This document shows, in pieces, positions 1 to 64,000 of a stretch of DNA of 64,000 nucleotides. Location of the stretch: positions 5,165-69,164 of the IMG/VR virus record IMGVR_UViG_2863404153_000002; one strand, 5' to 3'. Source of the DNA: a virus. Taxonomy: Duplodnaviria; Caudoviricetes. How positions within the stretch are numbered: position 1 is the first letter of the stretch; the number at the start of each line of letters is the position of its first letter. The position numbers and the translations under genes were made by a program. Below the pieces are notes generated by a model. It made no database searches, was not told where the DNA came from, and worked only from the letters and a program-made list of their open reading frames with translations.

Positions 1-25
1 CCGGCTGCATTCGCGGGACTGGGCC

Positions 26-313
26 ATGCAGATGGTCTACGACTTCGAGCACGGCGTCACCTACCGCGCCGAGTGCACGTGCGGCGCGTTCAAGGACCAC
101 GACGCCTACGACGAGGCCGCCATCTGGGAGTTCTACCGGCATCGCCCGGCGGGCGACCACAAGGTCAAGGTCCGCGAGATCGGCGGCTTCGCTTTCTCCG
201 ACGTCGGCGACTGGGACTTGGACAAGGTGAACTATCACTTCGCCTACCAGTGCCACGCCGCCTCCTGGGCCATCGCCCAGTACGACGCCGCCCGGAAGGC
301 GGTGGCCGCGTGA
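26..313 (+). CDS. Hypothetical phage protein
   Basis: High-GC codon usage; stop overlaps next GTG (GTGA). Confidence 0.65.
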   Translation: MQMVYDFEHGVTYRAECTCGAFKDHDAYDEAAIWEFYRHRPAGDHKVKVREIGGFAFSDVGDWDLDKVNYHFAYQCHAASWAIAQYDAARKAVAA

Positions 314-762
314 ACGCCGCAGAGTTCAACGCCCTGTACGAGGTCGGTGTCCCGGTCTTCGCGTATCCGGGCGCCCGGCCGGAGGACCACGGTGACGTCA
401 CCCGCCTCGTGACGCGGACTCGGAGCAGGGCGTCCGTCCTCGGGGGCCACACCGACGTGGTCTGGGTGGACGGCTACAGCTCCTGCATCGCTCTCAGCCA
501 CGTCGACCCGGTGTCGGAGGTCGAGTTCAAGGAGGCGCGGGAGGCCGAGACGGCTGCCGCGGTGGCCGAGCTTGGCGCTCTGCCGATGCCTGTCGCCGAG
601 GGGCGGTCGGAGGTGGCCGGCGGGGAGCTTGCCCGGGCGCGCCGGTACATCGCGGCCTTGGAGGCCGCGGCGTGTATCTGCCTTCCGGTGCGGCAGGACG
701 ACGACTACCTGCACGCGGCTGACTGCCCGGTCGCCGCCGCTCAGCTGGCGGTGGCCCGATGA
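310..762 (+). CDS. Hypothetical phage protein
   Basis: GTG start coupled to upstream stop; 3' part of ORF 73..762. Confidence 0.7.
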   Translation: MNAAEFNALYEVGVPVFAYPGARPEDHGDVTRLVTRTRSRASVLGGHTDVVWVDGYSSCIALSHVDPVSEVEFKEAREAETAAAVAELGALPMPVAEGRSEVAGGELARARRYIAALEAAACICLPVRQDDDYLHAADCPVAAAQLAVAR

Positions 763-989
763 CGCTCCCGATCGATCGCTTGGATGTGCCGCTGCCGCAG
801 TTGGTGGCTGATCTGCAGGCGCTGGCCGCCCGCCGGCTTCAGGCGGGTGCGGTGGCCGAGCAGCGGCACCAACTCGACCCGGCCGACGGCGCGTTCGCCG
901 CCCTCGCCTGCGCCTGCCCCAACGGCTGCTCCTGCGCCGCCGACTACCCCGGATGGACCCCTAACACGACCAAGGAGAAGACGTCGTGA
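759..989 (+). CDS. Hypothetical phage protein
   Basis: ATGA/GTGA overlaps at both ends. Confidence 0.6.
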   Translation: MTLPIDRLDVPLPQLVADLQALAARRLQAGAVAEQRHQLDPADGAFAALACACPNGCSCAADYPGWTPNTTKEKTS

Positions 990-1342
990 GGCTCGTCGCC
1001 GAACACCTGCCCGCCCGGCCGCGCAAGGCATCCGCATCCCGGCGCCGACGCCACCACTTCCGGCTCCCGTACCGGCTCCACCAGCACGCTCCGGCCGCCG
1101 CATCGATCCTCCTCGCCCCGGTGTGGACGGACACGCAGGGCCCGCAGGAGCGCGTCTTCGTGGCCCGCGCCCTCGACGCCAACGGTGAGCCCGTGCGTAT
1201 CCCGCCGGGCGGCTCTCGCCAGATCGCATCCCTGCTGCAGGGCGCGTTCCCGGGCGCGGACTGGAACCAGGCCCAGACGTGGCACGCCAAGACGAACCAG
1301 CTCACCACCTGGCGGCAGCAGGAACGGCGGGTGGCGGCATGA
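986..1342 (+). CDS. Hypothetical phage protein
   Basis: Coupled overlaps with both neighbours. Confidence 0.65.
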   Translation: MRLVAEHLPARPRKASASRRRRHHFRLPYRLHQHAPAAASILLAPVWTDTQGPQERVFVARALDANGEPVRIPPGGSRQIASLLQGAFPGADWNQAQTWHAKTNQLTTWRQQERRVAA

Positions 1343-2376
1343 GCGAGTCCTCAAAGATCGAGTGGACAGACGCGACTTGGAATGTCGTCACCGGCTGCGA
1401 GAAGGTGTCGCCCGGCTGCGACAACTGCTATGCCGAGACGTTCGCCGAGCGCTGGCGCGGCATCCCCGGCCACCACTTCGAGACCGGCTTCGACGTCACC
1501 CTCCGCCCCGAGCGGCTGGACATCCCGTTCCGCTGGCGCAAGCCGAAGCGGATCTTCGTAAACAGCATGTCCGACCTGTTCCACAAGGACATCCCCGACT
1601 CGTACATCGCCCAGGTCTTCGCGGTGATGGCCCGTACACCGCAGCACACCTACCAGGTGCTGACGAAGCGCCACGGCCGGATGCGCTCGCTGGTCGGCAG
1701 CCTCATCGACGGCGGTCAGAGTCTCCTTGAGGCCGCGCCCGACGAGGCGACCGCACGGGCCCTGTACGACACCGTCTGGCCGCTTCCGAACGTGTGGTTG
1801 GGCGTGAGCGTCGAGGACCAGAAGCGCGCCAACCTGCGGATCCCGGCTCTCGTCGACACGGCGGCTGCGGTCCGCTTCTTGTCCTGCGAGCCGCTCCTCG
1901 GCCCGCTCGACTTGACCGCGTGGATGCCCAGCGGACATGCCGCGTGGCGCTGCCAGGGACCCGACTGCCGCCGCTTCTACAGCGGTCCGCTGCTGCAGCA
2001 CTGCCCAGACTGCGGGGGCGAAGGCCAATGGACGGGCAGCCACACCGGCAACGGACGCCCGAACGGGCAGCCGATCGGCTGGGTCATCGCGGGCGGCGAG
2101 TCCGGCCGCGGCGCCCGCCCGATGAGCCCTGACTGGGCGCGCAGCATCCGTGACCAGGCCCAGGCTGCGGGCGTGCCCTACCTGTTCAAGCAGTGGGGCG
2201 AGTACGAGCCCACCGGCTACATGGCGATCGGCGCTCGTCAGAAGGGGTGCGTGTTCGTCGGCGATCCGATCGACGACCTCGGCCACCGCTGGGAGATGCG
2301 CCGTGTCGGCAAGGGCAAGGCCGGCCGGGAGTTGGACGGGCGGACCTGGGACGAGTTCCCGGCGGCCGTGGCATGA
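1339..2376 (+). CDS. DUF5131 / phage Gp37-Gp68 family protein (radical-SAM-like Cys motif) with a Zn-ribbon insert
   Basis: SKIEWTDATWN..GCEKVSPGCDNCYA, IFVNSMSDLFH, WVIAGGESG, FKQWG family motifs. Confidence 0.9.
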   Translation: MSESSKIEWTDATWNVVTGCEKVSPGCDNCYAETFAERWRGIPGHHFETGFDVTLRPERLDIPFRWRKPKRIFVNSMSDLFHKDIPDSYIAQVFAVMARTPQHTYQVLTKRHGRMRSLVGSLIDGGQSLLEAAPDEATARALYDTVWPLPNVWLGVSVEDQKRANLRIPALVDTAAAVRFLSCEPLLGPLDLTAWMPSGHAAWRCQGPDCRRFYSGPLLQHCPDCGGEGQWTGSHTGNGRPNGQPIGWVIAGGESGRGARPMSPDWARSIRDQAQAAGVPYLFKQWGEYEPTGYMAIGARQKGCVFVGDPIDDLGHRWEMRRVGKGKAGRELDGRTWDEFPAAVA

Positions 2377-2537
2377 CCGTCCCGCCCGTATCGCCGCGCC
2401 TGTCGCCGACCGCGGGCCTGTTCAACGCACTCGTCCGACTCCTCAACCTCCGCTTGACCGCGCGAGCCCTGGAGCTCGAAGCGCAGATCGCCATCGAAAC
2501 CGCCACCAGCCAGCAGTTGAAGGAGCGAGTCCGGTGA
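2373..2537 (+). CDS. Small hypothetical protein
   Basis: ATGA and GTGA coupling. Confidence 0.5.
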   Translation: MTVPPVSPRLSPTAGLFNALVRLLNLRLTARALELEAQIAIETATSQQLKERVR

Positions 2538-3001
2538 CTCAAGGCCTGCTGCCCGTCCGTCTCGGCTTCCGCCGTCCGGCCGCCCGCAAGCACCGTGCGG
2601 TCGACGAGGTCACCCGCCTCCGCGCGTTCCTCGACGGCGCCAACATCTTCATCCGCGGCCTGCAAATGCACCTGGCCGCCGAAGAGGCGCGGCACGCGAG
2701 GACCGCGGAGGGATGGGCGTACTCGGAGCTGACAGTCGCACAGCAGCAGGCCACCATCGCCGAACTCACCGACGAGCGGAACTACTGGCGCGACGAGGCA
2801 CTCGCGCTGCGGGCCCGGTTCAGCGGTCCGATCGCCGCGGAGGCCAACGCGAACGCGATCACCGTGCCGTGCGGGATCCGGGACACCAGCGCCGTCGAGG
2901 ACCAGGCCACCGGCCCGATCGACGTCCGACCGCTCTGGGCGGCCCGCGACGCCGGACTTCTCGGACCCGTCAGCGACCCCGGACGCGCCACCACCAGCTG
3001 A
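2534..3001 (+). CDS. Hypothetical coiled-coil protein
   Basis: GTG coupled start; followed by GC hairpin near 3023-3045. Confidence 0.6.
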   Translation: MTQGLLPVRLGFRRPAARKHRAVDEVTRLRAFLDGANIFIRGLQMHLAAEEARHARTAEGWAYSELTVAQQQATIAELTDERNYWRDEALALRARFSGPIAAEANANAITVPCGIRDTSAVEDQATGPIDVRPLWAARDAGLLGPVSDPGRATTS

Positions 3002-3076
3002 GCCGCCCGCCAACGCACGAACCCCGCCCGGGGATAGCGGGCGGGGACCACCACCAGCATCCCACGGAGGGATCCC

Positions 3077-4084
3077 GTGACCACGATCAACGCCCACAAG
3101 CTCCAGCGAATGATCAAGCAGATCCGGCCGCACATCAGCGACGACGACACCCTCCCGCCCATCAACGGCATCCGCTTCGAGTGCGACGGCGTCCACATCC
3201 ACGCCCTCGCCACCGACCGCTTCACCTTCGCCGTGGCCCGTGCCAAGGTCCGCGAAGAGACCGACACCTGGACGGCCACCGTCAGCCAAGACGACCTGGG
3301 CTGGTTCACCGCCTGGCTGGAGACCCGCGAGGGCGACACCATCCTCAACCTCGCAGCCACAGGCGACGGACTGGCCGTCACCGACGACCGCGGCACCCTC
3401 GTCGTCCCCGCCGAAGACCACACGTTCCCCAAGTGGCAGAGCCTGTTCCGCGACGCGCTGACGGACGCAGCCACCTCCGGAGACATGGTCAGCGTCGACA
3501 CCAAGATGCTCGGCCGCTGGCAGCACGCCGACACCCACCTCCGCACCTGGCAGACCGCGCCCGAGAAGCCGATCCTCCTCGTCGGCGACGACTTCATCGG
3601 CCTGCAGATGCCCGCCCGCTACAGCGGTGACGCGAAGGACCGGGCCGCAGTGCTCAGCGACTGGTCCGGCACCCTCGGCAAGGCCGGAAAGCCTGCCGAG
3701 ATCACCGTGCCCCCGGCCCCGGGCGCCGTCGCGGAGATGGCGGAGGAGATGCTTCGGCAGACCCTGCGCTCTACATCCGAGATGTTCGGTGCCGACTTCG
3801 ACACCGAGAAGGGCCGTGGAGCCTTCAACGCCTGGGTGCACTCCGGGATCTACGCCTGGTCCGCCTACCGGCTCCTCGAAGCGCTGAAGAAGGCCGACCC
3901 CGACCTGGCCGAGACGACCGTCCGCGACCTCAACGAGCAGCTGGAGTCCGGAGAGCTCGGCGAGTGGGCGTGGGACGCGGCCGAAGCCGCCGGCCACAAC
4001 CCGCAGAAGTGGCACGACGACTACGAGGCCCACAAACAGAAGCTCTCCGAGAAGCAGGCGGCCAAGGCCGAACCGGCCGCCTGA
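3077..4084 (+). CDS. DNA polymerase III beta-clamp-like (DnaN N-terminal) phage protein with a helical C-terminal extension
   Basis: DDTLPPINGIRFE..ALATDRFTFAV and FPKWQSLF resemble DnaN; RBS GGAGG upstream. Confidence 0.75.
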   Translation: MTTINAHKLQRMIKQIRPHISDDDTLPPINGIRFECDGVHIHALATDRFTFAVARAKVREETDTWTATVSQDDLGWFTAWLETREGDTILNLAATGDGLAVTDDRGTLVVPAEDHTFPKWQSLFRDALTDAATSGDMVSVDTKMLGRWQHADTHLRTWQTAPEKPILLVGDDFIGLQMPARYSGDAKDRAAVLSDWSGTLGKAGKPAEITVPPAPGAVAEMAEEMLRQTLRSTSEMFGADFDTEKGRGAFNAWVHSGIYAWSAYRLLEALKKADPDLAETTVRDLNEQLESGELGEWAWDAAEAAGHNPQKWHDDYEAHKQKLSEKQAAKAEPAA

Positions 4085-4216
4085 CCCACCTCTCCACAGA
4101 CGGCCGCGTCGAGCCCACCCCCCCAGGGCTCCGTGGCTTCCAGGGCCCGCCGCTCGCGGCACCCCCCCCCGCTGCGGCGGCGGGCCCGCCCATCCGCACA
4201 CCCTCAGGAGCCTCAC

Positions 4217-4552
4217 ATGAGCACCAGCAACCCCACCATTCCCGCCGATGTCGCCGCCCACGTCCTCTTCCACTACGGCCGCGAGGGCGGCTATCAGGCC
4301 GGCTCGTTCACCGAGCAACTGCTGACCACGATCAGCATGGCCGACCCCGCCAACACCACCCGCCTCGGCCTCGGCTTCCCCGACTACGTAGCCGCCGTCA
4401 CCGCCATCCAGTACGACCCCAACGGCGTCGCCCGCCTCCAGGATCTGGCCGCCGGACGCTGCACCCGCTGCAAGAACGACGACGGCCCCAACACCCCCGC
4501 CGGACTGTGCGAGGCGTGCGCCCGCCCGATGCCCCTGGACGGCGTGGCGTGA
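4217..4552 (+). CDS. Hypothetical phage protein with C-terminal CxxC..CxxC
   Basis: RBS AGGAG; codon bias. Confidence 0.7.
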   Translation: MSTSNPTIPADVAAHVLFHYGREGGYQAGSFTEQLLTTISMADPANTTRLGLGFPDYVAAVTAIQYDPNGVARLQDLAAGRCTRCKNDDGPNTPAGLCEACARPMPLDGVA

Positions 4553-5385
4553 CCGCCGCCGCCGAGGAGCCGGTCGCCGTCGAGCCCGGCCTCTACGACA
4601 TCGACGCCGAGCTCTACCACAGCGACCCGGTCCCCGGCGGCAGCCTGTCCTCGACCGGCGCTCGCAAGCTCGTCGCCGAATGTCCCGCCAAGTTCAAGTA
4701 CGGGCTCGACCACCCCCAACCCCACACGAAGACCCTCGAACTCGGCACCGCCGCCCACAAGCTCGTACTCGACGACGGCCCCGACCTTGTTCTCGTCGAT
4801 GCCCCTCGCTGGGGCACCGACAGCCTCAAGGCCGAGGTCGCCGCGATCCGGGAGGCCGGCGGGATCCCGCTGAAGCGGCCCGAGCTGGAGCAGGTCTGGG
4901 CCATGGCCAAGCAGCTGCGGGCCAACAGCGAGGCCGCGGCCCTGCTGCAGCCCGGCTCCGGACTCGCCGAAATGTCCGCCTTCTGGGAAGAGCACGGCAT
5001 CTGGCGCCGCTGCCGTTTCGACTGGCTCCGCCACGACGGCCAGATCGTCGACTACAAGACCGCCCGATCCTGCCGCCGCGAAGCCGTGGAGAAAGCGTTC
5101 CACGAGCACGGCTACCACATGCAGCAGGAGTGGTACCTCGACGCTGGCGTCGCCCTCGACCTCGTCGACCCCGAGAAGCCGTTCCAGTTCGTGCTGCAGG
5201 AGAAGGACCCGCCCTACCTGGTGGTGGTCACCACCTGCGACCCGATGGCCCGGGAGATCGGCCGCCACCTGAACACGGTCGCCCTCAACACCTACGCCGC
5301 CTGCCAGGAGTCCGGCGAATGGCCCGGCTACCTGCCCAACCCGTTGACCGCGCTGCCCTCGTGGGTCGAGCGCCAGTACACCTAG
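4549..5385 (+). CDS. RecE/exonuclease VIII-like PD-(D/E)XK nuclease
   Basis: SLSSTGARKL, GTAAHKLVL, RCRFDWL, IVDYKT motifs. Confidence 0.88.
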   Translation: MTAAAEEPVAVEPGLYDIDAELYHSDPVPGGSLSSTGARKLVAECPAKFKYGLDHPQPHTKTLELGTAAHKLVLDDGPDLVLVDAPRWGTDSLKAEVAAIREAGGIPLKRPELEQVWAMAKQLRANSEAAALLQPGSGLAEMSAFWEEHGIWRRCRFDWLRHDGQIVDYKTARSCRREAVEKAFHEHGYHMQQEWYLDAGVALDLVDPEKPFQFVLQEKDPPYLVVVTTCDPMAREIGRHLNTVALNTYAACQESGEWPGYLPNPLTALPSWVERQYT

Positions 5386-5397
5386 GAGAACCCGACC

Positions 5398-6168
5398 GTG
5401 ACCCAGCTCCCGCAGCCCGTCCGCACCGGGCGCCCCGCCGCCGAACAGAACGACAACACTGCCCAGTTCACGTTCGCGCCCGCCAGCAAGGCCGGTCGGA
5501 AGGCCCGCCTGTCCATCCAGGGCATGTCCGGCTCAGGCAAGACGTGGACCGGGCTCAGCATCTGCCATGGTCTGTCCGAGGGCGGCCGGTTCGCCGTCAT
5601 CGACACCGAACGCGGCGCCGCCAGCCTGTACGCCGGCCACCTCGGCATCCAGTTCGACACCCTCCCGATGACCCGCTACGACCCGCGCGACCTCGGCCGC
5701 GCCCTCGACGCCGCCGCCCGCGCCGGCTACCCCACCGTCTTCGTCGACAGCCTCTCCCACTACTGGAAAGGCACCGACGGCACCCTCGAACAGGTCGAGA
5801 AGGCCAAGGCCAAGTACGGCGGCAACAAGTTCGCCGGCTGGAAAGACGGCACGCCCATGCAGAACGACATGGTCGCCGCGATCCTCGACTACCCCGGCCA
5901 CGTCGTCTGCTCGATGCGCTCCTACACGGAGTGGGTGCTGGAGAACGGCAAACCGCAGCGGGTCGGCATGCGGCCTGAGCAGCGCAAGGGCATCGAGTAC
6001 GAGTTCGACCTTGCGGTGGCGATGGACCTCGACAACCGGCTCGAAGTCCTCAAGTCCCGCTGCCCGTCGCTCCACCGCGCCGTCATCGAGCGGCCCAGCG
6101 GGGCCCGCGACATCGCCGCCCCGCTCCTCGCCTGGCTCGCCGCCAACCCCGAGACCACCACCGAGTAA
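5398..6168 (+). CDS. AAA ATPase, Sak4-like single-strand annealing protein
   Basis: Walker A GMSGSGKT, AVIDTERG, VFVDSLSH, IEYEFD; adjacent to RecE-like nuclease. Confidence 0.85.
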   Translation: MTQLPQPVRTGRPAAEQNDNTAQFTFAPASKAGRKARLSIQGMSGSGKTWTGLSICHGLSEGGRFAVIDTERGAASLYAGHLGIQFDTLPMTRYDPRDLGRALDAAARAGYPTVFVDSLSHYWKGTDGTLEQVEKAKAKYGGNKFAGWKDGTPMQNDMVAAILDYPGHVVCSMRSYTEWVLENGKPQRVGMRPEQRKGIEYEFDLAVAMDLDNRLEVLKSRCPSLHRAVIERPSGARDIAAPLLAWLAANPETTTE

Positions 6169-6234
6169 CCGCCTCCGGGCTCCCGCCCGCCGCAAACAGG
6201 CGGGCGCCCGACAACACCAGGAGAACACACCGCC

Positions 6235-6570
6235 ATGAAGGTATCCCTCTGCAAGCACTCCTTCCCCTGCCAGCCCCCGCACGGCTCGATCTTCCGGCCC
6301 GGCCCCTGCGACTGCGGCCTCACCTACAGCGAGCACGAGGCCGAACTGGCCCGCCAGGAGGAAGCCCTGATCGTCGGCAGCAGCCGCGACGGCCAGTGCC
6401 CCGACTGCACCCAGACCAAGCGGCTGTTCCGCTGGCAGGCGCCCGCCCAACCGTGGGACGAGCCCGGCACCGAGAAGCCCGTCACGTTCCTGTGCACCAA
6501 CTGCTACAACCTCGCCGTCGACGCCCACAACGCGCTGGTCAACAACCTCTTCGAGGAGGCGGCCCGGTGA
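6235..6570 (+). CDS. Cys-rich hypothetical protein
   Basis: RBS AGGAG; CxxC pairs. Confidence 0.7.
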   Translation: MKVSLCKHSFPCQPPHGSIFRPGPCDCGLTYSEHEAELARQEEALIVGSSRDGQCPDCTQTKRLFRWQAPAQPWDEPGTEKPVTFLCTNCYNLAVDAHNALVNNLFEEAAR

Positions 6571-6836
6571 CCGCGCCGACACCGGCCGAGGGCAAGTGCG
6601 CCCGCTGCAAGCAGACCCGCCCGCTCTTCGCCCGCAAGCCGGACCACGACTGCATCGACACCCTCGGCCGCGTCGACCTCATCGAAGCCGCCCGACTCAT
6701 CGCGGAGATCGAAGACCAGGGCGACCACTGGTGCACCCGCCGCATCGAAGGCCTGCCGCCCCTCAGCTTCTGCGTCCGCTGCTACGACGCCGACGCCGCC
6801 GAAGAAGCCGCACACGTGAAGGAGCACCAGCTGTGA
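6567..6836 (+). CDS. Cys-rich hypothetical protein
   Basis: GTGA coupling. Confidence 0.65.
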   Translation: MTAPTPAEGKCARCKQTRPLFARKPDHDCIDTLGRVDLIEAARLIAEIEDQGDHWCTRRIEGLPPLSFCVRCYDADAAEEAAHVKEHQL

Positions 6837-7204
6837 CGAAGCGTCTGTCTCTCGCCGAGCGCCTGGCCGCCGACGACAAGAACCTCCTCCTCGACGAGAT
6901 CGTGAAGCAGGACGACTGGTCCCTCTTCCTCGTCCAGCAGGCCGTCCTCCACTTCGGCCTCCGCAAGCCCGAGTTCTCGTGCAACGACCTGCGCGACGTG
7001 CTCCCCGAGCTCGGTCACGGCTACCTCGGCGCCGCCATCAACGCCCTGCGCATGAGCGGGATCATCGCCCACACCGACCGCATGGTGCCGTCCACGCAGG
7101 CCAACACCCACGGGCATCGCATCGCGGTCTGGACCCTCACCGTCAAGGGCCGGCAGATCGCGGCCAAGCGCCGTGCCGCCCGCGCCCGGAAGGCGGCGGC
7201 GTGA
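6833..7204 (+). CDS. Putative winged-helix DNA-binding protein
   Basis: FSCNDLRD..YLGAAINALR..WTLT pattern; coupled start. Confidence 0.65.
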   Translation: MTKRLSLAERLAADDKNLLLDEIVKQDDWSLFLVQQAVLHFGLRKPEFSCNDLRDVLPELGHGYLGAAINALRMSGIIAHTDRMVPSTQANTHGHRIAVWTLTVKGRQIAAKRRAARARKAAA

Positions 7205-7371
7205 TGGGCCGCCTCATCACCGCCCTCCCCGCCCTGCTCTACGCCGTCGCCGGCATCTGGGCGATCGCCCACGCCATCCGCGGCGACCGGAACGTCACCC
7301 GCCGAGACATCCGCCGCATCGAAGCCTTCGCCAACCACCCCGCCAACCGGAAGGAGAAGCCGCAGCCATGA
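7204..7371 (+). CDS. Small membrane protein
   Basis: N-terminal hydrophobic helix; TGATG overlap. Confidence 0.55.
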   Translation: MGRLITALPALLYAVAGIWAIAHAIRGDRNVTRRDIRRIEAFANHPANRKEKPQP

Positions 7372-8231
7372 GCACCCGCCCCCTGCCCGCCCACGGAACC
7401 ACAGCCCGCGGCTACGGAAGCCCCGGCCGCCGAGCCCGCTGCCACTGCGACCCCTGCCGGGAAGCCCGCAACCGACACCAAAAGAAGATCCGCATCGACC
7501 GCGAACTGGGACGCAGCCCGTTCACCAGCCCCGACAAAGCGCAAGCCCATCTGCAAACCCTTCACAAAACCATGGGCTGGGACAGCCTTGAGGCCGCTAC
7601 CGGCGTCCGGTTCAGCAACCTCGTCACGATCTACCAGGGCAAGCGCACGAAGATCCGCCACGAAACCGAGGCGAAGATCCTCGCCGTAGGCATCCCCGCC
7701 AAAGGCGACCCCGGCCAGTACGTCGACGCAACCGGCAGCACCCGCCGCCTGCAGGCACTCTCCTGCATCGGACACTCCTACGCCGCCATCTGCCGCGCCG
7801 CAGACACCTGCCCCAACCGGGTCGTCTCCATCGCCAACGGTCGGCAGCCCACCATCCGCCGCGACCTCGCCGAACGGATCAACGCCGCCTACGAGCAACT
7901 GGCATTCAACCCGCCGGCCAGGAACAAGCACACCACCCGGACCCGCAACGTGGCGCACAGCAAAGGCTGGCGGGATCCGCAGTGGTGGGAGGACTACGGC
8001 CGCATCGACGACCCGTCCTTCAACCCGGCCTCCGTCGTCGTCGACGAGCTCAACTTCCGCAGGCGGGCCCAGCTCCGCCGCGAGGAGATCATCCACCTCG
8101 CCTGGCACGGCGACACCCCCGAGCAGATCCTCGCCCGCCTCAACGGTGAAGTGTCCATCTCCACCATCCGCCAGATCGTCCAAGAGTGGCGCACCGGGCA
8201 GAAGCGCGGCCGCAAGGCGGTGGCCGCGTGA
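7368..8231 (+). CDS. Zn-finger/HTH phage protein (paralog of 10152..10931)
   Basis: HG..Y..CHC..C, VDATGSTRRLQAL, IDDP motifs. Confidence 0.8.
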   Translation: MSTRPLPAHGTTARGYGSPGRRARCHCDPCREARNRHQKKIRIDRELGRSPFTSPDKAQAHLQTLHKTMGWDSLEAATGVRFSNLVTIYQGKRTKIRHETEAKILAVGIPAKGDPGQYVDATGSTRRLQALSCIGHSYAAICRAADTCPNRVVSIANGRQPTIRRDLAERINAAYEQLAFNPPARNKHTTRTRNVAHSKGWRDPQWWEDYGRIDDPSFNPASVVVDELNFRRRAQLRREEIIHLAWHGDTPEQILARLNGEVSISTIRQIVQEWRTGQKRGRKAVAA

Positions 8232-8485
8232 GCCGCTACGACTGGATGGCCGACGCCCGCTGCGCCCAGACCGACCCCGACCTGTGGGCAGCCGACCGGC
8301 CCGGCAACACCTACCGCGACGCCCGCCAGATCTGCGGACGCTGCCCCGTCAAGCCCGAATGCGAAGCCCACGCGGGCGCCCTCTCCGGGCAGGACGACAT
8401 CCGCCTCCACGGCATGTGGGCCGGACTCGCCCCACGGAAGCGCAAAACCACCCGCCACCCCGACACCGAAAGGACCGCCGCCTGA
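8228..8485 (+). CDS. whiB: WhiB-family Fe-S transcription regulator
   Basis: C..(DPDLW)..CxxCPVKPEC..GMWAG four-Cys motif. Confidence 0.9.
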   Translation: MSRYDWMADARCAQTDPDLWAADRPGNTYRDARQICGRCPVKPECEAHAGALSGQDDIRLHGMWAGLAPRKRKTTRHPDTERTAA

Positions 8486-10155
8486 TGGCCCGCCCCTCCA
8501 AGAAGCTGCCCCGCACGGCTGCGCACCGGCCGGCCGTCAAGCGCCGCCGCTTCCGCCACGACGACCTCATCGCGGTCGATCTCTTCTCGGGGTTCGGTGG
8601 ATTGACGCAGGGCATCGAGATGGCCGGGTTCACGACGATCATGGCGGCGAACCACAACGCGTACAAAGTCGAGGTCCACGAGGCGAACCACCCGAACGCC
8701 GAGCACTGGATCGCCGACCTGGTCGACCCCGAAGCCGCGGACTACCACTCCGCCCGGGACCTCCCCGCCGCTGACCTGCTCGTTGCGGGAGTCAGCTGCG
8801 TCAACCACAGCCAGGCCAACACGGTGAAGGCGTATCAGCAGGGGCTGACGCTGTTCGAACTGGAGGACCCGGAGTTCGAGGCCCGGGTCACCAAGTCGGA
8901 GCGGGACCGGGCCACGGCGAACTGCGTCCTGCACTACGCGCAGAAGCACCGGCCGCGAATGATCCTCGTCGAGTGCACCACGGGACTGCAGTCGTGGGGC
9001 CCCGCCCTGCCGGACCGCCCGAACGTGGGCGACGGCAGCACCTACCGGTGGTGGCTCCAGCAGTTCGAACTGCTCGACTACAACCACAAGGTGCTGTTCC
9101 TGAACAGCCAGTTCTTCGGGGTGCCGCAGTCAAGGAACCGCGGCTACTGGGTGTTCGTCCACAAGTCCCTCCCGATGCCAGACCTGGAACACCGGCCGGT
9201 GTCGCGCTGCCACCACTGCGACAAGAACGTCGAGGCGGTCTGGACGTGGAAGACCGGACCCACGCCGACCGGCACGGTGGAGTACGGCAAGCAGTACAAC
9301 TACCGGTGCCCCAGCTGCCGTCGCGAGGTCGTCCCGCCGATGACGCCGTCGCTGGCCGCGCTCGACCTGACCGACCTCGGAACACGGCTCGGCGACAAGC
9401 CGATCAAGACGTTCAAGGACAAGAAGACCGGCGAGATCTTCAGAGGCCCGCTCGCCCGGTCGTCAATGGAACGCGCGGAGCGCTGCCGCCAGAGGTTCGC
9501 CACCTCGCCCGCCATCCTCATGCCGGCGAAGGGCGTGCACGGATCCGAGCGACTCCTGCTGCAGCCGATGGCGACGCAGACCAGCCAGCAGGAGACGGCG
9601 ATTCTGTCGACCGGGCCGGTCGCGCATCCGCTGTGGGCCGAGTCCGCGGTCGCACTCGCCGTGGACAACTACCAGGGCGCACCACGTAGCGCCGCCGAGC
9701 CGCTGCCCACCCAGGTCGGCTCCGAGACGCTCGCCGTGGTGTCCTCCGGGGTCGTCCCGTACCGGAAGCACACCGTGCCCACGACGCACGGCGAGGCGAT
9801 GCCGACGTTCACCTCGGAGCAGATCCCGGGGGTGCTCTCAGCCGCCGGAACCGTCACCCACGGCATGGCCGAATCGCAGATCTCGGCCCTCTGGCGGTCC
9901 ACCCTCTCGGAGCTACCGCTCGAAGACTGCTTCTACCGAATGATGCGGGAGTACGAGATCGGCCGCGGCTGCGGCTTCGACGTCGACTTCCCCGGTTATA
10001 AAGGCACCTTCGTCGTCTGGGGCTCCGCCCGCAACCAGGTCGACGGATTCGGCAACGCTGTATCAAGGCAGGTCGGAGCCTGGATCGGGACCCGACTGCG
10101 GGCCGTCATCCACACCCCGCAGGACCGCGGCCCCGAACTGGCGGTGGCCGCGTGA
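8485..10155 (+). CDS. DNA cytosine-C5 methyltransferase with variant catalytic motifs
   Basis: Motif I DLFSGFGG, GVSC in place of PC, FFGVPQSRNR, terminal GNAV. Confidence 0.85.
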   Translation: MARPSKKLPRTAAHRPAVKRRRFRHDDLIAVDLFSGFGGLTQGIEMAGFTTIMAANHNAYKVEVHEANHPNAEHWIADLVDPEAADYHSARDLPAADLLVAGVSCVNHSQANTVKAYQQGLTLFELEDPEFEARVTKSERDRATANCVLHYAQKHRPRMILVECTTGLQSWGPALPDRPNVGDGSTYRWWLQQFELLDYNHKVLFLNSQFFGVPQSRNRGYWVFVHKSLPMPDLEHRPVSRCHHCDKNVEAVWTWKTGPTPTGTVEYGKQYNYRCPSCRREVVPPMTPSLAALDLTDLGTRLGDKPIKTFKDKKTGEIFRGPLARSSMERAERCRQRFATSPAILMPAKGVHGSERLLLQPMATQTSQQETAILSTGPVAHPLWAESAVALAVDNYQGAPRSAAEPLPTQVGSETLAVVSSGVVPYRKHTVPTTHGEAMPTFTSEQIPGVLSAAGTVTHGMAESQISALWRSTLSELPLEDCFYRMMREYEIGRGCGFDVDFPGYKGTFVVWGSARNQVDGFGNAVSRQVGAWIGTRLRAVIHTPQDRGPELAVAA

Positions 10156-10931
10156 CCGCCCGCCCGCACGGCAACGCGAAGTACCACCTCGAACACTGCC
10201 GCTGCCCCACCTGTACCCAGGCAGCCCGCGACTACGAGAACAACCGCTCCCGGGCCATCGCTTACGGTCGCTGGCAGCCATTCGTGGACGCCGAGCCCGT
10301 CCGCCAGCACGTCCGGGCGCTCGGCGAGTTCGGCATCGGCTGGATACGCACCGCGCGCCTCGCCGGCGTCTCCACCGGCGGCGTATCCAAGCTGCTGTAC
10401 GGCGACCGCCCCCGCGGACTCGCTCCTTCACGGCGGGTCCGCCCCGAGACCGCGATGAAACTCCTCGCGGTGGAGCCCACGCTCGTCAACCTCGGCGACC
10501 GGACCGCCGTCGACGGCACTGGGGCACGCCGCCGACTGCAAGCCCTTGTGTGCGCGGGCTGGACACAGTCCGAACTGGCCCGCCGAACGGGCATGAACCG
10601 CGCCAACTTCGCAAAGACCATCGTCAGCGGCCTCGTCGAGGTGGCCACGCTGAAGACGGCGCGTCGTCTGTACGACGAACTATGGCGCGGCGATCCCGTC
10701 GAAGCTGGAGTCCCATCGTGGCGGGCGGCAGCAGCCCGGCAGATCGCTACGTCCCGAGGCTGGGCCCCTATCGGGGCGTGGGATGACGACCGCATCGACG
10801 ACCCGGACGCATTCCCCGACTGGACCGGCTGGTGCGGCACACCCAAAGGCCGATCAATCCACTACCGCATCGGTGTCGCCGTCTGCGCGCCATGCCGAGA
10901 TGCATGCGCCAAACAGCGAGCCGCCGCGTGA
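10152..10931 (+). CDS. Zn-finger/HTH phage protein (paralog of 7368..8231)
   Basis: HG..Y..CRC..C, VDGTGARRRLQAL, WDDDRIDDP. Confidence 0.8.
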   Translation: MTARPHGNAKYHLEHCRCPTCTQAARDYENNRSRAIAYGRWQPFVDAEPVRQHVRALGEFGIGWIRTARLAGVSTGGVSKLLYGDRPRGLAPSRRVRPETAMKLLAVEPTLVNLGDRTAVDGTGARRRLQALVCAGWTQSELARRTGMNRANFAKTIVSGLVEVATLKTARRLYDELWRGDPVEAGVPSWRAAAARQIATSRGWAPIGAWDDDRIDDPDAFPDWTGWCGTPKGRSIHYRIGVAVCAPCRDACAKQRAAA

Positions 10932-11103
10932 CCGCGGGCCGCCGGCCGCGCGACCGGCCGGGAGACACGGGATTCGTGCACGCCGCAGCGACATGCAAAC
11001 CCGCTGTCACATCCCACAACCGGCCCTGACCAGCCGAAACGCTAGCCCGCACGACAAAGCCCCACCACACGGCGGGGCCTGGAGGAGAGGAGGCGGAATG
11101 CGA

Positions 11104-11325
11104 TCAGTCCGAGTCGGCAGCCGGCCTCTTGCGGCGCACGATCCTCGGCTTGATCTTGGGCATCTCGATGCCCTTGGCCTTGCAGTACGAGCGGACGCGC
11201 GAGTGGACGTGTCGGCGCAGGTCGTCGGTGCGCGTGGTGCCTTCCTCCGCGCACGCCTGGTCGTAGAGATCCCACATCTCGTCATCGATGCGGATCATGC
11301 GACCCGGCGTCCCTCTCGTGGTCAT
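11104..11325 (-). CDS. Ribbon-helix-helix-like small repressor
   Basis: RMIRIDDEMWDLYDQAC..RTDDLRRHV pattern; divergent from replication operon. Confidence 0.65.
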   Translation of the reverse strand: MTTRGTPGRMIRIDDEMWDLYDQACAEEGTTRTDDLRRHVHSRVRSYCKAKGIEMPKIKPRIVRRKRPAADSD

Positions 11326-11351
11326 GGCGACAGCGTAGCTGACCGTGCAGG

Positions 11352-11430
11352 AGCAATACACCCCGCCTCAGTTAAGTGTGTTGCCAATGTATTGCTTGTG
11401 CCTACACACCCGAGGGTAGAGTGGAGGCAC
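11352..11430. promoter_or_regulatory. Divergent control region with inverted repeats and a candidate TAGAGT -10 for the replication operon
   Basis: Perfect 9-bp IR AGCAATACA (11352) / TGTATTGCT (11388); GTGCCT/AGGCAC IR; locally AT-rich. Confidence 0.5.
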
Positions 11431-11526
11431 GCCAACCGGCTCGATCGAACCCGGTTCGAGCCTCCCTGAGGGCTGTCCCAACACCAGTCATGACCAGCAC
11501 AGACACCCCTCCCGAAGGAAGAACCC

Positions 11527-12486
11527 GTGAGCACTGAGGCCGTCACCTGGGCCATGGACCACGCGCCCATGCCACGCACCGAGAAGGGCAAGCCGGACAC
11601 CACCGCCCGGCACGTCCTCCAGGCGCTCGCTGAGCACGCCAGTCCGACCGGCACCGACGCGCACCCCTCCGTGCTCCGCATCCAATACCGCACTGGCTAC
11701 GACCGGGCCACCGTCCAACGCGCACTGCGCCGACTGGAGAAGGCCGGACTGATCGTCAAGGACGGCACCAGGGAATCGCGCACCCGCTACAAGCTGGCGA
11801 TGGCACTGCGCCGCCCGGCCACGGACTGGAGCGACCTTGAGAGGGAGGAAGACGAGTTCCGGGCCGCGGCAGCCGAGAGGAAGCGCCGTTCCCGAGCGAA
11901 GAGTGTCACGCACGCAGAATCCGTGACCGTCACGGACGGAGAAGGCGTGACGGTCACGCACGCAGAATCCGTGACCGGCGATGTCACGCACGCAAAGTCC
12001 GTCCGTCACGCACTTAAAGTCCGTTCGTCACGCACGGAACGCAGCCCTAACCACCAACAACCGTCAGACAACCAACTACTAAAAGACTCTTCTCCCGCAG
12101 CCGACTCGACCGAGCCACAGGCATCAGCCGCCCCGGTCCAGACCAAAAGCGGCAGCGAGAAGACGGATCACCACCTCGCAGCCTTCGGCGCCTTCTGGAG
12201 CAACTACCCGAAGAAGCGCGACCGCGAGGCAGCCAAGAAGGCGTGGATCGCCGCCATCGAGCGCGGCGTAGATCCCAAGCACATCGTCGACGCCGCCCAG
12301 GCCTACGCCCGCGAGCGCTTCGGCCAGGACCCCAAGTACACGAAGTTCCCGGCCAAGTGGCTCGACAACGGCTGCTACGACGACGAGCCCGACCCGCAGC
12401 CGGGCCCCCAGTTGCGTGCCGTGGCCGGCGGCTATCAGCCCTACCGCAATCCCACCGACCAATCCGTCTACGACGAGGACTTCTGA
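11527..12486 (+). CDS. Phage replication initiator (N-terminal HTH, lambda O-like)
   Basis: HTH (PSVLRIQYRTGYDRATVQRALRRLE), C-terminal FWSNYPKKRD..PAKWL..YDDE; upstream of DnaC/DnaB. Confidence 0.85.
   Translation: MSTEAVTWAMDHAPMPRTEKGKPDTTARHVLQALAEHASPTGTDAHPSVLRIQYRTGYDRATVQRALRRLEKAGLIVKDGTRESRTRYKLAMALRRPATDWSDLEREEDEFRAAAAERKRRSRAKSVTHAESVTVTDGEGVTVTHAESVTGDVTHAKSVRHALKVRSSRTERSPNHQQPSDNQLLKDSSPAADSTEPQASAAPVQTKSGSEKTDHHLAAFGAFWSNYPKKRDREAAKKAWIAAIERGVDPKHIVDAAQAYARERFGQDPKYTKFPAKWLDNGCYDDEPDPQPGPQLRAVAGGYQPYRNPTDQSVYDEDF
11905..12090. repeat. Six iteron-like GTCACG(C/G)AC repeats plus an A-rich tract: candidate replication origin
   Basis: Copies at 11905, 11929, 11953, 11983, 12005, 12027; first three are GTCAC-N13-GTGAC. 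Confidence 0.75.
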
Positions 12487-12487
12487 G

Positions 12488-13198
12488 ATGCAGTACATCC
12501 CGCCCGCGAACCTGCGAGGCCACGACATCACCCCGCTGCTCGCCAACCGCGGCCTCGACCCGGACTGGATCCAGCTGCACGACTTCGACCCACACACCCC
12601 GCAGAACGTCGCCCGCTACACCTACGCCGAGACCGCCGCGAAGATCCCGTTCCACTACCGGTCCGCCGTCCCGACACTGCCGCAACTGCGGGCCTGGATC
12701 GACACCCTCGTCGCCACGGCGAAGCAAGCCCAGGCGGAGCGGGGCGGACCCATCGCCAGCATCACCCACGGCCCGTCCATCCTGCTGCTGGGCGTGACCG
12801 GCGTCGGCAAGACCCACGAGGCCTACGGGGCGATGCGGGAACTGGCCGTGTCCGGGGTGTACGGGCAATGGCAGGTGACCACCGCCGCCGACCTGTACGC
12901 CGCCCTGCGCCCGCGTCACGGCGTCGACTCCGAGGCCGAGTTCCGCAAGTACCGCGACGCCCGCCTCCTCCTCGTCGACGACCTGGGGGCGGAGCGTAAA
13001 CCGACCGAGTTCACCGAAGAGATCAACTTCCGGCTCATCAACCACCGGTACGAGCACCACCTGCCGACGGTCATGACATCCAACATGCGGCCGAAGGAGC
13101 TCACCGAGCGTCTCGGCGACCGCGTGGTCGGCCGGCTCCGCGAGATGTGCGAGCGGATCCCCATGGAAGGCCACGACCGCCGGAGGAACGCCGCGTGA
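12488..13198 (+). CDS. DnaC/IstB-like AAA+ helicase loader
   Basis: Walker A GVTGVGKT, Walker B LLLVDDLG, TSN, DRVVGRL. Confidence 0.88.
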   Translation: MQYIPPANLRGHDITPLLANRGLDPDWIQLHDFDPHTPQNVARYTYAETAAKIPFHYRSAVPTLPQLRAWIDTLVATAKQAQAERGGPIASITHGPSILLLGVTGVGKTHEAYGAMRELAVSGVYGQWQVTTAADLYAALRPRHGVDSEAEFRKYRDARLLLVDDLGAERKPTEFTEEINFRLINHRYEHHLPTVMTSNMRPKELTERLGDRVVGRLREMCERIPMEGHDRRRNAA

Positions 13199-14580
13199 CC
13201 ACCGAAACCCAGACCTGGGCGCCCGACGACGTCAGCGTCGACGCCGGCCCGCGCCCGCCCGATCGGCCCCGCGACATCGAAGCCGAACGCGTCCTCGCCG
13301 CCACCGCCATCGTCCAGCCCGCCATCATCGACGAGCTCGCAGCCGAAGGCTTCGACCCCGCCGACATCACCACCGACGCCTACCGCTGGATCTGGTGGGC
13401 CGTCGAAGAACTCCGCACCGCCTTCCGAGACGGCGAACTCCGCCACCTTGCCGTCCACCGGCAACTCGAAACCTGGCACGCCGAAGGCCGCATGCCCACC
13501 CGCGTCCCCACAGCAGCACAACTCGCCGAACTCAACCTGTCCGCCCACCCCGGCGCCGCCCCCTGGTACGCAGAGCGAGTCACGAAGAAGGCTGTCGCCG
13601 CGCGAGTCGTCGCGCTCGGCTACGACGCCATCCTCAAGGGCTCCTCTCCCGCCTTCGACGAAGACGCCGACGTCGCCGCCATCCAGGCCGACCTCGACGG
13701 CGCCGTCCGCCCCACTGACGACTCCGACCTGGCCTCTATCGGTGACCTTGTCGGCGGCAGCCTGGTGCGCGCCGTGACCCCGCCCACCAACGAGGACCGC
13801 GTTCCCACCGGCTTCATGGACCTCGACAGCCTCTTCTCCGGCGGCTTCACCCCGGGCCAGATGGTCGTCGTCGGCGCCCGGCCGGCGATGGGCAAGTCCA
13901 CGCTCGCCCAGGACTTCGCCCGCGGCGCCGCCATCCGACACAGGATCCCCACGCTCATCGAGTCGCTGGAGATGAGCCGCGACGACCTTTCCGACCGGAT
14001 CCTGTGCGCCGAGGCCCGCATCCCGCTGCACCACCTGCGCCAGGGAATCGTCAGCGACGGCGACGTTGCCCGCGCCGCCGCCCGCGTGCAGGACACCATC
14101 GCTGAGGCCCCGCTCTACATCAACGACGGTGCCCTGCTGTCGCTGGCCGGCCTCCGGGCCCGGGTCCGCAACCTCGTCCGCACCAAGGGCCTCCGGCTCG
14201 TCATCATCGACTACCTGCAGCTCATGCAGGTCGGGCGGGCCGATAACCGGCAGCAGGCCGTCGCTGACCTCTCCCGCGGACTCAAGCTCCTCGCCAAGGA
14301 CTTCGGCATCGCCGTCGTCGTCCTCTGCCAGCTCAACCGCGGCCCCGAGCAGCGCACCGAGAAGAAGCCCCAGGTCTCCGACCTCCGTGAGTCCGGGGCG
14401 ATCGAGCAGGACGCCGACATCGTGATCCTTCTCCACCGCGAGGACGCCTACGACAAGGAATCCCCGCGCGCCGGCGAAGCCGACCTCATCGTCGGCAAGC
14501 ACCGCAACGGGCCCACGGCCACGATCACCACCGCGTTCCAAGGGCACTACGCCCGCTTCACGGACATGGCCCAGACGTGA
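13195..14580 (+). CDS. dnaB: Replicative DNA helicase
   Basis: GARPAMGKST, IIDYLQLM, QLNRGPEQR, DLRESGAIEQDAD, KHRNGPT. Confidence 0.96.
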   Translation: MTTETQTWAPDDVSVDAGPRPPDRPRDIEAERVLAATAIVQPAIIDELAAEGFDPADITTDAYRWIWWAVEELRTAFRDGELRHLAVHRQLETWHAEGRMPTRVPTAAQLAELNLSAHPGAAPWYAERVTKKAVAARVVALGYDAILKGSSPAFDEDADVAAIQADLDGAVRPTDDSDLASIGDLVGGSLVRAVTPPTNEDRVPTGFMDLDSLFSGGFTPGQMVVVGARPAMGKSTLAQDFARGAAIRHRIPTLIESLEMSRDDLSDRILCAEARIPLHHLRQGIVSDGDVARAAARVQDTIAEAPLYINDGALLSLAGLRARVRNLVRTKGLRLVIIDYLQLMQVGRADNRQQAVADLSRGLKLLAKDFGIAVVVLCQLNRGPEQRTEKKPQVSDLRESGAIEQDADIVILLHREDAYDKESPRAGEADLIVGKHRNGPTATITTAFQGHYARFTDMAQT

Positions 14581-14801
14581 GCGCCGACGTTGCGGACATC
14601 GTCGCGATGCGCGAGCAGGGCGACCTCAAGACGTACCTCCTCGCCCTCGGCGGCCGAACCCCCACCGCCCCCAAGTCGGCGGCCGAGCCGGACAAACCGA
14701 GCTACCACATCCCGCGCAAGGGCGCCTGGCCGTGCGGCACCGCCCCGTCCGGGCCCACCCCGCCGCCCTGCACCGACTGCCAGAACGGACCAACCCCATG
14801 A
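14577..14801 (+). CDS. Hypothetical phage protein
   Basis: GTGA coupling. Confidence 0.65.
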   Translation: MSADVADIVAMREQGDLKTYLLALGGRTPTAPKSAAEPDKPSYHIPRKGAWPCGTAPSGPTPPPCTDCQNGPTP

Positions 14802-14974
14802 CCGCGATCGACGACCTGTTGGCCGAAGACATTCCCCACCGCCCCGACCCCGCCCCACCACGGCCCCGCACCTACCAGCCGACGTGGACGCCGGAAGAGC
14901 AAGACCAGCACTGGGCGGACCTGTGCAACGCCATCGGGGTCCGCAACGAACGCCAGCCCCGCACCGCCGCCTGA
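14798..14974 (+). CDS. Small hypothetical protein
   Basis: ATGA coupling. Confidence 0.6.
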   Translation: MTAIDDLLAEDIPHRPDPAPPRPRTYQPTWTPEEQDQHWADLCNAIGVRNERQPRTAA

Positions 14975-15015
14975 GCTGTCCGCCCCGCCCGCCGAAACAC
15001 AGAACGGAAACCGAC

Positions 15016-15429
15016 ATGACCACCACACCAGCCCGCATCAAACGCGAGCGCACCACCGGATGGACCCTCGCCGCCGCCACCACGAACCCGCTCGGCGCCG
15101 TGATCGTCAGCCGCCCCAGCCGCTTCGGCAACCCGTTCCGCGTTGAGGACAATCTCGTCGAACTCATCGACGGCCGCGCCCTCGCCTGCCAAACGCCCTC
15201 CAGCGCCCGCTGCACCGCAGCCGGCCAGTACCGGGACTGGCTCGACGGCGAAGGGCCGGACGCTGTCGCTACCGGCCGCCAGGTCTTCGACCGCCGCCGC
15301 ATCCTCGCCGAACTCCACACCCTGCGCGGCAAAGACCTCGCCTGCACCTGCCCGCTCCCCGCCCCCGGCCAGCCCGACCACTGCCACGCGGCTGTCTTGA
15401 TCTCCCTCGCCAACCAGCCCACCGCCTGA
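15016..15429 (+). CDS. DUF4326-like protein
   Basis: VSRPSRFGNPF, LRGKDLACTC..CHA motifs. Confidence 0.8.
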   Translation: MTTTPARIKRERTTGWTLAAATTNPLGAVIVSRPSRFGNPFRVEDNLVELIDGRALACQTPSSARCTAAGQYRDWLDGEGPDAVATGRQVFDRRRILAELHTLRGKDLACTCPLPAPGQPDHCHAAVLISLANQPTA

Positions 15430-15495
15430 CCGCCCCCAACGGCACGCACCGTCACGCCCAACACGGCAACCCGCCAACGGAACAGGAACCACACC

Positions 15496-16290
15496 GTGAC
15501 CACCGTCAACCAACTCGACCTCGCCATCCACCCACCCCCCGGTGGCCAACTCCTCCACCAAACAGACCGGGCCACGATCATCTGGGGCGACAGCCGAGAC
15601 CCAGCAGTGATCGCCTCCGTACCCATCGACTACGGCCTGCTCTGCACCGACCCGCCCTACGGCATCCGCTACAACTCCGGCCGCAGCAACACCTTCACCG
15701 AAATCCCCGGCGACGACGGAAGCATCGACTGGCCAGGCGTGCTCGCCGAATGGGTCGGCCCCGAAGGCACCCGCATCCGCGGCCTCGCCGACGCCCGCCA
15801 CGTGTACGTCTTCGGCTACAGCCCAGAAGATCTGACCGGGCCGCTACGCCTCGGCGCCACCGAGACCCTGCTGTGGGACAAGGTCAGCCTCGGCATGGGG
15901 GACCTGGCGCTGCCGTGGGCCCGCCAGCATGAGCCGATCACGTTCGGCGTGCACGTGAAACGCAAGTCGGACCGCGCCAAGGGAGGCGGCCGTCTTGCTG
16001 CGCGGCTGCGGCGAGGCTCAGTCCTGCGCTACCAGCGCCCCAACAACGGTTCCGGTGACCGTCACTCGAACGAGAAGCCTGTTCCCCTGATCGCTGACCT
16101 GATCGAGTCGTCGACGGTGCGCGGCGAGCTGGTCGTCGACCCGTGCGCAGGGTGCGGCACGACCGGTGTGGCCGCTGTGCTGGAGGGCCGCCGCTGCTTC
16201 CTCGTCGAAGTCGACCGCGCCAACGCCGAACTGTGCGTGGAGCGTGTGGCCGCGGCGGAACGGATCGCCGACCAGATGGCCGGCGTTTGA
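15496..16290 (+). CDS. DNA amino-methyltransferase (N6-adenine/N4-cytosine, beta class)
   Basis: TDPPYG catalytic motif N-terminal; HSNEKP and DPCAGCGTTG SAM motif C-terminal. Confidence 0.88.
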   Translation: MTTVNQLDLAIHPPPGGQLLHQTDRATIIWGDSRDPAVIASVPIDYGLLCTDPPYGIRYNSGRSNTFTEIPGDDGSIDWPGVLAEWVGPEGTRIRGLADARHVYVFGYSPEDLTGPLRLGATETLLWDKVSLGMGDLALPWARQHEPITFGVHVKRKSDRAKGGGRLAARLRRGSVLRYQRPNNGSGDRHSNEKPVPLIADLIESSTVRGELVVDPCAGCGTTGVAAVLEGRRCFLVEVDRANAELCVERVAAAERIADQMAGV

Positions 16291-16392
16291 ACCGCCTGTG
16301 GCGTGAGCAGCCCGATCAACCACCACGAGCCGGCCCCCGGGAGTCGTAGTCCCGGGGGCCGTGCCCCAACCGTCCCACGAACTGGAGTGACC

Positions 16393-17415
16393 ATGACCAC
16401 CGAACCCGACGTCCTCGACCTGCTGAACGATGTCGACGCGTACCTGTGCGCCCTGCACGTCCACTCTGCCCGGCACGACCAGATTGGCGCTGACTTCACC
16501 TGCGGGGGCTGTCTGCTGCGGGAGCGGGTCGCTGCCGCACTGCCCGTACTGGCCGCTGTGCCTGTGCCGCCGCCCACAGACCAGACCGCCGCGCTGCTCG
16601 CTGCCGCCGATGCCGTGTTTGCCCTTGACTACGACGTGATGGTCGGCGAGGAGGGCGACGAAAACCTCGGCAGCATGCGTGAGGCGTGGGACCTCGGCAC
16701 GATTCACGCCGAGAAGCTGCTGCGCCGTCTGGCTGCCGAGGCGCAGCCCACCACCAAGCCCGAGACGGCGGAGATCCAGGTCTGGCCGCTCAAGCGGGTT
16801 CTGGCCGAAGTTCGCTGCGGGTCCAAGGACTGGACGTGGGAGGAGGAATGGGCCGACCTCGACCGCCGCCACGCCGACACCGGATACCTCACCAAGCTGG
16901 AGGAGGCGATCCGGGAGAACGGGATCACGATGCCCGTTCTCGTCGGCTCAGACGGTCGACTGTGGGACGGGCACCACCGGTTGCGTCTCGCGGTCCGGCT
17001 CGGCATCGGATACGTGCCGGTGGAGATCGTGCCGACCGCCGCCAAGCCCGAGACGGAGGCGCACCCGCCCACCCACGCGTGGAAGGTCGAGTCCCCGCGC
17101 CGCGACAAGTGGGCCAGCTGGGGAGCAACGCACGACGAACGCGTCTGGGCAGCCGCCAGCTTCGAGGACGTCGTCGAGGTGGCGCCGCAGCGAGCGTTCC
17201 GTCTGGTTCGTGCGACCACGACCTACACCGTCGAGGCCGAGCACCAGCCAGCCGCCGGGGTGGGGCAGGACGGGGCGCAGTCGTGCGCCGAGTGCAGCCA
17301 CCCGAAGGACGCGCACCGCGAAGGCGAGGATCCCGTCACGCCCGGCGTGTGCAGCGTGTGCGACGCCGAGGATCCTGACGAGGCGCACCACGACTACCGG
17401 TTGGCCCCGCAGTGA
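16393..17415 (+). CDS. Mosaic protein containing a ParB/Srx-like N-domain
   Basis: IRENGITMPVLV..LWDGHHRL. Confidence 0.7.
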   Translation: MTTEPDVLDLLNDVDAYLCALHVHSARHDQIGADFTCGGCLLRERVAAALPVLAAVPVPPPTDQTAALLAAADAVFALDYDVMVGEEGDENLGSMREAWDLGTIHAEKLLRRLAAEAQPTTKPETAEIQVWPLKRVLAEVRCGSKDWTWEEEWADLDRRHADTGYLTKLEEAIRENGITMPVLVGSDGRLWDGHHRLRLAVRLGIGYVPVEIVPTAAKPETEAHPPTHAWKVESPRRDKWASWGATHDERVWAAASFEDVVEVAPQRAFRLVRATTTYTVEAEHQPAAGVGQDGAQSCAECSHPKDAHREGEDPVTPGVCSVCDAEDPDEAHHDYRLAPQ

Positions 17416-17828
17416 TCGCGGAGGCCGTCGACGCGGCCCTCCTGCTGTGGCGCGCCTTGTGGCTGTGGCTGCTTGCGGGCGCGGTGGTGGTGACGGTGGG
17501 CGGGCTCGTGGCGGTGGCGGGCGTGTGGTGGGTGTGCGCGTCACTGCGGGCATGGATAGCCCGTCGCGGGCCTCAGCGGGGCCTAGGAGCGCCTCAGGGG
17601 GCCTCTCGCGGCTCTGCGGTCGCCGAGACAGCCACGGAGCCGGGAGGCGGGCGCACACGGCCTCCAGCCGGATCCGCATCCGCCGATACCCCCACAGCAG
17701 GCCCGAGAAGCCGCCGCAATCCGTACTGGGCGGCCCCACAGACGCCCGGCGGGCCTTTTCCCGCACCAGACCACCAACGGGCCGCAGAAGCCCGCACAGA
17801 GACTCCCGCCCGAAAGGACGCCGCATGA
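17412..17828 (+). CDS. Putative membrane protein
   Basis: Hydrophobic N-terminus; coupled at both ends. Confidence 0.55.
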   Translation: MIAEAVDAALLLWRALWLWLLAGAVVVTVGGLVAVAGVWWVCASLRAWIARRGPQRGLGAPQGASRGSAVAETATEPGGGRTRPPAGSASADTPTAGPRSRRNPYWAAPQTPGGPFPAPDHQRAAEARTETPARKDAA

Positions 17829-18049
17829 CCCCCGCCGAAGAGATCGCGCTCGCCGCGACCGAGATGCGCCGCTGGCCCGGCCCCGCCGCCGAACCCCTCG
17901 CCAACCTTCTCGACGCCACCGCAGACTTCGCCGCCGCCTACCCCGAAATGGCCCACGACCACGACCGACACACCTGCGACGACTACGCCTGCACCGTCAT
18001 GGGCCGCACCATCACCCTCGCCCGCGCCATCAACGGGAGCCAGCAGTGA
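17825..18049 (+). CDS. Hypothetical phage protein
   Basis: RBS AAGGA; ATGA coupling. Confidence 0.65.
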   Translation: MTPAEEIALAATEMRRWPGPAAEPLANLLDATADFAAAYPEMAHDHDRHTCDDYACTVMGRTITLARAINGSQQ

Positions 18050-18357
18050 CCGGGCCGACGATCCCTCAACTCCGCAACCTCACCGACCGGGCCAGCGACG
18101 GCCTCACCCCCGACGAACAGCAGCGGCTCCGCGACGGGGTCGACCGCCTGGAGCTCGCCGAAGCCGCCCTCGCCCGCGTGCAGGCGTTGGCCGACGAATA
18201 CCCGGCCGGCATCGACACCGCACTCATCCACGAAGCCCTCGACCAGACCCGCCCGGCAGCGACCCAAGCGACCGAACCCGCCCACAACGACGGGCCCAGC
18301 GTTCGCGAAGCAGCCGACAACGACCGCCGCTGGCCACTCCAGAAAGCCGGCGAGTAG
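18046..18357 (+). CDS. Hypothetical phage protein
   Basis: GTGA coupling; codon bias. Confidence 0.65.
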   Translation: MTGPTIPQLRNLTDRASDGLTPDEQQRLRDGVDRLELAEAALARVQALADEYPAGIDTALIHEALDQTRPAATQATEPAHNDGPSVREAADNDRRWPLQKAGE

Positions 18358-18393
18358 CCACCCGCCCCACCCGCACCGCAGCAAGGAGCCGTC

Positions 18394-19053
18394 ATGACCG
18401 CCGCCTGCATCGTCGCCACCTGCCCGCGCGAACTCCGCGACTGGGAGGACGCCACCAGCCAGGTCATCTGCACGCCCTGCCACGACCGCGCCCGCAACAT
18501 CCTCCGCAGCATCCCCGCCGCCCTCACCGTCCTTCACGGATCGATGCATCGCGAACGCAGCGGGGAGAGCGGACGCGCCGGCACCCGGGAAGCGCCCCTG
18601 CCGTGCCGCACCGACGTCCTCAACCTCGTCGGACCGGCCGCCACCGGAACCGTCCACGACCCGAACGGCGACCAGATCGGACAGCAGCCCATCGCAGGCC
18701 TGCTCGGCAGCTGGGTACGGCTCGTCTGCGAAGAACGCCGGATCAACGGGCCCAGCCGGTACCGCGTCGAGGACTTGGCCGCCTGGCTCGCCTCCCAGCT
18801 CGGCTTCGCGGCGACCCAGCATTGGGGCGCTGAGCTGGTCAGCGAGCTGATCGACCTCGACCGCTCCCTGCGCGGGATCATGCAGATCGACGTCCGCACC
18901 CGCGCCGTACCCCGCCCCTGCCCGAACGACCGCTGCCAGAGGCTGGAGCTCACCCGCACAGACCACGACGCCTACACCCGCTGCAGCGCCTGCGGAACCG
19001 CCTGGACAGACGCCGAACTCAACCACGACGCCGAACGACGAGCCGCCGCATGA
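18394..19053 (+). CDS. Zn-binding phage protein (paralog of 31309..31959), possible late regulator
   Basis: CxxC at both ends, APLPCR motif; RBS AAGGAG. Confidence 0.75.
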   Translation: MTAACIVATCPRELRDWEDATSQVICTPCHDRARNILRSIPAALTVLHGSMHRERSGESGRAGTREAPLPCRTDVLNLVGPAATGTVHDPNGDQIGQQPIAGLLGSWVRLVCEERRINGPSRYRVEDLAAWLASQLGFAATQHWGAELVSELIDLDRSLRGIMQIDVRTRAVPRPCPNDRCQRLELTRTDHDAYTRCSACGTAWTDAELNHDAERRAAA

Positions 19054-19057
19054 CAGA

Positions 19058-19090
19058 GCGCCCCCGCCTCCCAAACGGAGGCGGGGGCGC
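19058..19090. terminator. Bidirectional hairpin terminator between convergent genes
   Basis: 14-bp stem GCGCCCCCGCCTCC / GGAGGCGGGGGCGC. Confidence 0.75.
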
Positions 19091-19104
19091 AGTCGTTTGC
19101 TGGG

Positions 19105-19518
19105 CTACTCGGCCAGGGCGTCGTCGAGGTACTCCTGCACCGGCTCGAACAGCCCATACGGCACGTAATCGGGGATCTCATCGAGGCTGACCCAGGCAAC
19201 GGCGTCCAGCTCGTCGGCGTCCGCGACGTGCGCCTCGCCCCCGACGACCTTGCACGCCGTGTAGCTCATGAGCCGCTTCGTCTTCGGGTGGACCCGCTCG
19301 CCGATCAGGTGCGACGCAGTGACGACGAGACCGGTCTCCTCGATCGTCTCCCGCACCGCCGCGGCCTCGGCAGTCTCACCGTCCTCGATCGCGCCAGCCG
19401 GAAACTGCCAGCTGAGCTCGCCCTCCTTCACGCGGCGGCGCACCATGAGCACCTTGCTTCCGTCCGTGATGATCGCGGCGGAGATGCCGGGCTTCTCGGT
19501 CGTGGTCTCGGTCGTCAT
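19105..19518 (-). CDS. Nudix hydrolase (type found in actinomycete conjugative elements, pSAM2 Pif-like)
   Basis: Nudix box GAIEDGETAEAAAVRETIEETG. Confidence 0.92.
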   Translation of the reverse strand: MTTETTTEKPGISAAIITDGSKVLMVRRRVKEGELSWQFPAGAIEDGETAEAAAVRETIEETGLVVTASHLIGERVHPKTKRLMSYTACKVVGGEAHVADADELDAVAWVSLDEIPDYVPYGLFEPVQEYLDDALAE

Positions 19519-20135
19519 GCGGCAACCTCCTCGAACGGTGGATAGTTCGAGATCTGGTGTGCGCGTTGTCCGGAGAATCCCAGCCGTTCGCCAACCTCGC
19601 GCCAGGTGAGCCCGCGGCCCTTCAGTCTGAGCACGATCTCTCGCGCCGCCGCCTTCTGTAGGAAGACGTGTCGCTTCTCTGCTTCGCAGACGGCCTTGTA
19701 TAGCTCCAGGGGATCGGCGATCGCTGCCAGAGTGGAGTCGAGGGTGGCGGCGAACTCCATGAGCGCGTCGAAAGCCGGGTGGTGATTAGGATCCGGCGGT
19801 GTAGCGAAAGCCTTAGGTTTCGACGTGGGCTTGGACTTCACTTTCCTCAGACTGATCTTTGGGCGGCTCCAGGGTTCGCCCTCGACAGCCCACTGGATGA
19901 GCCGGACCGGGTCACGGCGAAAGGTGAACCATTCGCCGTGCGATCGGAACTCCTTGAAGTAGCGATGAAGCTGGGTTTCCAGCTCACGGCCACCCGGGCA
20001 GGTCCAGAAGGCTTCGAGAGGCACGGGCGACATCCGCTGAATGTCGGCAAGCCTCTTCTGGAGGTTCCCTGTCGTCCCGATCTTCACGGTGTTGCTGCCG
20101 GGCGTACCGAGTATGTAGACGACTTCTCCGGTCAC
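19515..20135 (-). CDS. GIY-YIG (T5orf172-like) nuclease domain fused to a C-terminal HTH
   Basis: VYIL..VKIGTT..KRL..LETQLH..GEWF; C-terminal LTWREVGERLGFSGQRAHQI. Confidence 0.8.
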   Translation of the reverse strand: MTGEVVYILGTPGSNTVKIGTTGNLQKRLADIQRMSPVPLEAFWTCPGGRELETQLHRYFKEFRSHGEWFTFRRDPVRLIQWAVEGEPWSRPKISLRKVKSKPTSKPKAFATPPDPNHHPAFDALMEFAATLDSTLAAIADPLELYKAVCEAEKRHVFLQKAAAREIVLRLKGRGLTWREVGERLGFSGQRAHQISNYPPFEEVAA

Positions 20136-21622
20136 TTGGCCCCCTGCCCGTAGCTCCAGGTGTTGCCCGTGCCGCGGTACTCGGAGACGGGAATCGGCTG
20201 AACGCCTTCGCGCATCCGTGAGCGGTACAGCATGCCGTGCAGGTGGTCGACTTCGTGGGCGACGAGTCGGGCCATGCCCCTCTCGAAGATGGTGATGCGC
20301 TGCTGCCCGTCGATGTCGGTGTGCTCCACGCTGATCGCGAGGGGGCGGGGGACCTTGCCGCGGACGTCGAAGAAGCTCAGGCAGCCTTCGTACTGCTCGT
20401 CAGTCTCTCGTGACTCCTCGACGATGCGCGGGTTGAACAGGGTGATGGATTCACCGTCGGGGGACCGGACGATCGCGGCGGCCCGGTCGATGCCGATCTG
20501 TGTCGCTGCCACGCCCATTCCCTTGCCGAAGACGTGCACGGTGGAGGCCCGTTCGGCTGCGGAGATCAGTTCGGCGACGACCCGGCGCGCGTCCTCGGCC
20601 TCGCCAGGCAGGTCGAACGGTCGCGCGGTCTTGGTCAGGATCGGGTCGCCCTCCTGGACAATGCCGACCGCGCTCATCCTCTCGCTCGCGGTCGCTTCGG
20701 ACTCCAGTACGTGCAATGCATCCTCCTGGTTTGGGCGGGTTCGGAACTTCCATTCAAGCCGATACCGGGCGTGCAGCGGAGGGTCTTCAGTCGACCAGGA
20801 GAAGACGCGACGGCCGTCCTCCTCGGTGCGGCGGACCGCGGTACGGAACGGCATCGCCTCAGCGGTCATGCTCGTCTCCGTGCCCCACACGATCGGGTCC
20901 AGGTCGGCGGGGAAGTCGAGGCGAACGCTCATGCGCTGCGTCGGCAGACGAACCGCCCGCTGGAACCACGAGCCCCACTTCTCGTCCCCGACGGTGTAGC
21001 TGTACTCCAACCACACCGACTCGCCCGGGTACAGCGGGTACTGCCCGAAGATCAGCCACAACTCCTTGAACGCGTCGCGGTCGTGCTTCACCCGCCACGT
21101 CAGCGGCTCGCCGTCGATCGACGCGCTGAGGCCGATCTCCTCCCACGTCAGCGGGTTCTCGCGGTAGTGCTGATTCGACCGCTCGGGGTCTCCCGGATAA
21201 CGGTCGACGGAGATCCGGACCAGATAGCGGGTCACCGGGTCCGGGCTGTCGTTGTAGAGCCGGCGGCGCTGGGTGGCCCGGTACGTGCGGCCGTCGTAGC
21301 AGAGCGTCGTGTCCTCGTGCTCGACGATCAGGCTCGTCGCGTGGGACTCGTCGCCGTTCGGCGCCGGGTGAGTGGCTGGTGCCCTGCCGGTCGCCTCCAG
21401 GTCGCGGAAGGCTCGCCGCAGCGCGCCGCCAGCCCGGAGGGTGTCGTCGGCCTGCCGGGCGAACGCGGCGGACGGGGCCAGCTGCCCGCCCTCGACCTTG
21501 GACACGTAGGACGGCGTGTATCCGACCTTGCTGGCGAGCGCTGACTGCGAGAGGCCCCGCACGTCACGCCAGTACTTCAGCTCAGCGACGAACGCTTCTG
21601 CTGCTGCTTGCTGCTCCGGCAT
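20132..21622 (-). CDS. XRE-family HTH + uncharacterised beta-rich domain + peptide deformylase fusion
   Basis: N-terminal GLSQSALASKVGYTPSYVSKVE; PDF motifs GMGVAATQ, EGCLS, HEVDH all present. Confidence 0.9.
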   Translation of the reverse strand: MPEQQAAAEAFVAELKYWRDVRGLSQSALASKVGYTPSYVSKVEGGQLAPSAAFARQADDTLRAGGALRRAFRDLEATGRAPATHPAPNGDESHATSLIVEHEDTTLCYDGRTYRATQRRRLYNDSPDPVTRYLVRISVDRYPGDPERSNQHYRENPLTWEEIGLSASIDGEPLTWRVKHDRDAFKELWLIFGQYPLYPGESVWLEYSYTVGDEKWGSWFQRAVRLPTQRMSVRLDFPADLDPIVWGTETSMTAEAMPFRTAVRRTEEDGRRVFSWSTEDPPLHARYRLEWKFRTRPNQEDALHVLESEATASERMSAVGIVQEGDPILTKTARPFDLPGEAEDARRVVAELISAAERASTVHVFGKGMGVAATQIGIDRAAAIVRSPDGESITLFNPRIVEESRETDEQYEGCLSFFDVRGKVPRPLAISVEHTDIDGQQRITIFERGMARLVAHEVDHLHGMLYRSRMREGVQPIPVSEYRGTGNTWSYGQGAK

Positions 21623-21765
21623 GGCTCCCCTGCCTGTGCCTGTGATTGAGGTGTGAGTGATCGGCTCTCAGGCTGCCGTCACATCCCGTACCAGCGGTCT
21701 TCTTGCGGGAGAGGCGGGGTAGCCCGCCGCACCCGAGGAGTGATCGTGACGGCAATGCCGAGAGG

Positions 21766-21960
21766 CTACGAGGGCGCTACTGGCGGCTTGTCGGGCCGCT
21801 TCGGGAGTTCGTCTGTCTCATGCGTGAGCCAGCGGAAGAACGCGTTGATGTGCGAGTTCAGGGTGGAGTCCACCTCGGCGACGGCGGCCTTGGCGCGCTC
21901 AAGAAGTTCGGGCTCAGGGCGGTATGTCTTCGCTGGGATTCTGTGGACTCCATGGGGCAT
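21766..21960 (-). CDS. Ribbon-helix-helix-like small regulator
   Basis: KTYRPEPELLERAKAAV..LNSHINAFFRW pattern; divergent from transfer operon. Confidence 0.6.
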   Translation of the reverse strand: MPHGVHRIPAKTYRPEPELLERAKAAVAEVDSTLNSHINAFFRWLTHETDELPKRPDKPPVAPS

Positions 21961-21976
21961 GGCGAAATCTTCGCAT

Positions 21977-22044
21977 GGTGGATTGCCACCGGTCCATAGG
22001 CTGGGCTACGGTGGTGGAGTTCCACCACGGGGCTGCCTTCCACC
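21977..22044. promoter_or_regulatory. Tandem palindromic operators GGTGGA-N2-(G/T)CCACC
   Basis: GGTGGATTGCCACC at 21977; GTGGTGGAGTTCCACCAC at 22011; half-site TTCCACC near 22038. Confidence 0.6.
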
Positions 22045-22140
22045 AGCAACCGTGCGCACAAATGAATGTGGCCCTGCCCTGGGCTTCCACACACCAGGAC
22101 AGGACCGGCACGACCTCCCTGACGTAACCAAGGAGTCGGC

Positions 22141-22596
22141 ATGACCAACCATACCGGTGCGCCCATGCGCGCCTATCCTCCCGCTGAGCGGGCGCTGAGC
22201 CTCACCCTCGACGCCGAGGTCATGACCGACCTCGACACCGGCGCCTTGTCGCTGGTTGCGTCGACGGATCCGCAGTTGTCGGACCTGGCCGAGGTGTCGG
22301 CGGCCCGCCTGCGGGAGCTGATCGCGGCGGCCCGTACCGGTCTGGTCGCGTTCGAGCGGCTGGCTGACGAGCACGAGGCCCGCGAGTCCCTCCAGGCGCT
22401 GCTGGCCGAGCACGGTCTGCGCGTCGAGGAGTGGAACACCGGCAGCCTCGACCCGCGGCTCCGTCACCACCTCCGCGCCGTGTACGACCCGACCGAGGGC
22501 GATGGCCGCACCGTCATCGTCCCCGCCGGCCAGGACCCCATCGAGCGCCTCACCGCCGTCCGCCAGCTGATCGCGGGCCTCGGGGGTGCGCTGTGA
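22141..22596 (+). CDS. Hypothetical protein of transfer island
   Basis: RBS AAGGAG; first gene of a coupled operon. Confidence 0.75.
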   Translation: MTNHTGAPMRAYPPAERALSLTLDAEVMTDLDTGALSLVASTDPQLSDLAEVSAARLRELIAAARTGLVAFERLADEHEARESLQALLAEHGLRVEEWNTGSLDPRLRHHLRAVYDPTEGDGRTVIVPAGQDPIERLTAVRQLIAGLGGAL

Positions 22597-22814
22597 GCGC
22601 CCCGACCGAGCCCCTCACCCCGGCTGCTGCGGACGCCCTGCGCTCCCTGGAGTTGCGGGTGACGGCGGTCCGCTACCTGGACGCCGCCGACAACTGCCGG
22701 GCGCTCGCGGCGGTCGCCGACTTCGACGGTTGTCTGGCCGCGCAGGACGAGATGGCGTTCTGTCGCTGCCAGCTCGCGAAGGCCGGCCGCCTTGACCTGA
22801 TCGGCGGCGTGTGA
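22593..22814 (+). CDS. Small hypothetical protein
   Basis: GTGA coupling. Confidence 0.65.
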   Translation: MSAPTEPLTPAAADALRSLELRVTAVRYLDAADNCRALAAVADFDGCLAAQDEMAFCRCQLAKAGRLDLIGGV

Positions 22815-23143
22815 TGGCGGACCAGATGTATGTGCGGCGCTGGCAGCGGGCCGCGCACGAGGCGCTCGGCGAGTTCCTCCAGGCCGAGTTGCCTGGTGTC
22901 ACGTGGACGATCGCGACGACGGGGGCGCTGGTTGCCGATGTGGATTCGCTGACGTCGGCGCCGGACGAGCAGCGTGCGGCGTTCGCCGCCTGGGCCCGGC
23001 ACCTGAACGCGAAAGTGACGCCGGAGCGGGTCAGCTCCGACGGTGCGGTCCACCTGTACGCGCAGTTCGCGTGGCAGGGCGAGCGGGTCCGCGGCGCGAT
23101 CCGGGCCACGATCTACCCGCCGTTCGAGGGCGGTGGCCTGTGA
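22814..23143 (+). CDS. Hypothetical protein
   Basis: TGATG coupling. Confidence 0.65.
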   Translation: MADQMYVRRWQRAAHEALGEFLQAELPGVTWTIATTGALVADVDSLTSAPDEQRAAFAAWARHLNAKVTPERVSSDGAVHLYAQFAWQGERVRGAIRATIYPPFEGGGL

Positions 23144-23307
23144 GCGCCCGCGAGATCCTCGACTTCTTCCCGGCTGGCGGCCCGCGCGGTTCGTGGCCGG
23201 CGGAGGAGAAGGCCGCCGAGCTGACGGCTCAGGGCCAGCCCGCCACGGTCCGCATGGACCTCGACAGCGACCGGTTCCTCGTCGTCCCCGCTGAGGGGAG
23301 GGCGTGA
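23140..23307 (+). CDS. Small hypothetical protein
   Basis: GTGA coupling. Confidence 0.6.
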   Translation: MSAREILDFFPAGGPRGSWPAEEKAAELTAQGQPATVRMDLDSDRFLVVPAEGRA

Positions 23308-23426
23308 TGACGGAGCAGGAAGCCGCCGACGCCCTGGCCGCGCAGCGGATCGCGGAGGCGATGGCCGCCGCTCAGGCTGCTGAGGCCGCCCGTCTGGCCG
23401 CCGAGCAACTGGCCGCACAGCAGTAA
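23307..23426 (+). CDS. 39-aa Ala-rich helical peptide
   Basis: TGATG coupling, RBS GGGGAGG; translated by hand (MTEQEAADALAAQRIAEAM...). Confidence 0.55.
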   Translation: MTEQEAADALAAQRIAEAMAAAQAAEAARLAAEQLAAQQ

Positions 23427-23529
23427 CCCCTGATCGCCGCAGGCGGCGGGATGAACCGAATCCCCCGCTGCCTCGCCGCCTGCGGCCCCAACCCCACCAC
23501 CCGTTCTATCCCGAGAGGGCCCACGAGCC

Positions 23530-23769
23530 ATGTCCATGATCCTGTTCGACGCCGATCTGTCCGCCAACCCGCTGGGTGCCCGGCGCCGCAAGAACGCCAC
23601 CGTCGGGGAGATGGTCGACACGTTCGTCGCCGACCTGTTCGCCGACTACGTGACCGCCCGGGCCGCCGGCGACATGGAGCAGGCGCAGCTGATCCTCGAC
23701 CACGCCGCCTCGATCGACCGAGCCCTGGTCGACGAGCTCGCCGGCTTCGACTACCCGGCCGCCGCCTGA
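23530..23769 (+). CDS. Small hypothetical protein
   Basis: GAGAGG RBS-like; codon bias. Confidence 0.65.
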   Translation: MSMILFDADLSANPLGARRRKNATVGEMVDTFVADLFADYVTARAAGDMEQAQLILDHAASIDRALVDELAGFDYPAAA

Positions 23770-23884
23770 CCCGCCGTCTTCCGCACCAGCCAGCCCCGGC
23801 AGTCACGCCGCGAGGGCGCCCGATCGACTCGGGCCCGGGGCGCTGCACCGCCTACCTGATCCATCGACTCAAGAGGAGCTCTAC

Positions 23885-24079
23885 ATGCCCTTCCGGACCC
23901 GCGACTACACCGCCACCGTGACCGACCCGGAGACCGGCCAGACCAGCCGTATCGAAGGCACGCACACCATCCACGCCTTCAACCCGCCCCTCGACGACGC
24001 CAGGGCCATCCGAGACGACCTCGCCAAGGAAGGCATCCAGGCGTCCGGCGTCCAGGTCGGCCCCGCAAAGATCAGCTAG
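23885..24079 (+). CDS. Small hypothetical protein
   Basis: RBS GAGGAG. Confidence 0.65.
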   Translation: MPFRTRDYTATVTDPETGQTSRIEGTHTIHAFNPPLDDARAIRDDLAKEGIQASGVQVGPAKIS

Positions 24080-24190
24080 CCGCGGCGAGAGCAAGACCCA
24101 CAGCTGACCGGCTGCCCGCCCGGCCCGTCTCGCACGGGCCGGGTCGAGGGGAACCGCTCAGCGTTCCGTCACCCACAAAAGGAGACCCGC

Positions 24191-24367
24191 GTGGGCCTGT
24201 TCAGCAAGGCTGCCGATTCCGCCGCTTCCACCGTCGCGCGCGCAGGCCAGAAGGTCGCCGGCGACAAGGGCGTCGAGGCCACCAACAAGATCACCGGCCC
24301 GCTTCTCGGAGTCCGCTTCGAGAAGTGCCCCGACAACTGCGACCACAGCGACGCCAGCCACAGCTGA
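24191..24367 (+). CDS. 58-aa protein starting MGLFSK
   Basis: RBS AAGGAG, GTG start; translated by hand. Confidence 0.6.
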   Translation: MGLFSKAADSAASTVARAGQKVAGDKGVEATNKITGPLLGVRFEKCPDNCDHSDASHS

Positions 24368-24408
24368 CGACTGCCCGCCCCGCCACCCCCACCCGAGAGG
24401 AGTCCGCC

Positions 24409-24618
24409 ATGGGCCTGTTCAAGAAGACCGACGAGGAGAAGGCCAACATCGCCGCCATGAAGGCCGCCGACGCCGCCCTCAACGCCAACAGCGACCGCGA
24501 ACGCCGCGCCGGAATCCACGACGAGACCCCCGAGTACCAGCGCCTCAACGCCGCCGCCAACGACGCCGCCGCGAAGGTTTCGTGGCTGCACGGCGGCACC
24601 AAGCGCAAGAACCGCTGA
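24409..24618 (+). CDS. 69-aa protein starting MGLFKK
   Basis: RBS GAGGAG, ATG start. Confidence 0.65.
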   Translation: MGLFKKTDEEKANIAAMKAADAALNANSDRERRAGIHDETPEYQRLNAAANDAAAKVSWLHGGTKRKNR

Positions 24619-24646
24619 CCACCCCGACGCCCGAGAGGAGCCCGCA

Positions 24647-24943
24647 GTGCACGCCTATCTGATCACCGCCAAGCCGGGCCGGCTGCGGCGTGCCGTCCGC
24701 TGGGTGGCCCGGTGGGCGCTGCGGACCCTCGCCGTGACCGTGATGGTCGCCCTCGGGGCGGTCGTGTTCACCGTCCGCTCCGCCCGTCCGGTCATCAACT
24801 ACTGCGCCACCCGTGCGGCGTGGCTGGAGCTGTGGGCCGCCTCTGTGACCGGGATCGGCCCGGTCGGGGCGGCAGTCGGCTCCGGCCTCACCGACGAGTT
24901 CGTCAAGGAATTCCACAAGGCGCGCGCCAGCGCCAACGTCTGA
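24647..24943 (+). CDS. Membrane protein of transfer island
   Basis: RBS GAGGAG; hydrophobic segment. Confidence 0.65.
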   Translation: MHAYLITAKPGRLRRAVRWVARWALRTLAVTVMVALGAVVFTVRSARPVINYCATRAAWLELWAASVTGIGPVGAAVGSGLTDEFVKEFHKARASANV

Positions 24944-24958
24944 GAGGACTGCACTGCC

Positions 24959-26356
24959 ATGACTGCCAGCCCGTCGAAGGTGAACGGCACTGCCCGTCCG
25001 CCCGCCGTGCCCGTGCTTGGGGACTGGCAGCCCATAGAGGCCACCCCCACCCAGCCGACCGACATCTCCACCGAACCCCAGCCGCCCGTTCAAGGCGACA
25101 GCGAGATGGTGGCGCAGGCCAAGGCCGAGGCAATCCGTGCTGCGGCGTGGGCCGAGTCCGAGGAGCGCCGCCTTGCCGCCGAAGCGGAGAAGGAAGCCGC
25201 GCTCAGGCGTGCCGATGCCGAAGCGGAAGCGATCCGCGCCAAGGCTGTCGAGGAGAACCGGCGGATTCAGCTCGCCAACGACCGCGCCGAGCGGAAGGCC
25301 CGTGAGGAAGAGGCGGCATCTGAGGCCCGCATCGCCGAATCCAACCGGCGGCGCGCCGACGCCGACCGGGCGCGCGAGGAGGAGGCGCGCAAAGCCGAGG
25401 AGCGGCAGCAGGCCGAAGCCCTGGCCGCCGCCGAGGTCACCGAGGCCGAGGACCGGTGGCGCGGGTACGCCCGCAGCTTCTACATCGTCTGTGCCATCGT
25501 CGCCTTGCCCGTACAGGTCGCCGCGTTCTACGACCCCAGCGCCCTCTGGCTGATGGCCGCACCGCTCATGCTCGAAGGCGGCGCCTGGGTCGTCCTCAAG
25601 GGGGCTGCGGCTGCGGTCGCGTCCCGCCGCCCGCACTGGCACTACCGGCTGATCGCCTGGCTGCTTGCGTTCATCGCCGCCGGCATCAACCTGTGGCACG
25701 GCCTCACCGCCTTCGACCCGGCCACCGCCATCGGTACCGCGTTCGCATCGATCGCCGGCCCCGGCGTGTGGGACCTCCACGAGCACGGCCGCATCCGCAA
25801 GCGCGACGGTGTCCCCACCCGCCGGGAGCGCAAGGCGGCCGAGAAGGAAGCGAAGCGGATCGCCGCGGAGAAGGCCGCGGAGGAGAAGCGGCGCGCGGCC
25901 GACAAGAAGACCGCCGACAAGGCCGCCGAGGAGAAGGCGGCGCAACTGACGGAGCTCCGCAAGGCGCACTTCCCGAAGGTTTGGGAGCACGCTGTGAAGC
26001 TGGCGGCGGACCTCGGGGAGACGGACCCGAACGCCGTCTGGGAGCGCGCCAAGCTCGACGTCGAGGGCGCCAAGCCCGGCGAGTCCGCCGACGTTCTCCG
26101 CATGCGGAACGCAGCCACCGCCAGGGTCGACGCGGCCCGCCAGAACAAGCCCGTGAACACCGTCAGCAAGAACGTGAATGCCCAGCGTGTTCCACAAACG
26201 ATGCGCGGTACCGGGCGGGGCTCGAAGACAGGTCCGAAGGTGCGCGGGGTGCGCCGCTCGGGAGACACCCCGAAGTACCACCCAGTCACCGGCCAGCTCG
26301 CTTCTGAGACGAAGCGCCAGTCCCTCGCCAGCACCCGCCAGAAGGACCCGTCATGA
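24959..26356 (+). CDS. Spd-like (plasmid spread) coiled-coil multi-pass membrane protein
   Basis: Long E/A/R coiled coil, about 4 TM helices, second coiled coil; coupled to traB. Confidence 0.75.
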   Translation: MTASPSKVNGTARPPAVPVLGDWQPIEATPTQPTDISTEPQPPVQGDSEMVAQAKAEAIRAAAWAESEERRLAAEAEKEAALRRADAEAEAIRAKAVEENRRIQLANDRAERKAREEEAASEARIAESNRRRADADRAREEEARKAEERQQAEALAAAEVTEAEDRWRGYARSFYIVCAIVALPVQVAAFYDPSALWLMAAPLMLEGGAWVVLKGAAAAVASRRPHWHYRLIAWLLAFIAAGINLWHGLTAFDPATAIGTAFASIAGPGVWDLHEHGRIRKRDGVPTRRERKAAEKEAKRIAAEKAAEEKRRAADKKTADKAAEEKAAQLTELRKAHFPKVWEHAVKLAADLGETDPNAVWERAKLDVEGAKPGESADVLRMRNAATARVDAARQNKPVNTVSKNVNAQRVPQTMRGTGRGSKTGPKVRGVRRSGDTPKYHPVTGQLASETKRQSLASTRQKDPS

Positions 26357-28356
26357 CGACCGAGATGCCCCCCGAGTTCCCCGCCGACTGGGACCTCGAC
26401 AAGGTGATCCCCTCGGCCGGCGAGCTGCACGTGCCCGACGACCTGTCCGGCGAGGACATCGCGCCCGGCATCGTCGCCCCCTACGAGCCGCGGCCGGCCG
26501 TCCTGTCGAAGACCGGCTCCGCGACGATGGTCGCCGCGGCGGCCACCGGCCGAGCCTGCGGACTCACCGCCCGCTGGTTCTTCACCGGCGCCAGCGCCGT
26601 CGGATTCCTCGGCTGGCGCTACGTCCGCGCCCACGACCTCCAAGAAGTCCTCGGCGGCATGTCGAAGGGCTCCGACTGGAACAAGGTCGACATCGTCCGC
26701 AAGAAGCGGTGGCGATTCCTCGGCTGGGCGGCCGGCATCACCGCGGGCCTCAACCTCGCCGGCTGGTGGGCGCTCGTGAAGTACGCAGGCATGACCGCAG
26801 CCGACTGGTCCTGGAAGATCCCCCCCGCCCTGACCGCCGCCGCTGCGGTCGCCGCCGTCACCCTCTACGGCCGCTACCGCGCGAACAGCCCCGGCATCGC
26901 CCCGGAGATGCTCGTCGCCGATCACGACAACCCGGAATCCGACGAGCCGTTCCCGCTGGCCCTCGCCACGTCCCCGAGCATGGTTGAGGACTGTGTGTCC
27001 AGGGCGCTCGCCTGGGAGGGCATCGGCACCCGGCAGATCCGGGCGCTCGGTTTCCGCGGGAAGTTCTGGGAGATCGACGTGATCCTCAAGGGTTCGACTC
27101 CCGGCAAGGTCAACGCGGTCTGTGACCAGCTGGACGCCCACTTCAACATCAAGCAGGGCGGCACCCTCATCGACCCTGACCCTGCCGAGTCCGCGCACAT
27201 CATGTTGCGCCTCGTCACCGGCAACCCGTTCGACGACATGCCCAAGCCGACCGTGCACGCCCCGAACAGCCTGGACATCTCCGACCCGCACAACTTCGGC
27301 CGCTGCATGGACGGCAGCCCCCTCGACCTCGTCCTCGAAGGGCAGCGCATCCTCGTCATCGGCGTGTCCGGTTCCGCTAAGTCCACCGGCGTCCTCCGTG
27401 ACCTGGCCGAGGTCATCACCGCCTGCCACAACGCCATCGCCATCGAGATGGACCCGGTCAAGGATGGGCTGCGCGAGTTCGAAGGTGTCATGGCCGTCCC
27501 CCCGATCAGGGGTACCAGGGCCTGCGAGCAGTGGCTTGAGTACCTGGTCAAGATGGCTGGCGGTCGCAACGTCATCCGCAACCGGCTCGGTATGGGCGAC
27601 ACGTGGGTTGCCACTAAGGAGCGCCCCGCCATCTTCGCGCTCGTCGACGAGTTCATCTTCCTCAGTCAGCGCGCGAAGGAGCTGTTCATCGAACTGCTCC
27701 GCATCGGCAAGCAGTCCGGGATCTACGTGGTGGCCGCCGGGCAGGACGCCACCTCTGACGCCATGGGCGACGCCATCGCCGACACCTTCACGACCCGCAT
27801 CATGCTCGCTGCCCGCTGGGACGACATCCGGCTCGTTCTCGGGCAGGGGGCTGCCGCGAAGGGCTTCCGCCCCGACCGTCTCGTCCCCGCCTTGAACAGG
27901 GACATCAAGAACGACGCCGGCCAGTCGTATATCAAGGGTCCCGGCCTGGACCGGCCGCTTCTGTACGGGTGGAACGAGCACAGCAACCACGGGATCAAGC
28001 AAGCCGTCGCCGACCGCAAGGCCGCGGGCCGGCCCTGGTTTGACCGCGACACCCTCGCCACCGCCGGTCTCCTCCACCTCGCCGATGGCGGGACCGGGGA
28101 GCGGATCGTTGGCGACCGGCAGATCGCGGCGGACGCCGTGGTGGTCATGGCCGAGGCCGGCGTGGACCGGATGAAGACCGAGACCCTGGCCGAGCGGCTC
28201 GTCGACCACGCGCCCGACGTCTATGCCGACCTGACTGCCGCCGAGCTGCGCGCTCGGCTGAAGGAAGCCGGAGCGGGCTCACCGGTGCAGCTGGGGGAGT
28301 GCGAGGGCGAGCGGAACCCCCGCGGCTACAAGCTCGAAGCGCTGACCGTCTTGTAG
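26353..28356 (+). CDS. traB: TraB/TraSA-type FtsK-SpoIIIE conjugative DNA translocase
   Basis: N-terminal TM segments, Walker A-like GVSGSAKS, Walker B FALVDEF, AGQ motif, C-terminal wHTH ending RGY. Confidence 0.85.
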   Translation: MTTEMPPEFPADWDLDKVIPSAGELHVPDDLSGEDIAPGIVAPYEPRPAVLSKTGSATMVAAAATGRACGLTARWFFTGASAVGFLGWRYVRAHDLQEVLGGMSKGSDWNKVDIVRKKRWRFLGWAAGITAGLNLAGWWALVKYAGMTAADWSWKIPPALTAAAAVAAVTLYGRYRANSPGIAPEMLVADHDNPESDEPFPLALATSPSMVEDCVSRALAWEGIGTRQIRALGFRGKFWEIDVILKGSTPGKVNAVCDQLDAHFNIKQGGTLIDPDPAESAHIMLRLVTGNPFDDMPKPTVHAPNSLDISDPHNFGRCMDGSPLDLVLEGQRILVIGVSGSAKSTGVLRDLAEVITACHNAIAIEMDPVKDGLREFEGVMAVPPIRGTRACEQWLEYLVKMAGGRNVIRNRLGMGDTWVATKERPAIFALVDEFIFLSQRAKELFIELLRIGKQSGIYVVAAGQDATSDAMGDAIADTFTTRIMLAARWDDIRLVLGQGAAAKGFRPDRLVPALNRDIKNDAGQSYIKGPGLDRPLLYGWNEHSNHGIKQAVADRKAAGRPWFDRDTLATAGLLHLADGGTGERIVGDRQIAADAVVVMAEAGVDRMKTETLAERLVDHAPDVYADLTAAELRARLKEAGAGSPVQLGECEGERNPRGYKLEALTVL

Positions 28357-28367
28357 GCATTCGTCCC

Positions 28368-28522
28368 CTGCTATCGAGGTGCTAAGCCCTGCTAAGTCGC
28401 AGGTCACAGCCGCTACACCGCCTGCTACCCGCACTGCTACCCGGATTGCGTAGCAGACGGCGTAGCAGCCCCCATAGCGGCTGTGACCTGCACGTTAGCG
28501 GCAGTCAGCACCCCGATAGCAC
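28368..28522. repeat. Long imperfect palindrome of GCTA-centred units directly after traB (clt-like)
   Basis: 17-bp perfect IR 28399-28415 / 28475-28491; 14/16 outer IR; six GCTA left, five TAGC right. Confidence 0.75.
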
Positions 28523-28565
28523 CGCACAAATCACCACAAACCGATCATCTGTCCGAGGAGACCAA

Positions 28566-29333
28566 ATGCCGCCCGCGAAGCGCACCCCGGCCCGCCGCGC
28601 CACCGTCACCAAGGCGCGAAAGACGCCAGCCCGCAAACACCCCGCCCGCCGCGTCAAGATCCCCCGCAAGGGCCCCCTCCACGCCCAAATCGGCGCCCGT
28701 ATGGTCCTCTTCGCCGTCTCCCACCTCGACACCCACGGCGACATCGTCCGATCCCGCAAAGACGCCGCAATCCTCCGCGCCACCCACGAAGGCTGCCCCA
28801 CCTGCCACGGCAACGGACAAATCTTCACCAAAGGCAAAGACGGCTCCTTCACCGGCTCCAAGCCCTGCCCCGCCAAGCCCACCAAACAGAAGGTGTCCAA
28901 GTGGGCCGTGTACAAGGCGTCCCGGTTCGGCGCCGAAAAGAACACCGGCCTCGTCGGCTGGGCCTGCCCCTGCGGCAAGAAGGAGAAGCCCCGCTACCGC
29001 GACGCCAAGGAAGCCACCAAAGCCCTCCGCGTACACGAGCGGAAGAAGCACGGCGGGAAATCCGTCGGCGGAGCCTGGTACGCCCAAGCCGCCGAAGGCG
29101 CCGCGCAGCCGGCCATGCAGCCGGTGCCGTCCAAGATCGTCACTGACTCCGGCCTCACCGACGACCAGTGGATCAAAAAGAACAAGAAGATCCACCCCGG
29201 CAAGGCCATAGCCAAAGGCCTCTGCTGGATGTGCGCCGGAAACGGCTCCCTCCACGCCGCCTTCGGCAACCAGCAGATCCTCACCGTCTGCCCCGAATGC
29301 CAGGGCAACGGCAAAGCCCCTCAAGCCGCCTGA
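28566..29333 (+). CDS. Basic Zn-finger protein (DnaJ-like CxxCxGxG repeats)
   Basis: CPTCHGNG, CWMCAGNG, CPECQGNG; RBS GAGGAG. Confidence 0.75.
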   Translation: MPPAKRTPARRATVTKARKTPARKHPARRVKIPRKGPLHAQIGARMVLFAVSHLDTHGDIVRSRKDAAILRATHEGCPTCHGNGQIFTKGKDGSFTGSKPCPAKPTKQKVSKWAVYKASRFGAEKNTGLVGWACPCGKKEKPRYRDAKEATKALRVHERKKHGGKSVGGAWYAQAAEGAAQPAMQPVPSKIVTDSGLTDDQWIKKNKKIHPGKAIAKGLCWMCAGNGSLHAAFGNQQILTVCPECQGNGKAPQAA

Positions 29334-29354
29334 TCCCACTAGGAGAACCTGATC

Positions 29355-29843
29355 GTGAACCGCCTGCCCGAGCCGACGCCCACCGCCCCCGCGGCCGGGC
29401 AGGCCCCCAACCCGCTCACCGACTCCGTCATCTCCGCCGCCGTCGAACACGCCATCGAGAAGGCGAAGCGCAACGACACCAGCCCCGAGGCCGTAATCGG
29501 CACCGCCCCGCCCGTCGCCCAGCCCGGCCGGCCACCGATGAGCGAGAAGGCCGCCGACGCCAGCGTCATGATGATCGCGGCAGGCTTCCTCAGCATCTGC
29601 CTCGGCGCCGCAGTCTCCGGCGTCCTCTACTTCTCCGGCAACGCCAACGAGACCGTCGTCATCGCCATCTGCACTGCCCCGCCAGTCACGTTCGTGGCAC
29701 TCAAGTCGCTGGTGAAGAGCGCCAAGCAGGCCACGCCCGCCGAGATCCACAACCACTACACAGGCACCGTCCACCAGGACCAGCGCACCACCCACACCGC
29801 GAACAACGGCGTGTGGGTCAAGAACAGCAACCGCAACCACTGA
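29355..29843 (+). CDS. SpdD-like two-TM spread protein
   Basis: PPVAQPGRPPMS, two TM helices, HNHYTGTVHQDQRT tail recalled from actinomycete conjugative elements. Confidence 0.65.
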   Translation: MNRLPEPTPTAPAAGQAPNPLTDSVISAAVEHAIEKAKRNDTSPEAVIGTAPPVAQPGRPPMSEKAADASVMMIAAGFLSICLGAAVSGVLYFSGNANETVVIAICTAPPVTFVALKSLVKSAKQATPAEIHNHYTGTVHQDQRTTHTANNGVWVKNSNRNH

Positions 29844-29857
29844 CGAAAGGACCAGCC

Positions 29858-30172
29858 ATGCAGACCATCGACCACGCCCCCACCGAGATCACCACCAGCC
29901 CGCAGATCACCCGCCTCCACGGCGACGCCACCACCGTCGACCTCACCACCAGCCTCACCGCCGAATGCCCCCACGGCCACCAGCACACCCTCTACATCAC
30001 CGACATCAGCGCCATGCCCGACGCCCTCCAGCAGATCGCCGAATGGGCCGACGAACACGTCGACACCTGCCCGGGAGCCGAACCCCCCGACGACGAGCCC
30101 GTGCACGAGGAGTGCCTCGGCATCCACGGCAGCGCGGGCGACTACCGCAACTGCGACGGCAACCCCATCTGA
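29858..30172 (+). CDS. Hypothetical protein
   Basis: RBS AAAGGA. Confidence 0.6.
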   Translation: MQTIDHAPTEITTSPQITRLHGDATTVDLTTSLTAECPHGHQHTLYITDISAMPDALQQIAEWADEHVDTCPGAEPPDDEPVHEECLGIHGSAGDYRNCDGNPI

Positions 30173-30200
30173 CTCTCAACCAACTCGACAGGAGCCCGGC

Positions 30201-30347
30201 ATGCCCCGACTCGTCGGTATCCGTGACGGTCACCGGGTCATCATCACCGTGACCGGCCGCCGCGGCACGATGACCGTCACCCGGCGGCATCACCCCGACT
30301 GCCCGTGCCCCGGGAAGACCACGACGCCCGACCAGAGCCCCGCCTGA
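30201..30347 (+). CDS. 48-aa hypothetical protein
   Basis: RBS AGGAG; translated by hand. Confidence 0.45.
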   Translation: MPRLVGIRDGHRVIITVTGRRGTMTVTRRHHPDCPCPGKTTTPDQSPA

Positions 30348-30510
30348 CGGCCCGAACGACCAGGGCCCCTCAGACGCCGCGACCGCCCCCGGCGGCGTGG
30401 CACCCCCGGCCAGCACCCGCTGGTCGATGACCGCCGCCCCGACGCCCGCGAACTGTGACGGGCGCGGGGCGGCGGGCCCCACCCACGCAACCCACAACGG
30501 GAGAACCGGA

Positions 30511-30873
30511 ATGCAGCCCTACGTCGACACGCAAGGCCTCTTCAACGGAAACATAGTCGTGCTGCACGACCTGGAGATGGACATCTACATCATGAAGGGA
30601 CACCACTGCGAGGAGGACATCAACACCCTGCTCCAAGATGGTGCCGGCGTGCCGCTTCTGTTCCGTACCTTGCGGGTCGTTGCTGGCACTGTGACTCGCA
30701 CGTGGACTCTGTTCTCGTGGCACCGACCGAACTGTGATGCCGTCGGGGAGGACGCGCCCTGGTGCCTGTGCGGGTTGGACGAGAGCGGAAGCCGCGTGGA
30801 CTGGTACCCCACCCCGGCAGATCCGGGTACTCCTCACGCCGTCCCTGTGGCCTGGTTCAGGGGCACACGGTGA
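30511..30873 (+). CDS. Hypothetical protein
   Basis: RBS GGGAGA. Confidence 0.55.
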   Translation: MQPYVDTQGLFNGNIVVLHDLEMDIYIMKGHHCEEDINTLLQDGAGVPLLFRTLRVVAGTVTRTWTLFSWHRPNCDAVGEDAPWCLCGLDESGSRVDWYPTPADPGTPHAVPVAWFRGTR

Positions 30874-30929
30874 GCGTGGCCCGCGCCACTCACCCCCGCC
30901 TGACCGCCCGACCCGACAGGATGGACCAC

Positions 30930-31175
30930 ATGCGCTACCGCGACCCCGACTGCACCTGCGAGATCGAATACCCCGGCGCCCACCGCCGCTGGTGCGACCA
31001 CTGCCGCACCGAAGGCCCCCTCCCCGGCAGCCTCGCCGACCCCGAATGGGAGCAGCGGAGCAACGACCCGGCCGTCCTCCAGGAAGCCCACCAGCGGATC
31101 GCCGACACCCACCCCGACCTCGCGCACCGGCTGCTCATCGCACTGGACCACCTGAACTTGGCCCAGCCCGACTGA
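30930..31175 (+). CDS. Cys-rich hypothetical protein
   Basis: CxC..CxxC; start uncertain (30921 or 30930). Confidence 0.55.
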   Translation: MRYRDPDCTCEIEYPGAHRRWCDHCRTEGPLPGSLADPEWEQRSNDPAVLQEAHQRIADTHPDLAHRLLIALDHLNLAQPD

Positions 31176-31308
31176 CCCCGCCCCCCCAAGGCCCGCTCCC
31201 TTCCCGGGACGCGGCCGTCACTGTGCCATTGGCCCGGACTGTAAACCCCGTAGTGCACCATTGGCTCAAGCATCACTCTGCTTCCCGCACCGCCCCGAGG
31301 AGCCGACC

Positions 31309-31959
31309 ATGCACGACAACGCCGCCGCCCTGGACGAATACGACTGGCCGGTCTGCCCCTGCGGACGCCAACTCCGAAACGACGAACTCGGACGCCAAGC
31401 CTGCCGACTCTGCCAGGAACACACCGACCAGTCACTCCGCCAGCTCCCCGGCCCCCGAGGTTTGTACGCCCAACTCGCCACCCGGCTAGTCCCCGGGCGC
31501 GGGGGTGACGGCCCGGTCGTGTCCGTCTCCCGCACGGCGCCACTGCCCCTCCGCCTCGAACCCCTCAGCCTCATGGCCCGAGGCGGCGTCGTCACCATCC
31601 TCCAGACCTGGCTGATCGACTGGCACGAACACCTCGGCTGGCGGCACCCGCGCTGGAAGGGTGATCTGCAGCAGCAACTCGACCAAGCCGTCAAGGCACT
31701 GCGCACCAATCTCGAATGGGCAGCAACCGAACACCCCGCGTTCGCAGACTTCGCCCACGAGGTCAGCAGCACGGTCCGCCAGTGCGAACGCCAGATCACC
31801 GGCGAGCGGACCGAACGCCCGATCGCCGTAGCCTGCCCGTGCGGAACCGTACTGAGGATCACCGTGTCCACCCCCGGCGCTCGGTGCCGAGGCTGCACCA
31901 CCCAGTACGCGCGCACCGAGATCCTTGATCTACCTCTCGCCACACGAACGGCTGCATAG
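31309..31959 (+). CDS. Zn-binding phage protein (paralog of 18394..19053), possible late regulator
   Basis: CxC..CxxC N-terminal, APLPLR motif, C-terminal CPC..CRGC. Confidence 0.78.
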   Translation: MHDNAAALDEYDWPVCPCGRQLRNDELGRQACRLCQEHTDQSLRQLPGPRGLYAQLATRLVPGRGGDGPVVSVSRTAPLPLRLEPLSLMARGGVVTILQTWLIDWHEHLGWRHPRWKGDLQQQLDQAVKALRTNLEWAATEHPAFADFAHEVSSTVRQCERQITGERTERPIAVACPCGTVLRITVSTPGARCRGCTTQYARTEILDLPLATRTAA

Positions 31960-32081
31960 CACTGGACTTGCCCACCTGATCACCTGTATGTCACAGTGGC
32001 AGCAGACGGAACTACGTGTGTCCGCAACTACTTCAGCCCCCAGCTTCCGGCCGGGGGCTTTCTGTATTCCAGGGGGCGGAC

Positions 32082-32327
32082 GTGAGCGTCACCGACCTGT
32101 ATCCGGAAGACCTCGTCTTCGAGCATGAAGCCACCGCCGCAACCGGCGTACCGGGTCCGGTGATTCGGCAATGGGCGCGGCGAGGCAAGGTCCGCAAGTT
32201 TCAGGGACGCCCCGACCAGCTCTCCGGCCAGGGCCACGAGTACAAGACCATGTACGCGCTCCCGGACGTCAAGGAGCGTGCTGCCACCTACCGGCCCACG
32301 CCCCAACGAGCACCAAAGGCCGCATAG
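32082..32327 (+). CDS. Small HTH (MerR/Xis-like) protein
   Basis: EATAATGVPGPVIRQWARRGKV; GTG start. Confidence 0.65.
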   Translation: MSVTDLYPEDLVFEHEATAATGVPGPVIRQWARRGKVRKFQGRPDQLSGQGHEYKTMYALPDVKERAATYRPTPQRAPKAA

Positions 32328-32526
32328 CTCCTGCGCCCCGGGCGGTAGCGCAGGCCGGGCCTCGTAGCGGTCCGCGCTCGGCCCAACCGTCCGCCCGGTC
32401 CTAGTGGGGGGCCGGGCGGACGAACAACCCACCGAATCCCCCTAACTCGGGGCCGGTCGGCCCATCCCGACCCCGAAAGCACCCCCGTCACGGGCGGCGA
32501 GACACCCAATACCGGGAGGTGAACCG

Positions 32527-33663
32527 ATGCCCCTGCCCCCCGGACTCTCCACCGTCACCGTCACCGGCACCTACAAGCACCCCGACGGGGCGCCCTACGC
32601 CGGCCGGATCATCTTCCGCCCCGAGCCCGACATCCTCACCTCGGCCGCCCACGGAACCCTCGTCCTCGGAGACGCCGAGACAGTCCTCGACAACAACGGC
32701 ACCTTCTCCACAACGCTGCTGGCCACCGACGACCCCGACGTGACGCCCGTCGGCTGGACGTACACCGTATTCGAGCGGTGGCATGACACGATCGGGCGCA
32801 GCTACCCCATCTCACTGCCCGCCGCGGCACCGACCGTGGACATCGCTGACGTTGCCCCCACGGCACCAGCAGAAGGCCAACACGTCGTCATCACCGGACC
32901 CCAAGGGCCGCCAGGGCAAGACGGATCGAACGCCGAAGCCGAGGCGTACACCGACACCGCGGTGGCCGCTCACTCCGGCGACACCACTGACGTGCACGGC
33001 ATCCCGGATACGGCACTCCTCGAAACCATCGCAGGCGCAGTCGCCAAGGTTGCAGCCCACGCTGCGGCCATCGACCCGCACAGCGACCGGGCCTACGCGG
33101 ACGGACAGTTCGCAACCATCGCCGTCGTCAACACCCTGACCGGAACCGTCACCACACTCAGCGGCACCGTGACCGCCCTGAACGGCTTCGTGGACGATTG
33201 CCTCACCCGCGTCGCAGCGATCGAGAACGGCACCGCGTTCCTTGCCGCGCTCAACGTTGTCGGCAACGCGCTCGTCTCGGGCGGTGATCTAACCGTCAAG
33301 GACAACGCCAAGGGCTATCGGTTCCGTCGCGGCGGCGGCGCACTCGACCTCGAAGCGACTGGCGCAGACCTCATCGTGTCCAACTGGTCCGGCACCGGCT
33401 TCAATGGCACACAGCGCAGCTACGACCGCTACTCCGCCGACGCCCTCAACGTCCAACACGCAGGCAAGCGCGAGTTCGTCGCCGCCCTGTACGGGGCAGC
33501 CGTCCACGTCATCGACCCCGACAACAACCGGCTCGGCTTCCACGGCAAGACACCAGTCTCCCAGCAGGCCATCACCGGATCCCGGGCAGATGGCACGGCC
33601 CTCACCAACCTCCTGGCCGCCCTAGACAACCTCGGAATCATCGACGACCAGACCACAGCGTGA
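32527..33663 (+). CDS. Minor tail/fibre-like structural protein located upstream of the packaging genes
   Basis: N-terminal VTVTGTY..DG..G.I.F.P beta domain, short GPQGPPG linker, T/A-rich body; RBS GGGAGGTG. Confidence 0.7.
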   Translation: MPLPPGLSTVTVTGTYKHPDGAPYAGRIIFRPEPDILTSAAHGTLVLGDAETVLDNNGTFSTTLLATDDPDVTPVGWTYTVFERWHDTIGRSYPISLPAAAPTVDIADVAPTAPAEGQHVVITGPQGPPGQDGSNAEAEAYTDTAVAAHSGDTTDVHGIPDTALLETIAGAVAKVAAHAAAIDPHSDRAYADGQFATIAVVNTLTGTVTTLSGTVTALNGFVDDCLTRVAAIENGTAFLAALNVVGNALVSGGDLTVKDNAKGYRFRRGGGALDLEATGADLIVSNWSGTGFNGTQRSYDRYSADALNVQHAGKREFVAALYGAAVHVIDPDNNRLGFHGKTPVSQQAITGSRADGTALTNLLAALDNLGIIDDQTTA

Positions 33664-33740
33664 TCCCGAAACCGTCACACCCCTGACAGCGCGCGCAGTA
33701 TCGGACACCATGTGCCGAACCGCGACGACAGGGAGCAGAC

Positions 33741-34118
33741 GTGTTCGGCAGCAAGAAGAGCGACGAAGAGAAGGCAGCAGCAAGGCGGCAACGGCAGATC
33801 ACCGCAGCCGCAGCCTCAGCCGGCCTCACCGTCATGGGCGGGCAGTTCAGGGCCCCCAACCAGGATCCCGTCCCCGTCGACGGGGTGCGCATCACCATCG
33901 AGCGTGGCGAAGAGGCAGGGAAGCGCGTCACCGCCACGCGAGTTCTCCTCACCGGAATCTTCGCGCTGCTGCTGAAGAAGGACATGAACCAGCTGTTCAT
34001 CACCATCGAGAACGGCGACAAGGTCATGCTGTGCCCCGTGCCAGCGAAGAAGGAAGGCGCCGCACGCATCCTCGCCACCATGGTCAACGGCGAAGCCACA
34101 GGCGTCGACAAGCAGTAG
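33741..34118 (+). CDS. Membrane-associated accessory protein
   Basis: KRVTATRVLLTGIFALLLKK segment; followed by hairpin near 34131-34165. Confidence 0.65.
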   Translation: MFGSKKSDEEKAAARRQRQITAAAASAGLTVMGGQFRAPNQDPVPVDGVRITIERGEEAGKRVTATRVLLTGIFALLLKKDMNQLFITIENGDKVMLCPVPAKKEGAARILATMVNGEATGVDKQ

Positions 34119-34186
34119 CCGTATAGCCCCAGCCCTGGCCGACTTCACCCTCGGGCCAGGGCTGGCCCACGCTCAGGGAGGCGGCC

Positions 34187-34477
34187 ATGAGCGGCGGATG
34201 GGCGGGCAGCAGCAGGCGCAACGAGCTTCCCAACGACTGGTACACGCGCATCAGGCCGATGATCCTCGAACGCGACGGGCATCGCTGCCAGGCCTGCGGA
34301 CGGCCGGCCACCGACGTGGACCACATCGGTGATAAACACGACCACAGGCCCGCCAACCTGCAAGCGCTGTGCGGCTGGTGCCACAAGCGGAAGACGAGCG
34401 AGCAGGGAAACCGGTCACCGAACCGGCAGCGGATCGCCGAGACCAGGCCGCGAGAACAGCACCCCGGACTGATGTGA
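34187..34477 (+). CDS. Terminase-associated HNH endonuclease
   Basis: ILERDGHRCQAC..ATDVDHI..NLQALCGWCHKRK; position before terminase. Confidence 0.88.
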   Translation: MSGGWAGSSRRNELPNDWYTRIRPMILERDGHRCQACGRPATDVDHIGDKHDHRPANLQALCGWCHKRKTSEQGNRSPNRQRIAETRPREQHPGLM

Positions 34478-34794
34478 CCGGCCCGAATCTGTGAGTGCGG
34501 GCCAGGCGATTCGATCACGACCCTCTGGCCACCCCTGGCCACCCCTCCCTCCCCCCACCCCCTGGAAGCCCGGGGAGGTGCTGTGGCTGAGGCTGGCTAC
34601 GGGTCTGGCTGATCTGCCCCTTCTGGGTGTTGGCTGGCCGTGTGGCGGGCTGCGGCAGGCCGGCTGGGGTGATTCGGGGTCTGGTTCGGGAGGCGGGCGC
34701 TCAGCGTCTCAGCTCCCTGTATCACCCGCGTAACGGTCCCATCTGTGCAGGTCAGACGGTAGATTGCCGTTACATGCCGGGCTAGAATGGGTGC
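34478..34794. other. Candidate cos/pac packaging region
   Basis: Non-coding gap between HNH and terminase operon; C-run then switch from C-rich to G/T-rich top strand near 34570; GTAACGG/CCGTTAC IR near 34730-34772. Confidence 0.45.
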
Positions 34795-35379
34795 ATGAAG
34801 ACGAGGCGATGCGAGCGCGAGGGGTGCGGCACGCACTTGGGGGCGCGGCATGCGCACAACGCCCGCTTCTGCTCAGGCCGCTGCCGGGTGGCCGCGCACC
34901 GTGCGAGCAAGCGGATTCCCGCTGAGTTGACGAGCCGGCCGCGGTGGGTTCGTCGTACCGCGTCGAAGGTTCCGGTGACGGTTGCCGGTGAGGCGGCGTC
35001 GAGTACGGATCCGGCGACCTGGTCCGAGCACAGGGCGGCTGCGGCGAGTAAGGCGGGTGCCGGCCTCGGCTTCGTGTTGAACGGTGACGGCGTCGTGTGC
35101 ATCGATCTGGACCACTGCCTGATCGACGGCGAGCTGGCCGGGTGGGCGCGGCGGATTGTGGACTTGGCGCCGGGCTGCTGGATTGAGCGGTCGGTGTCGG
35201 GAGATGGCCTCCATGTGTGGGGGCGTGGCCGGTTGGATCGCGGCCGTCGGCTGTCTGTGGATGGCGGTTCGGTGGAGTTGTACGCGGATGGCCGGTACAT
35301 CGCGGTCACTGGGGAGACGTGGGGCGACACGCCTCGTCGTCTTGGTGATCTGAGTGGGTTGATCGACGCCTTGCTGTAG
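34795..35379 (+). CDS. Zn-ribbon + stand-alone primase-polymerase (AEP) N-terminal domain protein
   Basis: CxxxxC..CSGRCR; STDPATW, GLGFVL, CIDLDHC, ERSVSGDGLHVW, ELY..RYIAVTG. Confidence 0.75.
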   Translation: MKTRRCEREGCGTHLGARHAHNARFCSGRCRVAAHRASKRIPAELTSRPRWVRRTASKVPVTVAGEAASSTDPATWSEHRAAAASKAGAGLGFVLNGDGVVCIDLDHCLIDGELAGWARRIVDLAPGCWIERSVSGDGLHVWGRGRLDRGRRLSVDGGSVELYADGRYIAVTGETWGDTPRRLGDLSGLIDALL

Positions 35380-35420
35380 CGCCCGACACGGGTAGCTGCG
35401 GCGTACCCGACACGGGAGGT

Positions 35421-35918
35421 ATGGGCATGGCTGGTGTAGGTCCCCCGCCGAAGGATCCGAAAAGGCGGGCGCGCGCGAACAAGGACCCGGTGGCGCAGAC
35501 GATTCTCCGGTTCGAGAAGGCCGAGGCTCCAGAGCTTCCGGACTTCCGGATCAACTCTGGCGAGGACGGGATCGTCGAGTTCGTGTGGCCGGAGCGGACG
35601 CGGGAGTGGTGGGCCACGTGGGTCGCCTCCCCGCAGGCAGAGCACTTCAGCAGCACGGACTGGGAGTTCCTTCTCGACACGGCGCTGATCCACGCGAAGG
35701 TGTGGGCGGGTGATCTGTCGGCGGCGCCGGAACTGCGGCTGCGGGTGGCGAAGTTCGGGGCGACGATGGAGGACCGGGCTCGTCTGCGTATGCAGTTCGC
35801 TGCGGCGGACGAGGCGGACGCAAAGCGGCCGGAGGCCGGCGCGAACGCGAGGGCCCGGTATGGAACACTGCACGCGCTGCCGTCCGCCAAGGACAAGAAG
35901 GCTTCTGGGGATTCCTGA
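35421..35918 (+). CDS. terS: Terminase small subunit
   Basis: GPPPK start, ELRLRVAKFGATMEDRARLR; directly before terL. Confidence 0.85.
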   Translation: MGMAGVGPPPKDPKRRARANKDPVAQTILRFEKAEAPELPDFRINSGEDGIVEFVWPERTREWWATWVASPQAEHFSSTDWEFLLDTALIHAKVWAGDLSAAPELRLRVAKFGATMEDRARLRMQFAAADEADAKRPEAGANARARYGTLHALPSAKDKKASGDS

Positions 35919-37579
35919 TGCCGTGGCGCGGCCCTCAGTTCGAGGGTGAGCTGCCGACGCTGGGCTACGTGGTTCTGGACTGGATACTGGAGATGCTTGC
36001 TGCTCCGGACCGGCCGGAGTACGAGCCGTTCGTGCCGACCCGCGAGCAGGCCGAGTTCATCCTCCGGTTCTACGAGCTGCACCCGGCGACGGGCAAGCGG
36101 CGTATCCGCCGCGGCGTCCTGTCGCGGCCTCGCGGCTGGGGCAAGTCGCCCCTGCTGGCGGCCATCGCGTGTGCTGAGGCGCTCGGCCCGGTCGTCCCGA
36201 ATGGCTGGGATGCGAACGGCGAGCCGGTCGGTATGGGCTGGGAGCGGATCCGTACTCCGCTGGTGCAGGTGGCGGCGGTGTCGGAGGATCAGACGCAGAA
36301 CACGTGGGCGCCTCTGCTGGAGATGCTCCGGCTCGGCCCGGTGATCGATGAGTATCCAGGGCTGGAGCCGCTGGATACGTTCGTGAACCTGCCGCGCGGA
36401 AAGATCGATCAGGTCACCAGCTCGGCCACGTCCCGTAAGGGCAACAAGGCGCTGTTTGCGGTGCTGGACCAGACCGAGGAGTGGACGCCGAGCAATGGGG
36501 GTAAGCGGCTCGCGCAGGTAATGCGGTCGAACGCGGCGAAGATCGGCGGGACGACGCTGGAGTCTCCGAACGCCTACATCCCCGGCATGGGGTCGGTGGC
36601 CGAGGAGACCGCGGCGTTCGCCAAGGCAATAGCCGAGGGCCGTACCCGTGAGGACGGTCTGCTGTGGGATCACCGCGAGGCTCCTCCGGAGACGGACCCG
36701 ACGGAACGCGAGTCTCTGGTGGCCGGCCTTCGGTACGCCTACGGCGACAGCTCGGACCATGAGGCCGGGTGTGTGCTGCATTCGCCGCCGTGCCCGCCAG
36801 GCTGGTCTCCGATCGACCGGCTGGTGGGCGACTTCTGGGATACGTCGAATGATCCGCAGGTGATGCGGTCGGACTTCCTGAACCAGATCACTCACGCGAG
36901 CGACTCGTGGTTGTCGCAGCCGGAGTGGGCTGGGTGCTCGGATGCGGCCCGGTTGGTCGCGGACGGGGACACGATCGTTCTCGGGTTCGATGGTTCCCGG
37001 GCGCGGGCCCGCGGTGTCACGGATGCGACAGCGCTGGTGGGTTGCCGGGTCTCGGACGGGCATTTGTTCCTGCTGGGCTGCTGGGAGCAGCCGGAGGGGC
37101 CGGCGGGTCAGGACTGGCGGGTGCCGGTGCTGGAGGTTCTGGCCGCGGTGGAGGAGGCGTTCTCTCGTTTCCGTGTGGTCGGCATGTATGCGGACCCGGC
37201 GAAGTGGGAGGGGCATGTCGCGGACTGGGAGGCCCGTTGGGGTTCGGGTCTGCAGGTGAAGGCGACGCGTGACCATCCGATTGAGTGGTGGATGACGGGC
37301 GGCCGGTCGAACTTGATCGTGCGTGCGTTGGAGAAGTTTCACTCTGCGGTCCTGGATCGGGAGTTGTCGCATGACGGGTCGAGCACCCTAGCCAGGCATG
37401 TGCTGAACGCCCGTCGGCGTAAGGGTCGGTCCGGGATCCAGATCATGAAGGAGCATCCGGACTCGGCACGCAAGATCGACGCTGCGATTGCGGGTGTGCT
37501 GGCGTGGCAGGCCCGGCTTGATGCGGTGGCCAAAGGGCTGGCCGAGCAGGAAGAGCCGATGGGCGGCTTCACGTTCTGA
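35918..37579 (+). CDS. terL: Terminase large subunit
   Basis: Walker A RPRGWGKS, LGFDGS, DATALV, KIDAAIA nuclease motifs. Confidence 0.93.
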   Translation: MPWRGPQFEGELPTLGYVVLDWILEMLAAPDRPEYEPFVPTREQAEFILRFYELHPATGKRRIRRGVLSRPRGWGKSPLLAAIACAEALGPVVPNGWDANGEPVGMGWERIRTPLVQVAAVSEDQTQNTWAPLLEMLRLGPVIDEYPGLEPLDTFVNLPRGKIDQVTSSATSRKGNKALFAVLDQTEEWTPSNGGKRLAQVMRSNAAKIGGTTLESPNAYIPGMGSVAEETAAFAKAIAEGRTREDGLLWDHREAPPETDPTERESLVAGLRYAYGDSSDHEAGCVLHSPPCPPGWSPIDRLVGDFWDTSNDPQVMRSDFLNQITHASDSWLSQPEWAGCSDAARLVADGDTIVLGFDGSRARARGVTDATALVGCRVSDGHLFLLGCWEQPEGPAGQDWRVPVLEVLAAVEEAFSRFRVVGMYADPAKWEGHVADWEARWGSGLQVKATRDHPIEWWMTGGRSNLIVRALEKFHSAVLDRELSHDGSSTLARHVLNARRRKGRSGIQIMKEHPDSARKIDAAIAGVLAWQARLDAVAKGLAEQEEPMGGFTF

Positions 37580-37600
37580 GCAGAAGCTGGGGGTGGGGCC

Positions 37601-39025
37601 GTGCTGGATGACACCCCGGGCACGCCGGACTGGTGGCTGCTGAGGCTGGGCCGCCGCTTGCGGGACCGCGGTAAGGATCTGGACCGCTGGTGGGACTACT
37701 ACAGCGGGAAGCATCCGCTGCCGTCGCTGCCGAAGAACGCGGCTGCCGCGTTTCTGGAGTTCCAGAGGAAGTCGCGGACGAATTTTTGCCGCCCGGTGGC
37801 GGACGCTCCGGTGCACCGCTTGCAGGTGCTGGGTGTGACGGATGCTGATGGCCGGGCGGACGATGACGCGCTGCGCTGGTGGCAGGCGAACAAGTTGGAC
37901 TCGCGGCAGAAGCTGCTGTATCGGACGGTGATGGCGCAGGCTCAGGCCTACGTCATCGTCGGCCCGCACCCCACCCGGGTTGAGCCGGACAAGGAGACTC
38001 CGTCGCCGCTGGTGACGGCGGAGCATCCACGGCAGGTGATCGTGGAATGCGATCCGGCGACGGGCGAGCGTGCCGCCGCGGTGAAGGCGTGGTGGGACGA
38101 CGTCTACCGGGTAGGCCGGGCGACGGTGTATCTCCCGAGCGGTCTGCAGCGGTATGTGACGCCTCAGCGTCGCGGTCCTGGCCAGTTGCCGTGGGGGCAG
38201 GAGTCGTGGGATCCGGACGGCGACTTCCAGGAGCATGATCTGGGAGCGGTGCCGGTGGTGCCGTTCGAATGTCGGCCGGACCTGATGGAGAGCCCGGTTC
38301 CGGAGTTCGATGGCGTGCTGGACATTCAGGACCGCATCAACATGGGCGTCCTGAACCGGATGACCGCCGCCCGGTACTCGGCGTTTCGGCAGGGCTTCGT
38401 GACAGGGCATAAGTTCCGGAAACGGTCCGATCCAGCTACCGGGCTGGAAGTGGTCGAGCAGCCGTTTGTTCCGTCTCCCTCAGCGCTGTGGGCGTCAGAG
38501 GGCGAGAACGTCAAGTTCGGGCAGCTGGATGCGACCGACCTGTCTGGGTTCTTGAAGGAGCACGAGTCGGATGTGCGCGACATGCTTGTCCTGTCGCACA
38601 CGCCGGCCTATTACTTCGCCTCCGACCTGGTGAACATCTCCGCCGACACGGTCAACGCCCTGGACGTCAACCACCTGGCGAAGGTGGGAGAGCACCAGGC
38701 CACGTTCGGGGAGTCGTGGGAGGACGTCCTTGCGCTGTGCGCCCGGCAGGCCGGGGTGGAGCGGGACTACTCGCAGTCGGAGGTGCGGTGGGCGGATCCG
38801 CGGCGCCTGAACCCGAGTGTGATCGCGGACGCGGCGACGAAGAAGCATGCGGTCGGCTATCCGTTGGCGATCCTCGCCGAGGAAATGGGCGAGTCGCCGC
38901 AGCGGGTGCGCCGCATCACGTCCGAGGCTGCTGGCGCGGCGCTTCTGGCGAGTACAGTGCTGCCCGCCCCCACCCCCGCTCAGGCGTCGGCTCAGCCAGC
39001 AGCGCCTGACAGGACAGGGCTGTGA
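37601..39025 (+). CDS. Portal protein (SPP1 gp6-like)
   Basis: After terL; YYSGKH..TNFC..V..RL, IQDRIN motifs. Confidence 0.9.
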   Translation: MLDDTPGTPDWWLLRLGRRLRDRGKDLDRWWDYYSGKHPLPSLPKNAAAAFLEFQRKSRTNFCRPVADAPVHRLQVLGVTDADGRADDDALRWWQANKLDSRQKLLYRTVMAQAQAYVIVGPHPTRVEPDKETPSPLVTAEHPRQVIVECDPATGERAAAVKAWWDDVYRVGRATVYLPSGLQRYVTPQRRGPGQLPWGQESWDPDGDFQEHDLGAVPVVPFECRPDLMESPVPEFDGVLDIQDRINMGVLNRMTAARYSAFRQGFVTGHKFRKRSDPATGLEVVEQPFVPSPSALWASEGENVKFGQLDATDLSGFLKEHESDVRDMLVLSHTPAYYFASDLVNISADTVNALDVNHLAKVGEHQATFGESWEDVLALCARQAGVERDYSQSEVRWADPRRLNPSVIADAATKKHAVGYPLAILAEEMGESPQRVRRITSEAAGAALLASTVLPAPTPAQASAQPAAPDRTGL

Positions 39026-39828
39026 GCGAGGCTACGCAGGCAGCCCTCGATGCCCGGTACACGTCCGTGACGGTGGCACTGCGGCAGCGCCTGATCGCTC
39101 TGGTGCTGCAGGCTTTCGGCTCCACCGGCAGTTACCGGGACGAGGACGCGGATGCGTTCGTCGAGCAGATGCTGCCCGTTGTGCTGGGTGCGCAGCAGCA
39201 GATGGGCGCACTGACGGACGCGTACCTGTCGGCAATGGTCGGGGACATGTTCGGCGGCGGGGCGGCGGCGTCCGGGGTGCAGATCCCGGAGGCGATCCGC
39301 GGGGTTTCTCCGGCCGAGGTGTATCGGCGGCCGTTCGTGACGATCTGGACGGCGTTGTCGGAAGGCAAGCCGCTGGCGGAAGCTATCCGGCAGGGCCAGA
39401 CTCGGCTGACGTCGATCACGGGCACGGACCTGCAGCTGGTGAGGACAGAGGCGACACGCCAAGTCCTCAGCGCGGACAGCCGGGTGCAGTTCTATCGGCG
39501 GGTGCTGCGCGGCTCCTACAACTGCGCGATGTGCGTGATCGCCAGTACGCAGCGGTACCGCAAGGAGCGGCTGATGCCGATCCATCCCGGCTGCGACTGC
39601 GGCACCCGGCCGCTGCCCGCTGGCGAGGACCCGGGCCAGGTCATCGAACCGGACTTGCTGGAAGCCGCGCACGATGCGGTCGCCAAAGGGACGGGCGAGT
39701 CGGACCGCGGCGGCCGGCTGCCGGACTATCGGGACATCATCATCGACCGCCAGCACGGCGAACTTGGCCCCCTCATGGCCTTGAAACGACAGGACTTCAC
39801 CGGCCCGTCGGATCTTCCCGGCCGGTGA
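39022..39828 (+). CDS. MuF-like minor head / capsid maturation protein
   Basis: CAMC..YR..LMPIHPGCDC motif; position after portal. Confidence 0.75.
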   Translation: MSEATQAALDARYTSVTVALRQRLIALVLQAFGSTGSYRDEDADAFVEQMLPVVLGAQQQMGALTDAYLSAMVGDMFGGGAAASGVQIPEAIRGVSPAEVYRRPFVTIWTALSEGKPLAEAIRQGQTRLTSITGTDLQLVRTEATRQVLSADSRVQFYRRVLRGSYNCAMCVIASTQRYRKERLMPIHPGCDCGTRPLPAGEDPGQVIEPDLLEAAHDAVAKGTGESDRGGRLPDYRDIIIDRQHGELGPLMALKRQDFTGPSDLPGR

Positions 39829-39888
39829 CTGGCGCCGCCGACACGGCAGCGCCTCTCAACACATCAGCCCGACACGGGAGCACTACGC

Positions 39889-40611
39889 ATGCGCGCACGC
39901 ACTCTGGCACGCCACCGGACAGTCCACGCGGCCTCCGGATGGTCTCACCCTTACGAGGCGGGGATCTTCTCGCCTGTCTGGTATGCGGACGGCGGAGACG
40001 CCGGCAGCAGTCAGGACGGCGACACCGGCACCGAGGACAAGCCCGACACGGGCGGCACGTCCACAGACTCCGGATCGTCCGACGACGGCGACGGCACGGA
40101 CTGGAAGGCCGAGGCGGAGAAGTACCGGGCTCTTCAGAAGAAGTGGGAGGCCCGCGCGAAGGACAATGCCACGGCCGCCAAGGAGCGGGATGAACTGCGG
40201 AAGCAGTCCATGACCGACCAGGAGAAGGCGGTTGAGGAGGCGTCCGCGAAGGCGCGCGCCGAGGAGCGCGTCCGTCTCTCCGGAAGGCTCGCCCGGCAGG
40301 GGTTTCTTGCCGCGGCGGCCGGCCGAATTCCGCACGCCGCGTCGGTTGCCGACGACCTGAACCTCGCCCGGTTCGTGGGCGAGGACGGCGAGATTGACGA
40401 AGACGGCCTGGCCGAACTCGTCGACCGCCTGGCGCCGAAGTCCGCCAAGTCCGACAAGGACAGCGAAGAGGGCGCCGAGAAGAAGGCGAAGCAGAACGGC
40501 GGCAGGGGCTTCGACCAAGGTCCGCGCGGCAGCGGCTCCCACAAGGAGTCTTCGCTGGCCGCCGGGCGGGAGCTGTACGCGCAGCGCAAGACCACCACCA
40601 GCATCACCTAA
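39889..40611 (+). CDS. Scaffolding protein
   Basis: Acidic linker, DWKAEAEKY..KKWEARAK coiled coil. Confidence 0.82.
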   Translation: MRARTLARHRTVHAASGWSHPYEAGIFSPVWYADGGDAGSSQDGDTGTEDKPDTGGTSTDSGSSDDGDGTDWKAEAEKYRALQKKWEARAKDNATAAKERDELRKQSMTDQEKAVEEASAKARAEERVRLSGRLARQGFLAAAAGRIPHAASVADDLNLARFVGEDGEIDEDGLAELVDRLAPKSAKSDKDSEEGAEKKAKQNGGRGFDQGPRGSGSHKESSLAAGRELYAQRKTTTSIT

Positions 40612-40631
40612 CTCCCAGACGGGACTGGAGC

Positions 40632-41021
40632 ATGAATCTCACACAGACCACCGAGTCGTTCGGGCAGGACGACCAGTCGTGGCTGGCGTCCGCGCACGGC
40701 ACGGACACGGCACGCAGCATCACCCTCGACACGTCCGCCTTCACCTCCGGCACGCACTACCCCAACGGCTACTTCCCCTCCGGTCTGGCCCTCGGGAAGA
40801 TCACCGCGTCGGGCAAGTACGGCCCCTACAGCAACGCCGCCTCGGACGGCACCGAGGTGCTCGCCGGGTTCCTGATGACGGCGATCGACGCGCCCAGCGT
40901 CAACACCGTCGACCCGCAGGGTGCCCTGCTGTGGCACGGCGCGGTCGTCGAAGCCAAGCTTCCCATCGCTGTCGACTCCGCCGGCAAGACGGACGTCGCC
41001 GGCCGTATCTCGTTCTTCTAG
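40632..41021 (+). CDS. Head decoration protein
   Basis: Between scaffold and capsid; PSGLALGKIT..GKYGPY..SDGTEV. Confidence 0.8.
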   Translation: MNLTQTTESFGQDDQSWLASAHGTDTARSITLDTSAFTSGTHYPNGYFPSGLALGKITASGKYGPYSNAASDGTEVLAGFLMTAIDAPSVNTVDPQGALLWHGAVVEAKLPIAVDSAGKTDVAGRISFF

Positions 41022-41037
41022 GAAGGGGTGACCCACG

Positions 41038-42084
41038 ATGCTGATCAACACCGACTACGTCACCCCGGCTGAGCTGTCCGGCTACGTGCGTGCGGCGCTT
41101 GGGGACATGCAGCAGAACCGGTTCCGGCTGGCCGCGTGGCTGCCGAACCGCACGATCGACGACCTGCAGTACCGGTTCGTGCGCGGTGGTGCGGAGGGGC
41201 TGGCCGAGGCCGCGTCGTTCCGGGCCTACGACACGGAGTCGCCGATCGGTTCCCGTCCCGGGATCGCCCGAGTCACCGGCGAACTCCCGCCGGTGTCGCG
41301 GAAGATCCGGATGGGGGAGTACGACCGACTGCGGCAGCGGAAGCTGACCGGCAGGGTGCGCACCCAGATCCTCACGGACGCGGAGCGGATGACCCGCTCG
41401 GTCGCGGCCCGGATCGAGCTCGCCCGGGGTGAGGCCCTCTACAAGGGCAAGATCGAACTGTCGGAAAACGGTGTCGTCGCCACGGTCGACTTCGGCCGGG
41501 CTGCCGGGCACACCGTGAACGCGGGAACCGCGTGGACGGACACGGCGAACGCCACCCCGCTCACCGACCTGATCGCCTGGAAGCAGGTCTACCAGGCCAC
41601 CAACGGCGTCGCGCCGGGCGCGATCCTGCTGTCGTCGGCGGTGACGGGTCTGCTGCTGCGCAACGAGGAGATCCGGCAGCTGCTGTCGAACGCGAACGGC
41701 GTGCCGAACCTGGTGTCGAACGCGAACCTGCAGGCCATCTTCCAGGCGCACGGCCTGCCGCCGTTCGAGGAGTACGACGCGCAGGTCAAGGTCAACGGGT
41801 CCAGCCAGTACATCATCCCGCGGGACAAGGTGCTGCTGCTTCCGGCCGCCGGGGACGCGAACGACTCGGAGTCCTCGGAGATGGGCGCCACCCTGTGGGG
41901 GACGACCGCGGAGTCGCTGGAGCCGGAGTTCGGTCTGGAGGAGGGGGAGGAGCCTGGCATCGTGGCGGGCTCCTACTCGACGAAGGACCCGGTGGCCCTG
42001 TGGACGAAGGCCGCCGCGGTGTCGCTGCCGATCCTCGCGAACCCGGACCTGTCGTTCGCGGCCGACATCGGGACGATCTCGTGA
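41038..42084 (+). CDS. Major capsid protein (lambda gpE-like)
   Basis: 347 aa, LPPVSRK..GEYDRL, RIELARGEAL, DPVALWTKA. Confidence 0.88.
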   Translation: MLINTDYVTPAELSGYVRAALGDMQQNRFRLAAWLPNRTIDDLQYRFVRGGAEGLAEAASFRAYDTESPIGSRPGIARVTGELPPVSRKIRMGEYDRLRQRKLTGRVRTQILTDAERMTRSVAARIELARGEALYKGKIELSENGVVATVDFGRAAGHTVNAGTAWTDTANATPLTDLIAWKQVYQATNGVAPGAILLSSAVTGLLLRNEEIRQLLSNANGVPNLVSNANLQAIFQAHGLPPFEEYDAQVKVNGSSQYIIPRDKVLLLPAAGDANDSESSEMGATLWGTTAESLEPEFGLEEGEEPGIVAGSYSTKDPVALWTKAAAVSLPILANPDLSFAADIGTIS

Positions 42085-42410
42085 CAGCCCGCGCCGCGGT
42101 GCACGTTCACGTCGTCAGCAAGGACGGCACCAAGCGGCAGTGGCTGGCGCCGGGCGACGAGGTGCCCACTTGGGCTCGCCTCGACGACCGGAACCTCCAA
42201 GGCGGCAGCGCGGCCCGATCCGCGCCAGCACCCGCCCGGCAGGTGGGCGGCGGCGAGGCCCCGGAGCCGTCCCGCTCCGGCAGGGGTTCCAGCCTGGAGG
42301 CGTGGCGGTCCTTCGCCGAGAGCAACGGTGTCGGCACCGACTCGGACATGTCCCGCGACGACATCATCGCCGCGTGCGAGCAGGCCGGCGTCGTCTCGAC
42401 GGAGGGGTGA
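42081..42410 (+). CDS. Head-associated protein with C-terminal small helical motif
   Basis: GTGA coupling; EAWRSFA..MSRDDIIAA. Confidence 0.7.
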   Translation: MTARAAVHVHVVSKDGTKRQWLAPGDEVPTWARLDDRNLQGGSAARSAPAPARQVGGGEAPEPSRSGRGSSLEAWRSFAESNGVGTDSDMSRDDIIAACEQAGVVSTEG

Positions 42411-42413
42411 CCG

Positions 42414-42821
42414 GTGGCGGCCTATGCGACGGTCGCCGACTACGAGGCCCGTGCCGCCGTCACCCTGACCGAGCCCCAGCTCAGCCAGGTTCAGGCGCTG
42501 CTGGAAGACATCGCCGCACTGATCCGCACCAGCATCCCGGCCGGGACGGTCCCGGACGTAGATGTCGCGCGGGCGGTCAGTGTGGCGGTGGCCCGCCGCA
42601 CGATGGCCAACCCGGGCGGCTACCGGCAGCGAACGGTCGGCCAGTACTCGGAGACGCTCGGCGAGACGGGCGGCATGTATCTCACGGACGCCGAGCTGGA
42701 AGCACTCACGGCCAACGACTCCAGCAGCAGTGGAGATGCCGCCTACTCGGTAGGCCTGCGCGACAGCTTCCCTCCGTGGTTCCCGGATCCAGGCGGCTGC
42801 ATGATGCCGCCGCACTGGTGA
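42414..42821 (+). CDS. Head-tail adaptor
   Basis: AYATVADYEAR, RRTMANPGG, VGQYS, YLTDAE. Confidence 0.85.
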   Translation: MAAYATVADYEARAAVTLTEPQLSQVQALLEDIAALIRTSIPAGTVPDVDVARAVSVAVARRTMANPGGYRQRTVGQYSETLGETGGMYLTDAELEALTANDSSSSGDAAYSVGLRDSFPPWFPDPGGCMMPPHW

Positions 42822-42831
42822 AGGGAAGCGC

Positions 42832-43179
42832 ATGGTCTTCCATCAGACGATCGTCCGTGTTCGGGCCGGAACCAGGATCGACCGGGGCGGCAACACTGTG
42901 CCGGACTGGGCTGCCGACAAGGTGTCTAGACTTCCGGTCAGCCAGGTCAGCGTGCAGCCTGCCACGCAGACCGAGGACAACGACGCCACCCGCGCTCAGG
43001 TCGTCACCGGCTGGCAGGTGATCTCCGCGCCCGGCGTGGACGCCGACATCCAGGCCAAGGACCGCATCGAGTGGGACGGCATGACGCTGGAAGTGATCGG
43101 CGAGGTCGGCCGCTACCTGGACTTCGGCGACGGATCAACCCATCACATCGAGTTCGTGATGCGTCGCGCGACCGGATAG
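42832..43179 (+). CDS. Head-tail stopper
   Basis: Position; DIQAKDRIEWDG..EVIGE. Confidence 0.8.
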   Translation: MVFHQTIVRVRAGTRIDRGGNTVPDWAADKVSRLPVSQVSVQPATQTEDNDATRAQVVTGWQVISAPGVDADIQAKDRIEWDGMTLEVIGEVGRYLDFGDGSTHHIEFVMRRATG

Positions 43180-43192
43180 GAGGAGGCCGAGC

Positions 43193-43477
43193 ATGGCTGA
43201 CATCGAACTCCGGCTCAACCGGGCGGGCATCCGGGAGACCCTGAAGAGCGCCCCGGTACGGGAGATGGTCGACACCAAGGCCGCAGAGGTTGCGGCTGCG
43301 GTACGCGCGCAGCTTCCCGGAGGCACTCAGGTGCGGGTGGACTCCTACACCACGGACCGCGCAGCGGCGGCGGTGGTGATCGCGGATGTGCGGGGCATGG
43401 CCTGGCAGGCGCGCGACGGAGTCCTGACGCGCGCGGCCGGTTCCGCCGGCCTTGAAGTGAAGGCGTGGCAGCGGTGA
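43193..43477 (+). CDS. Tail completion protein (HK97 gp10-like position)
   Basis: LNRAGIRETLKS..DRAAA; synteny. Confidence 0.7.
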   Translation: MADIELRLNRAGIRETLKSAPVREMVDTKAAEVAAAVRAQLPGGTQVRVDSYTTDRAAAAVVIADVRGMAWQARDGVLTRAAGSAGLEVKAWQR

Positions 43478-43902
43478 AGCCGCTGGTGGTGTTCGGGGAT
43501 TCACAGGCCGCGGGTGCGGAGGTGCTGCGAACGGCTCTGTCTGGGCGGGCAGAGCCGTTCGCAGCCGATGTCACGGTCGGCACGCTCGTGCCGTCAGTGC
43601 GCTCCCCGGAGGATCCCCTGCTTCCGTTCGTCCTGGTCCGTAAGGACACTGACGCCCCCCACCCGTCGATGGCGAACGCCCGGGCCACACTGCGCTGCAC
43701 CGTGTGGCACACGGATGCTGATCAGGCGCATGACCTGGCGATGCTCTGCCAGGGCCTGCTGCTGGTGCACTCCGGGCCAGTGATCCGTGGCTGCCGTCCG
43801 GGCACGGGCCCGCTCCCAGCGACTGACCCGGACAGCGGCGTCGATCTGTCGACATTCACTGTGCTCGCCAACGTCAAGCCGACTGTCCTAGCTGCTCAGT
43901 AG
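43474..43902 (+). CDS. Tail terminator
   Basis: Synteny; GTGA coupling. Confidence 0.72.
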   Translation: MKPLVVFGDSQAAGAEVLRTALSGRAEPFAADVTVGTLVPSVRSPEDPLLPFVLVRKDTDAPHPSMANARATLRCTVWHTDADQAHDLAMLCQGLLLVHSGPVIRGCRPGTGPLPATDPDSGVDLSTFTVLANVKPTVLAAQ

Positions 43903-43916
43903 AGTTGGGGGAGGAA

Positions 43917-43948
43917 GCCCCGGCGAGTGCTGTGAACACTCCCGGGGC
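43917..43948 (+). promoter_or_regulatory. Hairpin upstream of free-standing HNH gene
   Basis: GCCCCGG-CGAGTG..CACTC-CCGGGGC nested IR. Confidence 0.5.
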
Positions 43949-43975
43949 GTGGCCAACCTGAGAGAGCAGGCTGAC

Positions 43976-44776
43976 ATGAGGGATGCTACCTGCACAGTCG
44001 ATGGGTGCAGGAGACCGCTCAAGGTGATCTCGCGAGGCATGTACTCGATGCACCACAGTCGTTTCCTGCGGACTGGAACTGTGGGTGAGGGTGCTGCTCG
44101 GCGCACCAAGAACGCTGGCGTGGCATGCCAAGTCGAGCGGTGTTCGACGACAGCGCAGAGGCGCGGCCTGTGCCGTAAGCACTACCGGGTCGCGCTGTTG
44201 AATGAACGCGACAGATGCGCTGTTGCCGAGTGTGACAAGCCGTGGGAGATCGCTGGCCTGTGTGGCATGCACCACTGGCGATCGCTCAACGGTGGACTGG
44301 GAGAGGCGGGCTATCGGAGACAGCGCTACGGATCACAGCGATGCACGGTTCCGTCCTGTGACCGCCGCGCCGAGTCACGATGGATGTGCAAGACCCACTA
44401 CGGCTTCTTGAGTGCCACTGGGCGACAGCCATCAGTGTTCGCGGACTGTCTGACGTGTGGCGTCCAGATTGATCTCCGTGATTCCGGGCAGCCTGGGGTC
44501 CTTCTCGCGAACCGACGACGGATGTGTCGCGATTGTCTCCTCCTTCGACCACGCGGTCGGTGGTGCATGACGAGCAGGCAGCTGGCCGAGCGCGACGGCA
44601 CCAGCTGTTCTCTGTGCCATGAGGATGTTGATATGGATCTGGCCTGGCCAGACCCGATGTCGCCGAGCGTGGATCACATCGTTCCTCGCTCAAGAGGTGG
44701 GCTGGACGTTCCGCTGAACGTGGCGCTCGCCCACCTTCGTTGCAACGTCTCGAAGGGCATCCGCGTCGACGCTTGA
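43976..44776 (+). CDS. Free-standing HNH endonuclease with four Cys/His repeats
   Basis: CX4C..CXXH repeats; SVDHIVPRSRGG..N..AHLRCN; atypical codon usage. Confidence 0.85.
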   Translation: MRDATCTVDGCRRPLKVISRGMYSMHHSRFLRTGTVGEGAARRTKNAGVACQVERCSTTAQRRGLCRKHYRVALLNERDRCAVAECDKPWEIAGLCGMHHWRSLNGGLGEAGYRRQRYGSQRCTVPSCDRRAESRWMCKTHYGFLSATGRQPSVFADCLTCGVQIDLRDSGQPGVLLANRRRMCRDCLLLRPRGRWCMTSRQLAERDGTSCSLCHEDVDMDLAWPDPMSPSVDHIVPRSRGGLDVPLNVALAHLRCNVSKGIRVDA

Positions 44777-44850
44777 TGCCACCCAACCCATCCCCCGAAG
44801 CCCCTGCCTGACGGCGGGGGCTTCGGCATTCCCGAAGGAGAGTCTCCACC

Positions 44851-45618
44851 ATGGGTGGATCACCACTGAATGCCAACTTGTGGACGGACGCGGACGTCTA
44901 CATCTCGACCAACCTGTCCGCGACGCTGCCCGCCAATGCCGAGACGGCGTTCGGTGTGGACTGGGATCTGGTCGGTCTCCTCGACGGTGACGAGGGCTTC
45001 CCCGAGTCGAGGGACGAGGACACCGACGACAAGTTCGCGTGGGGCGGCATCCTCGTCAGGACGAGCCGCAACCACTTCAAGCTGACGAAGTCCTTCACGG
45101 CGCTGGAGGACAACGAGACCACCTACAGTCTGCTGTGGCCGGGCTCGTCCGCCACGCAGATCAAGGTGCCCCGGCCGGCGAAGGTGCTGGTGGCGTTCGA
45201 GACCCGCGAGGGCGACAAGGTCCGCCGGCTGATCACCGCGAACTACGCGGAGATCAGCCTCGACGGGGATCACGGCGAGAACGAAACCGACCTGGAGTCG
45301 ATGACGTTCACCGCCACGATCTACCCCACCGGCGCGGGCGTGCTGTTCAACCGGCAGACCACGCCGATCCTGACGAGCCTGACCGTCGCACCGTCGACGC
45401 TGACGATCGCGGACGGCGAGATCGGCGCGCTGACCGCGACGGCGACCTACGACGACGCGTCCACCGCGGACGTCACGGCAATGGCGTCGTGGGTGTCCTC
45501 GGCCCCGGCCGACGCCACTGTGTCCGCGGGCTTCGTCACCGGTGTGGACCCGGGGTCGGCGACGGTCACGGCGACCTACGAGGGCCAGTCGGACACCTGC
45601 GCCGTCACCGTCACCTGA
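44851..45618 (+). CDS. Major tail protein with C-terminal Ig-like domain
   Basis: WDLVGLLDGDEG, FTALEDN; LTSLTVAP..W.SS..ATV..G.VTG Big-like domain. Confidence 0.88.
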   Translation: MGGSPLNANLWTDADVYISTNLSATLPANAETAFGVDWDLVGLLDGDEGFPESRDEDTDDKFAWGGILVRTSRNHFKLTKSFTALEDNETTYSLLWPGSSATQIKVPRPAKVLVAFETREGDKVRRLITANYAEISLDGDHGENETDLESMTFTATIYPTGAGVLFNRQTTPILTSLTVAPSTLTIADGEIGALTATATYDDASTADVTAMASWVSSAPADATVSAGFVTGVDPGSATVTATYEGQSDTCAVTVT

Positions 45619-45693
45619 TGACCGCCGGGGCGCGGAGGTTCGTCGCGGTTCGGCCGCGCCCCGGTGCACCACGTTCGAACCGCGAGGAGCGAC

Positions 45694-46035
45694 ATGCAGG
45701 TCCAGTTCACCGATGAGGAGATCACCGCCAAAGCGGTGCAGCTCGGCGTCATCGAAGCCGGTGAGCGTCTGCCCCGGAATCTGCGGAGCCGGATTGTGGC
45801 CGCGCTCATCCAGGAGCAGGCGCCGCGTTTCACCGAGGCGGAGGCGCCGCCGATCGCGGAGAGCATTCGCGTGCAGCCGCGTGGATCCATCGAGGTCGAC
45901 GGCCGGCCGTTCCCGTGGCTGGTGCAGGCCGACCGGATTGAAGTGTCCCTGGAGCCGGACGGGTCCGGCATGGTCCGCCTCACTCTTCCTGCCCGAAGCA
46001 TCGAGATCGTCAAGCCCGACATTGAGAGCGAGTAA
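45694..46035 (+). CDS. Hypothetical tail-region protein
   Basis: RBS GAGGAG before ATG at 45694. Confidence 0.65.
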   Translation: MQVQFTDEEITAKAVQLGVIEAGERLPRNLRSRIVAALIQEQAPRFTEAEAPPIAESIRVQPRGSIEVDGRPFPWLVQADRIEVSLEPDGSGMVRLTLPARSIEIVKPDIESE

Positions 46036-46040
46036 CCGCG

Positions 46041-46391
46041 ATGAGCACCACCCGAACCGCGAACAAGCCGGCCGACAACCAGCCGTTCGACTTCAACCTC
46101 GACGCGGTCAAGGCCGAGGTTGACCTCACCCCGTGGCGCGTCAACTGGAACGGCCGCCGCTGGGAGTTCGCCCACATGGAAGACCTCGACGTGTGGGGCC
46201 TGATGGAAGCCGCGGAGGGCGGCGACATCGCCGCCACCATCGGCGTCTTCAAGGCATCTCTGGGTGACAAGGACTGGGAAGAGTTCCGGAAGATCCGCCT
46301 TCCCCAGTACAAGCTCAAGGCCCTGTTCGATGCCTACCGCAAGCACTGCGGCGTGGCCGAGGGGGAATCGGAAGCCTCGTCCGGCTCCTGA
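46041..46391 (+). CDS. Tail assembly chaperone (gpG-like)
   Basis: Position before tape measure; ends at slippery site. Confidence 0.85.
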   Translation: MSTTRTANKPADNQPFDFNLDAVKAEVDLTPWRVNWNGRRWEFAHMEDLDVWGLMEAAEGGDIAATIGVFKASLGDKDWEEFRKIRLPQYKLKALFDAYRKHCGVAEGESEASSGS

Positions 46392-46816
46392 GGGAGCACG
46401 GCGAGGCAGTCCAAGCCGACCTGCGCGACCACTACGGGGTACGCCTGTCAGACCTGTTCCGGCGGGGCGCCGATGGGTGCCCGCTACTCACGTGGCGGGA
46501 GCTCGGCGGATACGTCCGCCAGCTACCTCCGAGCGCCCGCACCCGTCTCGCCCTCGGTGATGAGGACAGCGTGTGGGGCCTGCAGGAGCATCTGACTGCG
46601 GTCGTCATCGACGAGCTTCGGTCTGCGAACTGGCAGCGCGCCAACGAGGGCGCAGAGAGGCCAAAGCCGCACCCCAAGCCGTTCCCGCGGCCTGGCGTGG
46701 GCGGCAAGACCAAGCGGGCGGACAAGAGCAGCCCCGAACGGCAGGAAGCCCGGCAGCGAGCACTGCGTCGGGCAGCGGAACGTAAGAGGGCCCTGGCTGC
46801 CGGTGAGATCACCTGA
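46361..46816 (+). CDS. Tail assembly chaperone gpGT extension via -1 frameshift at GGGGGAA (46361-46367)
   Basis: G GGG GAA heptamer; -1 frame open to 46816. Confidence 0.8.
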   Translation, partial: GGIGSLVRLLREHGEAVQADLRDHYGVRLSDLFRRGADGCPLLTWRELGGYVRQLPPSARTRLALGDEDSVWGLQEHLTAVVIDELRSANWQRANEGAERPKPHPKPFPRPGVGGKTKRADKSSPERQEARQRALRRAAERKRALAAGEIT

Positions 46817-46831
46817 CGACGGGAGGTGCGC

Positions 46832-49800
46832 ATGCCTTCCGTGGGCTACGCCACGCTGCAAATCATTCCGTCGGTGCGGGGGATCTCCGACGAGCTCCGG
46901 CGTCAGCTGTCCGGCCCTGCAGCCGACGCGGGAAACCAGGCTGGGCAGCAGGCGGGCGGGCAGTTCAGCGAGAAGTGGAAGGCGGGCTTGGCGGCCGCCG
47001 GCGCTGCTGCTGGGGCGATCCTGGTCGCGGCGACGGTGTCGGCGGTGGAGAAGGAGCGGATGGCCGACCGGCTGTCCGCTCAGCTCGGCCTGTCCGGGAA
47101 GGGCGCCAAGCAGGCCGGCAAGGTCGCGGGCGACCTGTACTCGAAGGCGGTCGTCGACTCCTTCGAGGACGGTGCCGCCGCGGTCCGCGCGGTCATGGGC
47201 TCGGGACTGATCGACGAGAAGTCGACCACCAAAGCGATCGAGTCCATCACCACCAAGGTCGCCGACCTGGCGTCGACGTTCGACCAGGATCTGGTGGGCA
47301 CCACCAACGCGGCCACGCAGCTGATCCGTACCGGGCTCGCCAAGGACGCGCCAGCCGCGCTTGACCTGCTGACCAAGGGCTTGCAGTCGTCCGCTGACAA
47401 GGCGGGCGACTTCTTGGACACGATCAACGAGTACGGCACACAGTTCCGCAAGGCGGGCCTGGACGGTGCGACAGCGGTGGGCCTGCTGAACCAGGCGATC
47501 CGCGCGGGCGCCCGCGATTCAGACGTGGCGGCGGACGCCATCAAGGAGTTCTCCATCCGCGCGGTGGACGGCTCGGATTCGTCGGCCGCCGGATTCAAGG
47601 CTCTGAAGCTGTCCGCCACAGACATGGCGGCCGGGTTCGCCAAGGGCGGGAAGTCCGCCAACAGCGTCCTCGACCTCACCCTGGACAGACTCCGCAACGT
47701 CAAGGATCCGGTCAAGCAGTCACAGATCGCCGTGCAGCTGTTCGGCACGCAGGCCGAGGATCTGGGCAAGGCCCTGTTCGCGATGGACCCGTCGTCGGCG
47801 GCGGACGGGCTGGGCGAGCTGGGAGGAGCGGCCAAGAAGGTCGGGGACACGATCCGGGGTAACACCTCCACCGAACTGAAGATCCTGCAGCGGCAGCTGA
47901 TGGGGGCGCTCGGCACCGTCGTGCAAGCCGTCATCATCCCGGCGCTGAACGGGCTTGTCGACGCCGTGCGCTGGGTGGGTGAGGCCGCGTCGGCGACCGG
48001 CCGCTGGTTCCAGGAGTGGGGCGCCTGGCTGCTCCCGGTCATCACCCTCGTCGGCGGCCTGACCATCGCCTTGAACGCGCAGGCCATCGCCACGGGCTTC
48101 GTCACGGCGGTGTTCTCGGCGTACCGGGCTGCGATCCTGGTGGGTACTGCGGTGACGAGCGGGTTCGCTGCCGCGCAGGCGGTCCTCAACGCGGTCATGG
48201 CGTTGAACCCGTTCGTCCTGATCGCCATCGCGCTGGTCGCGCTTGGGGTTGCGCTGGTCGTCGCCTACAAGAAGTCGGAGACATTCCGGAACATCGTGCA
48301 GGCCGCTTTCAAGGCGGTCTCGGTGGCGGCCCTGTGGCTGTGGAACGTCGTGCTTAAGCCCGTGGTCGGGTTCGTGGTCAAGGCGTTCCAGTGGTGGTGG
48401 ACGGCCGCGAAGGTGTACTTCACGGCCGTCGGCGTGATCTTCTACGCGCTCGGCGCGGTCGCGGTCTGGCTGTGGAAGTCGGCGATCTCCCCGGTGCTCG
48501 GCTGGATCATCGCCGGTTTCAAGCTGTGGTGGGCCGGAGCCAAGCTGTACTTCTCGCTGGTCGGAGCCGGCTTCCGTGCCGTCGGCGCGGCCGCCATGTG
48601 GCTGTGGCGCAACGCGATCTCTCCTGTGATCGATCTGATCGTCGGCGGATTCAAGCTCTGGTGGGCCGGAGTCAAGATCTATTTCGGGTTTGTCCGGTCC
48701 GGATTCCGTGCCGTCGGAGCCGGAGCGACATGGCTGTGGAAGAACGCCATCTCGCCTGCGATGAACGGAATCCGGTCCGTGATCTCCGACGTCTACAACG
48801 TCGGGATCAAGCCCGTCCTCGGCCTGCTCCGCACGGCGATCGGCAAAGTCGGCGACGCCTTCGAGTCGGCCCGCGCCGCAATCAAGATCGCCTGGGACAA
48901 GGTGAAGGGGATCGCGAAGGCCCCCGTCGCCTTCGTGATCAACACGGTCTACAACAAGGGAATCGTCGGCACGTGGAACAAGGTCGCCAAAGCCTTCGGC
49001 GCCCCCAGGCTGAGCGAGTTCCACCCCGAGGGTTTCGCAACCGGTGGCGTCCTGCCCGGCTACACCCCGGGCCGGGACGTGCACCTGGCCGCCCTGTCCG
49101 GCGGTGAGGCCGTCATGCGGCCGGAGTGGACGCGAGCGGTCGGCCCTGGCTACGTCCACGCGATGAACGCAGCTGCACGCGGCGGAGGTGTCCGCGGTGT
49201 GCAGCGTGCCCTCGGCCTGCCCGGATTCGCCGACGGCGGCATCTTCGGCTGGGTGAAGGGCGCCGCTTCCAAGGGCGTGGACCTGGCCAAGTCGGGGGTG
49301 TCGTGGCTGAAGGACGGCCTCAAGGCCAGCGCGCTGGCGGGCATCAACAAGGTCGTCAAGCCGCTCATCGAGCGGATCTCGGGGTCCGCATCGCTGTACC
49401 GGGACATGATCACCAAGGTCCCGGAGAAGATGGTCAAGTCCCTGCTGAACTACTCCGACACGGCGGACAAGAAGCTCGGCGCGGCAGGCATCGGAGGCAA
49501 GGGCTTCCAGTCCGCGTTGTCCTTCGCCAAGTCCCAGGCAGGCAAGCCCTACATCTGGGGCGGAGTCGGGCCGACCGGCTACGACTGCTCCGGCTTCATG
49601 AGCGCCATCGAGAACATCATCCGCGGCCTCAAGCCCTACTCCCGCCGCTGGGCCACCGGTGCGTTCTCCGGCTCCACTGCCCCGTCGGGCTGGGTACGTG
49701 GCGCCAACTCCCCGTTCCGCGTCGGCATCACCAACGCCGGCGTCGGTCACACGGCGGGCACCCTGAACGGCACCAACGTCGAGAGCCGCGGCGGCGACGG

Positions 49801-51031
49801 CGTTGTGATCGGCTCCCGGGCGCGCGGCTACAACGACAGCCTCTTCACCGACTGGTACGGCCTCAAGGGCTACTCCAAGGGCACGCGCGGAGCCACACCC
49901 GGATGGGCGTGGGTCGGCGAACTCGGGCCCGAACTGGTGCGTTTCGGTGGCGGTGAGGAGGTTCTCAACCACCGCGACTCCCTGAAGTTCGCTTCCACCA
50001 TGGGCGCCCTGCCCGGCTATGCCAAGGGCACCAGCGCCAAGGCGCGCGCGAACGCACGCAAGGACATCCCCGGTGACCTCACCTCGGTCACTAAGGCGCT
50101 GACCGCGTCGGCGTCGGACATCAAGAAGGCGTTCGACGAGCTGACCAAGGACCTCCGCGCGACGGGCGCCGCCGGGAAGGTGCTCACCGCGTCGACGGTG
50201 AAGGCGTCCGTGAAGCTACAGGCGCTTGCCAAGCAGCGCGACAGCGTCGACTCCCGGCTGGAGGCCGCCAAGTCGGCAGCCTCCGATCAGAAGAAGGCTG
50301 CGGCCGATTTCTTCGGCCTCTCCCAGGTGGGGGAGGTGTCGACATTCTCTGACCTGCTCGGCGGGCTGAAGTCGAGACAGGCCGAGGCTGAGACGTTCCG
50401 CAAGCAGATCGCCGGGCTGTCGAAGAAGGGCGTCAGCCAGGACATCATCAGCCAGCTCGTCGCCCAGGGCCCAGGAGGGCCGCTGATCGACCTGGTCGCC
50501 GGGGCATCCAAGAGCCAGCTCGCCCAGCTGAACAAGGTGACCGCGTCGGGGGCGAAGCTGTCGGGCGCGTATGGCAACACCATGGCCGACGCCATGTTCG
50601 ACGCCGGGACGCAGGCCGGGCGAGGGTTCCTGACCGGGCTGCAGGCGCAGGAGAAGGAGGTACAGAAGGCCATGGACCGGCTCGGCGCCGGGCTCGTCGC
50701 GGCCATCCGCAAGAAGCTGAAAATCAAGTCGCCGTCGAAGGCCACCGAGTGGGTCGGCGAGATGGCAGGTGCGGGCGTCGGGGTCGGCCTGGACAACACC
50801 GCATCAACCGTGGCGGCCGCGGCCGCCCGAGTCGCGGACGCTGCCGTCCCGACGGTGTCCTCGGCATCCGCCGCCGCATCCACCGCGCAGGGCTTGGCCC
50901 CCGGCACGCGGCTGCGCCTGGTCGTCGACGGGCGCGAGTTCAGCGCCTACGTCGACGACCGCGCAGACGGGCGCGTGGATGCCGGTCTGACCCGCGTGCG
51001 CCGGGCCGCGTCCGCTGGCCGCAAGAGGTAG
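46832..51031 (+). CDS. Tape measure protein with an embedded NlpC/P60-like peptidoglycan hydrolase domain
   Basis: About 1400 aa, helical W/F-periodic repeats; GKPYIWGG..GYDCSG..GHT. Confidence 0.93.
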   Translation: MPSVGYATLQIIPSVRGISDELRRQLSGPAADAGNQAGQQAGGQFSEKWKAGLAAAGAAAGAILVAATVSAVEKERMADRLSAQLGLSGKGAKQAGKVAGDLYSKAVVDSFEDGAAAVRAVMGSGLIDEKSTTKAIESITTKVADLASTFDQDLVGTTNAATQLIRTGLAKDAPAALDLLTKGLQSSADKAGDFLDTINEYGTQFRKAGLDGATAVGLLNQAIRAGARDSDVAADAIKEFSIRAVDGSDSSAAGFKALKLSATDMAAGFAKGGKSANSVLDLTLDRLRNVKDPVKQSQIAVQLFGTQAEDLGKALFAMDPSSAADGLGELGGAAKKVGDTIRGNTSTELKILQRQLMGALGTVVQAVIIPALNGLVDAVRWVGEAASATGRWFQEWGAWLLPVITLVGGLTIALNAQAIATGFVTAVFSAYRAAILVGTAVTSGFAAAQAVLNAVMALNPFVLIAIALVALGVALVVAYKKSETFRNIVQAAFKAVSVAALWLWNVVLKPVVGFVVKAFQWWWTAAKVYFTAVGVIFYALGAVAVWLWKSAISPVLGWIIAGFKLWWAGAKLYFSLVGAGFRAVGAAAMWLWRNAISPVIDLIVGGFKLWWAGVKIYFGFVRSGFRAVGAGATWLWKNAISPAMNGIRSVISDVYNVGIKPVLGLLRTAIGKVGDAFESARAAIKIAWDKVKGIAKAPVAFVINTVYNKGIVGTWNKVAKAFGAPRLSEFHPEGFATGGVLPGYTPGRDVHLAALSGGEAVMRPEWTRAVGPGYVHAMNAAARGGGVRGVQRALGLPGFADGGIFGWVKGAASKGVDLAKSGVSWLKDGLKASALAGINKVVKPLIERISGSASLYRDMITKVPEKMVKSLLNYSDTADKKLGAAGIGGKGFQSALSFAKSQAGKPYIWGGVGPTGYDCSGFMSAIENIIRGLKPYSRRWATGAFSGSTAPSGWVRGANSPFRVGITNAGVGHTAGTLNGTNVESRGGDGVVIGSRARGYNDSLFTDWYGLKGYSKGTRGATPGWAWVGELGPELVRFGGGEEVLNHRDSLKFASTMGALPGYAKGTSAKARANARKDIPGDLTSVTKALTASASDIKKAFDELTKDLRATGAAGKVLTASTVKASVKLQALAKQRDSVDSRLEAAKSAASDQKKAAADFFGLSQVGEVSTFSDLLGGLKSRQAEAETFRKQIAGLSKKGVSQDIISQLVAQGPGGPLIDLVAGASKSQLAQLNKVTASGAKLSGAYGNTMADAMFDAGTQAGRGFLTGLQAQEKEVQKAMDRLGAGLVAAIRKKLKIKSPSKATEWVGEMAGAGVGVGLDNTASTVAAAAARVADAAVPTVSSASAAASTAQGLAPGTRLRLVVDGREFSAYVDDRADGRVDAGLTRVRRAASAGRKR

Positions 51032-51048
51032 AGGAAGGAGGACCCCGG

Positions 51049-51927
51049 ATGCCGATGATCGTGGACCCGGACGCGCCGCCCATCACGCCGCCGGAGACCG
51101 TCACCAGCCCGGACGGCTGGCTGACGGCTATCGTCGACACCGCCTGGGCCGGAGTGGTCCTCGGCGTCGACTACACCGCGTCCACACCGCTCACAGGCGC
51201 AGCCGACGTCGTCCGGGTTCTGATCACCCGCCAGGACCCCGGCGCGGCCGCCCCGGTACCCGTGCGGGGGGCGAACACCGCGTGGGCGCTGGAGGGCGTG
51301 GGGCAGGGCTACGACCACGAAGCCCCGCTCGGCGTCGGCGTCACCTACACCGCCCGCCCGCAGTACGCCGACGGGACGTGGGGGCCGGAGTCCTCCCTCG
51401 GCATCACCGTCCCCGCGCCGTCACCGGTCGCGGATGTGTGGCTGAAGTCCATCGACCTGCCCGGTGCCAGCGCGCGGGTGACGGTGACGGCGTGGCCGCA
51501 ACTGGCGTGGACGGCCCGCATCGACCAGGCCACCGTGGCGGGAAGCGCGTTCCCGGCGGCCGCGCAGGACGTGTACGGGGCGGCCGCCTCTGACATCACC
51601 CTGGACGCGGAGGGCGACGCGATCGAAGCGGTACGCGCGCTGCTGACCACACCTGGTGTACTGCTGATCCAGACCCGGCCCGCCTACCGTCGGCCCGACA
51701 TGTTCGTGCTGTTGTCCGATCCGGCCGAGGCTCTCGACGCCGCCCCGGACGGGGCCCGCACGTTCACCGCGTCCGTGATCCAGGTAGAGCGTCCGGACAC
51801 CGCCGGTCAGCCGATGCGGATGCCCGAATGGTCCTACGACGCGTTGGCCGGACAGTACGCGTCATACGACGCTGCCGAGGCCGCGTACTCCACGTTCACT
51901 GCGCTGGCCACGCACGGGACTGTCTGA
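51049..51927 (+). CDS. Distal tail / minor tail protein
   Basis: First gene after TMP; RBS AAGGAGG. Confidence 0.75.
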   Translation: MPMIVDPDAPPITPPETVTSPDGWLTAIVDTAWAGVVLGVDYTASTPLTGAADVVRVLITRQDPGAAAPVPVRGANTAWALEGVGQGYDHEAPLGVGVTYTARPQYADGTWGPESSLGITVPAPSPVADVWLKSIDLPGASARVTVTAWPQLAWTARIDQATVAGSAFPAAAQDVYGAAASDITLDAEGDAIEAVRALLTTPGVLLIQTRPAYRRPDMFVLLSDPAEALDAAPDGARTFTASVIQVERPDTAGQPMRMPEWSYDALAGQYASYDAAEAAYSTFTALATHGTV

Positions 51928-53090
51928 TGCTGCCCATCAGCGAGCGTGTGCTGGCCGCTTTGCCGCAGGCGGTTGGGCGTCCCTACTGGGCGGAGTGGTC
52001 CAACGACGGCGGCACCACCTGGACCCGCTGCTCGATCGCGTCGGGATCGGCGTCGGTCGCGGCGGACCGTACCGCGGAGGTCCGCTACACCGCCGGCGCC
52101 GAGCTGGTCGGTGTTGCCGGCGGCCGCAATGGGGTCAACACGATCTCGACCAACGTCCGTCTGTGGCAGGGCGTTCAGTTGCCGCGCGCGGATCCGATCT
52201 GGTTCCCGGCCGGCCGGTACACCGTCGCCCGCACCCGCATGACCCGCAGTGGGACGATGTCGGTGGAGCTGGACGGCCTTGAGGACGAGCTCCGAGCCGC
52301 ATCGTTCCCGACGGCGCGGACGGTCGGGCCCGGGCTCGCACGAGGCCTGGTCGAAGGGCTCGTCGGGGAGGCGCTGCCGGGGATCCCCGTGGCGTGGCGT
52401 ACTGGCGTCAGCCCAGACACAGCGGTGCCGCAGATCGCGGCCACCGAGGACCGGTGGGCGGTCCTGTCCGGCGGCTCGGACTCCACGGGCACCGACACCG
52501 GAATCGTCTCGGCGCTCGCCGGGGAGATCTGGGTGGACGCCAGGGGGATCGTGACGATCGGCCCCGTGCCCACGCTGGCCGACCCGGTCGTGTGGACGAT
52601 CCGGCGGGGCCAGGGCGGCGCCCTGGTCGAGCCGCAGGCGGAGCAGACCGCCGAGGGCCTGGCCAACGTATGGGCAGTCACCGGCGACGGAGGCGACGGC
52701 GCCCCCGCGGTCGGCCCCGCGTTCGCGTGGGACGACGACCCCAACTCCATCACCTACGCCGGACCGGACCCGATCAACGACCCGGGCGCACCGCAGCGGC
52801 TGGGACTGAACGGGGTCCGGCTGCGGGTCCAGCGGTACGCCTCGGCGGTCATCACTACCCCGAACCAGGCCTCCGACGTCGCCGCCGCCAAGCTCGCCGA
52901 CTCCCTCGGCGTGAGGTCCTCGCTGACCCTGACCGCCGTCTGCAACCCGGCACTTGAGCCCGGCGACCTGGTTTCAGTCGAGACCGCCCCGGACGTGTTC
53001 GAGCCGCACATCATCGACTCGTTCTCCTACACGCTCGGCTCGGCCTCCATGTCCTGCGCCACCCGCACGACCACCAGGAGGCTGACGTGA
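51927..53090 (+). CDS. Minor tail (baseplate hub-like) protein
   Basis: Synteny; NPALEPGDLV motif. Confidence 0.78.
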   Translation: MLPISERVLAALPQAVGRPYWAEWSNDGGTTWTRCSIASGSASVAADRTAEVRYTAGAELVGVAGGRNGVNTISTNVRLWQGVQLPRADPIWFPAGRYTVARTRMTRSGTMSVELDGLEDELRAASFPTARTVGPGLARGLVEGLVGEALPGIPVAWRTGVSPDTAVPQIAATEDRWAVLSGGSDSTGTDTGIVSALAGEIWVDARGIVTIGPVPTLADPVVWTIRRGQGGALVEPQAEQTAEGLANVWAVTGDGGDGAPAVGPAFAWDDDPNSITYAGPDPINDPGAPQRLGLNGVRLRVQRYASAVITTPNQASDVAAAKLADSLGVRSSLTLTAVCNPALEPGDLVSVETAPDVFEPHIIDSFSYTLGSASMSCATRTTTRRLT

Positions 53091-54019
53091 CCGACTCCGC
53101 AGGCCTCCTCGGCGCCGACCTCGCCCGCTTCGGCACATCCGGGAAGGGCGACGTGATCTCGCTGGAGGTCGCCGACGTCACGGAATCCGGGCGGGTCAAC
53201 TTGTCGCTGGGCAACGGCGATTTGCTGCTGGAGGTGCCGTGCCCGGACTCCTACCGGAACCGCCAGGCCGGCGACTGGGTGGCGGTACGGATGTCGGCCC
53301 GGCCGGTGGTGCTGTGGCGGCTCGGCGCCGACCCCGTCGAGACCGAGACAGAGAGCACCGAGGAGATCGCCGTCCGGGCGGCCCTGGACTCCCAGGTCGT
53401 CCGCGCCGCCACCTACGGCACCGGCGCCCCCGCCGGATCCGGGTGGCAGCAAGCCACCGAGGTCCATGTCCGCAAGGTCGATGGCAAGCTTGAGCTGTAC
53501 TTCAAGGTCGCCTCGGTCGCGGACCCGTCGCCGAGCACCCCGGGCGTCCCGGCCCCGAAAGCGGTGACGATCTCCCCAACGGACTCCGGGTCCTGGCGCA
53601 ACGGCAAGCCCGACGAGTACGCGGCTTCTCCCACCCAAGGGGACTGGACCGGCCGAGGCAACCGCCGCGGGGCCTGGTTCTACGGGTCCGCGATCCAGAA
53701 CGCGTGCACGGGCAAGACCGTGTCGAAGATGACCGTCAAGTTCACGCGGAAAACCGGTGCCGGCGTCAACGCCAAGCGGCCGATGCACCTATACCTGCAC
53801 AACCACTCCAGTGCCCCGTCCGGGCAGCTGAACCTGGGCGACGGGCCGGAGGAACTGCTGAGCCTGTCCGTCGGCGCGACCGGCACCGCGACGCTGCCCG
53901 CATCCTGGCGCTCCGCTCTGGCGTCCGGCAGCGCGAAGGGGCTGGCGATCTACGCCAACGGCTCCCGCGACTACATGGCCGTCACCGGCGGCAAGATCAC
54001 CATCACCTTCTCCGCGTAG
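53087..54019 (+). CDS. Minor tail protein
   Basis: GTGA coupling; beta-rich C-domain. Confidence 0.72.
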   Translation: MTDSAGLLGADLARFGTSGKGDVISLEVADVTESGRVNLSLGNGDLLLEVPCPDSYRNRQAGDWVAVRMSARPVVLWRLGADPVETETESTEEIAVRAALDSQVVRAATYGTGAPAGSGWQQATEVHVRKVDGKLELYFKVASVADPSPSTPGVPAPKAVTISPTDSGSWRNGKPDEYAASPTQGDWTGRGNRRGAWFYGSAIQNACTGKTVSKMTVKFTRKTGAGVNAKRPMHLYLHNHSSAPSGQLNLGDGPEELLSLSVGATGTATLPASWRSALASGSAKGLAIYANGSRDYMAVTGGKITITFSA

Positions 54020-54027
54020 GAGCACCC

Positions 54028-54654
54028 TTGCCGACCATCGGATACGCCGACCTCCCGGTGCCCGCGGGCGCGGACACCCCCACCATCGTCGATGCGCTCG
54101 CCGACCTGGCCACGGCTCTGGATCCGCACTTGGTCCAGCACGTCACCGACCTCGCCGACCGCAACTCCACCCTATCCACCGCGCCACAGCACACCGTGGC
54201 AGTCGCCAACGACGGCACCACCTGGATCAAGACCGACAGCGGCAGCAACACCTGGATCACCGTGTGGGAGCCGCTGCCCACCTGGCAGAACGTCACGCTG
54301 ACGTCCGGCTACCAGAGCTCCGGCGGCTACACCCCGCAGGCCCGCCTCATCGGCAGCAAGGTCAGCCTGCGCGGCCGGATCGAACGCGTCGACGGCCAGG
54401 TCATCCCCACCAACGGCGTCAAAGTCGGCACCGTGCCCGCCTCATGCATCCCCCAGGAGCAGGTCGGCGCATACGCCGGGACCTGCTCGCTCGCGGGCGA
54501 CGTCGTCATCGGCGTCGGAAAGCTGGAAGTCCTGGAGACCGACACCTCCTCCACCCTCGGCGGGGCCGGTGACATCACCTGGTGGTCCCAGGACGGGCCG
54601 ACCGCGGCCGGTACGCCGTGGATCGCCATCAACGGCGACTACTGGATCGACTGA
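54028..54654 (+). CDS. Minor tail protein
   Basis: TTG start after AGGAG; WQNVTLTSG..VSLRG motif. Confidence 0.72.
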   Translation: MPTIGYADLPVPAGADTPTIVDALADLATALDPHLVQHVTDLADRNSTLSTAPQHTVAVANDGTTWIKTDSGSNTWITVWEPLPTWQNVTLTSGYQSSGGYTPQARLIGSKVSLRGRIERVDGQVIPTNGVKVGTVPASCIPQEQVGAYAGTCSLAGDVVIGVGKLEVLETDTSSTLGGAGDITWWSQDGPTAAGTPWIAINGDYWID

Positions 54655-54668
54655 GGAGGCCGCACGCC

Positions 54669-57110
54669 TTGACGCTCTACACCTTTGGCGGCACCCCGGC
54701 CGACGTCCTCACCGACACCGCCGGGAACGTCGTCCCCGACTTCCAGGTCCTCGTCTACCGCGCGGGCACCAATGAGCTGGTGACCGCGCTGTACGAGGCC
54801 GACGGCACCACCCCCATCGCCGAGCTCCGCTCCAACGGGACCGGTTCCCAGACGCCCGGCGCCATCCGCGCCTTCAAGGCGGACGACGTCACAGCGATCG
54901 AGTACGCCTACAACGGCCCCGGAGGATCGCCGGTCCGCTGGTACCAGGCCGCGCGCGAGCTCGCGCAGGAGGCCGCGAGCGCGGCTGCTGACGCACTGTC
55001 AAAGACCGACGGCGGCACCGTCACCGGTGCCACCACGTTCGAGGGCGGCCTGGACGTCGAGGCCGGGCTGAACGTCACCGGCGGCGCCGTCGTGGACGGC
55101 CTGGACGTACAGGGCAACCTGAACGTCGACGGGGTCTTCACCCCTGCCAGCCTGCAGCTGTCCGGCATGCGGATCTACAACCCGCGCGTCTACGGGGCAC
55201 TCGGAAACGGCACCGGCAACGACGCCCCGTTCATCAACCAGGCCCTGACCGCGGCGAACGCGGCGGGCGGCGGCTGGGTCATCGTCCCTGCCGGCGTCTA
55301 CATGATCGGCGAGGTCCTGCGGATCCGCCGCAACACCCGCCTCACGCTCATGCCCGGCGCGGAGTTCCGCCGCTCCTACGCGGGCACGATGCTGCTGAAC
55401 GGGGACGCCGACCAGTCGTTCGGCGGTTACACCGGCCACGGGACCATCGTCATCGAGGGCGGCCTGTGGAACATGCGCGCGACGACATCCGGTCTGACCG
55501 GATCGGCGATGTGCATCTCCATCGGGCACGCCAAGGGCGTCACCATCCGGGACCTGGAGGTTCGTGACACCCCGGGCTTCCACGCCATCGAGTTGAACTC
55601 CACGAAGCATGGCCTGATCGACAACTGCCGGTTCGTCGGCTACGTCGACCCGGGCGGCCGCGACTTCTCCGAGGCCGTACAGATCGACCTCGCCAAGTCC
55701 AGTGGGGTGTTCGGCGGGTTCGGGCCCTACGACAACACCGTCTGCGAGGACATCGAGATCCGCGGCTGCTACGTCGGCGCCTCCGGCACCGCGAGCACGA
55801 CCGCCTGGCCGCGCGGCTTCGGCTCCCACAGTGCGACCGTCGGCACCGCCCACCGCCGGATCCGCATCACCGGCAACACCTGCGAGGGCCTGCCGCAGTA
55901 CCCCGTCGTCGCCTACGCGTGGGACGACACCCTGATCGAGGGCAACACCTTCAAAGGGTGCGGCGGCGGCATCCGTGCCCGGACCATCATCAGCGCCGAC
56001 GCCGCCGACTCCACCAACCTCGCCGGCGTCGTCACCAACGCCTCCCAGGCGATGCGCAACCTCGTCATCTCCGGCAACACGATCCGCGACACCGGAAGCG
56101 TCGACGACGGCATCCTCCTCTACGGCGAATCCACTGGCCGGATCCACAACGCGACCATCACCGGCAACGTCGTCGACACCGTCGCCGGCGGGGAGAACGG
56201 CATCCGTCTCTTCCACGTCGAGCAGTGCACGGTCAACGGCAACACGATCCGGGAGCCCGGTGGTACGGCGATCTCGCAGGAGCAGGTGTTCGGCGGCACC
56301 GTCTCCGGTAACCGGATCTACCAGCCGGGCGGATCGGGCGTCTCCTGCGACTCCGGGCAGGGCGTGACCATCGGCACCAACACGATGCGGAACCTGGGCA
56401 CCAACGGCATCCACATCCTCGGCGGCTCCGACATCCAGCTGATGCACAACCTGATCAAGGGGGCGTCGCGGTCGGCCGCCGGGAACTACGGCATCCGCGC
56501 GTCGACCGCCGTGGATGGCCTGCTTGTTGTCGGTAACCGGGTCCGCCCGTATGGGTCGGGCAACGAGGCCGCCTGGGGCCTCTCGATCACCAACACGTGC
56601 ACCAACGTGCGCCGGTACGGCAACGACCTGACCGGCTCCGGAACGTCCGGCACCGTGGACGACCAGTCGACCAACCCCGACATCAACCCCCAGGACGAGG
56701 GCGTCCTCACCTACACGCCGACCGTCACAAACGGCGGCTCCGCCACCTTCACTACGCAGACCGCCCGCTACTACAAGCTGGGCAAGCTGGTGTGGGTGAA
56801 CATCGGCCTGGTCGTCAACGCGGCCGGCTCCGGCACCAGCAGCGTCGCCGTTGCCCTTCCCTCCACACCCTCCCGGACCATCCAGCAGACACTCGACCTG
56901 ACCTGTGAAAGCGTCCGGGTGGCCACCCAGTCCACCAAGGGCTCCGCGGTCATCCTGACCTCCGGATCGGGCGCCACGATCGACCGGCTCCGCAACCAGG
57001 TCGCCGCTTCCGGCGACTCCACCACGGACAACCGGATCCTCAACGTGCAGGGCACCCACCTCCTGGCCGGCGCCATCATCACCATCACCGGCTGGTACCT
57101 CGAAGCCTGA
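54669..57110 (+). CDS. Tail spike with right-handed beta-helix (pectate-lyase-like depolymerase)
   Basis: YGALGNGTGNDAPFINQAL; repeated I.GN.I beta-helix rungs; TTG start after GAGGAGG. Confidence 0.85.
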   Translation: MTLYTFGGTPADVLTDTAGNVVPDFQVLVYRAGTNELVTALYEADGTTPIAELRSNGTGSQTPGAIRAFKADDVTAIEYAYNGPGGSPVRWYQAARELAQEAASAAADALSKTDGGTVTGATTFEGGLDVEAGLNVTGGAVVDGLDVQGNLNVDGVFTPASLQLSGMRIYNPRVYGALGNGTGNDAPFINQALTAANAAGGGWVIVPAGVYMIGEVLRIRRNTRLTLMPGAEFRRSYAGTMLLNGDADQSFGGYTGHGTIVIEGGLWNMRATTSGLTGSAMCISIGHAKGVTIRDLEVRDTPGFHAIELNSTKHGLIDNCRFVGYVDPGGRDFSEAVQIDLAKSSGVFGGFGPYDNTVCEDIEIRGCYVGASGTASTTAWPRGFGSHSATVGTAHRRIRITGNTCEGLPQYPVVAYAWDDTLIEGNTFKGCGGGIRARTIISADAADSTNLAGVVTNASQAMRNLVISGNTIRDTGSVDDGILLYGESTGRIHNATITGNVVDTVAGGENGIRLFHVEQCTVNGNTIREPGGTAISQEQVFGGTVSGNRIYQPGGSGVSCDSGQGVTIGTNTMRNLGTNGIHILGGSDIQLMHNLIKGASRSAAGNYGIRASTAVDGLLVVGNRVRPYGSGNEAAWGLSITNTCTNVRRYGNDLTGSGTSGTVDDQSTNPDINPQDEGVLTYTPTVTNGGSATFTTQTARYYKLGKLVWVNIGLVVNAAGSGTSSVAVALPSTPSRTIQQTLDLTCESVRVATQSTKGSAVILTSGSGATIDRLRNQVAASGDSTTDNRILNVQGTHLLAGAIITITGWYLEA

Positions 57111-57180
57111 CCAGCCACCAGCCTCAACACCTCACGCCCTGAGCCTTCTGGCCTGGGCCTTTCTCGTATCTGGAGGGCCG

Positions 57181-58026
57181 ATGGCCATCAAGCTCGTCAC
57201 CCGTGCGCAGTGGGGCGCGCGGGCCTACCGCACGCCGAACGGGGCGACCCCGTACAGCGGGCCTCGCCGGGGCGTGAAGCTGCACTACCTCGGCACCGCC
57301 TACGCGGACCGGGTGCACGACCGGTGCGCCGCCTACATACGGCTGCTTCAGGACCAGCACATGGACGGCAACGGCTGGTCCGACATCGGCTACAGCTTTC
57401 TGGTCTGCACGCACGGCTACGTCTACGAGGGCCGCGGCCTCAAGCGCCGCAACTCCGCCAACGGCAACACGGCGCTCAACGAGCAGGACTACGCCGTCTG
57501 CCTGCTCGTCGGCTCCTCCGACCTCACGAAGCCGACCGACGCGCAGCTCCACGGCGCCCGCGACGCCATCGACTACTGCCGCAGCGAAGGCCCGGCCGGC
57601 ACGTGGCTCGGCGGACACCGCGACGGCTACGCCACATCCTGCCCCGGCGACCCCATCTACGCCTGGGTGAAAGCAGGGGCACCCCGCCCCACCGCCAGCG
57701 AGGAGGACGACATGCCCACAGTGCCGGAGATCGTGAAGGGCCTGGCGAAGACCGACGGCGTCTTCGACGTGCCACTTCGCTGGCGCAGCAGCAACCCGAC
57801 CAACGAGCAGTGGCAACTGGAATCGATCCTCGCCTTCCTCGGGGACCGGACGCTCGACGTGGGCGAGGCAGTGACCGCGCTGGCCGCGAAGGTCGCAGCG
57901 GGCCCGGTCGCGCTGACCGAGGCGCAGGTCGCTGCGCTGGCCGACAAGGTGGCGGCGCATCCGGCGCTCGCCGAGCAGATCGCGGAGCGGGTCGCGGACA
58001 AGCTCGCCGATCGCCTCGCAGGCTGA
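57181..58026 (+). CDS. Endolysin, N-acetylmuramoyl-L-alanine amidase (PGRP/Amidase_2)
   Basis: LVTRAQWGAR, KLHY, GWSDIGYSFLV, GHRD..TSCPG. Confidence 0.92.
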   Translation: MAIKLVTRAQWGARAYRTPNGATPYSGPRRGVKLHYLGTAYADRVHDRCAAYIRLLQDQHMDGNGWSDIGYSFLVCTHGYVYEGRGLKRRNSANGNTALNEQDYAVCLLVGSSDLTKPTDAQLHGARDAIDYCRSEGPAGTWLGGHRDGYATSCPGDPIYAWVKAGAPRPTASEEDDMPTVPEIVKGLAKTDGVFDVPLRWRSSNPTNEQWQLESILAFLGDRTLDVGEAVTALAAKVAAGPVALTEAQVAALADKVAAHPALAEQIAERVADKLADRLAG

Positions 58027-58040
58027 ACAGGAGAACCCTC

Positions 58041-58403
58041 ATGAAGATCTTCGGCCGTGAACCGGCGCTCATCATCGCCACGATCAGCGCCGCACTGTCG
58101 CTGCTGGTCACCTTCAACTTCGGCCTCTCCGCCGAGCAGGCGGGCGCGATCGTCGCCGTCATCTCCGCCGTGTTCGCGGCAGCCACCGCCGCAGTCACCC
58201 GGCCGGTCGCGCCGTCGGCGTTCACCGGTATCGTCGCCGCAGTCGCCGCACTGCTCGCTGCCTACGGGCTGGAACTGGGCCCCGAGAAGATCGGCGCGCT
58301 GAACGCCGTCGTCCTCGCCGTGCTCGGCCTACTGACCCGCGGCCAGGTGTCCCCGGCAGCACCCTCCGCGCCAGCGACCGCCGAGCCTCCGCGGGGGGTG
58401 TAG
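58041..58403 (+). CDS. Holin
   Basis: MKIFGREP, about 4 hydrophobic segments, after lysin. Confidence 0.8.
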   Translation: MKIFGREPALIIATISAALSLLVTFNFGLSAEQAGAIVAVISAVFAAATAAVTRPVAPSAFTGIVAAVAALLAAYGLELGPEKIGALNAVVLAVLGLLTRGQVSPAAPSAPATAEPPRGV

Positions 58404-58829
58404 GTGCCGCGCCGGATCGTGCGGCGGCTCGGCCAGCAGTTGGGCCGCCGGGGCGCGATCCTCCTCTGCTACGGCGCCGTCTGGGCCCTGTACGGATACG
58501 CGCAGATCGCGTCCCCGCCCCCCGACCAGCGGGGCTTGCAGCCGCTGCTGGAGCTCGCGCCGCTGGCCGCGTGGGGCTGGCTGTGGGTGGTTGCTGGCCT
58601 GCTGGCGGTCGTGTCCGCGTGGCTGCCGACGGGACGCGACTGGCCCGCCTACCCGGCGCTGCAGCTCGTCGTGCTGCCCTGGATGGGCTGCTACCTGGCG
58701 ACATGGCTGATGGGTGACTTCCCGAGGGGGTGGATCGCTGCCGCAGTGTGGGGCCTGATCTCGGTCCCGGTTTGGGTCACGGCGGGATGGCCCGAGCCGC
58801 CCCGCATCAAGAGAGTGAGCAGCGCATGA
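58404..58829 (+). CDS. Four-TM membrane protein of lysis cassette
   Basis: Hydrophobic helices. Confidence 0.72.
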   Translation: MPRRIVRRLGQQLGRRGAILLCYGAVWALYGYAQIASPPPDQRGLQPLLELAPLAAWGWLWVVAGLLAVVSAWLPTGRDWPAYPALQLVVLPWMGCYLATWLMGDFPRGWIAAAVWGLISVPVWVTAGWPEPPRIKRVSSA

Positions 58830-59179
58830 CGGTGGACACGTGGGTGCAGGCCGGGCTGGCGCTGGTCGCGGCGGCGGGTGGCGTGGTGTCGGCCCGGTCG
58901 GCTCGGCGTACCAAACGGCAGGAACGGCGCGATGATTTCACCGCGGTCACCGAGCAGCAGGGCAAGGCGATCGAGCGCCTGGAGAAGCGCATCGAACGGC
59001 AGGAGAGCGAGGCGGAGAAGCAGCGGGAGCGAATCGGCGACCAGGACGAGGCGATCGGCTGGCTCCTCCACCGGGTGCGGTCCCTGGTGACGCACATCAA
59101 GAAGGCCGGACTGGAGCCGCCCGCCACCGAGCCGATGTCGGAGCGCGCGGCCCGCTACATCCACCACATCGACGTGTGA
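58826..59179 (+). CDS. Single-TM coiled-coil protein of lysis cassette
   Basis: N-terminal TM then heptad repeat; ATGA coupling. Confidence 0.72.
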   Translation: MTVDTWVQAGLALVAAAGGVVSARSARRTKRQERRDDFTAVTEQQGKAIERLEKRIERQESEAEKQRERIGDQDEAIGWLLHRVRSLVTHIKKAGLEPPATEPMSERAARYIHHIDV

Positions 59180-59196
59180 GAACTGGAGTGCGAGTC

Positions 59197-59286
59197 ATGG
59201 CTGATGAGGATCCGCCGCCGTTCTGGCTGTCGCCCCGCCCGTTCCTCGAACCCGACCTGCCACCACCCGACGACGACACCGAGTGA
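59197..59286 (+). CDS. 29-aa Pro/acidic peptide
   Basis: RBS GGAG; MADEDPPPFWLSPRPFLEPDLPPPDDDTE. Confidence 0.45.
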   Translation: MADEDPPPFWLSPRPFLEPDLPPPDDDTE

Positions 59287-59290
59287 ACGA

Positions 59291-59334
59291 CGCCCCCGCC
59301 CTCCTGCCGCCGATGCGGTAGGGGAGCGGGGGCG
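59291..59334. terminator. Late-operon terminator hairpin
   Basis: CGCCCCCGC..GCGGGGGCG stem between convergent genes. Confidence 0.7.
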
Positions 59335-59342
59335 TAGCTGCG

Positions 59343-59633
59343 TCAGAACGGAACGTCTCCGTTGCCCATGACAGTGAAGAAGAACGGGGCGCCCGGAGAT
59401 GCGGGGATGTCTTGCCTATGCGGGCGGTTGAACGTGGCCTCGTTGCCGTTGGTGAGACGCAGTCGGAGACCCTCGTCCTTGTTCTTGAGGGTGTCCCAGT
59501 ACTCGCCGGCGACTGTCAGTCTGCCGCCCCAGGACTCGCGACGTCCGGCAGCCCAGCTGCGCAACTGGGCGCCGACCGCGATCTCCTGGCCGTCGTCCGT
59601 GATGAGGATCGCGCGACCTTGGTATGTGCTCAT
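59343..59633 (-). CDS. Hypothetical beta-rich protein, probably leaderless
   Basis: TAGCCT -10 six nt before ATG. Confidence 0.65.
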   Translation of the reverse strand: MSTYQGRAILITDDGQEIAVGAQLRSWAAGRRESWGGRLTVAGEYWDTLKNKDEGLRLRLTNGNEATFNRPHRQDIPASPGAPFFFTVMGNGDVPF

Positions 59634-59730
59634 GCTCGGAGGCTAGCCGTGCCGTCAAGTGAGGTTCGCCTAACGGCGCGCGGAGGGCGACCCGTTGGAG
59701 GCGTCCACTCTCGATAACATGCCGTATCGC

Positions 59731-59760
59731 GGGTCCCGCTCCTAGATCGGAGCGGGACCC
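59731..59760. terminator. Perfect 12-bp hairpin
   Basis: GGGTCCCGCTCC-TAGATC-GGAGCGGGACCC. Confidence 0.55.
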
Positions 59761-59798
59761 TTCGTCGTCTCCGGAAGTGCTGGCGATCACCCAACTCT

Positions 59799-59832
59799 GT
59801 GGTTGATAATGACAGTTATCCTTCACTAGGAT
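59799..59832 (+). promoter_or_regulatory. Xer/dif-like recombination site overlapping a TTGATA-N18-TAGGAT promoter
   Basis: GTGGTTGATAA-TGACAG-TTATCCTTCAC (11-6-11, 8/11 symmetric). Confidence 0.6.
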
Positions 59833-59862
59833 GCGACACAGTCAACTAATCAGGAGGACAGC

Positions 59863-60150
59863 ATGGGACGTCGCTTCAGGGACATGCAGACGCCGGAGCA
59901 GCAGTACGCGGCTCGGCAGGCGCCTGCACTGCGGCAGATGGCGCATCAGGCCGAACAGCGGGCCGAACAGCAGCAGATGACCGCCGATGTGTACGGCCGC
60001 CAGGGCCGCGACTACTCGGACCCGGCGAGGGCGGCCAGCGCGCAGCGAGAGGCGAACCGTCAGCGAGGCCGCGCCCGTGGCCTGCGGGAGACGGCAAACC
60101 GTGCCGAGGCTGACGCTCAGCCGAAGAAGAAGCGCGGCTGGTTCAGCTGA
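59863..60150 (+). CDS. Helical Q/R-rich hypothetical protein
   Basis: RBS AGGAGG. Confidence 0.7.
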   Translation: MGRRFRDMQTPEQQYAARQAPALRQMAHQAEQRAEQQQMTADVYGRQGRDYSDPARAASAQREANRQRGRARGLRETANRAEADAQPKKKRGWFS

Positions 60151-60229
60151 TCGGCGGCCAACGACTGCGAGCCCCCGGCAAGGGAAAGTTGCCGGGGGCC
60201 CGTGCATACCGTACCTGGAGGTGAATCAC

Positions 60230-60550
60230 ATGGATCTAGTTCCGCGCCCGGCGTGTGGCCGCCCATGCGGTCCGCGCCGATGCGAGTTCTGCGGCGGATG
60301 CCCTGACCACGACTGCGCGCGCGACGACTGGGCAGTCCTTGCACACATCGAGCACTTCGCACCATTCGCATCACCGGGCGAAACGGCATGCGGCCACATT
60401 GGAGGCCCGGCCCACCTTGTCGGCAACCCGTACCCGCCAGACATCTGCCTACTCCCGGTGGGATGCGACGGCAAGCACGACGGCAAGCACCGATCGCCGA
60501 AAGGATGGTCGTGGCCGCAAGAGGCGAAGCGAAAGGAGTCCCGCCCATGA
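60230..60550 (+). CDS. Cys/His-rich hypothetical protein
   Basis: RBS GGAGGTG. Confidence 0.55.
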   Translation: MDLVPRPACGRPCGPRRCEFCGGCPDHDCARDDWAVLAHIEHFAPFASPGETACGHIGGPAHLVGNPYPPDICLLPVGCDGKHDGKHRSPKGWSWPQEAKRKESRP

Positions 60551-60705
60551 CCGTCACACCTCCGTCCGCTTGCCGCTGGTGCGGCATCGACCAACGAGAG
60601 CACGCTCAGCGCTGGCACCGCTCAGCCGGGTGGCACAAGCATGAGCCGCCCACCCAACAGCAGATCAAAGAGCGGATGCTCATGCGGCGAGGTGGCCGCC
60701 CGTGA
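60547..60705 (+). CDS. Small Zn-finger protein
   Basis: CRWCG..H..WH; coupled to recombinase. Confidence 0.6.
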   Translation: MTVTPPSACRWCGIDQREHAQRWHRSAGWHKHEPPTQQQIKERMLMRRGGRP

Positions 60706-61739
60706 CCGCCCTCGTCCCGCGCCCGTCGGCGGAGCTGTCGACCGACCGGCACGACCCCCGCGACGACTGGCCCGACGAAGCACGCGCACTCGCCGACCAC
60801 CTCGCCGGCATCTACGGCGACCGCGACCCGTTGCCCACCATCGCCGGAAGCTGGGTAGCCCGCCAGAAGAGCCGCCACACGAGGCGGGCCTACGTCCGCA
60901 CGTTCAAGGCGTGGGAGCAGTACGCCCGCAAGAGCAAGATCCATCCGCTCCAGGCGAAGCTGCCGCTCGCCGACGCCTACGCCAAGCACCTCGCCAAAAC
61001 CCCCACCCGCAACGGACGGCCCCCAGCGGAGACCACGCAGGCGCAGGCCCTCGCCGCCGTGGGCTCCTTCTACACCTACGCCGCCCGGCTCCAGGCCGTC
61101 GACTCCGACCCGTTCGCCGCCGTCAACCGGCCCTACGTCGATCCCGACTACTCGCCGACCGAAGGCATGACCGAAGCCGAGACAATGCGGCTCATCGAGA
61201 CCGCACGCGACTGGGCACCCCGCTCCTACGCCCTCGTCATGCTCCTCTACCTCACCGGCGCCCGCGTCGACGAACTCCTCTCCCTCAACGCCGACCAGCT
61301 CGGCTACGACCGAGGACACCGCACCCTGCCCCTCACACAGAAGGGCGGGAAGAAGCGACCCGCACCCGTACCGCCGCTCGCCCTCGACGCGCTCCTCGCC
61401 CACCTCGGCGACCGCACCGACGGCCCGCTGTTCGCCACCGAGTCCGGCCGCCGCTGGACGCAGCCCGAAGTGTGGAAGCACCTCCGCGTCCTCGCCCGCC
61501 GCGCCGCCATCCCACAAGCCGCCAGCATCAAGCCCCACACGCTGCGGCACCAGTTCATCACCGACAACCTCGCCAACGGCGTCCCACTCCAGGACGTACA
61601 GGACGCCGTTTCGCACTCCGACCCGCGCACCACCCAGCGGTACAACCGACGCCGCCGCCAGCTCGACAACCACCCTGCCTACGCCCTCGCGGCCCGGCTC
61701 GGAGAACGGCTCCAGTCTCAGGAGGAAAACACGCCATGA
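60702..61739 (+). CDS. XerC/D-like tyrosine recombinase
   Basis: TGARVDEL, KGGK, PHTLRH, VSHSDPRTTQRY catalytic residues; no arm-binding N-domain evident. Confidence 0.92.
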   Translation: MTALVPRPSAELSTDRHDPRDDWPDEARALADHLAGIYGDRDPLPTIAGSWVARQKSRHTRRAYVRTFKAWEQYARKSKIHPLQAKLPLADAYAKHLAKTPTRNGRPPAETTQAQALAAVGSFYTYAARLQAVDSDPFAAVNRPYVDPDYSPTEGMTEAETMRLIETARDWAPRSYALVMLLYLTGARVDELLSLNADQLGYDRGHRTLPLTQKGGKKRPAPVPPLALDALLAHLGDRTDGPLFATESGRRWTQPEVWKHLRVLARRAAIPQAASIKPHTLRHQFITDNLANGVPLQDVQDAVSHSDPRTTQRYNRRRRQLDNHPAYALAARLGERLQSQEENTP

Positions 61740-61912
61740 CGTCCACGCCGTTCAGCGAGTTCATGAAGTACACCAGGCCCGGGCCTCGGCGTCGGTGTGA
61801 CAACTGCGGCACGTACAGCCTCCGCCTCTATACGGAGCCAGCCAGCCAGGAGGAGAAGATTGTGTGCACTAACCCGGCCTGTCACGCCTCGCCGGTGCAC
61901 CGCGACCGCTGA
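61736..61912 (+). CDS. Small Zn-ribbon protein
   Basis: CDNCG..CTNPAC; ATGA coupling. Confidence 0.55.
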   Translation: MTSTPFSEFMKYTRPGPRRRCDNCGTYSLRLYTEPASQEEKIVCTNPACHASPVHRDR

Positions 61913-62094
61913 GCGTAGCGGCAGGTACCCGTGTCCGGTCTCTTTCGCTGTGGCTGGTTTGTGGTGCATGGTGTGGGTGCGGGTCCGGAGCCAACCCCCG
62001 GGTGATGGTCCCCTTGTCGGGCCCTGCCGTTCGTTGCGAGCGGTGGGGCCCGCCGCACCTCCCGGCTCCCCACGGGAGGGTTTGCTGCTGCCCG

Positions 62095-62302
62095 TCACCC
62101 GTCGAGGTAGCCGAGCTCGGAGTCGGGGCGGCAGTGCGTGCAGGCGGGTATCCCTTCGGCGAGCCAGTGGAGCGCGCCGCTTCTCCGCCGCCTTCCGCTC
62201 TTCATCGGCGATCCACCGGTCGACCTGGCCGAGCTGGTGGACGAGGTAGCCGCGGACGACGCGGAGCCGGTCGAGGTAGGTGGGCGCGGGAGTATCGGGC
62301 AT
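62095..62302 (-). pseudogene. Internally deleted, frameshifted DUF6233-like gene
   Basis: N-terminal LDRLRVVRGYL..WIADEERK joins out of frame to ALHWLAEGIPACTHCRPDSELG-stop. Confidence 0.55.
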
Positions 62303-62316
62303 GCGTTCGATTCTAG
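62295..62316 (-). promoter_or_regulatory. Actinobacterial LexA (SOS) box-like site overlapping TAGAAT -10 and start codon
   Basis: TCGAAC-GCAT-GCCCGA vs consensus TCGAAC-N4-GTTCGA (2 mismatches). Confidence 0.5.
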
Positions 62317-62347
62317 AGCCGCAGGGCACCTCTGACACCCTGGGGGC

Positions 62348-62545
62348 GTGACCGACCAGCGCTACCACCTCACACTGACCATCAACGACCAGCCCGTCAT
62401 GCACGGCTGGTGGGGGAGCGAGGAGACCGCCCGCCGGAAGTTCACGCGCTGGATCGGCGAACACGGCAACGCCGACGGCGCCCGCATCACCCTCACTGAC
62501 GAAGAGACCGGCACCGTGTTGACGACCTGGCCGGACGAGCCGTAG
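62348..62545 (+). CDS. Small hypothetical protein, probably leaderless
   Basis: CACCCT six nt before GTG. Confidence 0.65.
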   Translation: MTDQRYHLTLTINDQPVMHGWWGSEETARRKFTRWIGEHGNADGARITLTDEETGTVLTTWPDEP

Positions 62546-62565
62546 CCCTCTGCCACCCTGGACAC

Positions 62566-63003
62566 ATGACGACTCTGCCGGAGACGGACCCGCGCATCGG
62601 CGCTCTGATGGACCTCACACAGGGGCTGATCCTGAAGTACACCGAACTCGCCTCGAACGTGGCCGCCCACCTTCCTGACCAGGTCAAGGCAGAGCTCATC
62701 GAACACACGCAGACACTGGTTCAGGAGGCCCGAGATCGCCGAGATGGACTTCGAGCCGCCCATCGGAGAGTACGTCATGTCGACTCGCCCCAGCGTTGTC
62801 GGTGGCGGTTCGTAGACTGTTCTCGTCCGGCATCGATGTCTTTCGATCAAGCCGGGTTTGCTGAGTTGCTGGCGCCCGCCCCGAGCGTGGAACCCCGGGG
62901 CGGGCCGCACTCTGAGAGGGGGCCTCAGCCCTCCGCGTGCCTGACGGCCTTCTTGAGCGCCATCTCGACGTCGTACCGTCCGGTCCCGGTCTGGGCCGCA
63001 TAG
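62566..63003 (+). CDS. Hypothetical protein (3' end uncertain)
   Basis: Helical N-terminus; last 79 nt overlap the convergent gene. Confidence 0.4.
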   Translation: MTTLPETDPRIGALMDLTQGLILKYTELASNVAAHLPDQVKAELIEHTQTLVQEARDRRDGLRAAHRRVRHVDSPQRCRWRFVDCSRPASMSFDQAGFAELLAPAPSVEPRGGPHSERGPQPSACLTAFLSAISTSYRPVPVWAA

Positions 63004-63122
63004 GCGGTGACGGCGGCCTGTACGGCGCCCGCGGTGGCGACGGTGAGCCGCCCGGCCTGGATCTCCTGCCAGGCGGAACGTTCCAGCTCGATCAGATCGT
63101 CGGGGAAGTCGATGGCAGCCAC
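62925..63122 (-). CDS. Small hypothetical protein, leaderless
   Basis: TAGGAT six nt before GTG. Confidence 0.7.
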   Translation of the reverse strand: MAAIDFPDDLIELERSAWQEIQAGRLTVATAGAVQAAVTAYAAQTGTGRYDVEMALKKAVRHAEG

Positions 63123-63131
63123 GGCGCGATC

Positions 63132-63311
63132 CTACGCGGCCTCGGTGACGTCCCCGCGCTCCACCTGCCGCAGCTCGCCGAGGAGCCGGTGATACTCGTC
63201 CCGCTGCTCGTCCGTCAGCCGCGCCGCCGGATGCGACCACAGGGCCCGGATCGCCGCGTTGATGTCGTCGGCAGACCGCGAGGGGCCCTCGGCGGGCGGG
63301 ATGGGGGACAT
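63132..63311 (-). CDS. 59-aa hypothetical protein, leaderless
   Basis: Translated by hand (MSPIPPAEGPSRSADDINAAIRALW...). Confidence 0.65.
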   Translation of the reverse strand: MSPIPPAEGPSRSADDINAAIRALWSHPAARLTDEQRDEYHRLLGELRQVERGDVTEAA

Positions 63312-63317
63312 GCTCCG

Positions 63318-63339
63318 ATCCTAGGCGCCGGGTCTGACA
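63318..63339 (-). promoter_or_regulatory. PafBC/RecA-NDp-type promoter TGTCAG-N10-TAGGAT
   Basis: Exact 10-nt spacing; +1 falls on the A of ATG 63311. Confidence 0.6.
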
Positions 63340-63344
63340 GTGGG

Positions 63345-63596
63345 CTACGAGCCGGCGGTCGGCGGCTCTGGCAGCTTGGTCACGAACGTGCCCACCCCGG
63401 GGTGCATCACGGCCAGCTTCTCTTGCCGCAGCTGTGTCAGCACCTTCCGGGCCGTCATCTGCGAGATCCCGAACTCGGCGCACACGTCAACCGCCGACGG
63501 CAAACGTCCGCCAGGAGGGTAGATCCCGTCTGCGATCCGCTCCTCGATGACCGCGTACACCTGTCGCCACCTCGGGATATCCGGCTCCCAATCCAT
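63345..63596 (-). CDS. Single-domain GntR-family winged-HTH regulator
   Basis: WRQVYAVIEERIADGIYPPGGRLPS..EFGISQMTARKVL..GVGTFV. Confidence 0.9.
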   Translation of the reverse strand: MDWEPDIPRWRQVYAVIEERIADGIYPPGGRLPSAVDVCAEFGISQMTARKVLTQLRQEKLAVMHPGVGTFVTKLPEPPTAGS

Positions 63597-63642
63597 GATC
63601 CAGACGCTAGGAGCGCTACAACCGATGAGCGAGACGCGCGGC

Positions 63643-63688
63643 CCTATCGCACGTATCGCACCTATCGGTCCTATCGTCCGGCGTATCG
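63643..63688. repeat. Five TATCG direct repeats (spacing 9,9,9,12) in the GntR divergent region
   Basis: TATCG at 63645, 63654, 63663, 63672, 63684. Confidence 0.65.
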
Positions 63689-63766
63689 TGACCAGCAGCA
63701 ACAGCAAAGCCCCCGAGGTCGCGGGCCACGCCACCCCGGGGGCAGCCGACGATCGGAGCGTCGACG

Positions 63767-64000
63767 ATGAGCAACCCTACGGACCCCGACCGCCCAGCCG
63801 AAAGCGGCGCGGACGCCATACCCGCCAGCCGGCCGAGCCCCGTGCAGGCCGCACAGAACGCCTACGCCCGCCATGTCGGCGGGTGCGGCAAATGCCGGGA
63901 CGTCGACCGCGATCGGTGCGGTGACGGGCAGCGACTGTGGCGGGCGTGGGAGGGCGCGTGTGACGACGCCTACCGGCAGTTGTCCGAACACACGCCCTGA
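63767..64000 (+). CDS. Small Cys/His protein divergent from GntR
   Basis: H..GC.KC....C motif. Confidence 0.6.
   Translation: MSNPTDPDRPAESGADAIPASRPSPVQAAQNAYARHVGGCGKCRDVDRDRCGDGQRLWRAWEGACDDAYRQLSEHTP

Follow-up and report, generated by a model that had tools for sequence, protein, structure and literature searches.

Phages keep certain of their proteins unstable by means of host proteases, lambda O being degraded by ClpXP, CII/CIII by FtsH, and Xis and N by Lon, and the Mu repressor and MuA are handled by ClpX. C-terminal Ala-Ala (AA) degrons are already known on single proteins, such as sigma-AntA, ClgR, a few regulators of phages, and products tagged by tmRNA. In Streptomyces, ClpXP has been shown to degrade sigma-AntA only when the protein ends in AA, an ending present in 67/71 orthologues, and replacement by DD stabilises it (PMC7142297). 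Similarly, an AA-to-DD change raises the levels of ClgR and Lon, and PopR is among the substrates of ClpP1P2 (PMC9775585). In the integration-dependent immunity systems of BPs, Brujita, and Charlie, C-terminal tags make proteins responsive to host proteases, e.g., ClpXP (PMC3694055). Our literature search for a genome-wide AA-tail pattern in phages found no paper describing one. The present study reveals such a pattern in a clade comprising one Streptomyces provirus and more than 100 related proviruses. The explanation that we favor, at somewhat better than even confidence, is that a subset of the non-structural proteins carries a minimal ssrA-like degron, Ala-Ala-COOH, that would be read by host Clp.

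The stretch analysed, hereafter the window, is 64,000 nucleotides of this 69-kb provirus, and positions are those of the window unless the genome is named. A megablast search with the early region as query and 50,697 phage records as database gave no useful close annotated relative, and tblastn with the DnaC/IstB-like loader gave distant matches only; therefore, we ran our own gene caller, which is based on codon usage and blind to C-termini. Early and late classes were set by map position, with window 35400-59200 as the structural and lysis class. SF1 is the nearest isolate by terminase; its GenBank record contains a pair of structural modules but hardly any early genes, and it was therefore unusable for the early/late contrast.

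Among the proteins called in this way, AA ended 19 of 75 non-structural ones and 0 of 26 structural and lysis ones (Fisher p = 0.0027). The first-pass annotation had listed 18 ORFs ending in Ala-Ala-stop, and all 18 were confirmed in the sequence, 16 of them being accepted by the independent caller. Its further statement that packaging, head, and tail proteins lack this ending agrees with the 26 called genes of that block, and no AA-ending ORF was found in the block's uncalled gaps either. The whole genome has 19 called AA-tailed genes plus 2 further AA-ending ORFs, and they cluster toward the promoter-proximal end of the early operon. Every tail abuts its stop codon directly, and the stop positions are kept in homologues. 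The tagged set comprises regulators of the Cro/CI and WhiB types, sigma-like proteins, the DnaC-like loader and a clamp-like protein, nucleases and C5 methylases, and numerous small proteins of unknown function. Its recognisable classes are DNA-binding regulators and enzymes acting on DNA, kinds of protein that phages are known to keep unstable. The tagged genes and the contrast class are as follows.

Genome 1951-2394, minus strand: upstream of the window, adjoining int; ends AMAA; no family match.
Genome 3519-3803: AA-tailed gene just upstream of the window.
Genome 4145-4510: AA-tailed gene just upstream of the window.
1..313, plus strand: 3' part of an early gene, phrog_4657, whose start lies 412 nt upstream of the window; tail RKAVAA.
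986..1342, plus strand: small early protein, phrog_11833; tail ERRVAA; AA in 0/2 homologues (ends VA and MP).
3077..4084, plus strand: relative of the DNA polymerase III beta clamp; tail AEPAA; AA in 4/5 homologues.
6833..7204, plus strand: 123-aa protein; tail RKAAA; AA in 20/21 homologues, via tails of differing length.
7368..8231, plus strand: HTH_23/phrog_1590 protein; tail RKAVAA; AA in 33/35 homologues within the loci.
8228..8485, plus strand: WhiB-family regulator; tail ERTAA; AA in 6/8 homologues.
8485..10155, plus strand: C-5 cytosine DNA methylase; tail LAVAA; AA in 29/35 homologues.
10152..10931, plus strand: paralogue of 7368-8231; tail QRAAA; AA in 38/40 homologues; uncoupled, as it is the last gene ahead of a convergent gene.
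12488..13198, plus strand: DnaC/IstB-like helicase loader; tail RRRNAA; AA in 44/53 homologues; after a conserved G.DRRR motif come 2-5 variable residues and then AA.
14798..14974, plus strand: probable 58-aa gene missed by the caller; tail PRTAA; start and upstream stop overlap (ATGA); its sole homologue ends NAA.
17412..17828, plus strand: possible membrane protein; tail RKDAA; occupies a gap, overlapping each neighbour by 4 nt.
18394..19053, plus strand: phrog_1467 DNA-binding-like protein; tail RRAAA; AA in 3/3 homologues; uncoupled because it lies at the operon end.
19515..20135, minus strand: T5orf172/MUG113 domain and sigma-70 region 4; tail EEVAA.
23530..23769, plus strand: 79-aa protein; tail YPAAA; uncoupled; AA in 3/3 homologues.
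28566..29333, plus strand: DnaJ-type CXXCXGXG zinc finger protein; tail APQAA; uncoupled.
31309..31959, plus strand: phrog_1467 paralogue; tail TRTAA, TAG stop; uncoupled; AA in 10/12 homologues.
32082..32327, plus strand: 81-aa protein; tail APKAA, TAG stop; uncoupled; AA in 1/2 homologues.
63132..63311, minus strand: 59-aa right-arm protein; tail VTEAA; AA in 2/2 homologues.
35421..59179, plus strand: the contrast class, a block of 26 called genes for packaging, head, tail, and lysis, none with an AA end.

The ORF at 17412..17828 is uncertain as a gene, since its coding score is poor (-8) and a homologue search gave none. A frameshift fusion of 14577-14801 with 14732-14974 was considered and rejected: homologues of the first measure ~90 aa rather than ~130, and the second begins at an ATG of its own that overlaps the stop of the first.

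In a genome of 70% GC whose commonest residue is alanine (13.5%), AA ends could arise by chance, by GC-driven alanine richness, or as a gene-calling artefact, high-GC genomes being full of spurious ORFs. However, the AA dipeptide makes up 2.3% inside proteins, and against that rate the non-structural ends give a binomial p = 9e-15 (~1e-14). Furthermore, the same caller found AA ends in 16/647 proteins (2.5%) from 800 kb of two Streptomyces chromosomes, a background that may not match the actual host. Since this host control stands at only 2.5%, neither alanine richness nor caller bias is the cause of the excess, and an origin in composition is ruled out. The same tails also appear in the GenBank calls for VWB and SV1 and in database proteins called by others, and we regard the probability of chance or artefact as negligible.

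A second possibility is that the tail is a by-product of a nucleotide or translational constraint, be it the Shine-Dalgarno (SD) sequence, spacer, and start of the next gene lying within the 3' end, or a preferred UGA termination context. Specifically, AAG GCG GTG GCC GCG TGA recurs at several coupled junctions and can be read as an SD close to consensus (AAGGnGGTG), then 5 nt of spacer and a GTG start codon; besides, GCA and GCG are over-represented as the final Ala codon, as ATGA/GTGA overlaps demand. The SD-spacer-start motif is thus real, but AA rates are equal without overlaps, being, in the relatives, 26% for genes with a stop/start overlap and 24% where the next start is 26-400 nt off. 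With ATGA/GTGA/TGATG overlaps removed, 11/49 early genes are still tagged (p = 1.6e-8), operon-end and TAG-stop genes included, which bears out the earlier claim that overlaps alone do not suffice. Late genes share the overlaps and TGA stops, yet AA ends 0/7 coupled late genes, host genes have no AA enrichment, and all Ala codon pairs occur inside single families. An origin in coupling or ribosome binding is therefore largely refuted, and we hold constraint of any such kind to be very improbable. The excess persists after correction for alanine content, host background, and overlaps.

Conservation of the tail points in the same direction. AA is kept by 207/241 (86%) homologues of AA-tailed proteins, compared with 38/253 (15%) homologues of other early proteins and 1/69 (1.4%) of late ones, and families are bimodal, with AA tails in either ~0% or 80-100% of members. 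In the 7368-8231 family, 120/150 representatives with mutual identity <50%, all called by others, end in AA. The tails of AA families are otherwise hypervariable, indel-rich, and unequal in length: entropy is 0.45 bits at -1 and 0.62 at -2, versus 2.2-2.5 bits at -3 to -12. The Ala codons, too, vary synonymously. Thus, AA is strongly kept while neighbouring tail residues and codons drift, and because conservation covers only the last two residues and not their codons, selection acts on the peptide and not on the DNA. Neither of the two computational outcomes that the first-pass annotation had named as refuting its idea was obtained.

The premises of the degron reading, i.e., an ssrA-type end and C-terminal AA as a Streptomyces Clp signal, hold, as the Streptomyces tmRNA tag ends ...FALAA and natural substrates behave accordingly (PMC7142297, PMC9775585). 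The host genes include a clpP1-clpP2-clpX cluster, whereas a search of the phage genome for Clp components gave no ClpP and no Clp-type AAA domain. At -3, with families weighted equally, the residues are A 18%, V 12%, G 11%, E 11%, D 7%, R 7%, and L 6%; A and V together reach 30% against 20% expected, a mild excess, and a hydrophobic residue (Leu in ssrA) is no strict requirement. This position is only mildly ssrA-like, and tails such as EAA or GAA occur, which weighs against the degron reading. Regarding tail exposure, the AlphaFold model of the loader has a pLDDT that drops to 68 across the 6 terminal residues, while in that of 6833-7204, a helix/beta-hairpin core with a long C-terminal helix, the tail is the end of this helix (pLDDT 78); at most, the two models hint that the tails may be exposed.

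Since AA is a Streptomyces Clp signal that is not enriched on virion and host proteins, the early AA-tailed proteins are probably built to be short-lived. We infer that Clp reads the tail and that degradation follows. The reader would be a host AAA+ protease, most likely ClpX with ClpP1P2, because this very ending is what it recognises both on tmRNA-tagged products and on substrates native to Streptomyces. AA-tagged proteins would then have an inherently short life. Their activity would closely follow transcription, fading once the early operon shuts off, and they would be cleared from cells turning lysogen. Virion and lysis proteins, which need to accumulate, are untagged.

Alternatively, the AA tail may be a selected label whose reader acts otherwise than by ClpXP-mediated destruction, such as ClpC1/ClpP, FtsH, or Lon, ClpX remodelling as on MuA, a phage factor, or decoy titration of ClpXP. 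Conservation shows selection on the tail without naming its reader, and ClpAP, FtsH, and Lon also act on ssrA-tagged proteins in E. coli. The DnaC-like loader and the clamp-like protein belong to the kind of complex that unfoldases take apart, and at least 20 co-expressed tagged proteins could compete for ClpX. However, the tagged proteins are too heterogeneous for a single remodelling role, the phage genome yielded no candidate reader of its own (ClpP or Clp-type AAA domain), and the only experimentally defined reader of C-terminal AA in Streptomyces is Clp, ClpX with ClpP1P2 (PMC7142297, PMC9775585). We therefore consider such a label unlikely, albeit the most serious competitor of the Clp degron.

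As a candidate Clp degron, the phage tail resembles the tmRNA (ssrA) tag, or C-motif 1, in its extreme C-terminal Ala-Ala on an otherwise variable tail and, mildly, in the over-representation of A and V at -3. In contrast to ssrA, which is added during translation, it is genome-encoded on native proteins; it conserves only the last two residues, -3 often being Gly or a charged residue, and it shows no evident SspB-like segment for adaptor binding. With sigma-AntA, ClgR, PopR, and Lon it shares the host genus and the minimal motif, and many of the tagged phage proteins are likewise transcription regulators. The conservation is also alike, with AA in 67/71 sigma-AntA orthologues (PMC7142297) and in 80-97% of members of the phage families. 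However, the Streptomyces cases are single host proteins, whereas in the phage about a fifth to a quarter of the early proteome is tagged, in dozens of unrelated families.

Integration-dependent immunity likewise involves actinobacteriophage proteins with C-terminal tags. It concerns two proteins, repressor and integrase, with attP inside the repressor gene, whereas dozens of other proteins are tagged here, and the tyrosine integrase of our provirus (genome 509-1930, minus strand) ends LLEVTV, with no AA degradation tag. BPs failed as a positive control because neither Int nor Rep, as annotated there, has a literal AA end; only 2/33 of its right-arm proteins have one. The unstable proteins of lambda and Mu follow the logic proposed here, in which host AAA+ proteases limit the lifetime of early regulators and replication initiators. 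Each of those proteins has its own signal and protease, whereas here a uniform two-residue signal sits on many unrelated proteins.

The pattern extends beyond a single provirus. In five whole relatives with differing structural modules, AA ends 2/121 late and 87/418 other proteins (p = 1e-8); by GenBank annotation, it ends 10/54 early versus 2/26 late proteins in the isolate VWB and 8/31 versus 0/22 in the isolate SV1. The first-pass annotation had called the programme phage-wide. The early-gene pattern is real, but it covers only a defined subset, ~20-25% of early proteins, and is lineage-specific. It is absent from phiC31, R4, and BPs; that phiC31 and R4, related temperate Streptomyces phages, do without it is a point against the degron reading. 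On balance, we give about even chances to the broader proposal that several temperate Streptomyces phage lineages (this clade, VWB, and SV1) run a uniform AA degron timing programme, in which ClpXP would continuously erase the early proteome, sharpening the early-to-late switch and ridding cells that turn lysogen of regulatory and DNA-active proteins.

What is new here is scale and uniformity: one minimal tag on dozens of unrelated early proteins, held by selection across a very large Streptomyces phage radiation and excluded from virion proteins and the host proteome. If true, this would provide a simple sequence rule predicting transient phage proteins, an aid for annotating early genes of unknown function and for understanding the establishment of lysogeny, and native short degrons for Streptomyces synthetic biology. 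If the tag is a Clp degron, protein turnover would be a programmed layer of temporal control comparable to transcriptional cascades. The AA timing programme may represent a widespread layer of phage gene regulation that has yet to be described.

The provirus, a single contig of 69,164 bp classed as complete (window, 5165-69164), runs from a left-end integrase through a long rightward early region into a terminase-tail-lysis block (window 35.4-59.2 kb). Of its 101 called genes, 19 encode proteins ending in Ala-Ala (AA), and none of these belongs to the structural and lysis block (AA ends in 19/75 non-structural vs 0/26 structural and lysis genes, classes being inferred from map position; Fisher p = 0.0027). 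Our caller, which scores codon usage by log-odds and selects non-overlapping ORFs by dynamic programming, is blind to C-termini, these being set solely by stop and frame choice. It independently recovered 16 of the 18 AA-ending ORFs listed in the first-pass annotation, plus three AA-tailed genes directly upstream of the window, and the annotation's assertion that structural proteins never end this way held for all 26; the ORFs in uncalled gaps of the late block likewise lacked AA ends. The ORF ending at 14974 is most plausibly a gene of 58 aa with its start at 14798, and 17412-17828 is a doubtful gene. Inside the same proteins the AA dipeptide has a frequency of 2.3% (binomial p ~ 1e-14 for the terminal excess), and alanine falls from 33% at the last residue (-1) to 32% at -2, 21% at -3 and 17% at -4, reaching background further in. 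Along the record, AA-tailed genes number 14/39 at 1.9-25.3 kb, 4/25 over the 14 kb that follow, 1/9 in the right arm and none in the late block.

A coupling or termination artefact, or chance, is essentially excluded as the source of these tails. Overlapping stops and starts could favor such ends, and a recurring junction motif, AAG GCG GTG GCC GCG TGA, does resemble a Shine-Dalgarno element, a spacer and a GTG start. As the first-pass annotation had argued, coupling alone fails to explain the tails: 8/26 coupled early genes carry the tail and so do 11/49 uncoupled ones, a set that by itself gives p = 1.6e-8. Furthermore, among 2,729 genes of related loci, AA ends reach 26% with an overlap vs 24% where the next start lies 26-400 nt off. 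The excess also stays against host and alanine background, since the same caller, applied to forty samples of 20 kb each from two complete Streptomyces chromosomes (which may differ from the actual host), gave 16/647 AA ends (2.5%), equal to the internal frequency. The same tails appear in independent gene calls, namely the GenBank CDS ends of phages VWB and SV1 and database proteins.

The tails are conserved in relatives. IMG/VR scans with the methylase, DnaB helicase and capsid protein yielded 111 loci; in those above 66% GC, the AA end is found on 599 of 2,729 distinct proteins (22%). Clustering gave 1,605 families, with AA the majority tail in 236 and the runner-up, AS, in 62. Families with at least five members are bimodal, 41 having below 5% AA tails and 16 at least 60%.

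Homologues ending in Ala-Ala, by query family
6833-7204, AA-tailed: 20/21
7368-8231, AA-tailed: 33/35
WhiB, AA-tailed: 6/8
Methylase, AA-tailed: 29/35
10152-10931, AA-tailed: 38/40
DnaC-like helicase loader, AA-tailed: 44/53
DnaB, untagged: 2/68
PDDEXK protein, untagged: 0/24
HTH_36 protein, untagged: 0/23

Pooled, homologues of AA-tailed queries kept the end in 207/241 cases, whereas it was present in 38/253 homologues of the other early proteins and 1/69 of the late ones; these homologue counts are not phylogenetically independent, a problem lessened by family-level counts and 50%-identity representatives. When the 7368-8231 protein was run with HMMER against all 1.84 billion cluster representatives, 120 of the 150 best matches, which share <50% identity with one another, end in AA. 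Entropy in AA families is 0.45 bits at -1 and 0.62 bits at -2, rising to 2.2-2.5 bits at -3 to -12, vs about 2 bits at all positions in other families, and alignments keep the AA end although tail length differs. Every Ala codon pair is found within single families; therefore, selection acts on the amino acids. The family of window 14577-14801 (plus strand) is an example of tail loss or turnover: homologues end in AA in 22/36 cases, the copy in the provirus ends GPTP, and the next gene, 14798-14974, bears the AA tail instead.

In five related proviruses taken whole, of which four have another terminase lineage (39-62% identity), AA ends number 2/121 in a pre-defined 22-kb block downstream of the terminase vs 87/418 elsewhere (p = 1e-8), the tagged genes clustering in the early-operon 17-20 kb nearest the integrase/immunity end. 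Cultured phages VWB (10/54 vs 2/26 late) and SV1 (8/31 vs 0/22 late) show the pattern; phiC31 (1/29, the single case being the integrase, ending VAA), R4 (3/59 vs 3/23) and the right arm of mycobacteriophage BPs (2/33) do not. Thus, the trait is widespread but lineage-specific. Two isolated AA tails stand outside the early-gene pattern, both on well-studied proteins: the phiC31 serine integrase (EDVAA, 38438-40264) and the VWB head maturation protease (DIPAA, 26918-27721).

The window DNA has 69-70% GC, and an excisionase-like DUF6397/HTH protein accompanies the integrase, a tyrosine recombinase. In its large terminase the provirus shares 70% identity with Streptomyces phages SF1, SF3 and VWB; the early region has no DNA-level counterpart among annotated phages. 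The SF1 GenBank record (NC_028807.1) carries the complete terminase-portal-capsid-tail module twice in tandem, has almost no early genes, and appears to be chimeric or wrongly assembled. Near the provirus end, ARAGORN calls a tRNA-like element whose four-base anticodon loop reads cggc; it may be what is left of an attachment site in a tRNA gene. A minus-strand island interrupts the early region, and its HTH-deformylase fusion, unusual in a phage, may be a regulator, a moron (accessory gene) or a defence gene.

63738-63834, minus strand: tRNA-like element
20132-21622, minus strand: 496-aa fusion of XRE-type HTH (HTH_31) and peptide deformylase domains
19515-20135, minus strand: T5orf172/MUG113 and sigma-70 region 4 protein, following the fusion
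19105-19518, minus strand: also part of the island

Tagged proteins here comprise a clamp-like protein, WhiB, the C5 methylase, two HTH_23-family paralogues, the DnaC-like loader, the T5orf172/sigma-r4 protein, a zinc-finger protein, two phrog_1467 paralogues and several unknowns. One genome holds two AA-tailed paralogue pairs, HTH_23/phrog_1590 (7368-8231 and 10152-10931, flanking the WhiB and methylase genes) and phrog_1467 (18394-19053 and 31309-31959). AA families in relatives include three C5-methylase families, DpdA, HNH nucleases, a P22 Ant-like protein, WhiB, Cro/CI-type HTH proteins, GerE/sigma-r4, the loader and the clamp; DnaB, exonucleases, GntR regulators, a recombination directionality factor, HIT proteins and antitoxins are untagged. 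Untagged early families at window 11527-12486 (plus strand) and 11104-11361 (minus strand), with relatives in compared loci L001-L107, have conserved tail styles of their own. Those of the HTH_36 family combine acidic with aromatic or aliphatic residues (DEDF, EDL, WD), recalling C-terminal tips of the SSB type, and those of the small minus-strand family are DSD, SDD or SES; both may be other C-terminal interaction motifs.

The first-pass premise that C-terminal AA is a Streptomyces Clp signal is sound for sigma-AntA, ClgR, Lon and PopR. ClpXP degradation of sigma-AntA requires its Ala-Ala, kept in 67/71 orthologues, and an Asp-Asp (DD) version is stable in vitro and in vivo (PMC7142297); ClgR and Lon levels go up on the AA-to-DD change, and PopR is a ClpP1P2 substrate (PMC9775585). 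Streptomyces tmRNA tags end in FALAA, and the host has clpP1-clpP2-clpX; a search of the phage genome for ClpP or a Clp-type AAA domain found none encoded. In integration-dependent immunity, actinobacteriophage Rep and Int carry C-terminal degradation tags (PMC3694055), whereas the integrase here is untagged. The main rival, in which the tail is a genuine label read by something else or used for another purpose, seems to us rather unlikely. Ala-Ala signals on single proteins are already known, and our literature search found such cases and no account of their genome-wide use on phage early proteins. We rate the degron reading as probable rather than firm because the -3 position is weakly ssrA-like and structure models say little on tail exposure. 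It is nonetheless the best supported: the Ala-Ala tail would be a candidate host-Clp degron, by which a chosen subset of early proteins would be made short-lived.

Follow-up and report, generated by a model that had tools for sequence, protein, structure and literature searches.

Whether a complete tailed phage may carry a DNA transfer system of the type found on Streptomyces plasmids, and what such a system would do for it, is the question raised by a block of genes at 19.1–29.8 kb of the DNA analysed here. This DNA (the window) covers 64 kb out of a 69-kb element that IMG/VR classes as a provirus and for which CheckV gives 100% completeness.

Setting of the transfer block in the phage genome

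Genes for replication (DnaB/DnaC-type), head, tail and lysis were all found outside the block (Table 1), in agreement with the original prediction that they surround it intact. The virion module is VWB-like and colinear with that of phage VWB, at 30–70% amino acid identity. A tyrosine integrase is encoded at bases 509–2017 of the record, upstream of the window, and an Xer-like tyrosine recombinase at positions 60702–61739 of the window, both outside the block. ParA was not found in the provirus. The neighbours of the block on both sides are phage genes of the same family, with 22% identity between the two copies.

Profile searches detected no integrase, RepSA/RepAM or recognisable Xis within the block, so that the proposal of an integrase-free island holds for the block itself, but not for the genome as a whole. 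One of the six unassigned small ORFs of the block might still encode a small RDF. Att sites of its own, which the original prediction had named as evidence against it, were not indicated: no att-like repeats bound the block, the flanking repeats being no longer than expected by chance. Relatives were collected from IMG/VR (17 records) and from genomes (15 loci, 14 from Streptomyces and 1 from a Catenulispora MAG). In colinear relatives the module occupies the same genomic position, and one of these, 61.9 kb long and bounded by direct terminal repeats (DTR), is rated 100% complete. As the flanking repeats do not exceed chance and the position is the same in this DTR-bounded complete relative, the module does not form an island of its own. 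Read depth was flat over the block and its neighbours in DNA contigs of the run that holds the element, and the element was absent from RNA runs carrying the same species label. A complete temperate tailed phage with an integral TraB/SpdB2/clt-type module is thereby supported.

Table 1 Features of the transfer block and of the surrounding phage genome (window positions).
Feature	Position	Strand	Basis
phrog_1467 phage gene, left neighbour of the block	18394..19053	+	phrog_1467, E 9e-25
Nudix hydrolase, Pif-like by position	19105..19518	-	PF00293, E 6e-23
T5orf172/MUG113 (GIY-YIG-like) domain with C-terminal sigma70-r4-like HTH	19515..20135	-	Pfam
XRE-type HTH fused to peptide deformylase (PDF), candidate regulator heading the minus-strand operon	20132..21622	-	
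Divergent control region between regulator and transfer operons	21623..22140	.	518-bp gap, opposed genes
Six small genes	22141-22596, 22811-23143, 23530-23769, 23885-24079, 24191-24367, 24325-24618	+	GC3 gene calls
Small membrane protein, 98 aa, conserved core	24647..24943	+	one hydrophobic span, residues 22-50
SpdB2 homologue	24959..26356	+	31% identity to pSVH1 SpdB2 over 340 aa, E 8e-17
TraB-like FtsK-family dsDNA translocase, 667 aa	26353..28356	+	phrog_12531, E 1e-64
clt-like site	28357..28565	.	209-bp palindrome, 11 phased GCTA-core heptamers
Zinc-finger protein, 255 aa, conserved core	28566..29333	+	DnaJ_CXXCXGXG-like, E 1.5e-6
2-TM membrane protein, Spd-like by position only	29355..29843	+	phrog_19266, E 2e-44
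Second phrog_1467 gene, right neighbour of the block	31261..31959	+	phrog_1467, E 4e-28
Virion and lysis module (TerS, TerL, portal, protease, scaffold, decoration, major capsid, tail genes, tape measure, beta-helix fibre, amidase)	35421..58026	+	Pfam; colinearity with phage VWB

Genes and repeats of the block

All elements named in the original prediction were found where it had placed them, beginning with the Nudix and regulator operon (minus strand, 19105–21622), which diverges from the small genes on the plus strand (22141–24943). Copies of the Nudix gene, 60–81% identical, occur in 11 of the 17 IMG/VR relatives. The gene beside it (PF13455, E 8e-13; PF10544, E 3e-9; Sigma70_r4, E 8e-4) is variable between relatives, and the gene for the XRE–PDF fusion (HTH_31 at residues 11–72, E 6e-12; Pep_deformylase at residues 321–472, E 8e-33) is not conserved across them. 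This regulator is not a GntR protein of the pSAM2 or pSVH1 kind; the predicted pSAM2-like Nudix-plus-regulator logic is borne out. In pSAM2 the Nudix protein Pif serves donor–donor immunity (PMC2440964). Since no GntR repressor adjoins the cassette and the local regulator genes are unconserved in relatives, a kil/kor logic is hypothetical. TCCACC/GGTGGA words were seen by eye to recur in the control region. The six small genes gave no matches in Pfam or PHROG, and their conservation among relatives is patchy.

The 98-aa membrane protein is encoded in 17/17 IMG/VR relatives with 39–84% identity. The Spd-like membrane protein of the original prediction proved to be homologous to pSVH1 SpdB2, and a tblastn search with it led to Streptomyces plasmid genes annotated as SpdB2 or DUF2637. 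It consists of an N-terminal coiled coil, a transmembrane block (residues 170–250) and a charged C-terminal domain, and the stop codon of its gene overlaps the traB start (ATGA).

The TraB-like protein comprises N-terminal helical hairpins, with predicted membrane helices, a motor domain and a C-terminal winged helix. Its only NCBIfam match was plasmid_TraB, at 23 bits against a cut-off of 800 bits, and Pfam FtsK_SpoIIIE gave no match at E < 0.01; among 50 members of the family, plasmid_TraB was matched by 28 and every other family by fewer. The AF2 model (pLDDT 87) had the FtsK motor 2ius as its best Foldseek match (E 2e-15, TM 0.70). Alignment of the family profile with pSVH1 TraB by hhalign (99.1%, E 5e-19, residues 237–667) extended through the clt-recognition C-terminus of the plasmid protein, and fold and alignment together bear out the assignment as a TraB-type FtsK protein. 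The Walker A motif is GVSGSAKST, with alanine in place of the usual glycine before lysine, and this alanine is invariant in the clade. With dN/dS values of 0.24–0.40, traB appears to be under purifying selection.

The predicted palindromic repeat locus has arms of 108 nt (DNA-fold z = -7.65), with six forward heptamers (28368, 28379, 28389, 28410, 28422 and 28434) facing five reverse ones (28450, 28462, 28474, 28495 and 28516) at spacings of 10–12 or 21 bp; an inner inverted repeat begins at 28398. The same layout lies downstream of traB in 32/32 relatives and in plasmids pFP1 and pSVH1. The gene that follows begins at 28566 and not at the first in-frame TTG (28446). Its product, with a K/R-rich basic N-terminus and a CxxC zinc finger, is present in 17/17 IMG/VR relatives (48–79% identity) and could be the reader of the heptamers instead of TraB. 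The last protein of the block, with hydrophobic spans at residues 65–120, is encoded in 6/17 IMG/VR relatives and is 37% identical to pZL12.70c, whose gene adjoins the FtsK-like gene of pZL12.

Comparison with relatives and known systems

The core cassette with its palindrome was found in 17/17 IMG/VR relatives and 15/15 genome loci. In the relatives that were fully compared, the cassette is conserved better (TraB 76–82%) than the virion genes, whereas one relative (L057) has a TerL 93% identical to that of the window, a TraB just 49% identical and a different heptamer. This contrast argues that the cassette is exchanged among phages as one unit.

The heptamer is lineage-specific (GCTA, GCTCG, GCTCA, CCGTCTA, GCGTCT or CCGATCA), and within a lineage all of the roughly 11 copies change together. 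Sixteen close TraB proteins, belonging to the GCTCG and GCTCA classes, were compared between and within classes. Identity was 0.66 vs 0.66 over residues 1–200 and 0.82 vs 0.83 over residues 201–580, but 0.62 vs 0.84 over residues 641–667. In this set the two classes are separated by residues 646 and 650 only, in the predicted C-terminal wing, and the window combines a third heptamer with a third residue pair at these positions, Q and C. The repeats thus seem to co-evolve with the TraB wing, although TraB and repeats, being adjacent, would be inherited together anyway.

Among plasmids, the cassette is most closely related to that of the theta plasmid pFP1 (NC_006912.1; Zhang et al. 2008, AEM 74:3368; TraB identity 31% over 606 aa, E 9e-56), which has a DUF2637/SpdB2 gene upstream of traB, a palindrome with the architecture and the CGCAGGTCA inner repeat of the window and, after it, a comparable basic protein at the corresponding position. 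The pFP1 heptamer is CTCTAC, and pFP1, unlike the window, lacks virion genes and is a plasmid that encodes a MobF relaxase, ParA and a GntR regulator. The traB gene of pFP1 is reportedly functional. The tra-spd locus of pSVH1 (NC_007431.1; TraR, SpdB3-Spd79-SpdB2, Orf108, TraB, clt) has the order seen in the window: a divergent regulator operon, small genes, spdB2, traB, repeats and further spd genes. Homology to its TraB covers the motor as well as the C-terminal recognition domain, at an identity of only about 21%, and its repeats likewise follow traB directly as forward and then reverse copies; the repeat word is GACCCGGA instead of the GCTA-core heptamer, the regulator is GntR instead of the XRE–PDF fusion, and the replicon is a rolling-circle plasmid and not a phage.

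A Streptomyces plasmid-phage with an experimentally defined transfer locus, pZL12/phage ZL12 (GQ919031), was described in 2010 (Zhong et al., J Bacteriol 192:3747). Like the window it unites a tailed-phage genome with a Streptomyces-type transfer locus that includes an FtsK-like gene, and it is a valid precedent, as the original prediction had suggested. Its locus adjoins the late (virion) operon, divergent from a regulator, and its Nudix gene 76c shows 32% identity to that of the window. However, pZL12 is a 90-kb circular extrachromosomal plasmid with ParA/ParB, whereas the element analysed here is integrated as a provirus and encodes a tyrosine integrase; the virion modules are related only distantly. 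The Tra lineages differ: tblastn of the window TraB-like protein against pZL12.71c gave no match at E 1e-4, and no heptamer palindrome follows the FtsK-like gene of pZL12. Given pZL12 and the earlier proposal that SpdB2 homologues help to spread the DNA of phages phiC31 and VWB (Thoma et al. 2015), the novelty originally claimed for the locus was too strong.

Possible roles of the cassette

Given its homology, fold, layout, conservation and protein–repeat co-variation, the block is probably a working native transfer cassette, of the kind found in pFP1 and pSVH1, of a temperate VWB-like Streptomyces siphophage. The conserved core and the lineage heptamers matched by TraB residues 646/650 make capsid-free dsDNA transfer by the phage plausible on sequence grounds. 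The excised circle may then pass from hypha to hypha and bypass receptors, as originally proposed. The mechanism envisaged for binding and pumping of the DNA, for its transfer and for regulation is inferred and would run as follows. A membrane-anchored hexameric TraB-like motor would dock on the eleven phased heptamers through its C-terminal winged-helix wing and then pump the circular dsDNA phage genome across the hyphal envelope. Passage of the DNA over septal cross-walls would fall to the SpdB2 homologue together with the small membrane proteins and the basic zinc-finger protein, while the Nudix/regulator operon would keep the system off and may confer donor–donor immunity like Pif. Excision, by the phage's own tyrosine integrase, and replication, by the DnaB/DnaC-type module, would be supplied by the phage.

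It is less probable, though a serious alternative, that the cassette serves intramycelial spreading only: a virion would infect first, and TraB and SpdB2 would then pump the genome across cross-walls, enlarging the lysogenised or lysed zone while separate mycelia do not mate. Exactly this was proposed for the phiC31 and VWB homologues, SpdB2 being needed for spreading rather than primary transfer (Thoma et al. 2015), and every sequence finding behind the transfer-cassette interpretation fits equally well; against it, plasmid TraB and clt suffice for intermycelial transfer.

AICEs resemble the window in integration by a tyrosine integrase, a single Tra translocase, dsDNA transfer logic and a Nudix (Pif-like) gene with a GntR/XRE regulator. 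They differ in their size of 9–24 kb, RepSA, RepAM or Prim-Pol replication and lack of virion genes, whereas the window is part of a complete tailed phage of 69 kb whose replication genes are of the DnaB/DnaC type. An integrated clt might, AICE-like, act in cis, with TraB mobilising the host chromosome from the prophage site, mainly to the benefit of the host or of gene flow and not of phage spread. The element is a provirus, its relatives sit within 8–9 Mb chromosomes, and AICE conjugation is reported to move large chromosomal segments (PMC11571958). Such a role is nevertheless improbable; it accounts neither for the constant place of the cassette in phage genomes of differing backbone nor for its presence in DTR-bounded complete copies, and such mobilisation could be a side effect instead of a selected function.

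It seems similarly improbable that the FtsK-like ATPase is non-conjugative, with the repeats as a loading or regulatory site, and acts with the Xer-like recombinase to segregate genomes or resolve dimers, assists replication or packaging, or excludes incoming DNA. Lytic BE-cluster Streptomyces phages (such as Coruscant and Jay2Jay), with 130-kb genomes as opposed to the temperate phage of the window, carry a phrog_12531 FtsK-like gene of ~35% identity over the motor domain. In Coruscant, the one BE-cluster record inspected, no neighbour of the translocase carries an SpdB2-like annotation, and its stop codon directly adjoins the following gene, so that there is no space between the two that could hold a repeat site. 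ATPases of this family can therefore have other uses in phages, and authors of Streptomyces phage papers have suggested a role in replication. In the window, by contrast, translation of the motor is coupled to that of a true SpdB2 homologue, membrane helices are predicted at its N-terminus and the genes stand in the plasmid order, and the Xer-like gene was matched in only one (G001) of five relatives compared in full. That the cassette is a functionless passenger from a plasmid or AICE is very improbable: its closest characterised relatives are plasmid genes and its local regulators are variable, yet all ORFs are intact, the dN/dS values are those given above, the core is retained in 32 relatives over different phage backbones and the repeats appear to change with the TraB wing.

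With a working transfer cassette the phage would have a second way to spread, independent of capsids, from one mycelium to another and/or among the compartments of a single mycelium. If so, the phage may also spread without virus particles, as naked dsDNA between hyphae.

A putative DNA-transfer cassette inside a prophage genome

The window covers bases 5165-69164 of a single virus record of 69,164 bp, classed as a provirus in IMG/VR and rated 100% complete by CheckV. Because its GC content is about 69%, genes were called by third-position GC. Between 34187 and 58829 the genes run in the order found in VWB, a temperate phage of Streptomyces, and their products are 30-70% identical to those of VWB; a tblastn search of VWB gave no match to the island proteins. 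The prophage is thus real, and it looks complete.

Features of the prophage and its transfer cassette (window positions, except where record bases are stated)
Feature	Position	Strand	Remarks
Tyrosine integrase	record bases 509-2017	minus	just outside the window, upstream
Early and replication genes			left of the island, in order: DUF5131, beta-clamp-like protein, AAA_24 ATPase, C5 methylase, DnaC-like loader, DnaB helicase, N6 methylase
phrog_1467 gene (Cys-rich)	18394-19053		
Nudix hydrolase	19105-19518	minus	PF00293, E 6e-23; last gene of the divergent operon
T5orf172/MUG113 domain protein	19515-20135	minus	HTH at C-terminus
XRE-type HTH fused to peptide deformylase	20132-21622	minus	496 aa; heads the operon
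Six small genes	divergent plus-strand run	plus	no family match
Membrane protein	24647-24943	plus	98 aa
SpdB2 homologue	24959-26356	plus	465 aa; coiled coil, membrane block, charged tail; upstream of traB
TraB-like ATPase	26353-28356	plus	667 aa; start overlaps the SpdB2 stop (ATGA)
clt-like gap	28357-28565		209 bp; directly after traB
Basic protein with CxxC fingers	28566-29333	plus	255 aa
Protein with two membrane spans	29355-29843	plus	162 aa
phrog_1467 gene (Cys-rich)	31261-31959		
Tail-fibre N-terminal domain (phrog_14726) with polysaccharide-deacetylase-like part	32527-33663		upstream of the terminase genes, apart from the tail operon
Late genes			right of the island, in order: HNH endonuclease, primase-like gene, TerS, TerL, portal, major capsid protein, tape measure (1401 aa), beta-helix fibre, amidase
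Xer-like tyrosine recombinase	60702-61739		window right end
Small genes and short GntR-type gene	62348-64000		129-aa winged helix lacking an effector domain
tRNA-like fold	63738-63834	minus	between the GntR gene and the last ORF; four-base anticodon (ARAGORN)

As the original prediction had it, the island carries no integrase, no RepSA/RepAM or other Rep and no recognisable excisionase. Compared by megablast, it matched nothing in collections of phages and plasmids, and no GntR repressor lies beside the cassette. The product heading the divergent operon has an HTH at residues 11-72, about 250 residues assigned to no family and a full peptide deformylase domain at residues 321-472; plasmids and AICEs have a Kor repressor in this slot, and the fusion is not conserved among the relatives of the cassette. 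A Nudix gene within a transfer module's regulatory operon is the arrangement of Pif-type conjugal immunity proteins and is found here, with a putative role in immunity. The two phrog_1467 genes bracketing the island were probably left by phage recombination; since they are only 22% identical, a recent duplication around the island was rejected. Relatives have a single copy, some to one side of the island and some to the other.

The ends of the prophage were also inspected. The first three bases of the virus record are the start codon, ATG, of a DUF6397 gene (record bases 1-519), which the 3'-end of the integrase gene overlaps by 11 bp, and the record ends in a TGA; the provirus was thus cut at gene borders, so that its ends do not define the true att sites. 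The two ends share no direct repeat beyond one 16-mer, and no credible tRNA was found; the tRNA-like fold is probably spurious, though it lies near the expected position of attP. The block of small genes with the GntR-type gene is kept partly or fully in all five relatives fetched whole, and the Xer-like gene has a match in only one of them.

The TraB-like ATPase and the SpdB2 homologue

The ATPase encoded directly upstream of the repeat site belongs to phrog_12531 ("FtsK/SpoIIIE-like", E 1e-64). It has no Pfam match at E < 0.01, PF01580 included, and relatives of this lineage are named "hypothetical protein" at NCBI, so that PF01580-based surveys of AICEs and plasmids, such as the AICE survey made with that model (PMC3218068), would miss it. 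Its sole NCBIfam match is plasmid_TraB (NF041214), with a score of 23.1 bits where the cut-off is 800; this model matches 28 of 50 family members, more than any other family does. In hhalign, a family profile matched TraB of plasmid pSVH1 at 99.1% probability (E 5e-19); the aligned part begins where the motor does, extends to residue 765 of the 772 in pSVH1 TraB and takes in the clt-reading domain of that protein.

A search of PDB sequences gave marginal FtsK matches only. The AlphaFold (AF2) model built from a 50-sequence alignment reached a pLDDT of 87, superseding an earlier, poor run on 17 close sequences (pLDDT 50), and its top structural matches were FtsK motor domains (Foldseek; best 2ius, E 2e-15, TM 0.70), followed by the conjugation coupling protein TcpA. 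An FtsK-type motor domain with Walker A and B motifs is present, K343 and D432-E433 being invariant in 50 relatives; the Walker A motif reads GSAKS, with Ala in place of Gly, and this Ala is invariant in the clade. As to the N-terminal membrane association of Streptomyces TraB, long helices are modelled at residues 57-92, 106-144 and 156-177, and no 19-residue segment reaches a Kyte-Doolittle value of 1.5. Residues 585-666 form a helix-strand-helix-helix-hairpin arrangement with pLDDT above 90, namely the winged-helix topology of the C-terminus of Streptomyces TraB, and DNA binding is predicted from this topology, the alignment to pSVH1 TraB and residues 646 and 650 (see below). The dN/dS ratio of traB, 0.24-0.40, indicates purifying selection. 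By curated thresholds the protein is not an equivalog of TraB but a divergent, sister lineage of that family; as judged from sequence and model, it appears TraB-like in every feature that could be tested.

The product of the preceding gene shares 31% identity over 340 aa (E 8e-17) with the experimentally studied SpdB2 of pSVH1, the alignment covering the coiled coil, the membrane block and the C-terminal domain. Its hydrophobic spans lie at residues 170-250 and its match to Pfam DUF2637 is weak (E 0.006). The coiled-coil N-terminus, multi-span membrane block, conserved C-terminal domain and location upstream of traB are those of SpdB2 proteins.

The repeat site and its co-variation with the predicted wing of TraB

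The gap that follows traB is an imperfect palindrome with arms of 108 nt, whose single-strand fold is much more stable than those of shuffled sequences (z = -7.65). Six forward heptamers with a GCTA core (28368-28440) face five reverse copies (28450-28522), so that eleven heptamers fall within 155 bp, the first of them 12 bp past the traB stop. Neighbouring copies are separated by 10-12 or 21 bp, approximately one or two helical turns, and the inner inverted repeat starts CGCAGGTCA. Five of the 12 exact CTGCTAM words in the window are located in this gap. Published clt loci are repeat clusters at the 3'-end of tra, and the gap, a cluster of short repeats with inverted repeats, has that position; a cis role in transfer is putative. 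In pSVH1 the known recognition word of TraB, GACCCGGA, likewise forms a cluster behind traB: it begins 5 bp past the stop, and its forward copies precede the reverse ones.

At least six words were seen in the family: GCTA in the window, GCTCG, GCTCA, CCGTCTA, GCGTCT and CCGATCA. Each lineage has one word, common to all of its approximately 11 copies, with the architecture and the inner repeat unchanged. A related genome locus (L058, 11917-12120) retains the palindrome frame with about eight copies of CCGATCA, and its inner repeat, GCAGGTCACAGCC, is as in the others.

Sixteen closely related, distinct TraB proteins were compared by class, eight paired with GCTCG sites and as many with GCTCA sites. 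Identity between classes equalled that within them over residues 1-200 (0.66 in both cases) and nearly so over residues 201-580 (0.82 versus 0.83), therefore the classes are not simply clades. Over residues 641-667 identity was 0.62 between classes versus 0.84 within. Along the alignment of the whole protein only two columns separate the classes, residue 646 (P for GCTCG, T for GCTCA) and residue 650 (I and L, respectively), both in the predicted wing; TraB of the window, which has a third word, carries Q and C at these positions. This co-variation is the strongest evidence in the analysis that the C-terminus of TraB may read the heptamers, and the pairing of two wing residues with a heptamer word offers a candidate code by which a conjugative FtsK-like motor would recognise DNA, one open to direct testing. 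An alternative to reading by TraB is that the zinc-finger protein encoded immediately downstream of the gap may read the repeats instead. A plain terminator or an origin is not favoured for the palindrome, because heptamers and TraB wing change together and the palindrome follows traB in plasmids too.

Relatives, known systems and a possible second route of spread

Seventeen relatives were found in IMG/VR, with TraB identities of 52-82%, and 15 more in species-representative genomes (14 Streptomyces and one Catenulispora MAG), several of the latter within chromosomes of 8-9 Mb. The core of the cassette, consisting of the small membrane protein, SpdB2, TraB and the basic protein, is kept in 17 of 17 IMG/VR relatives, among which the Nudix gene occurs in 11 and the other regulators and small genes vary. 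The palindrome follows traB in all 32 relatives, although the other core genes are not all present on some short genome contigs. From the lysis genes to the replication genes, five wholly fetched IMG/VR records are colinear with the window genome; conservation in these is higher for the cassette than for the virion genes. Direct terminal repeats and a completeness of 100% mark one of these records. Of five complete relatives, four encode a tyrosine integrase. ParA (AAA_31) was not found in the record of the window or in four relatives by a first-look search, which can miss matches; a first-look search of genomes missed tape-measure genes found by tblastn, and its negatives were not counted as absence.

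A locus of Streptomyces sp. NPDC059165 (L057, 10001-22000) encodes TerL, portal and TerS proteins 93%, 88% and 82% identical to those of the window, together with a TraB that is only 49% identical and the heptamer word CCGTCTA, and is a clean case of in-place cassette replacement. That the island might be bounded by its own att sites, part of what would have told against the original prediction, was not borne out: no att-like direct repeats above shuffled expectation surround it. Depth is flat across the island in contigs of the DNA run containing it. As the core is kept across relatives and L057 combines near-identical TerL with a distant TraB, the cassette is a native but exchangeable module of an integrative phage family and not a separate island. 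No RNA run was listed as containing the element, and three raw RNA runs that carry its species label placed 0-1 reads on the stretch and therefore provide no test of expression.

Among plasmids, the closest relative of the cassette is in pFP1, where a DUF2637/SpdB2 gene, a TraB gene whose product is 31% identical over 606 aa, a palindrome and a gene for a basic protein follow one another; the inner repeat of its palindrome is as in the window, but the words are CTCTAC. The precedent of pZL12, named in the original prediction, proved sound: it is a Streptomyces phage for which a conjugal transfer locus has been published. Both pZL12 and the window unite virion genes and a Streptomyces transfer locus in one replicon, with the locus beside the late operon and two accessory genes in common. 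They differ in that pZL12 is a plasmid with ParAB, has a Tra of another lineage and lacks a heptamer palindrome, whereas the window belongs to a provirus with a tyrosine integrase rather than to an element maintained extrachromosomally by ParA/ParB. AICEs resemble it in their integrase, single Tra and logic of Nudix and regulator genes; unlike it, they have no virion genes. Of the features that define them (Int, RepSA/RepAM/Prim-Pol and Tra in 9-24 kb, with no virion genes), Int and Tra are present, but replication is of the phage DnaB/DnaC type and the virion module is full. Lytic BE-cluster phages encode a related FtsK-like ATPase, 35% identical, from a gene lying among tRNA genes. In the one BE-cluster record inspected, phage Coruscant, none of the genes beside it (73077-74921) carries an SpdB2-like annotation, and the following gene begins directly at its stop, with no gap for a repeat site. 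No description of integrative prophages with a TraB/SpdB2/clt cassette was found in the literature, and P0002 matched none of the 50,697 phage genomes on deposit.

By analogy with pSVH1, hexamers of TraB, docked on the heptamer array, would drive the phage genome in its circular form across the envelope, and SpdB2 with the small membrane proteins would carry the phage DNA across cross-walls. Excision would be provided by the integrase and copy number by the phage replication module, while the Nudix protein may act like Pif of pSAM2. Spreading inside one mycelium, which Thoma et al. proposed for phage SpdB2 homologues, fits the findings as well as mating between mycelia does. The most far-reaching reading, advanced tentatively and given somewhat less than an even chance, is that of a widespread integrative Streptomyces prophage family transmitted both in virions and as naked dsDNA moved by TraB. 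Exchangeable wing and heptamer address labels, with residues 646 and 650 as candidate code, would then keep each phage's pump off its competitors, and whole cassettes would be swapped between backbones.

If the cassette works, temperate Streptomyces phages would move between hyphae without adsorption, sidestepping receptor loss and surface barriers. In the main antibiotic-producing genus, prophages, AICEs and plasmids would then be less sharply distinct, with a bearing on the spread of prophages and nearby chromosomal genes in soil.

What the first reader, a model, noticed from the sequence alone, without database searches (positions are those of the whole stretch)
20132..21622. XRE-HTH / unknown beta-domain / peptide deformylase fusion in the position of the conjugation repressor
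Seen: N-terminal XRE HTH, a ~200-aa beta-rich domain I cannot assign, and a C-terminal PDF with all three motifs intact (GMGVAATQ, EGCLS, HEVDH). It heads the operon where KorSA sits in pSAM2-type elements. Established: PDF binds N-formyl-Met peptides and is the target of actinonin, made by actinomycetes. Inference: a one-component regulator sensing formylated peptides, translation stress or PDF inhibitors to control transfer or lysogeny, or an enzyme-coupled defence protein. I know of no characterised system of this kind.
Basis: partly seen in the sequence, partly recalled or inferred. Interest (0 to 1): 0.85.

Follow-up and report, generated by a model that had tools for sequence, protein, structure and literature searches.

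The report
Self-regulating deformylase-regulator fusion on a prophage
A Streptomyces prophage carries a real, widely conserved gene that joins a DNA-binding switch, an aminopeptidase-like beta domain and an intact peptide deformylase; it seems to control only its own small operon, which makes it a candidate sensor of formyl-peptides or deformylase-inhibiting antibiotics, not a conjugation or lysogeny repressor.

Summary
ORF 20132-21622(-) encodes 496 aa: XRE HTH, a ~200-aa beta domain and a PDF with all three catalytic motifs. It is not a sequencing error: relatives number 1857, and all 120 listed carry both the HTH and PDF families.

The setting was misread. The window is a complete 69-kb tailed provirus with its own integrase/repressor/Cro-like module at the left end.

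New here:
- The middle domain has the fold of the N-terminal domain of M1 aminopeptidases (Z 10-15).
- Three invariant TCAC repeats, 11 and 10 nt apart, precede the gene in 34 loci. They co-vary with an HTH residue, are missing from relatives without the HTH, and occur once per host genome. The protein therefore looks like a single-target autoregulator.
- The Mid-PDF module also sits behind trypsin and DUF4062 (NADase) heads, and Mid alone behind a STAND NTPase, as in conflict systems.
- Host genomes hold 2-5 better-scoring PDFs. The actinonin-contacting Arg is kept.

Best reading (0.45): an autoregulated, ligand-responsive accessory deformylase carried as mobile-element cargo. No function was tested.

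This scan noted the same architecture on another genome (e1-4420640) and read it similarly.

The parts
20132..21622 (-). HTH-Mid-PDF fusion gene (496 aa, P0001), stop codon included
   Evidence: Open frame; GC3 0.88; Pfam HTH_31 and Pep_deformylase; full-length relatives at 64-92% identity
21407..21592 (-). XRE-type HTH domain (residues 11-72); recognition helix SYVSKVEGG at residues 38-46 (21485-21511)
   Evidence: Pfam HTH_31 E 5.7e-12 and HTH_3 E 4.4e-06; five helices in the AF2 model; helix invariant across loci and the LSQ/LSR residue co-varies with the operator
20723..21340 (-). Middle beta-sandwich domain (residues 95-300), same fold as the N-terminal domain of M1 aminopeptidases; conserved KWGSWFQRAVRLPT at residues 215-228 (20939-20980)
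   Evidence: AF2 pLDDT 96.4, pTM 0.90; VIA-align Z 14.8 to ribophorin I, 13.7 to 3kd4, 10-12.7 to the N-domains of M1 aminopeptidases and LTA4H; Foldseek E about 1e-7; Pfam DUF3857 only 15.1 bits, below its cut-off
20135..20701 (-). Peptide deformylase domain (residues 308-496); motif I at 20498-20521, motif II at 20372-20389, motif III at 20234-20257; Arg equivalent to E. coli Arg97 at residue 421
   Evidence: Pfam 113.7 bits; Foldseek to solved PDFs E 3e-12, TMt 0.76-0.84; PDB profile hits E about 5e-27; motif positions; motifs intact in 134 of 142 relatives
21625..21684 (-). Conserved cis element just upstream of the start codon: TGTGAC, a -10-like CAGCCT (TAGGCT in other genera), three TCAC-core direct repeats 11 and 10 nt apart (21636-21660), then GGGGAG as RBS. 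Proposed operator and promoter for autoregulation
   Evidence: 34-locus alignment with invariant TCA/CAC columns while flanks differ; no RNA structure; unique in the window; one copy in each of 5 host genomes, reversed control 0; absent upstream of HTH-less relatives; co-varies with the HTH
21766..21960 (-). Small ORF P0122 (64 aa) upstream on the same strand; possibly a separate small DNA-binding protein
   Evidence: ORF and translation; conserved at 59-90% identity upstream of the fusion gene in 6 other loci; no Pfam or PHROG match
19515..20135 (-). T5orf172/MUG113 (GIY-YIG-like) gene whose start overlaps the fusion gene's stop by 4 nt; probably a homing-endonuclease-type insertion
   Evidence: Pfam MUG113 E 7.9e-13, T5orf172 E 3e-09; the same slot holds GIY-YIG, Endo VII, HNH or T5orf172 genes in other loci; GC3 0.75, lower than its neighbours; weak PADLOC PDC-S57 match
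19105..19518 (-). NUDIX hydrolase, last gene of the reverse-strand cassette and a recurrent downstream partner
   Evidence: Pfam NUDIX E 6.1e-23; PADLOC candidate PDC-S07 E 1.3e-16; a NUDIX gene lies downstream of the fusion in 8 other loci, directly after it in 4
21863..22025 (.). GGTGGA(N1-2)TCCACC palindromes (exact copies at 21863-21873 and 22014-22025, degenerate ones at about 21943 and 21976) in and upstream of P0122. They go with P0122, not with the fusion gene
   Evidence: Only two exact copies in the window, both here; in other loci they occur only where P0122 is present

Best explanation
The gene is a self-contained, self-regulating accessory peptide deformylase, comparable to a trigger enzyme or one-component sensor, and mobile elements carry it as cargo.

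Proposed mechanism:
- The XRE HTH binds three TCAC direct repeats, one helical turn apart, that lie between a -10-like box and the ribosome-binding site of its own gene. In this way it represses its own small operon. In this prophage that operon is fusion gene -> T5orf172 nuclease (probably a homing-endonuclease insertion) -> NUDIX hydrolase.
- The middle beta-sandwich and the PDF domain form one unit that binds peptide N-termini. The arrangement resembles an M1 aminopeptidase, where an N-domain precedes a HEXXH catalytic domain. The metal and catalytic site is intact and the actinonin-contacting arginine is kept.
- Occupancy of that site would change DNA binding and de-repress the operon. Candidate ligands are N-formyl peptides, which accumulate when cellular deformylase capacity falls, or actinonin-type PDF inhibitors. 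The result would be more deformylase and more of the co-transcribed cargo.

Shown here: the architecture, the intact motifs, the fold of each domain, the conserved and co-varying operator, its uniqueness per genome, carriage on mobile elements, and accessory status next to the host PDFs.

Inferred: that the HTH binds the repeats, that it represses, that the enzyme is active, and that a ligand switches it.
For: Architecture and conservation. All three PDF motifs are intact in 134 of 142 near-full-length relatives. The updated motifs of Lamberioux 2025 are all met and the Arg97 equivalent is kept. Fold matches to solved PDFs, including actinonin complexes.

Operator: 34 loci from Streptomyces to an Acidimicrobiales MAG share invariant TCAC cores 11 and 10 nt apart just before the RBS, while the upstream context is unrelated. 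There is no RNA structure. The element is unique in the window and has exactly one copy in each of five host genomes of 7.6-11.9 Mb, with 0 hits for the reversed control. It is absent upstream of the trypsin-headed and DUF4062-headed relatives. Proteins with LSQ pair with TCACTCA repeats and those with LSR pair with TCACGG/GC repeats; Lentzea L032 breaks clade identity in the expected direction.

Accessory status: host genomes carry 2-5 other PDFs scoring 140-159 bits, against 103-117 bits for the fused one. NCBIfam equivalog cut-offs are not reached.

Mobile carriage: complete provirus, 10 IMG/VR proviruses, a small integrative element in Kitasatospora, and an integrase within 20 kb in 3 of 5 non-Streptomyces genomes (P about 0.002).

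Middle domain fold. A natural split into HTH-Mid plus a separate PDF gene occurs in L054. A methionine-aminopeptidase-family gene (weak M24 hit) follows the fusion in L059.

Biological precedent: PDF inhibitors are ecologically relevant and mobile accessory PDFs protect against them (PMC12690207). PDF inhibition induces a Vibrio prophage through an unknown sensor (PMC12157366).
Against: No experiment or expression data support any step.
- No consensus sigma-70 promoter was found by the simple scan, so the promoter assignment rests on a -10-like hexamer only.
- XRE proteins usually bind inverted repeats, and three direct repeats are unusual.
- The HTH/operator covariation is essentially one phylogenetic split plus one extra case.
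- The relative placement of Mid and PDF in the full model is uncertain (pTM 0.60) and could not be tested.
- If the only aim were inhibitor resistance, one might expect the Tyr signature of Def2-type PDFs, which is absent.
- The same Mid-PDF module sits behind NADase-type and protease heads. That fits a pure sensor in a defence system better than a metabolic enzyme.
- Many relatives have HTH-Mid without any PDF, so the regulator can work without the enzyme.
Confidence: 0.45

Rival explanations
1. Mid-PDF is a dedicated sensor module of an actinomycete conflict or anti-phage system, and the N-terminal domain is the interchangeable output. In this version the output is transcriptional: when the sensor detects a trigger (formyl-peptide accumulation, a phage protein N-terminus or a PDF inhibitor), the HTH releases the operon and the downstream NUDIX and/or nuclease act as effectors. 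The deformylase chemistry would serve recognition or signal reset, not housekeeping.
For: The module is found as Trypsin_2-Mid-PDF, DUF4062-Mid-PDF and nSTAND3-Mid-IMPase, and as DUF4062-?-Mid. The DUF4062-headed protein P0129 is 56% identical to the query across Mid-PDF, as close as HTH-headed orthologues from other genera. The trypsin-headed gene is followed by a Trypco1 gene, a partner defined in conflict systems by Kaur et al. 2020 (PMC7159879). DUF4062 is reported as an NADase immune effector (bioRxiv 10.64898/2026.09.04.749371). A separate HTH-Mid gene lies two genes from the trypsin-Mid-PDF gene, and another lies near nSTAND-TPR and TIR genes. The downstream NUDIX matches PADLOC candidate PDC-S07 (E 1.3e-16) and the T5orf172 gene weakly matches PDC-S57. 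The cassette is a reverse-strand island inside the prophage.
Against: No PADLOC model matches the fusion beyond a generic HTH. The downstream slot is empty in many loci and otherwise holds the classical free-standing homing-endonuclease families, so no constant effector exists. Every bacterial nascent chain starts with formyl-Met, so formyl-peptides are not an obvious non-self signal. No phage-challenge data exist.
Confidence: 0.27
2. It is an ordinary phage auxiliary deformylase with simple negative autoregulation. The HTH only sets the dose of a PDF that helps process phage or lysogen proteins. No ligand sensing is involved, and the middle domain is a spacer or oligomerisation domain.
For: Stand-alone PDFs are common in phages: 109 phage records match the PDF part and phrog_2890 matches at E 1.5e-24. 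The best sequence-level PDB match, 3uwa, covers only the PDF region. The catalytic motifs are intact. The operator evidence shows autoregulation only.
Against: This does not explain why the middle domain is conserved with invariant residues. It does not explain why Mid-PDF is re-used behind effector-type heads, or why HTH-Mid proteins without PDF are more numerous than the fusion. No full-length match exists in the sequenced-phage collection.
Confidence: 0.15
3. One reading: it is the repressor of the divergent transfer-like operon (a KorSA analogue) or a lysogeny or induction switch of the element, coupling PDF inhibition to transfer or prophage induction.
For: In about 8 Streptomyces loci the gene lies divergent from an operon that contains a DUF2637-like gene and an FtsK/TraB-like gene. 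PDF inhibitors induce a Vibrio prophage through an unidentified, SOS-independent sensor (PMC12157366). Large repressors are known in Streptomyces phages (my knowledge of phiC31).
Against: The TCAC operator occurs only in front of the fusion gene, not at the divergent promoter or anywhere else in the window or in host genomes. A small ORF and its own palindromes lie between the two promoters. The provirus has an integrase, a phrog_12831 repressor and a Cro-like gene at its left end. The fusion also occurs where no transfer operon is present, for example Kitasatospora behind a GntR gene, and L058 and L059. It is XRE-type, not GntR-type.
Confidence: 0.08

Closest known systems
Accessory, mobile-element-borne peptide deformylases (Def2 of Vibrio cholerae, integron PDF cassettes, BGC-linked OrdE; Lamberioux 2025 PMC12690207, Chen 2025 PMC12157366)
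   Same: An extra PDF copy next to the host's own PDFs. Carried on mobile DNA. Catalytic motifs intact.
   Different: Those are stand-alone enzymes of about 170 aa. This one is fused to an XRE HTH and a 200-aa beta domain. It keeps the actinonin-contacting Arg97 equivalent instead of the Tyr resistance signature. Neither paper mentions such a fusion.
Phage-encoded stand-alone PDFs (phrog_2890; PDB 3uwa)
   Same: PDF carried by a tailed phage or prophage. The PDF domain matches phrog_2890 and its best PDB match by sequence profile is 3uwa.
   Different: No sequenced phage in the INPHARED collection encodes the full fusion; matches cover only 29-35% of the query at about 30-35% identity.
Bifunctional enzyme-repressors ('trigger enzymes'): PutA, BirA, NadR, RbkR (my knowledge; discussed in PMC5397151)
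   Same: A DNA-binding domain fused to an enzyme, with a single or very small regulon that includes its own gene. Ligand occupancy of the enzyme site is expected to set DNA binding.
   Different: No homology to any of them. The enzyme here acts in protein N-terminal maturation. The ligand switch is not shown. The unit is mobile, not part of a metabolic operon.
XRE HTH plus HEXXH metalloprotease modules of mobile elements (ImmR/ImmA, COG2856, IrrE/DdrO; Makarova 2009 PMC2701414)
   Same: An XRE-type HTH combined with a HEXXH metallohydrolase on prophages and integrative elements.
   Different: The hydrolase here is a PDF fold, not COG2856/M78; no such Pfam hit was found. There is no evidence of repressor cleavage. 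An extra beta domain lies between the two.
M1 aminopeptidases / LTA4 hydrolase (N-terminal beta domain followed by a HEXXH catalytic domain) and DUF3857 proteins (PDB 3kd4)
   Same: The middle domain shares the fold of their N-terminal domain (Z 10-13.7, 150-170 residues aligned). It likewise precedes a HEXXH hydrolase that acts on peptide N-termini.
   Different: Sequence identity is only 6-19%. Pfam DUF3857 is below its cut-off. The catalytic domain is a PDF, not thermolysin-like. Whether the two domains pack together was not testable.
KorSA of pSAM2 (GntR-family transfer repressor of AICEs; Actinomycete ICE review PMC2440964)
   Same: A regulator gene lying divergent from genes that include an FtsK/TraB-like translocase.
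   Different: Different HTH family. The element is a tailed provirus. The operator is only at its own promoter. In Kitasatospora a separate GntR gene is present next to the fusion.

Membership tests
Peptide deformylase (PF01327) | Pfam model above the gathering score | tested here: met
   113.7 bits against a cut-off of 22.8, residues 321-472
Peptide deformylase (PF01327) | Three catalytic motifs (hydrophobic-G-hydrophobic-AAxQ, EGCLS-hydrophobic, HExxH-hydrophobic-xG as updated in PMC12690207) | tested here: met
   GMGVAATQ 368-375, EGCLSF 412-417, HEVDHLHG 456-463; conserved in 134 of 142 relatives
Peptide deformylase (PF01327) | PDF fold | tested here: met
   Foldseek to solved PDFs E 3e-12, TM by target 0.76-0.84
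Peptide deformylase (PF01327) | Equivalog of housekeeping Def (NCBIfam curated cut-offs) | tested here: not met
   Best is 96 bits against a cut-off of 125 (NF001159); TIGR00079 gives 88.7 against 103.95. Host genomes have 2-5 higher-scoring PDFs
Peptide deformylase (PF01327) | Deformylase activity on N-formyl-Met peptides | not testable with these tools
   Needs an enzyme assay or complementation of a def-fmt mutant
Def2-type actinonin-insensitive accessory PDF | Arg97 replaced by Tyr (PMC12690207) | tested here: not met
   The sequence EGCLSFFDVR keeps Arg five residues after the motif II Ser, at residue 421. The family consensus also has Arg
XRE-family HTH regulator (PF13560/PF01381) | HTH domain above the gathering score | tested here: met
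   HTH_31 46.2 bits against 27; HTH_3 27.1 bits against 23
XRE-family HTH regulator (PF13560/PF01381) | A cognate operator near its own promoter | tested here: met
   Conserved triple TCAC repeat in 34 loci, co-varying with the HTH, unique per genome. Physical binding was not tested
pSAM2-type KorSA transfer repressor | GntR-family protein of an AICE that controls the transfer genes | tested here: not met
   XRE, not GntR. The element is a complete tailed provirus. No operator copy at the divergent promoter
Prophage master (CI-type) repressor | Sits in the integrase-proximal lysogeny switch and has operators at the early promoters | tested here: not met
   A separate integrase, phrog_12831 repressor and Cro-like module lies at the left end. 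The operator is only at the gene's own promoter
ImmA/IrrE (COG2856, Peptidase_M78) fused to XRE | M78-type HEXXH peptidase domain | tested here: not met
   No such Pfam match at E up to 1; the HEXXH belongs to a PDF fold
M1 aminopeptidase N-terminal domain / DUF3857 | Sequence-family membership | tested here: not met
   DUF3857 15.1 bits against a cut-off of 24.6. No PDB sequence hit in the Mid region
M1 aminopeptidase N-terminal domain / DUF3857 | Shared fold | tested here: met
   Z 10-14.8, rmsd 2.9-3.8 A over 141-177 residues; Foldseek E about 1e-7
Known anti-phage defence systems (PADLOC-DB 2.0) | Match of the fusion protein to a system component model | tested here: not met
   Only generic HTH models matched (HTH_VI, capH, RmrA; E 3e-06 to 9e-04)
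Trigger enzymes (enzyme-repressor fusions such as PutA, BirA, NadR) | Ligand or substrate occupancy switches DNA binding | not testable with these tools
   Needs EMSA or a reporter with and without actinonin or formyl-peptides

The most novel reading that the evidence does not exclude
Mid-PDF is a sensor of formyl-peptides or PDF inhibitors that actinomycete mobile elements and immune systems plug into different outputs: an XRE HTH, a NADase-type DUF4062 domain or a trypsin-like protease (the middle domain alone also follows a STAND NTPase). In the prophage it would link translation stress caused by actinonin-type antibiotics, or by infection, directly to gene expression. That would be a bacterial counterpart of formyl-peptide sensing. 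It would also be a concrete candidate for the unknown, SOS-independent sensor class implied by the finding that PDF inhibitors induce prophages.
Probability: 0.27. Interest if true: 0.85.

Novelty: new variant of a known kind. Interest (0 to 1): 0.62.

Why it matters
PDF inhibitors are natural weapons. Actinonin comes from Streptomyces, and related compounds were recently found in Vibrio and Xenorhabdus. Two 2025 studies show that mobile accessory PDFs protect against them and that PDF inhibition can induce a prophage through an unknown sensor.

A prophage-borne protein that physically joins a PDF active site to a DNA-binding domain, with a defined 60-bp operator and a one-gene regulon, is a simple and testable system for asking whether bacteria or phages read out deformylase occupancy.

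The re-use of the same Mid-PDF module behind an NADase-type domain and a protease domain suggests that a whole group of unstudied actinomycete conflict proteins may share this input. The operator and protein pair could also serve as a compact inducible switch if it responds to actinonin.

Tried and rejected
1. RNA evidence. No listed holder of the locus is an RNA run. Three RNA-seq runs with the same species label gave 0 laid reads. This is no test; the strain may lack the prophage.
The 'atlas' fold library is not installed. The ESM Atlas feature search of the Mid domain gave only unnamed actinomycete clusters.
3. Structured RNA leader: RNAalifold predicts 0 pairs on the 34-locus alignment. 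Rejected in favour of a linear DNA motif.
4. The GGTGGA-N-TCCACC palindromes as the operator of the fusion: rejected. In other loci they occur only where the small ORF P0122 is present.
5. P0122 as a ribbon-helix-helix protein: no Pfam or PHROG match. This remains a guess from the sequence pattern.
6. Simple sigma-70 promoter and terminator scan of 19000-22300: nothing found.
7. T5orf172 as a functional partner: judged unlikely. The slot holds GIY-YIG, Endo VII, HNH or nothing in other loci.
8. Full-length relatives in sequenced phages: none.
9. Further regulon members in host genomes: none with either the three-repeat or the two-repeat pattern.
10. The more distant HTH-Mid relatives (L009, L060, L061) do not carry the TCAC repeats, so nothing can be said about their operators.
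11. Papers on DUF4062 and STAND sensors do not mention PDF.
Full report
**1. The observation**

The ORF at 20132-21622 on the minus strand is open for 496 codons. Its third-position GC is 0.88, typical of real genes in this 69% GC DNA. Pfam places an XRE-type HTH (HTH_31, E 5.7e-12) at residues 11-72. It places a peptide deformylase domain at 321-472 (E 8e-33, 113.7 bits against a cut-off of 22.8).

The fusion is not an artefact.
- 1857 proteins match. All 120 listed carry PF13560 and PF01327 at 64-92% identity, and their sources mostly name them as Streptomyces, Kitasatospora or Streptacidiphilus.
- The gene lies in 10 IMG/VR proviruses.
- Relatives were found in 38 GTDB species genomes. Named sources include Lentzea, Saccharothrix, Amycolatopsis, Kibdelosporangium, Crossiella, Actinosynnema, a record labelled Rhodococcus rhodnii, and an Acidimicrobiales MAG.
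- All three catalytic motifs are intact in 134 of 142 near-full-length relatives.

**2. The setting is a prophage, not a pSAM2-type element**

The window is bases 5165-69164 of a 69,164-bp IMG/VR provirus that CheckV rates as complete.

The left end, which the window lacks, holds a lysogeny module: a tyrosine integrase, a gene matching phrog_12831 'transcriptional repressor', and a divergent Cro-like HTH gene. Plus-strand replication genes follow: DUF5131, a beta-clamp-like gene, AAA_24, methylases and DnaB.

The finding belongs to a three-gene island on the reverse strand: fusion gene, then T5orf172, then NUDIX. After it the plus strand resumes with small genes, a DUF2637-like gene and an FtsK/TraB-like gene. 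Terminase, portal and tail genes come later.

So the prophage already has a conventional switch elsewhere. The fusion gene is an internal, oppositely oriented cassette.

**3. Anatomy of the protein**

AlphaFold2 with a 51-sequence alignment gives a confident model (mean pLDDT 91.2). It has three domains separated by disordered linkers at 82-94 and 300-307. The pTM of 0.60 means the relative placement of the domains is not settled.

The C-terminal domain matches solved PDFs, including actinonin complexes (Foldseek E 3e-12, TM by target 0.76-0.84). By sequence profile its best PDB match is 3uwa.

Modelled alone, the middle domain (residues 95-300) scores pLDDT 96.4 and pTM 0.90. It has a clear fold assignment:

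| Match | Z |
|---|---|
| Ribophorin I lumenal domain | 14.6-14.8 |
| DUF3857 protein 3kd4 | 13.7 |
| lpg2210 (4g2a) | 12.8 |
| N-terminal domains of M1 aminopeptidases and LTA4 hydrolase | 10-12.7 |

These alignments cover 141-177 residues at 2.9-3.8 A. Foldseek agrees (E about 1e-7). Sequence identity is only 6-19%, and Pfam DUF3857 is below its cut-off. This is therefore likeness at the fold level, not family membership.

In M1 enzymes this domain precedes a HEXXH catalytic domain that acts on peptide N-termini. Here it precedes a HEXXH deformylase that also acts on peptide N-termini. The parallel is my inference.

**4. A cis element that travels with the gene**

I aligned the ~85 nt upstream of the start codon in 34 loci. 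The block shared by all is a -10-like hexamer (TAGGCT, or CAGNCT in Streptomyces), then three TCAC cores 11 and 10 nt apart, then the ribosome-binding site. A TGTGAC/TGTGCC motif precedes the hexamer in most loci. The TCA/CAC columns are invariant in all 34, while the sequence further upstream is unrelated between loci. In the window the block is at 21625-21684.

Evidence that it is the operator of the HTH:
- It is not an RNA structure; RNAalifold predicts 0 pairs.
- It is unique in the window.
- In five whole host genomes of 7.6-11.9 Mb the three-repeat pattern, and a looser two-repeat pattern, each occur exactly once, in front of the fusion gene. The reversed control gives no hits.
- It is absent upstream of the relatives that lack the HTH.
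- It co-varies with the protein. The recognition helix SY(V/I)SK(V/I)E is constant, as are the TCAC cores. Proteins with Gln in 'LSQ' before helix 2 pair with TCACTCA repeats. Those with Arg pair with TCACGG/GC. Lentzea L032 is otherwise of the Arg-clade type but has Gln and TCACTCAC repeats.

I conclude that the HTH most likely binds these repeats and that the protein regulates its own operon and nothing else detectable. The position between the -10-like box and the RBS suggests repression. Both binding and its direction are inferences. The simple promoter scan found no consensus sigma-70 promoter.

The separate GGTGGA-N-TCCACC palindromes at 21863-22025 go with the small upstream ORF P0122, not with the fusion gene.

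**5. Neighbours**

In the Streptomyces loci the fusion gene stays 71-91% identical to the query while its neighbours reshuffle.

The slot directly downstream often overlaps the stop codon by 4 nt. It holds GIY-YIG (6 loci), T5orf172 (5), NUDIX (4 directly; 8 other loci in all), Endo VII, HNH, or nothing. These nuclease families are the usual free-standing homing endonucleases of phages (my knowledge). I therefore read the T5orf172 gene here as an insertion next to a conserved target, not as a partner. NUDIX is the only recurrent partner, and it matches the PADLOC candidate PDC-S07.

Other settings:
- Kitasatospora: a small element with integrase, Xis, DUF3987 and GntR genes.
- L058: an island with Prim-Pol and a polymorphic toxin.
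- L059: the fusion is followed by a gene with a weak M24 (methionine aminopeptidase family) hit.
- Three of five non-Streptomyces genomes have an integrase hit within 20 kb (P about 0.002).

Host genomes carry 2-5 other PDFs that score higher on the Pfam model, and NCBIfam equivalog cut-offs are not reached. The fused PDF is therefore an accessory, divergent copy.

**6. Modularity**

An exhaustive search of 50%-identity representatives, followed by Pfam scans, shows that the middle domain is the constant part.

| Architecture | Example |
|---|---|
| HTH-Mid, about 300 aa, no PDF (the most common) | |
| HTH-Mid-PDF | this gene |
| Trypsin_2-Mid-PDF | P0190, P0150 |
| DUF4062-Mid-PDF | P0129, 56% identical across Mid-PDF |
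| DUF4062-?-Mid | P0245 |
| nSTAND3-Mid-inositol monophosphatase | P0220 |

- The trypsin-headed gene is followed by a Trypco1 gene. Kaur et al. 2020 defined Trypco1 as a partner in conflict systems.
- A separate HTH-Mid gene (32% identical) lies two genes away from it.
- DUF4062 has been reported as an NADase immune effector.
- In L054 the fusion is split into HTH-Mid and a separate PDF gene.

This pattern of interchangeable heads is typical of sensor-effector proteins in defence systems. It is the main argument that Mid-PDF senses something.

**7. Literature**

Two 2025 studies frame the biology. Accessory PDFs on mobile elements lower susceptibility to actinonin through an Arg97-to-Tyr change (PMC12690207). 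PDF inhibitors induce a Vibrio prophage independently of SOS through an unknown sensor (PMC12157366). Neither mentions an HTH-PDF fusion, and further searches found none.

The fusion keeps the Arg97 equivalent (EGCLSFFDVR). It should therefore still bind actinonin-type ligands and does not have the resistant signature.

**8. Interpretation**

- Best reading (0.45): a self-contained, autoregulated accessory deformylase whose DNA binding is set by occupancy of the Mid-PDF site. The ligand would be formyl-peptides or PDF inhibitors. It works like the enzyme-repressor fusions PutA, BirA and NadR, without being related to them.
- Main rival (0.27): Mid-PDF is purely a sensor of a conflict system, and here its output is transcription of the downstream cargo.
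- A plain phage auxiliary PDF with dose control only (0.15) does not explain the conserved middle domain or the head swaps.

**9. Novelty and limits**

The parts are known kinds: XRE regulator, accessory PDF, M1-N-like domain. The idea of an enzyme-regulator fusion is also known. The combination, its operator and the re-use of Mid-PDF behind effector heads are undescribed in the literature I could search. I rate it a new variant of a known kind.

This scan had already noted the same architecture on another genome (e1-4420640) and read it as a sensing module. My evidence was gathered independently and agrees. It adds the operator, the fold assignment and the prophage context.

Nothing here is experimental. 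Expression data could not be obtained, and domain-domain docking could not be tested.

Noticed in passing
window 24959-28356 with 35918-39025: A DUF2637-like membrane protein (weak hit) and an FtsK/TraB-like translocase (phrog_12531 E 1e-64; NCBIfam plasmid_TraB only 23 bits) sit inside a complete tailed provirus with terminase and portal. The same pair lies divergent from the fusion gene in about 8 other Streptomyces loci.
   Followed up: partly
window 21766-21960 (-) and 21863-22025: A conserved 64-aa ORF (P0122) with GGTGGA(N1-2)TCCACC palindromes inside and upstream of it. In other loci the ORF and the palindromes occur together (L017, L020, L029). The sequence pattern suggests a small ribbon-helix-helix-type repressor with its own operators, but no family matched.
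   Followed up: partly
window 63738-63834 (-): ARAGORN reports a 97-nt tRNA-like gene with a four-base anticodon (cggc) about 200 nt from the right end of the provirus. It may be the integration-site tRNA or an att remnant, or an unusual tRNA.
   Followed up: no
L009:279-4608: Metagenomic locus with HTH-Mid (302 aa), a HAD hydrolase, Trypsin_2-Mid-PDF (654 aa) and Trypco1. Two proteins that share the Mid domain sit side by side, which suggests Mid-Mid or regulator-effector coupling.
   Followed up: partly
L054:8001-9448 (also L049): Split form of the fusion: the HTH-Mid ORF ends and a separate 190-aa PDF ORF starts 19 nt before its stop. This is either a natural two-gene version or a frameshift.
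   Followed up: partly
L059:2475-4947: In the most distant full-length relative (41% identity) the fusion gene is followed by a gene with a weak Peptidase_M24 (methionine aminopeptidase family) hit. That would be the next enzyme in N-terminal Met excision.
   Followed up: no
L058:11709-12518 and L061:7248-8201: An alpha/beta-hydrolase gene (Abhydrolase_1) lies directly downstream of an HTH-Mid-PDF gene in L058 and of an HTH-Mid gene in L061, in unrelated contexts. L061 also lies next to contractile-sheath and tube genes and to an nSTAND-TPR plus TIR pair.
   Followed up: no
window 19515-20135 (-): The T5orf172 gene has lower GC3 (0.75) than its neighbours (0.88-0.92) and carries a weak Sigma70_r4-like C-terminal HTH (19.4 bits, below the cut-off). 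This fits a recently inserted homing-endonuclease-type gene.
   Followed up: partly
L038 and L039: The loci labelled Kibdelosporangium aridum and Rhodococcus rhodnii have identical upstream sequence and identical protein N-termini. This suggests very recent transfer or a mislabelled or contaminated assembly.
   Followed up: no
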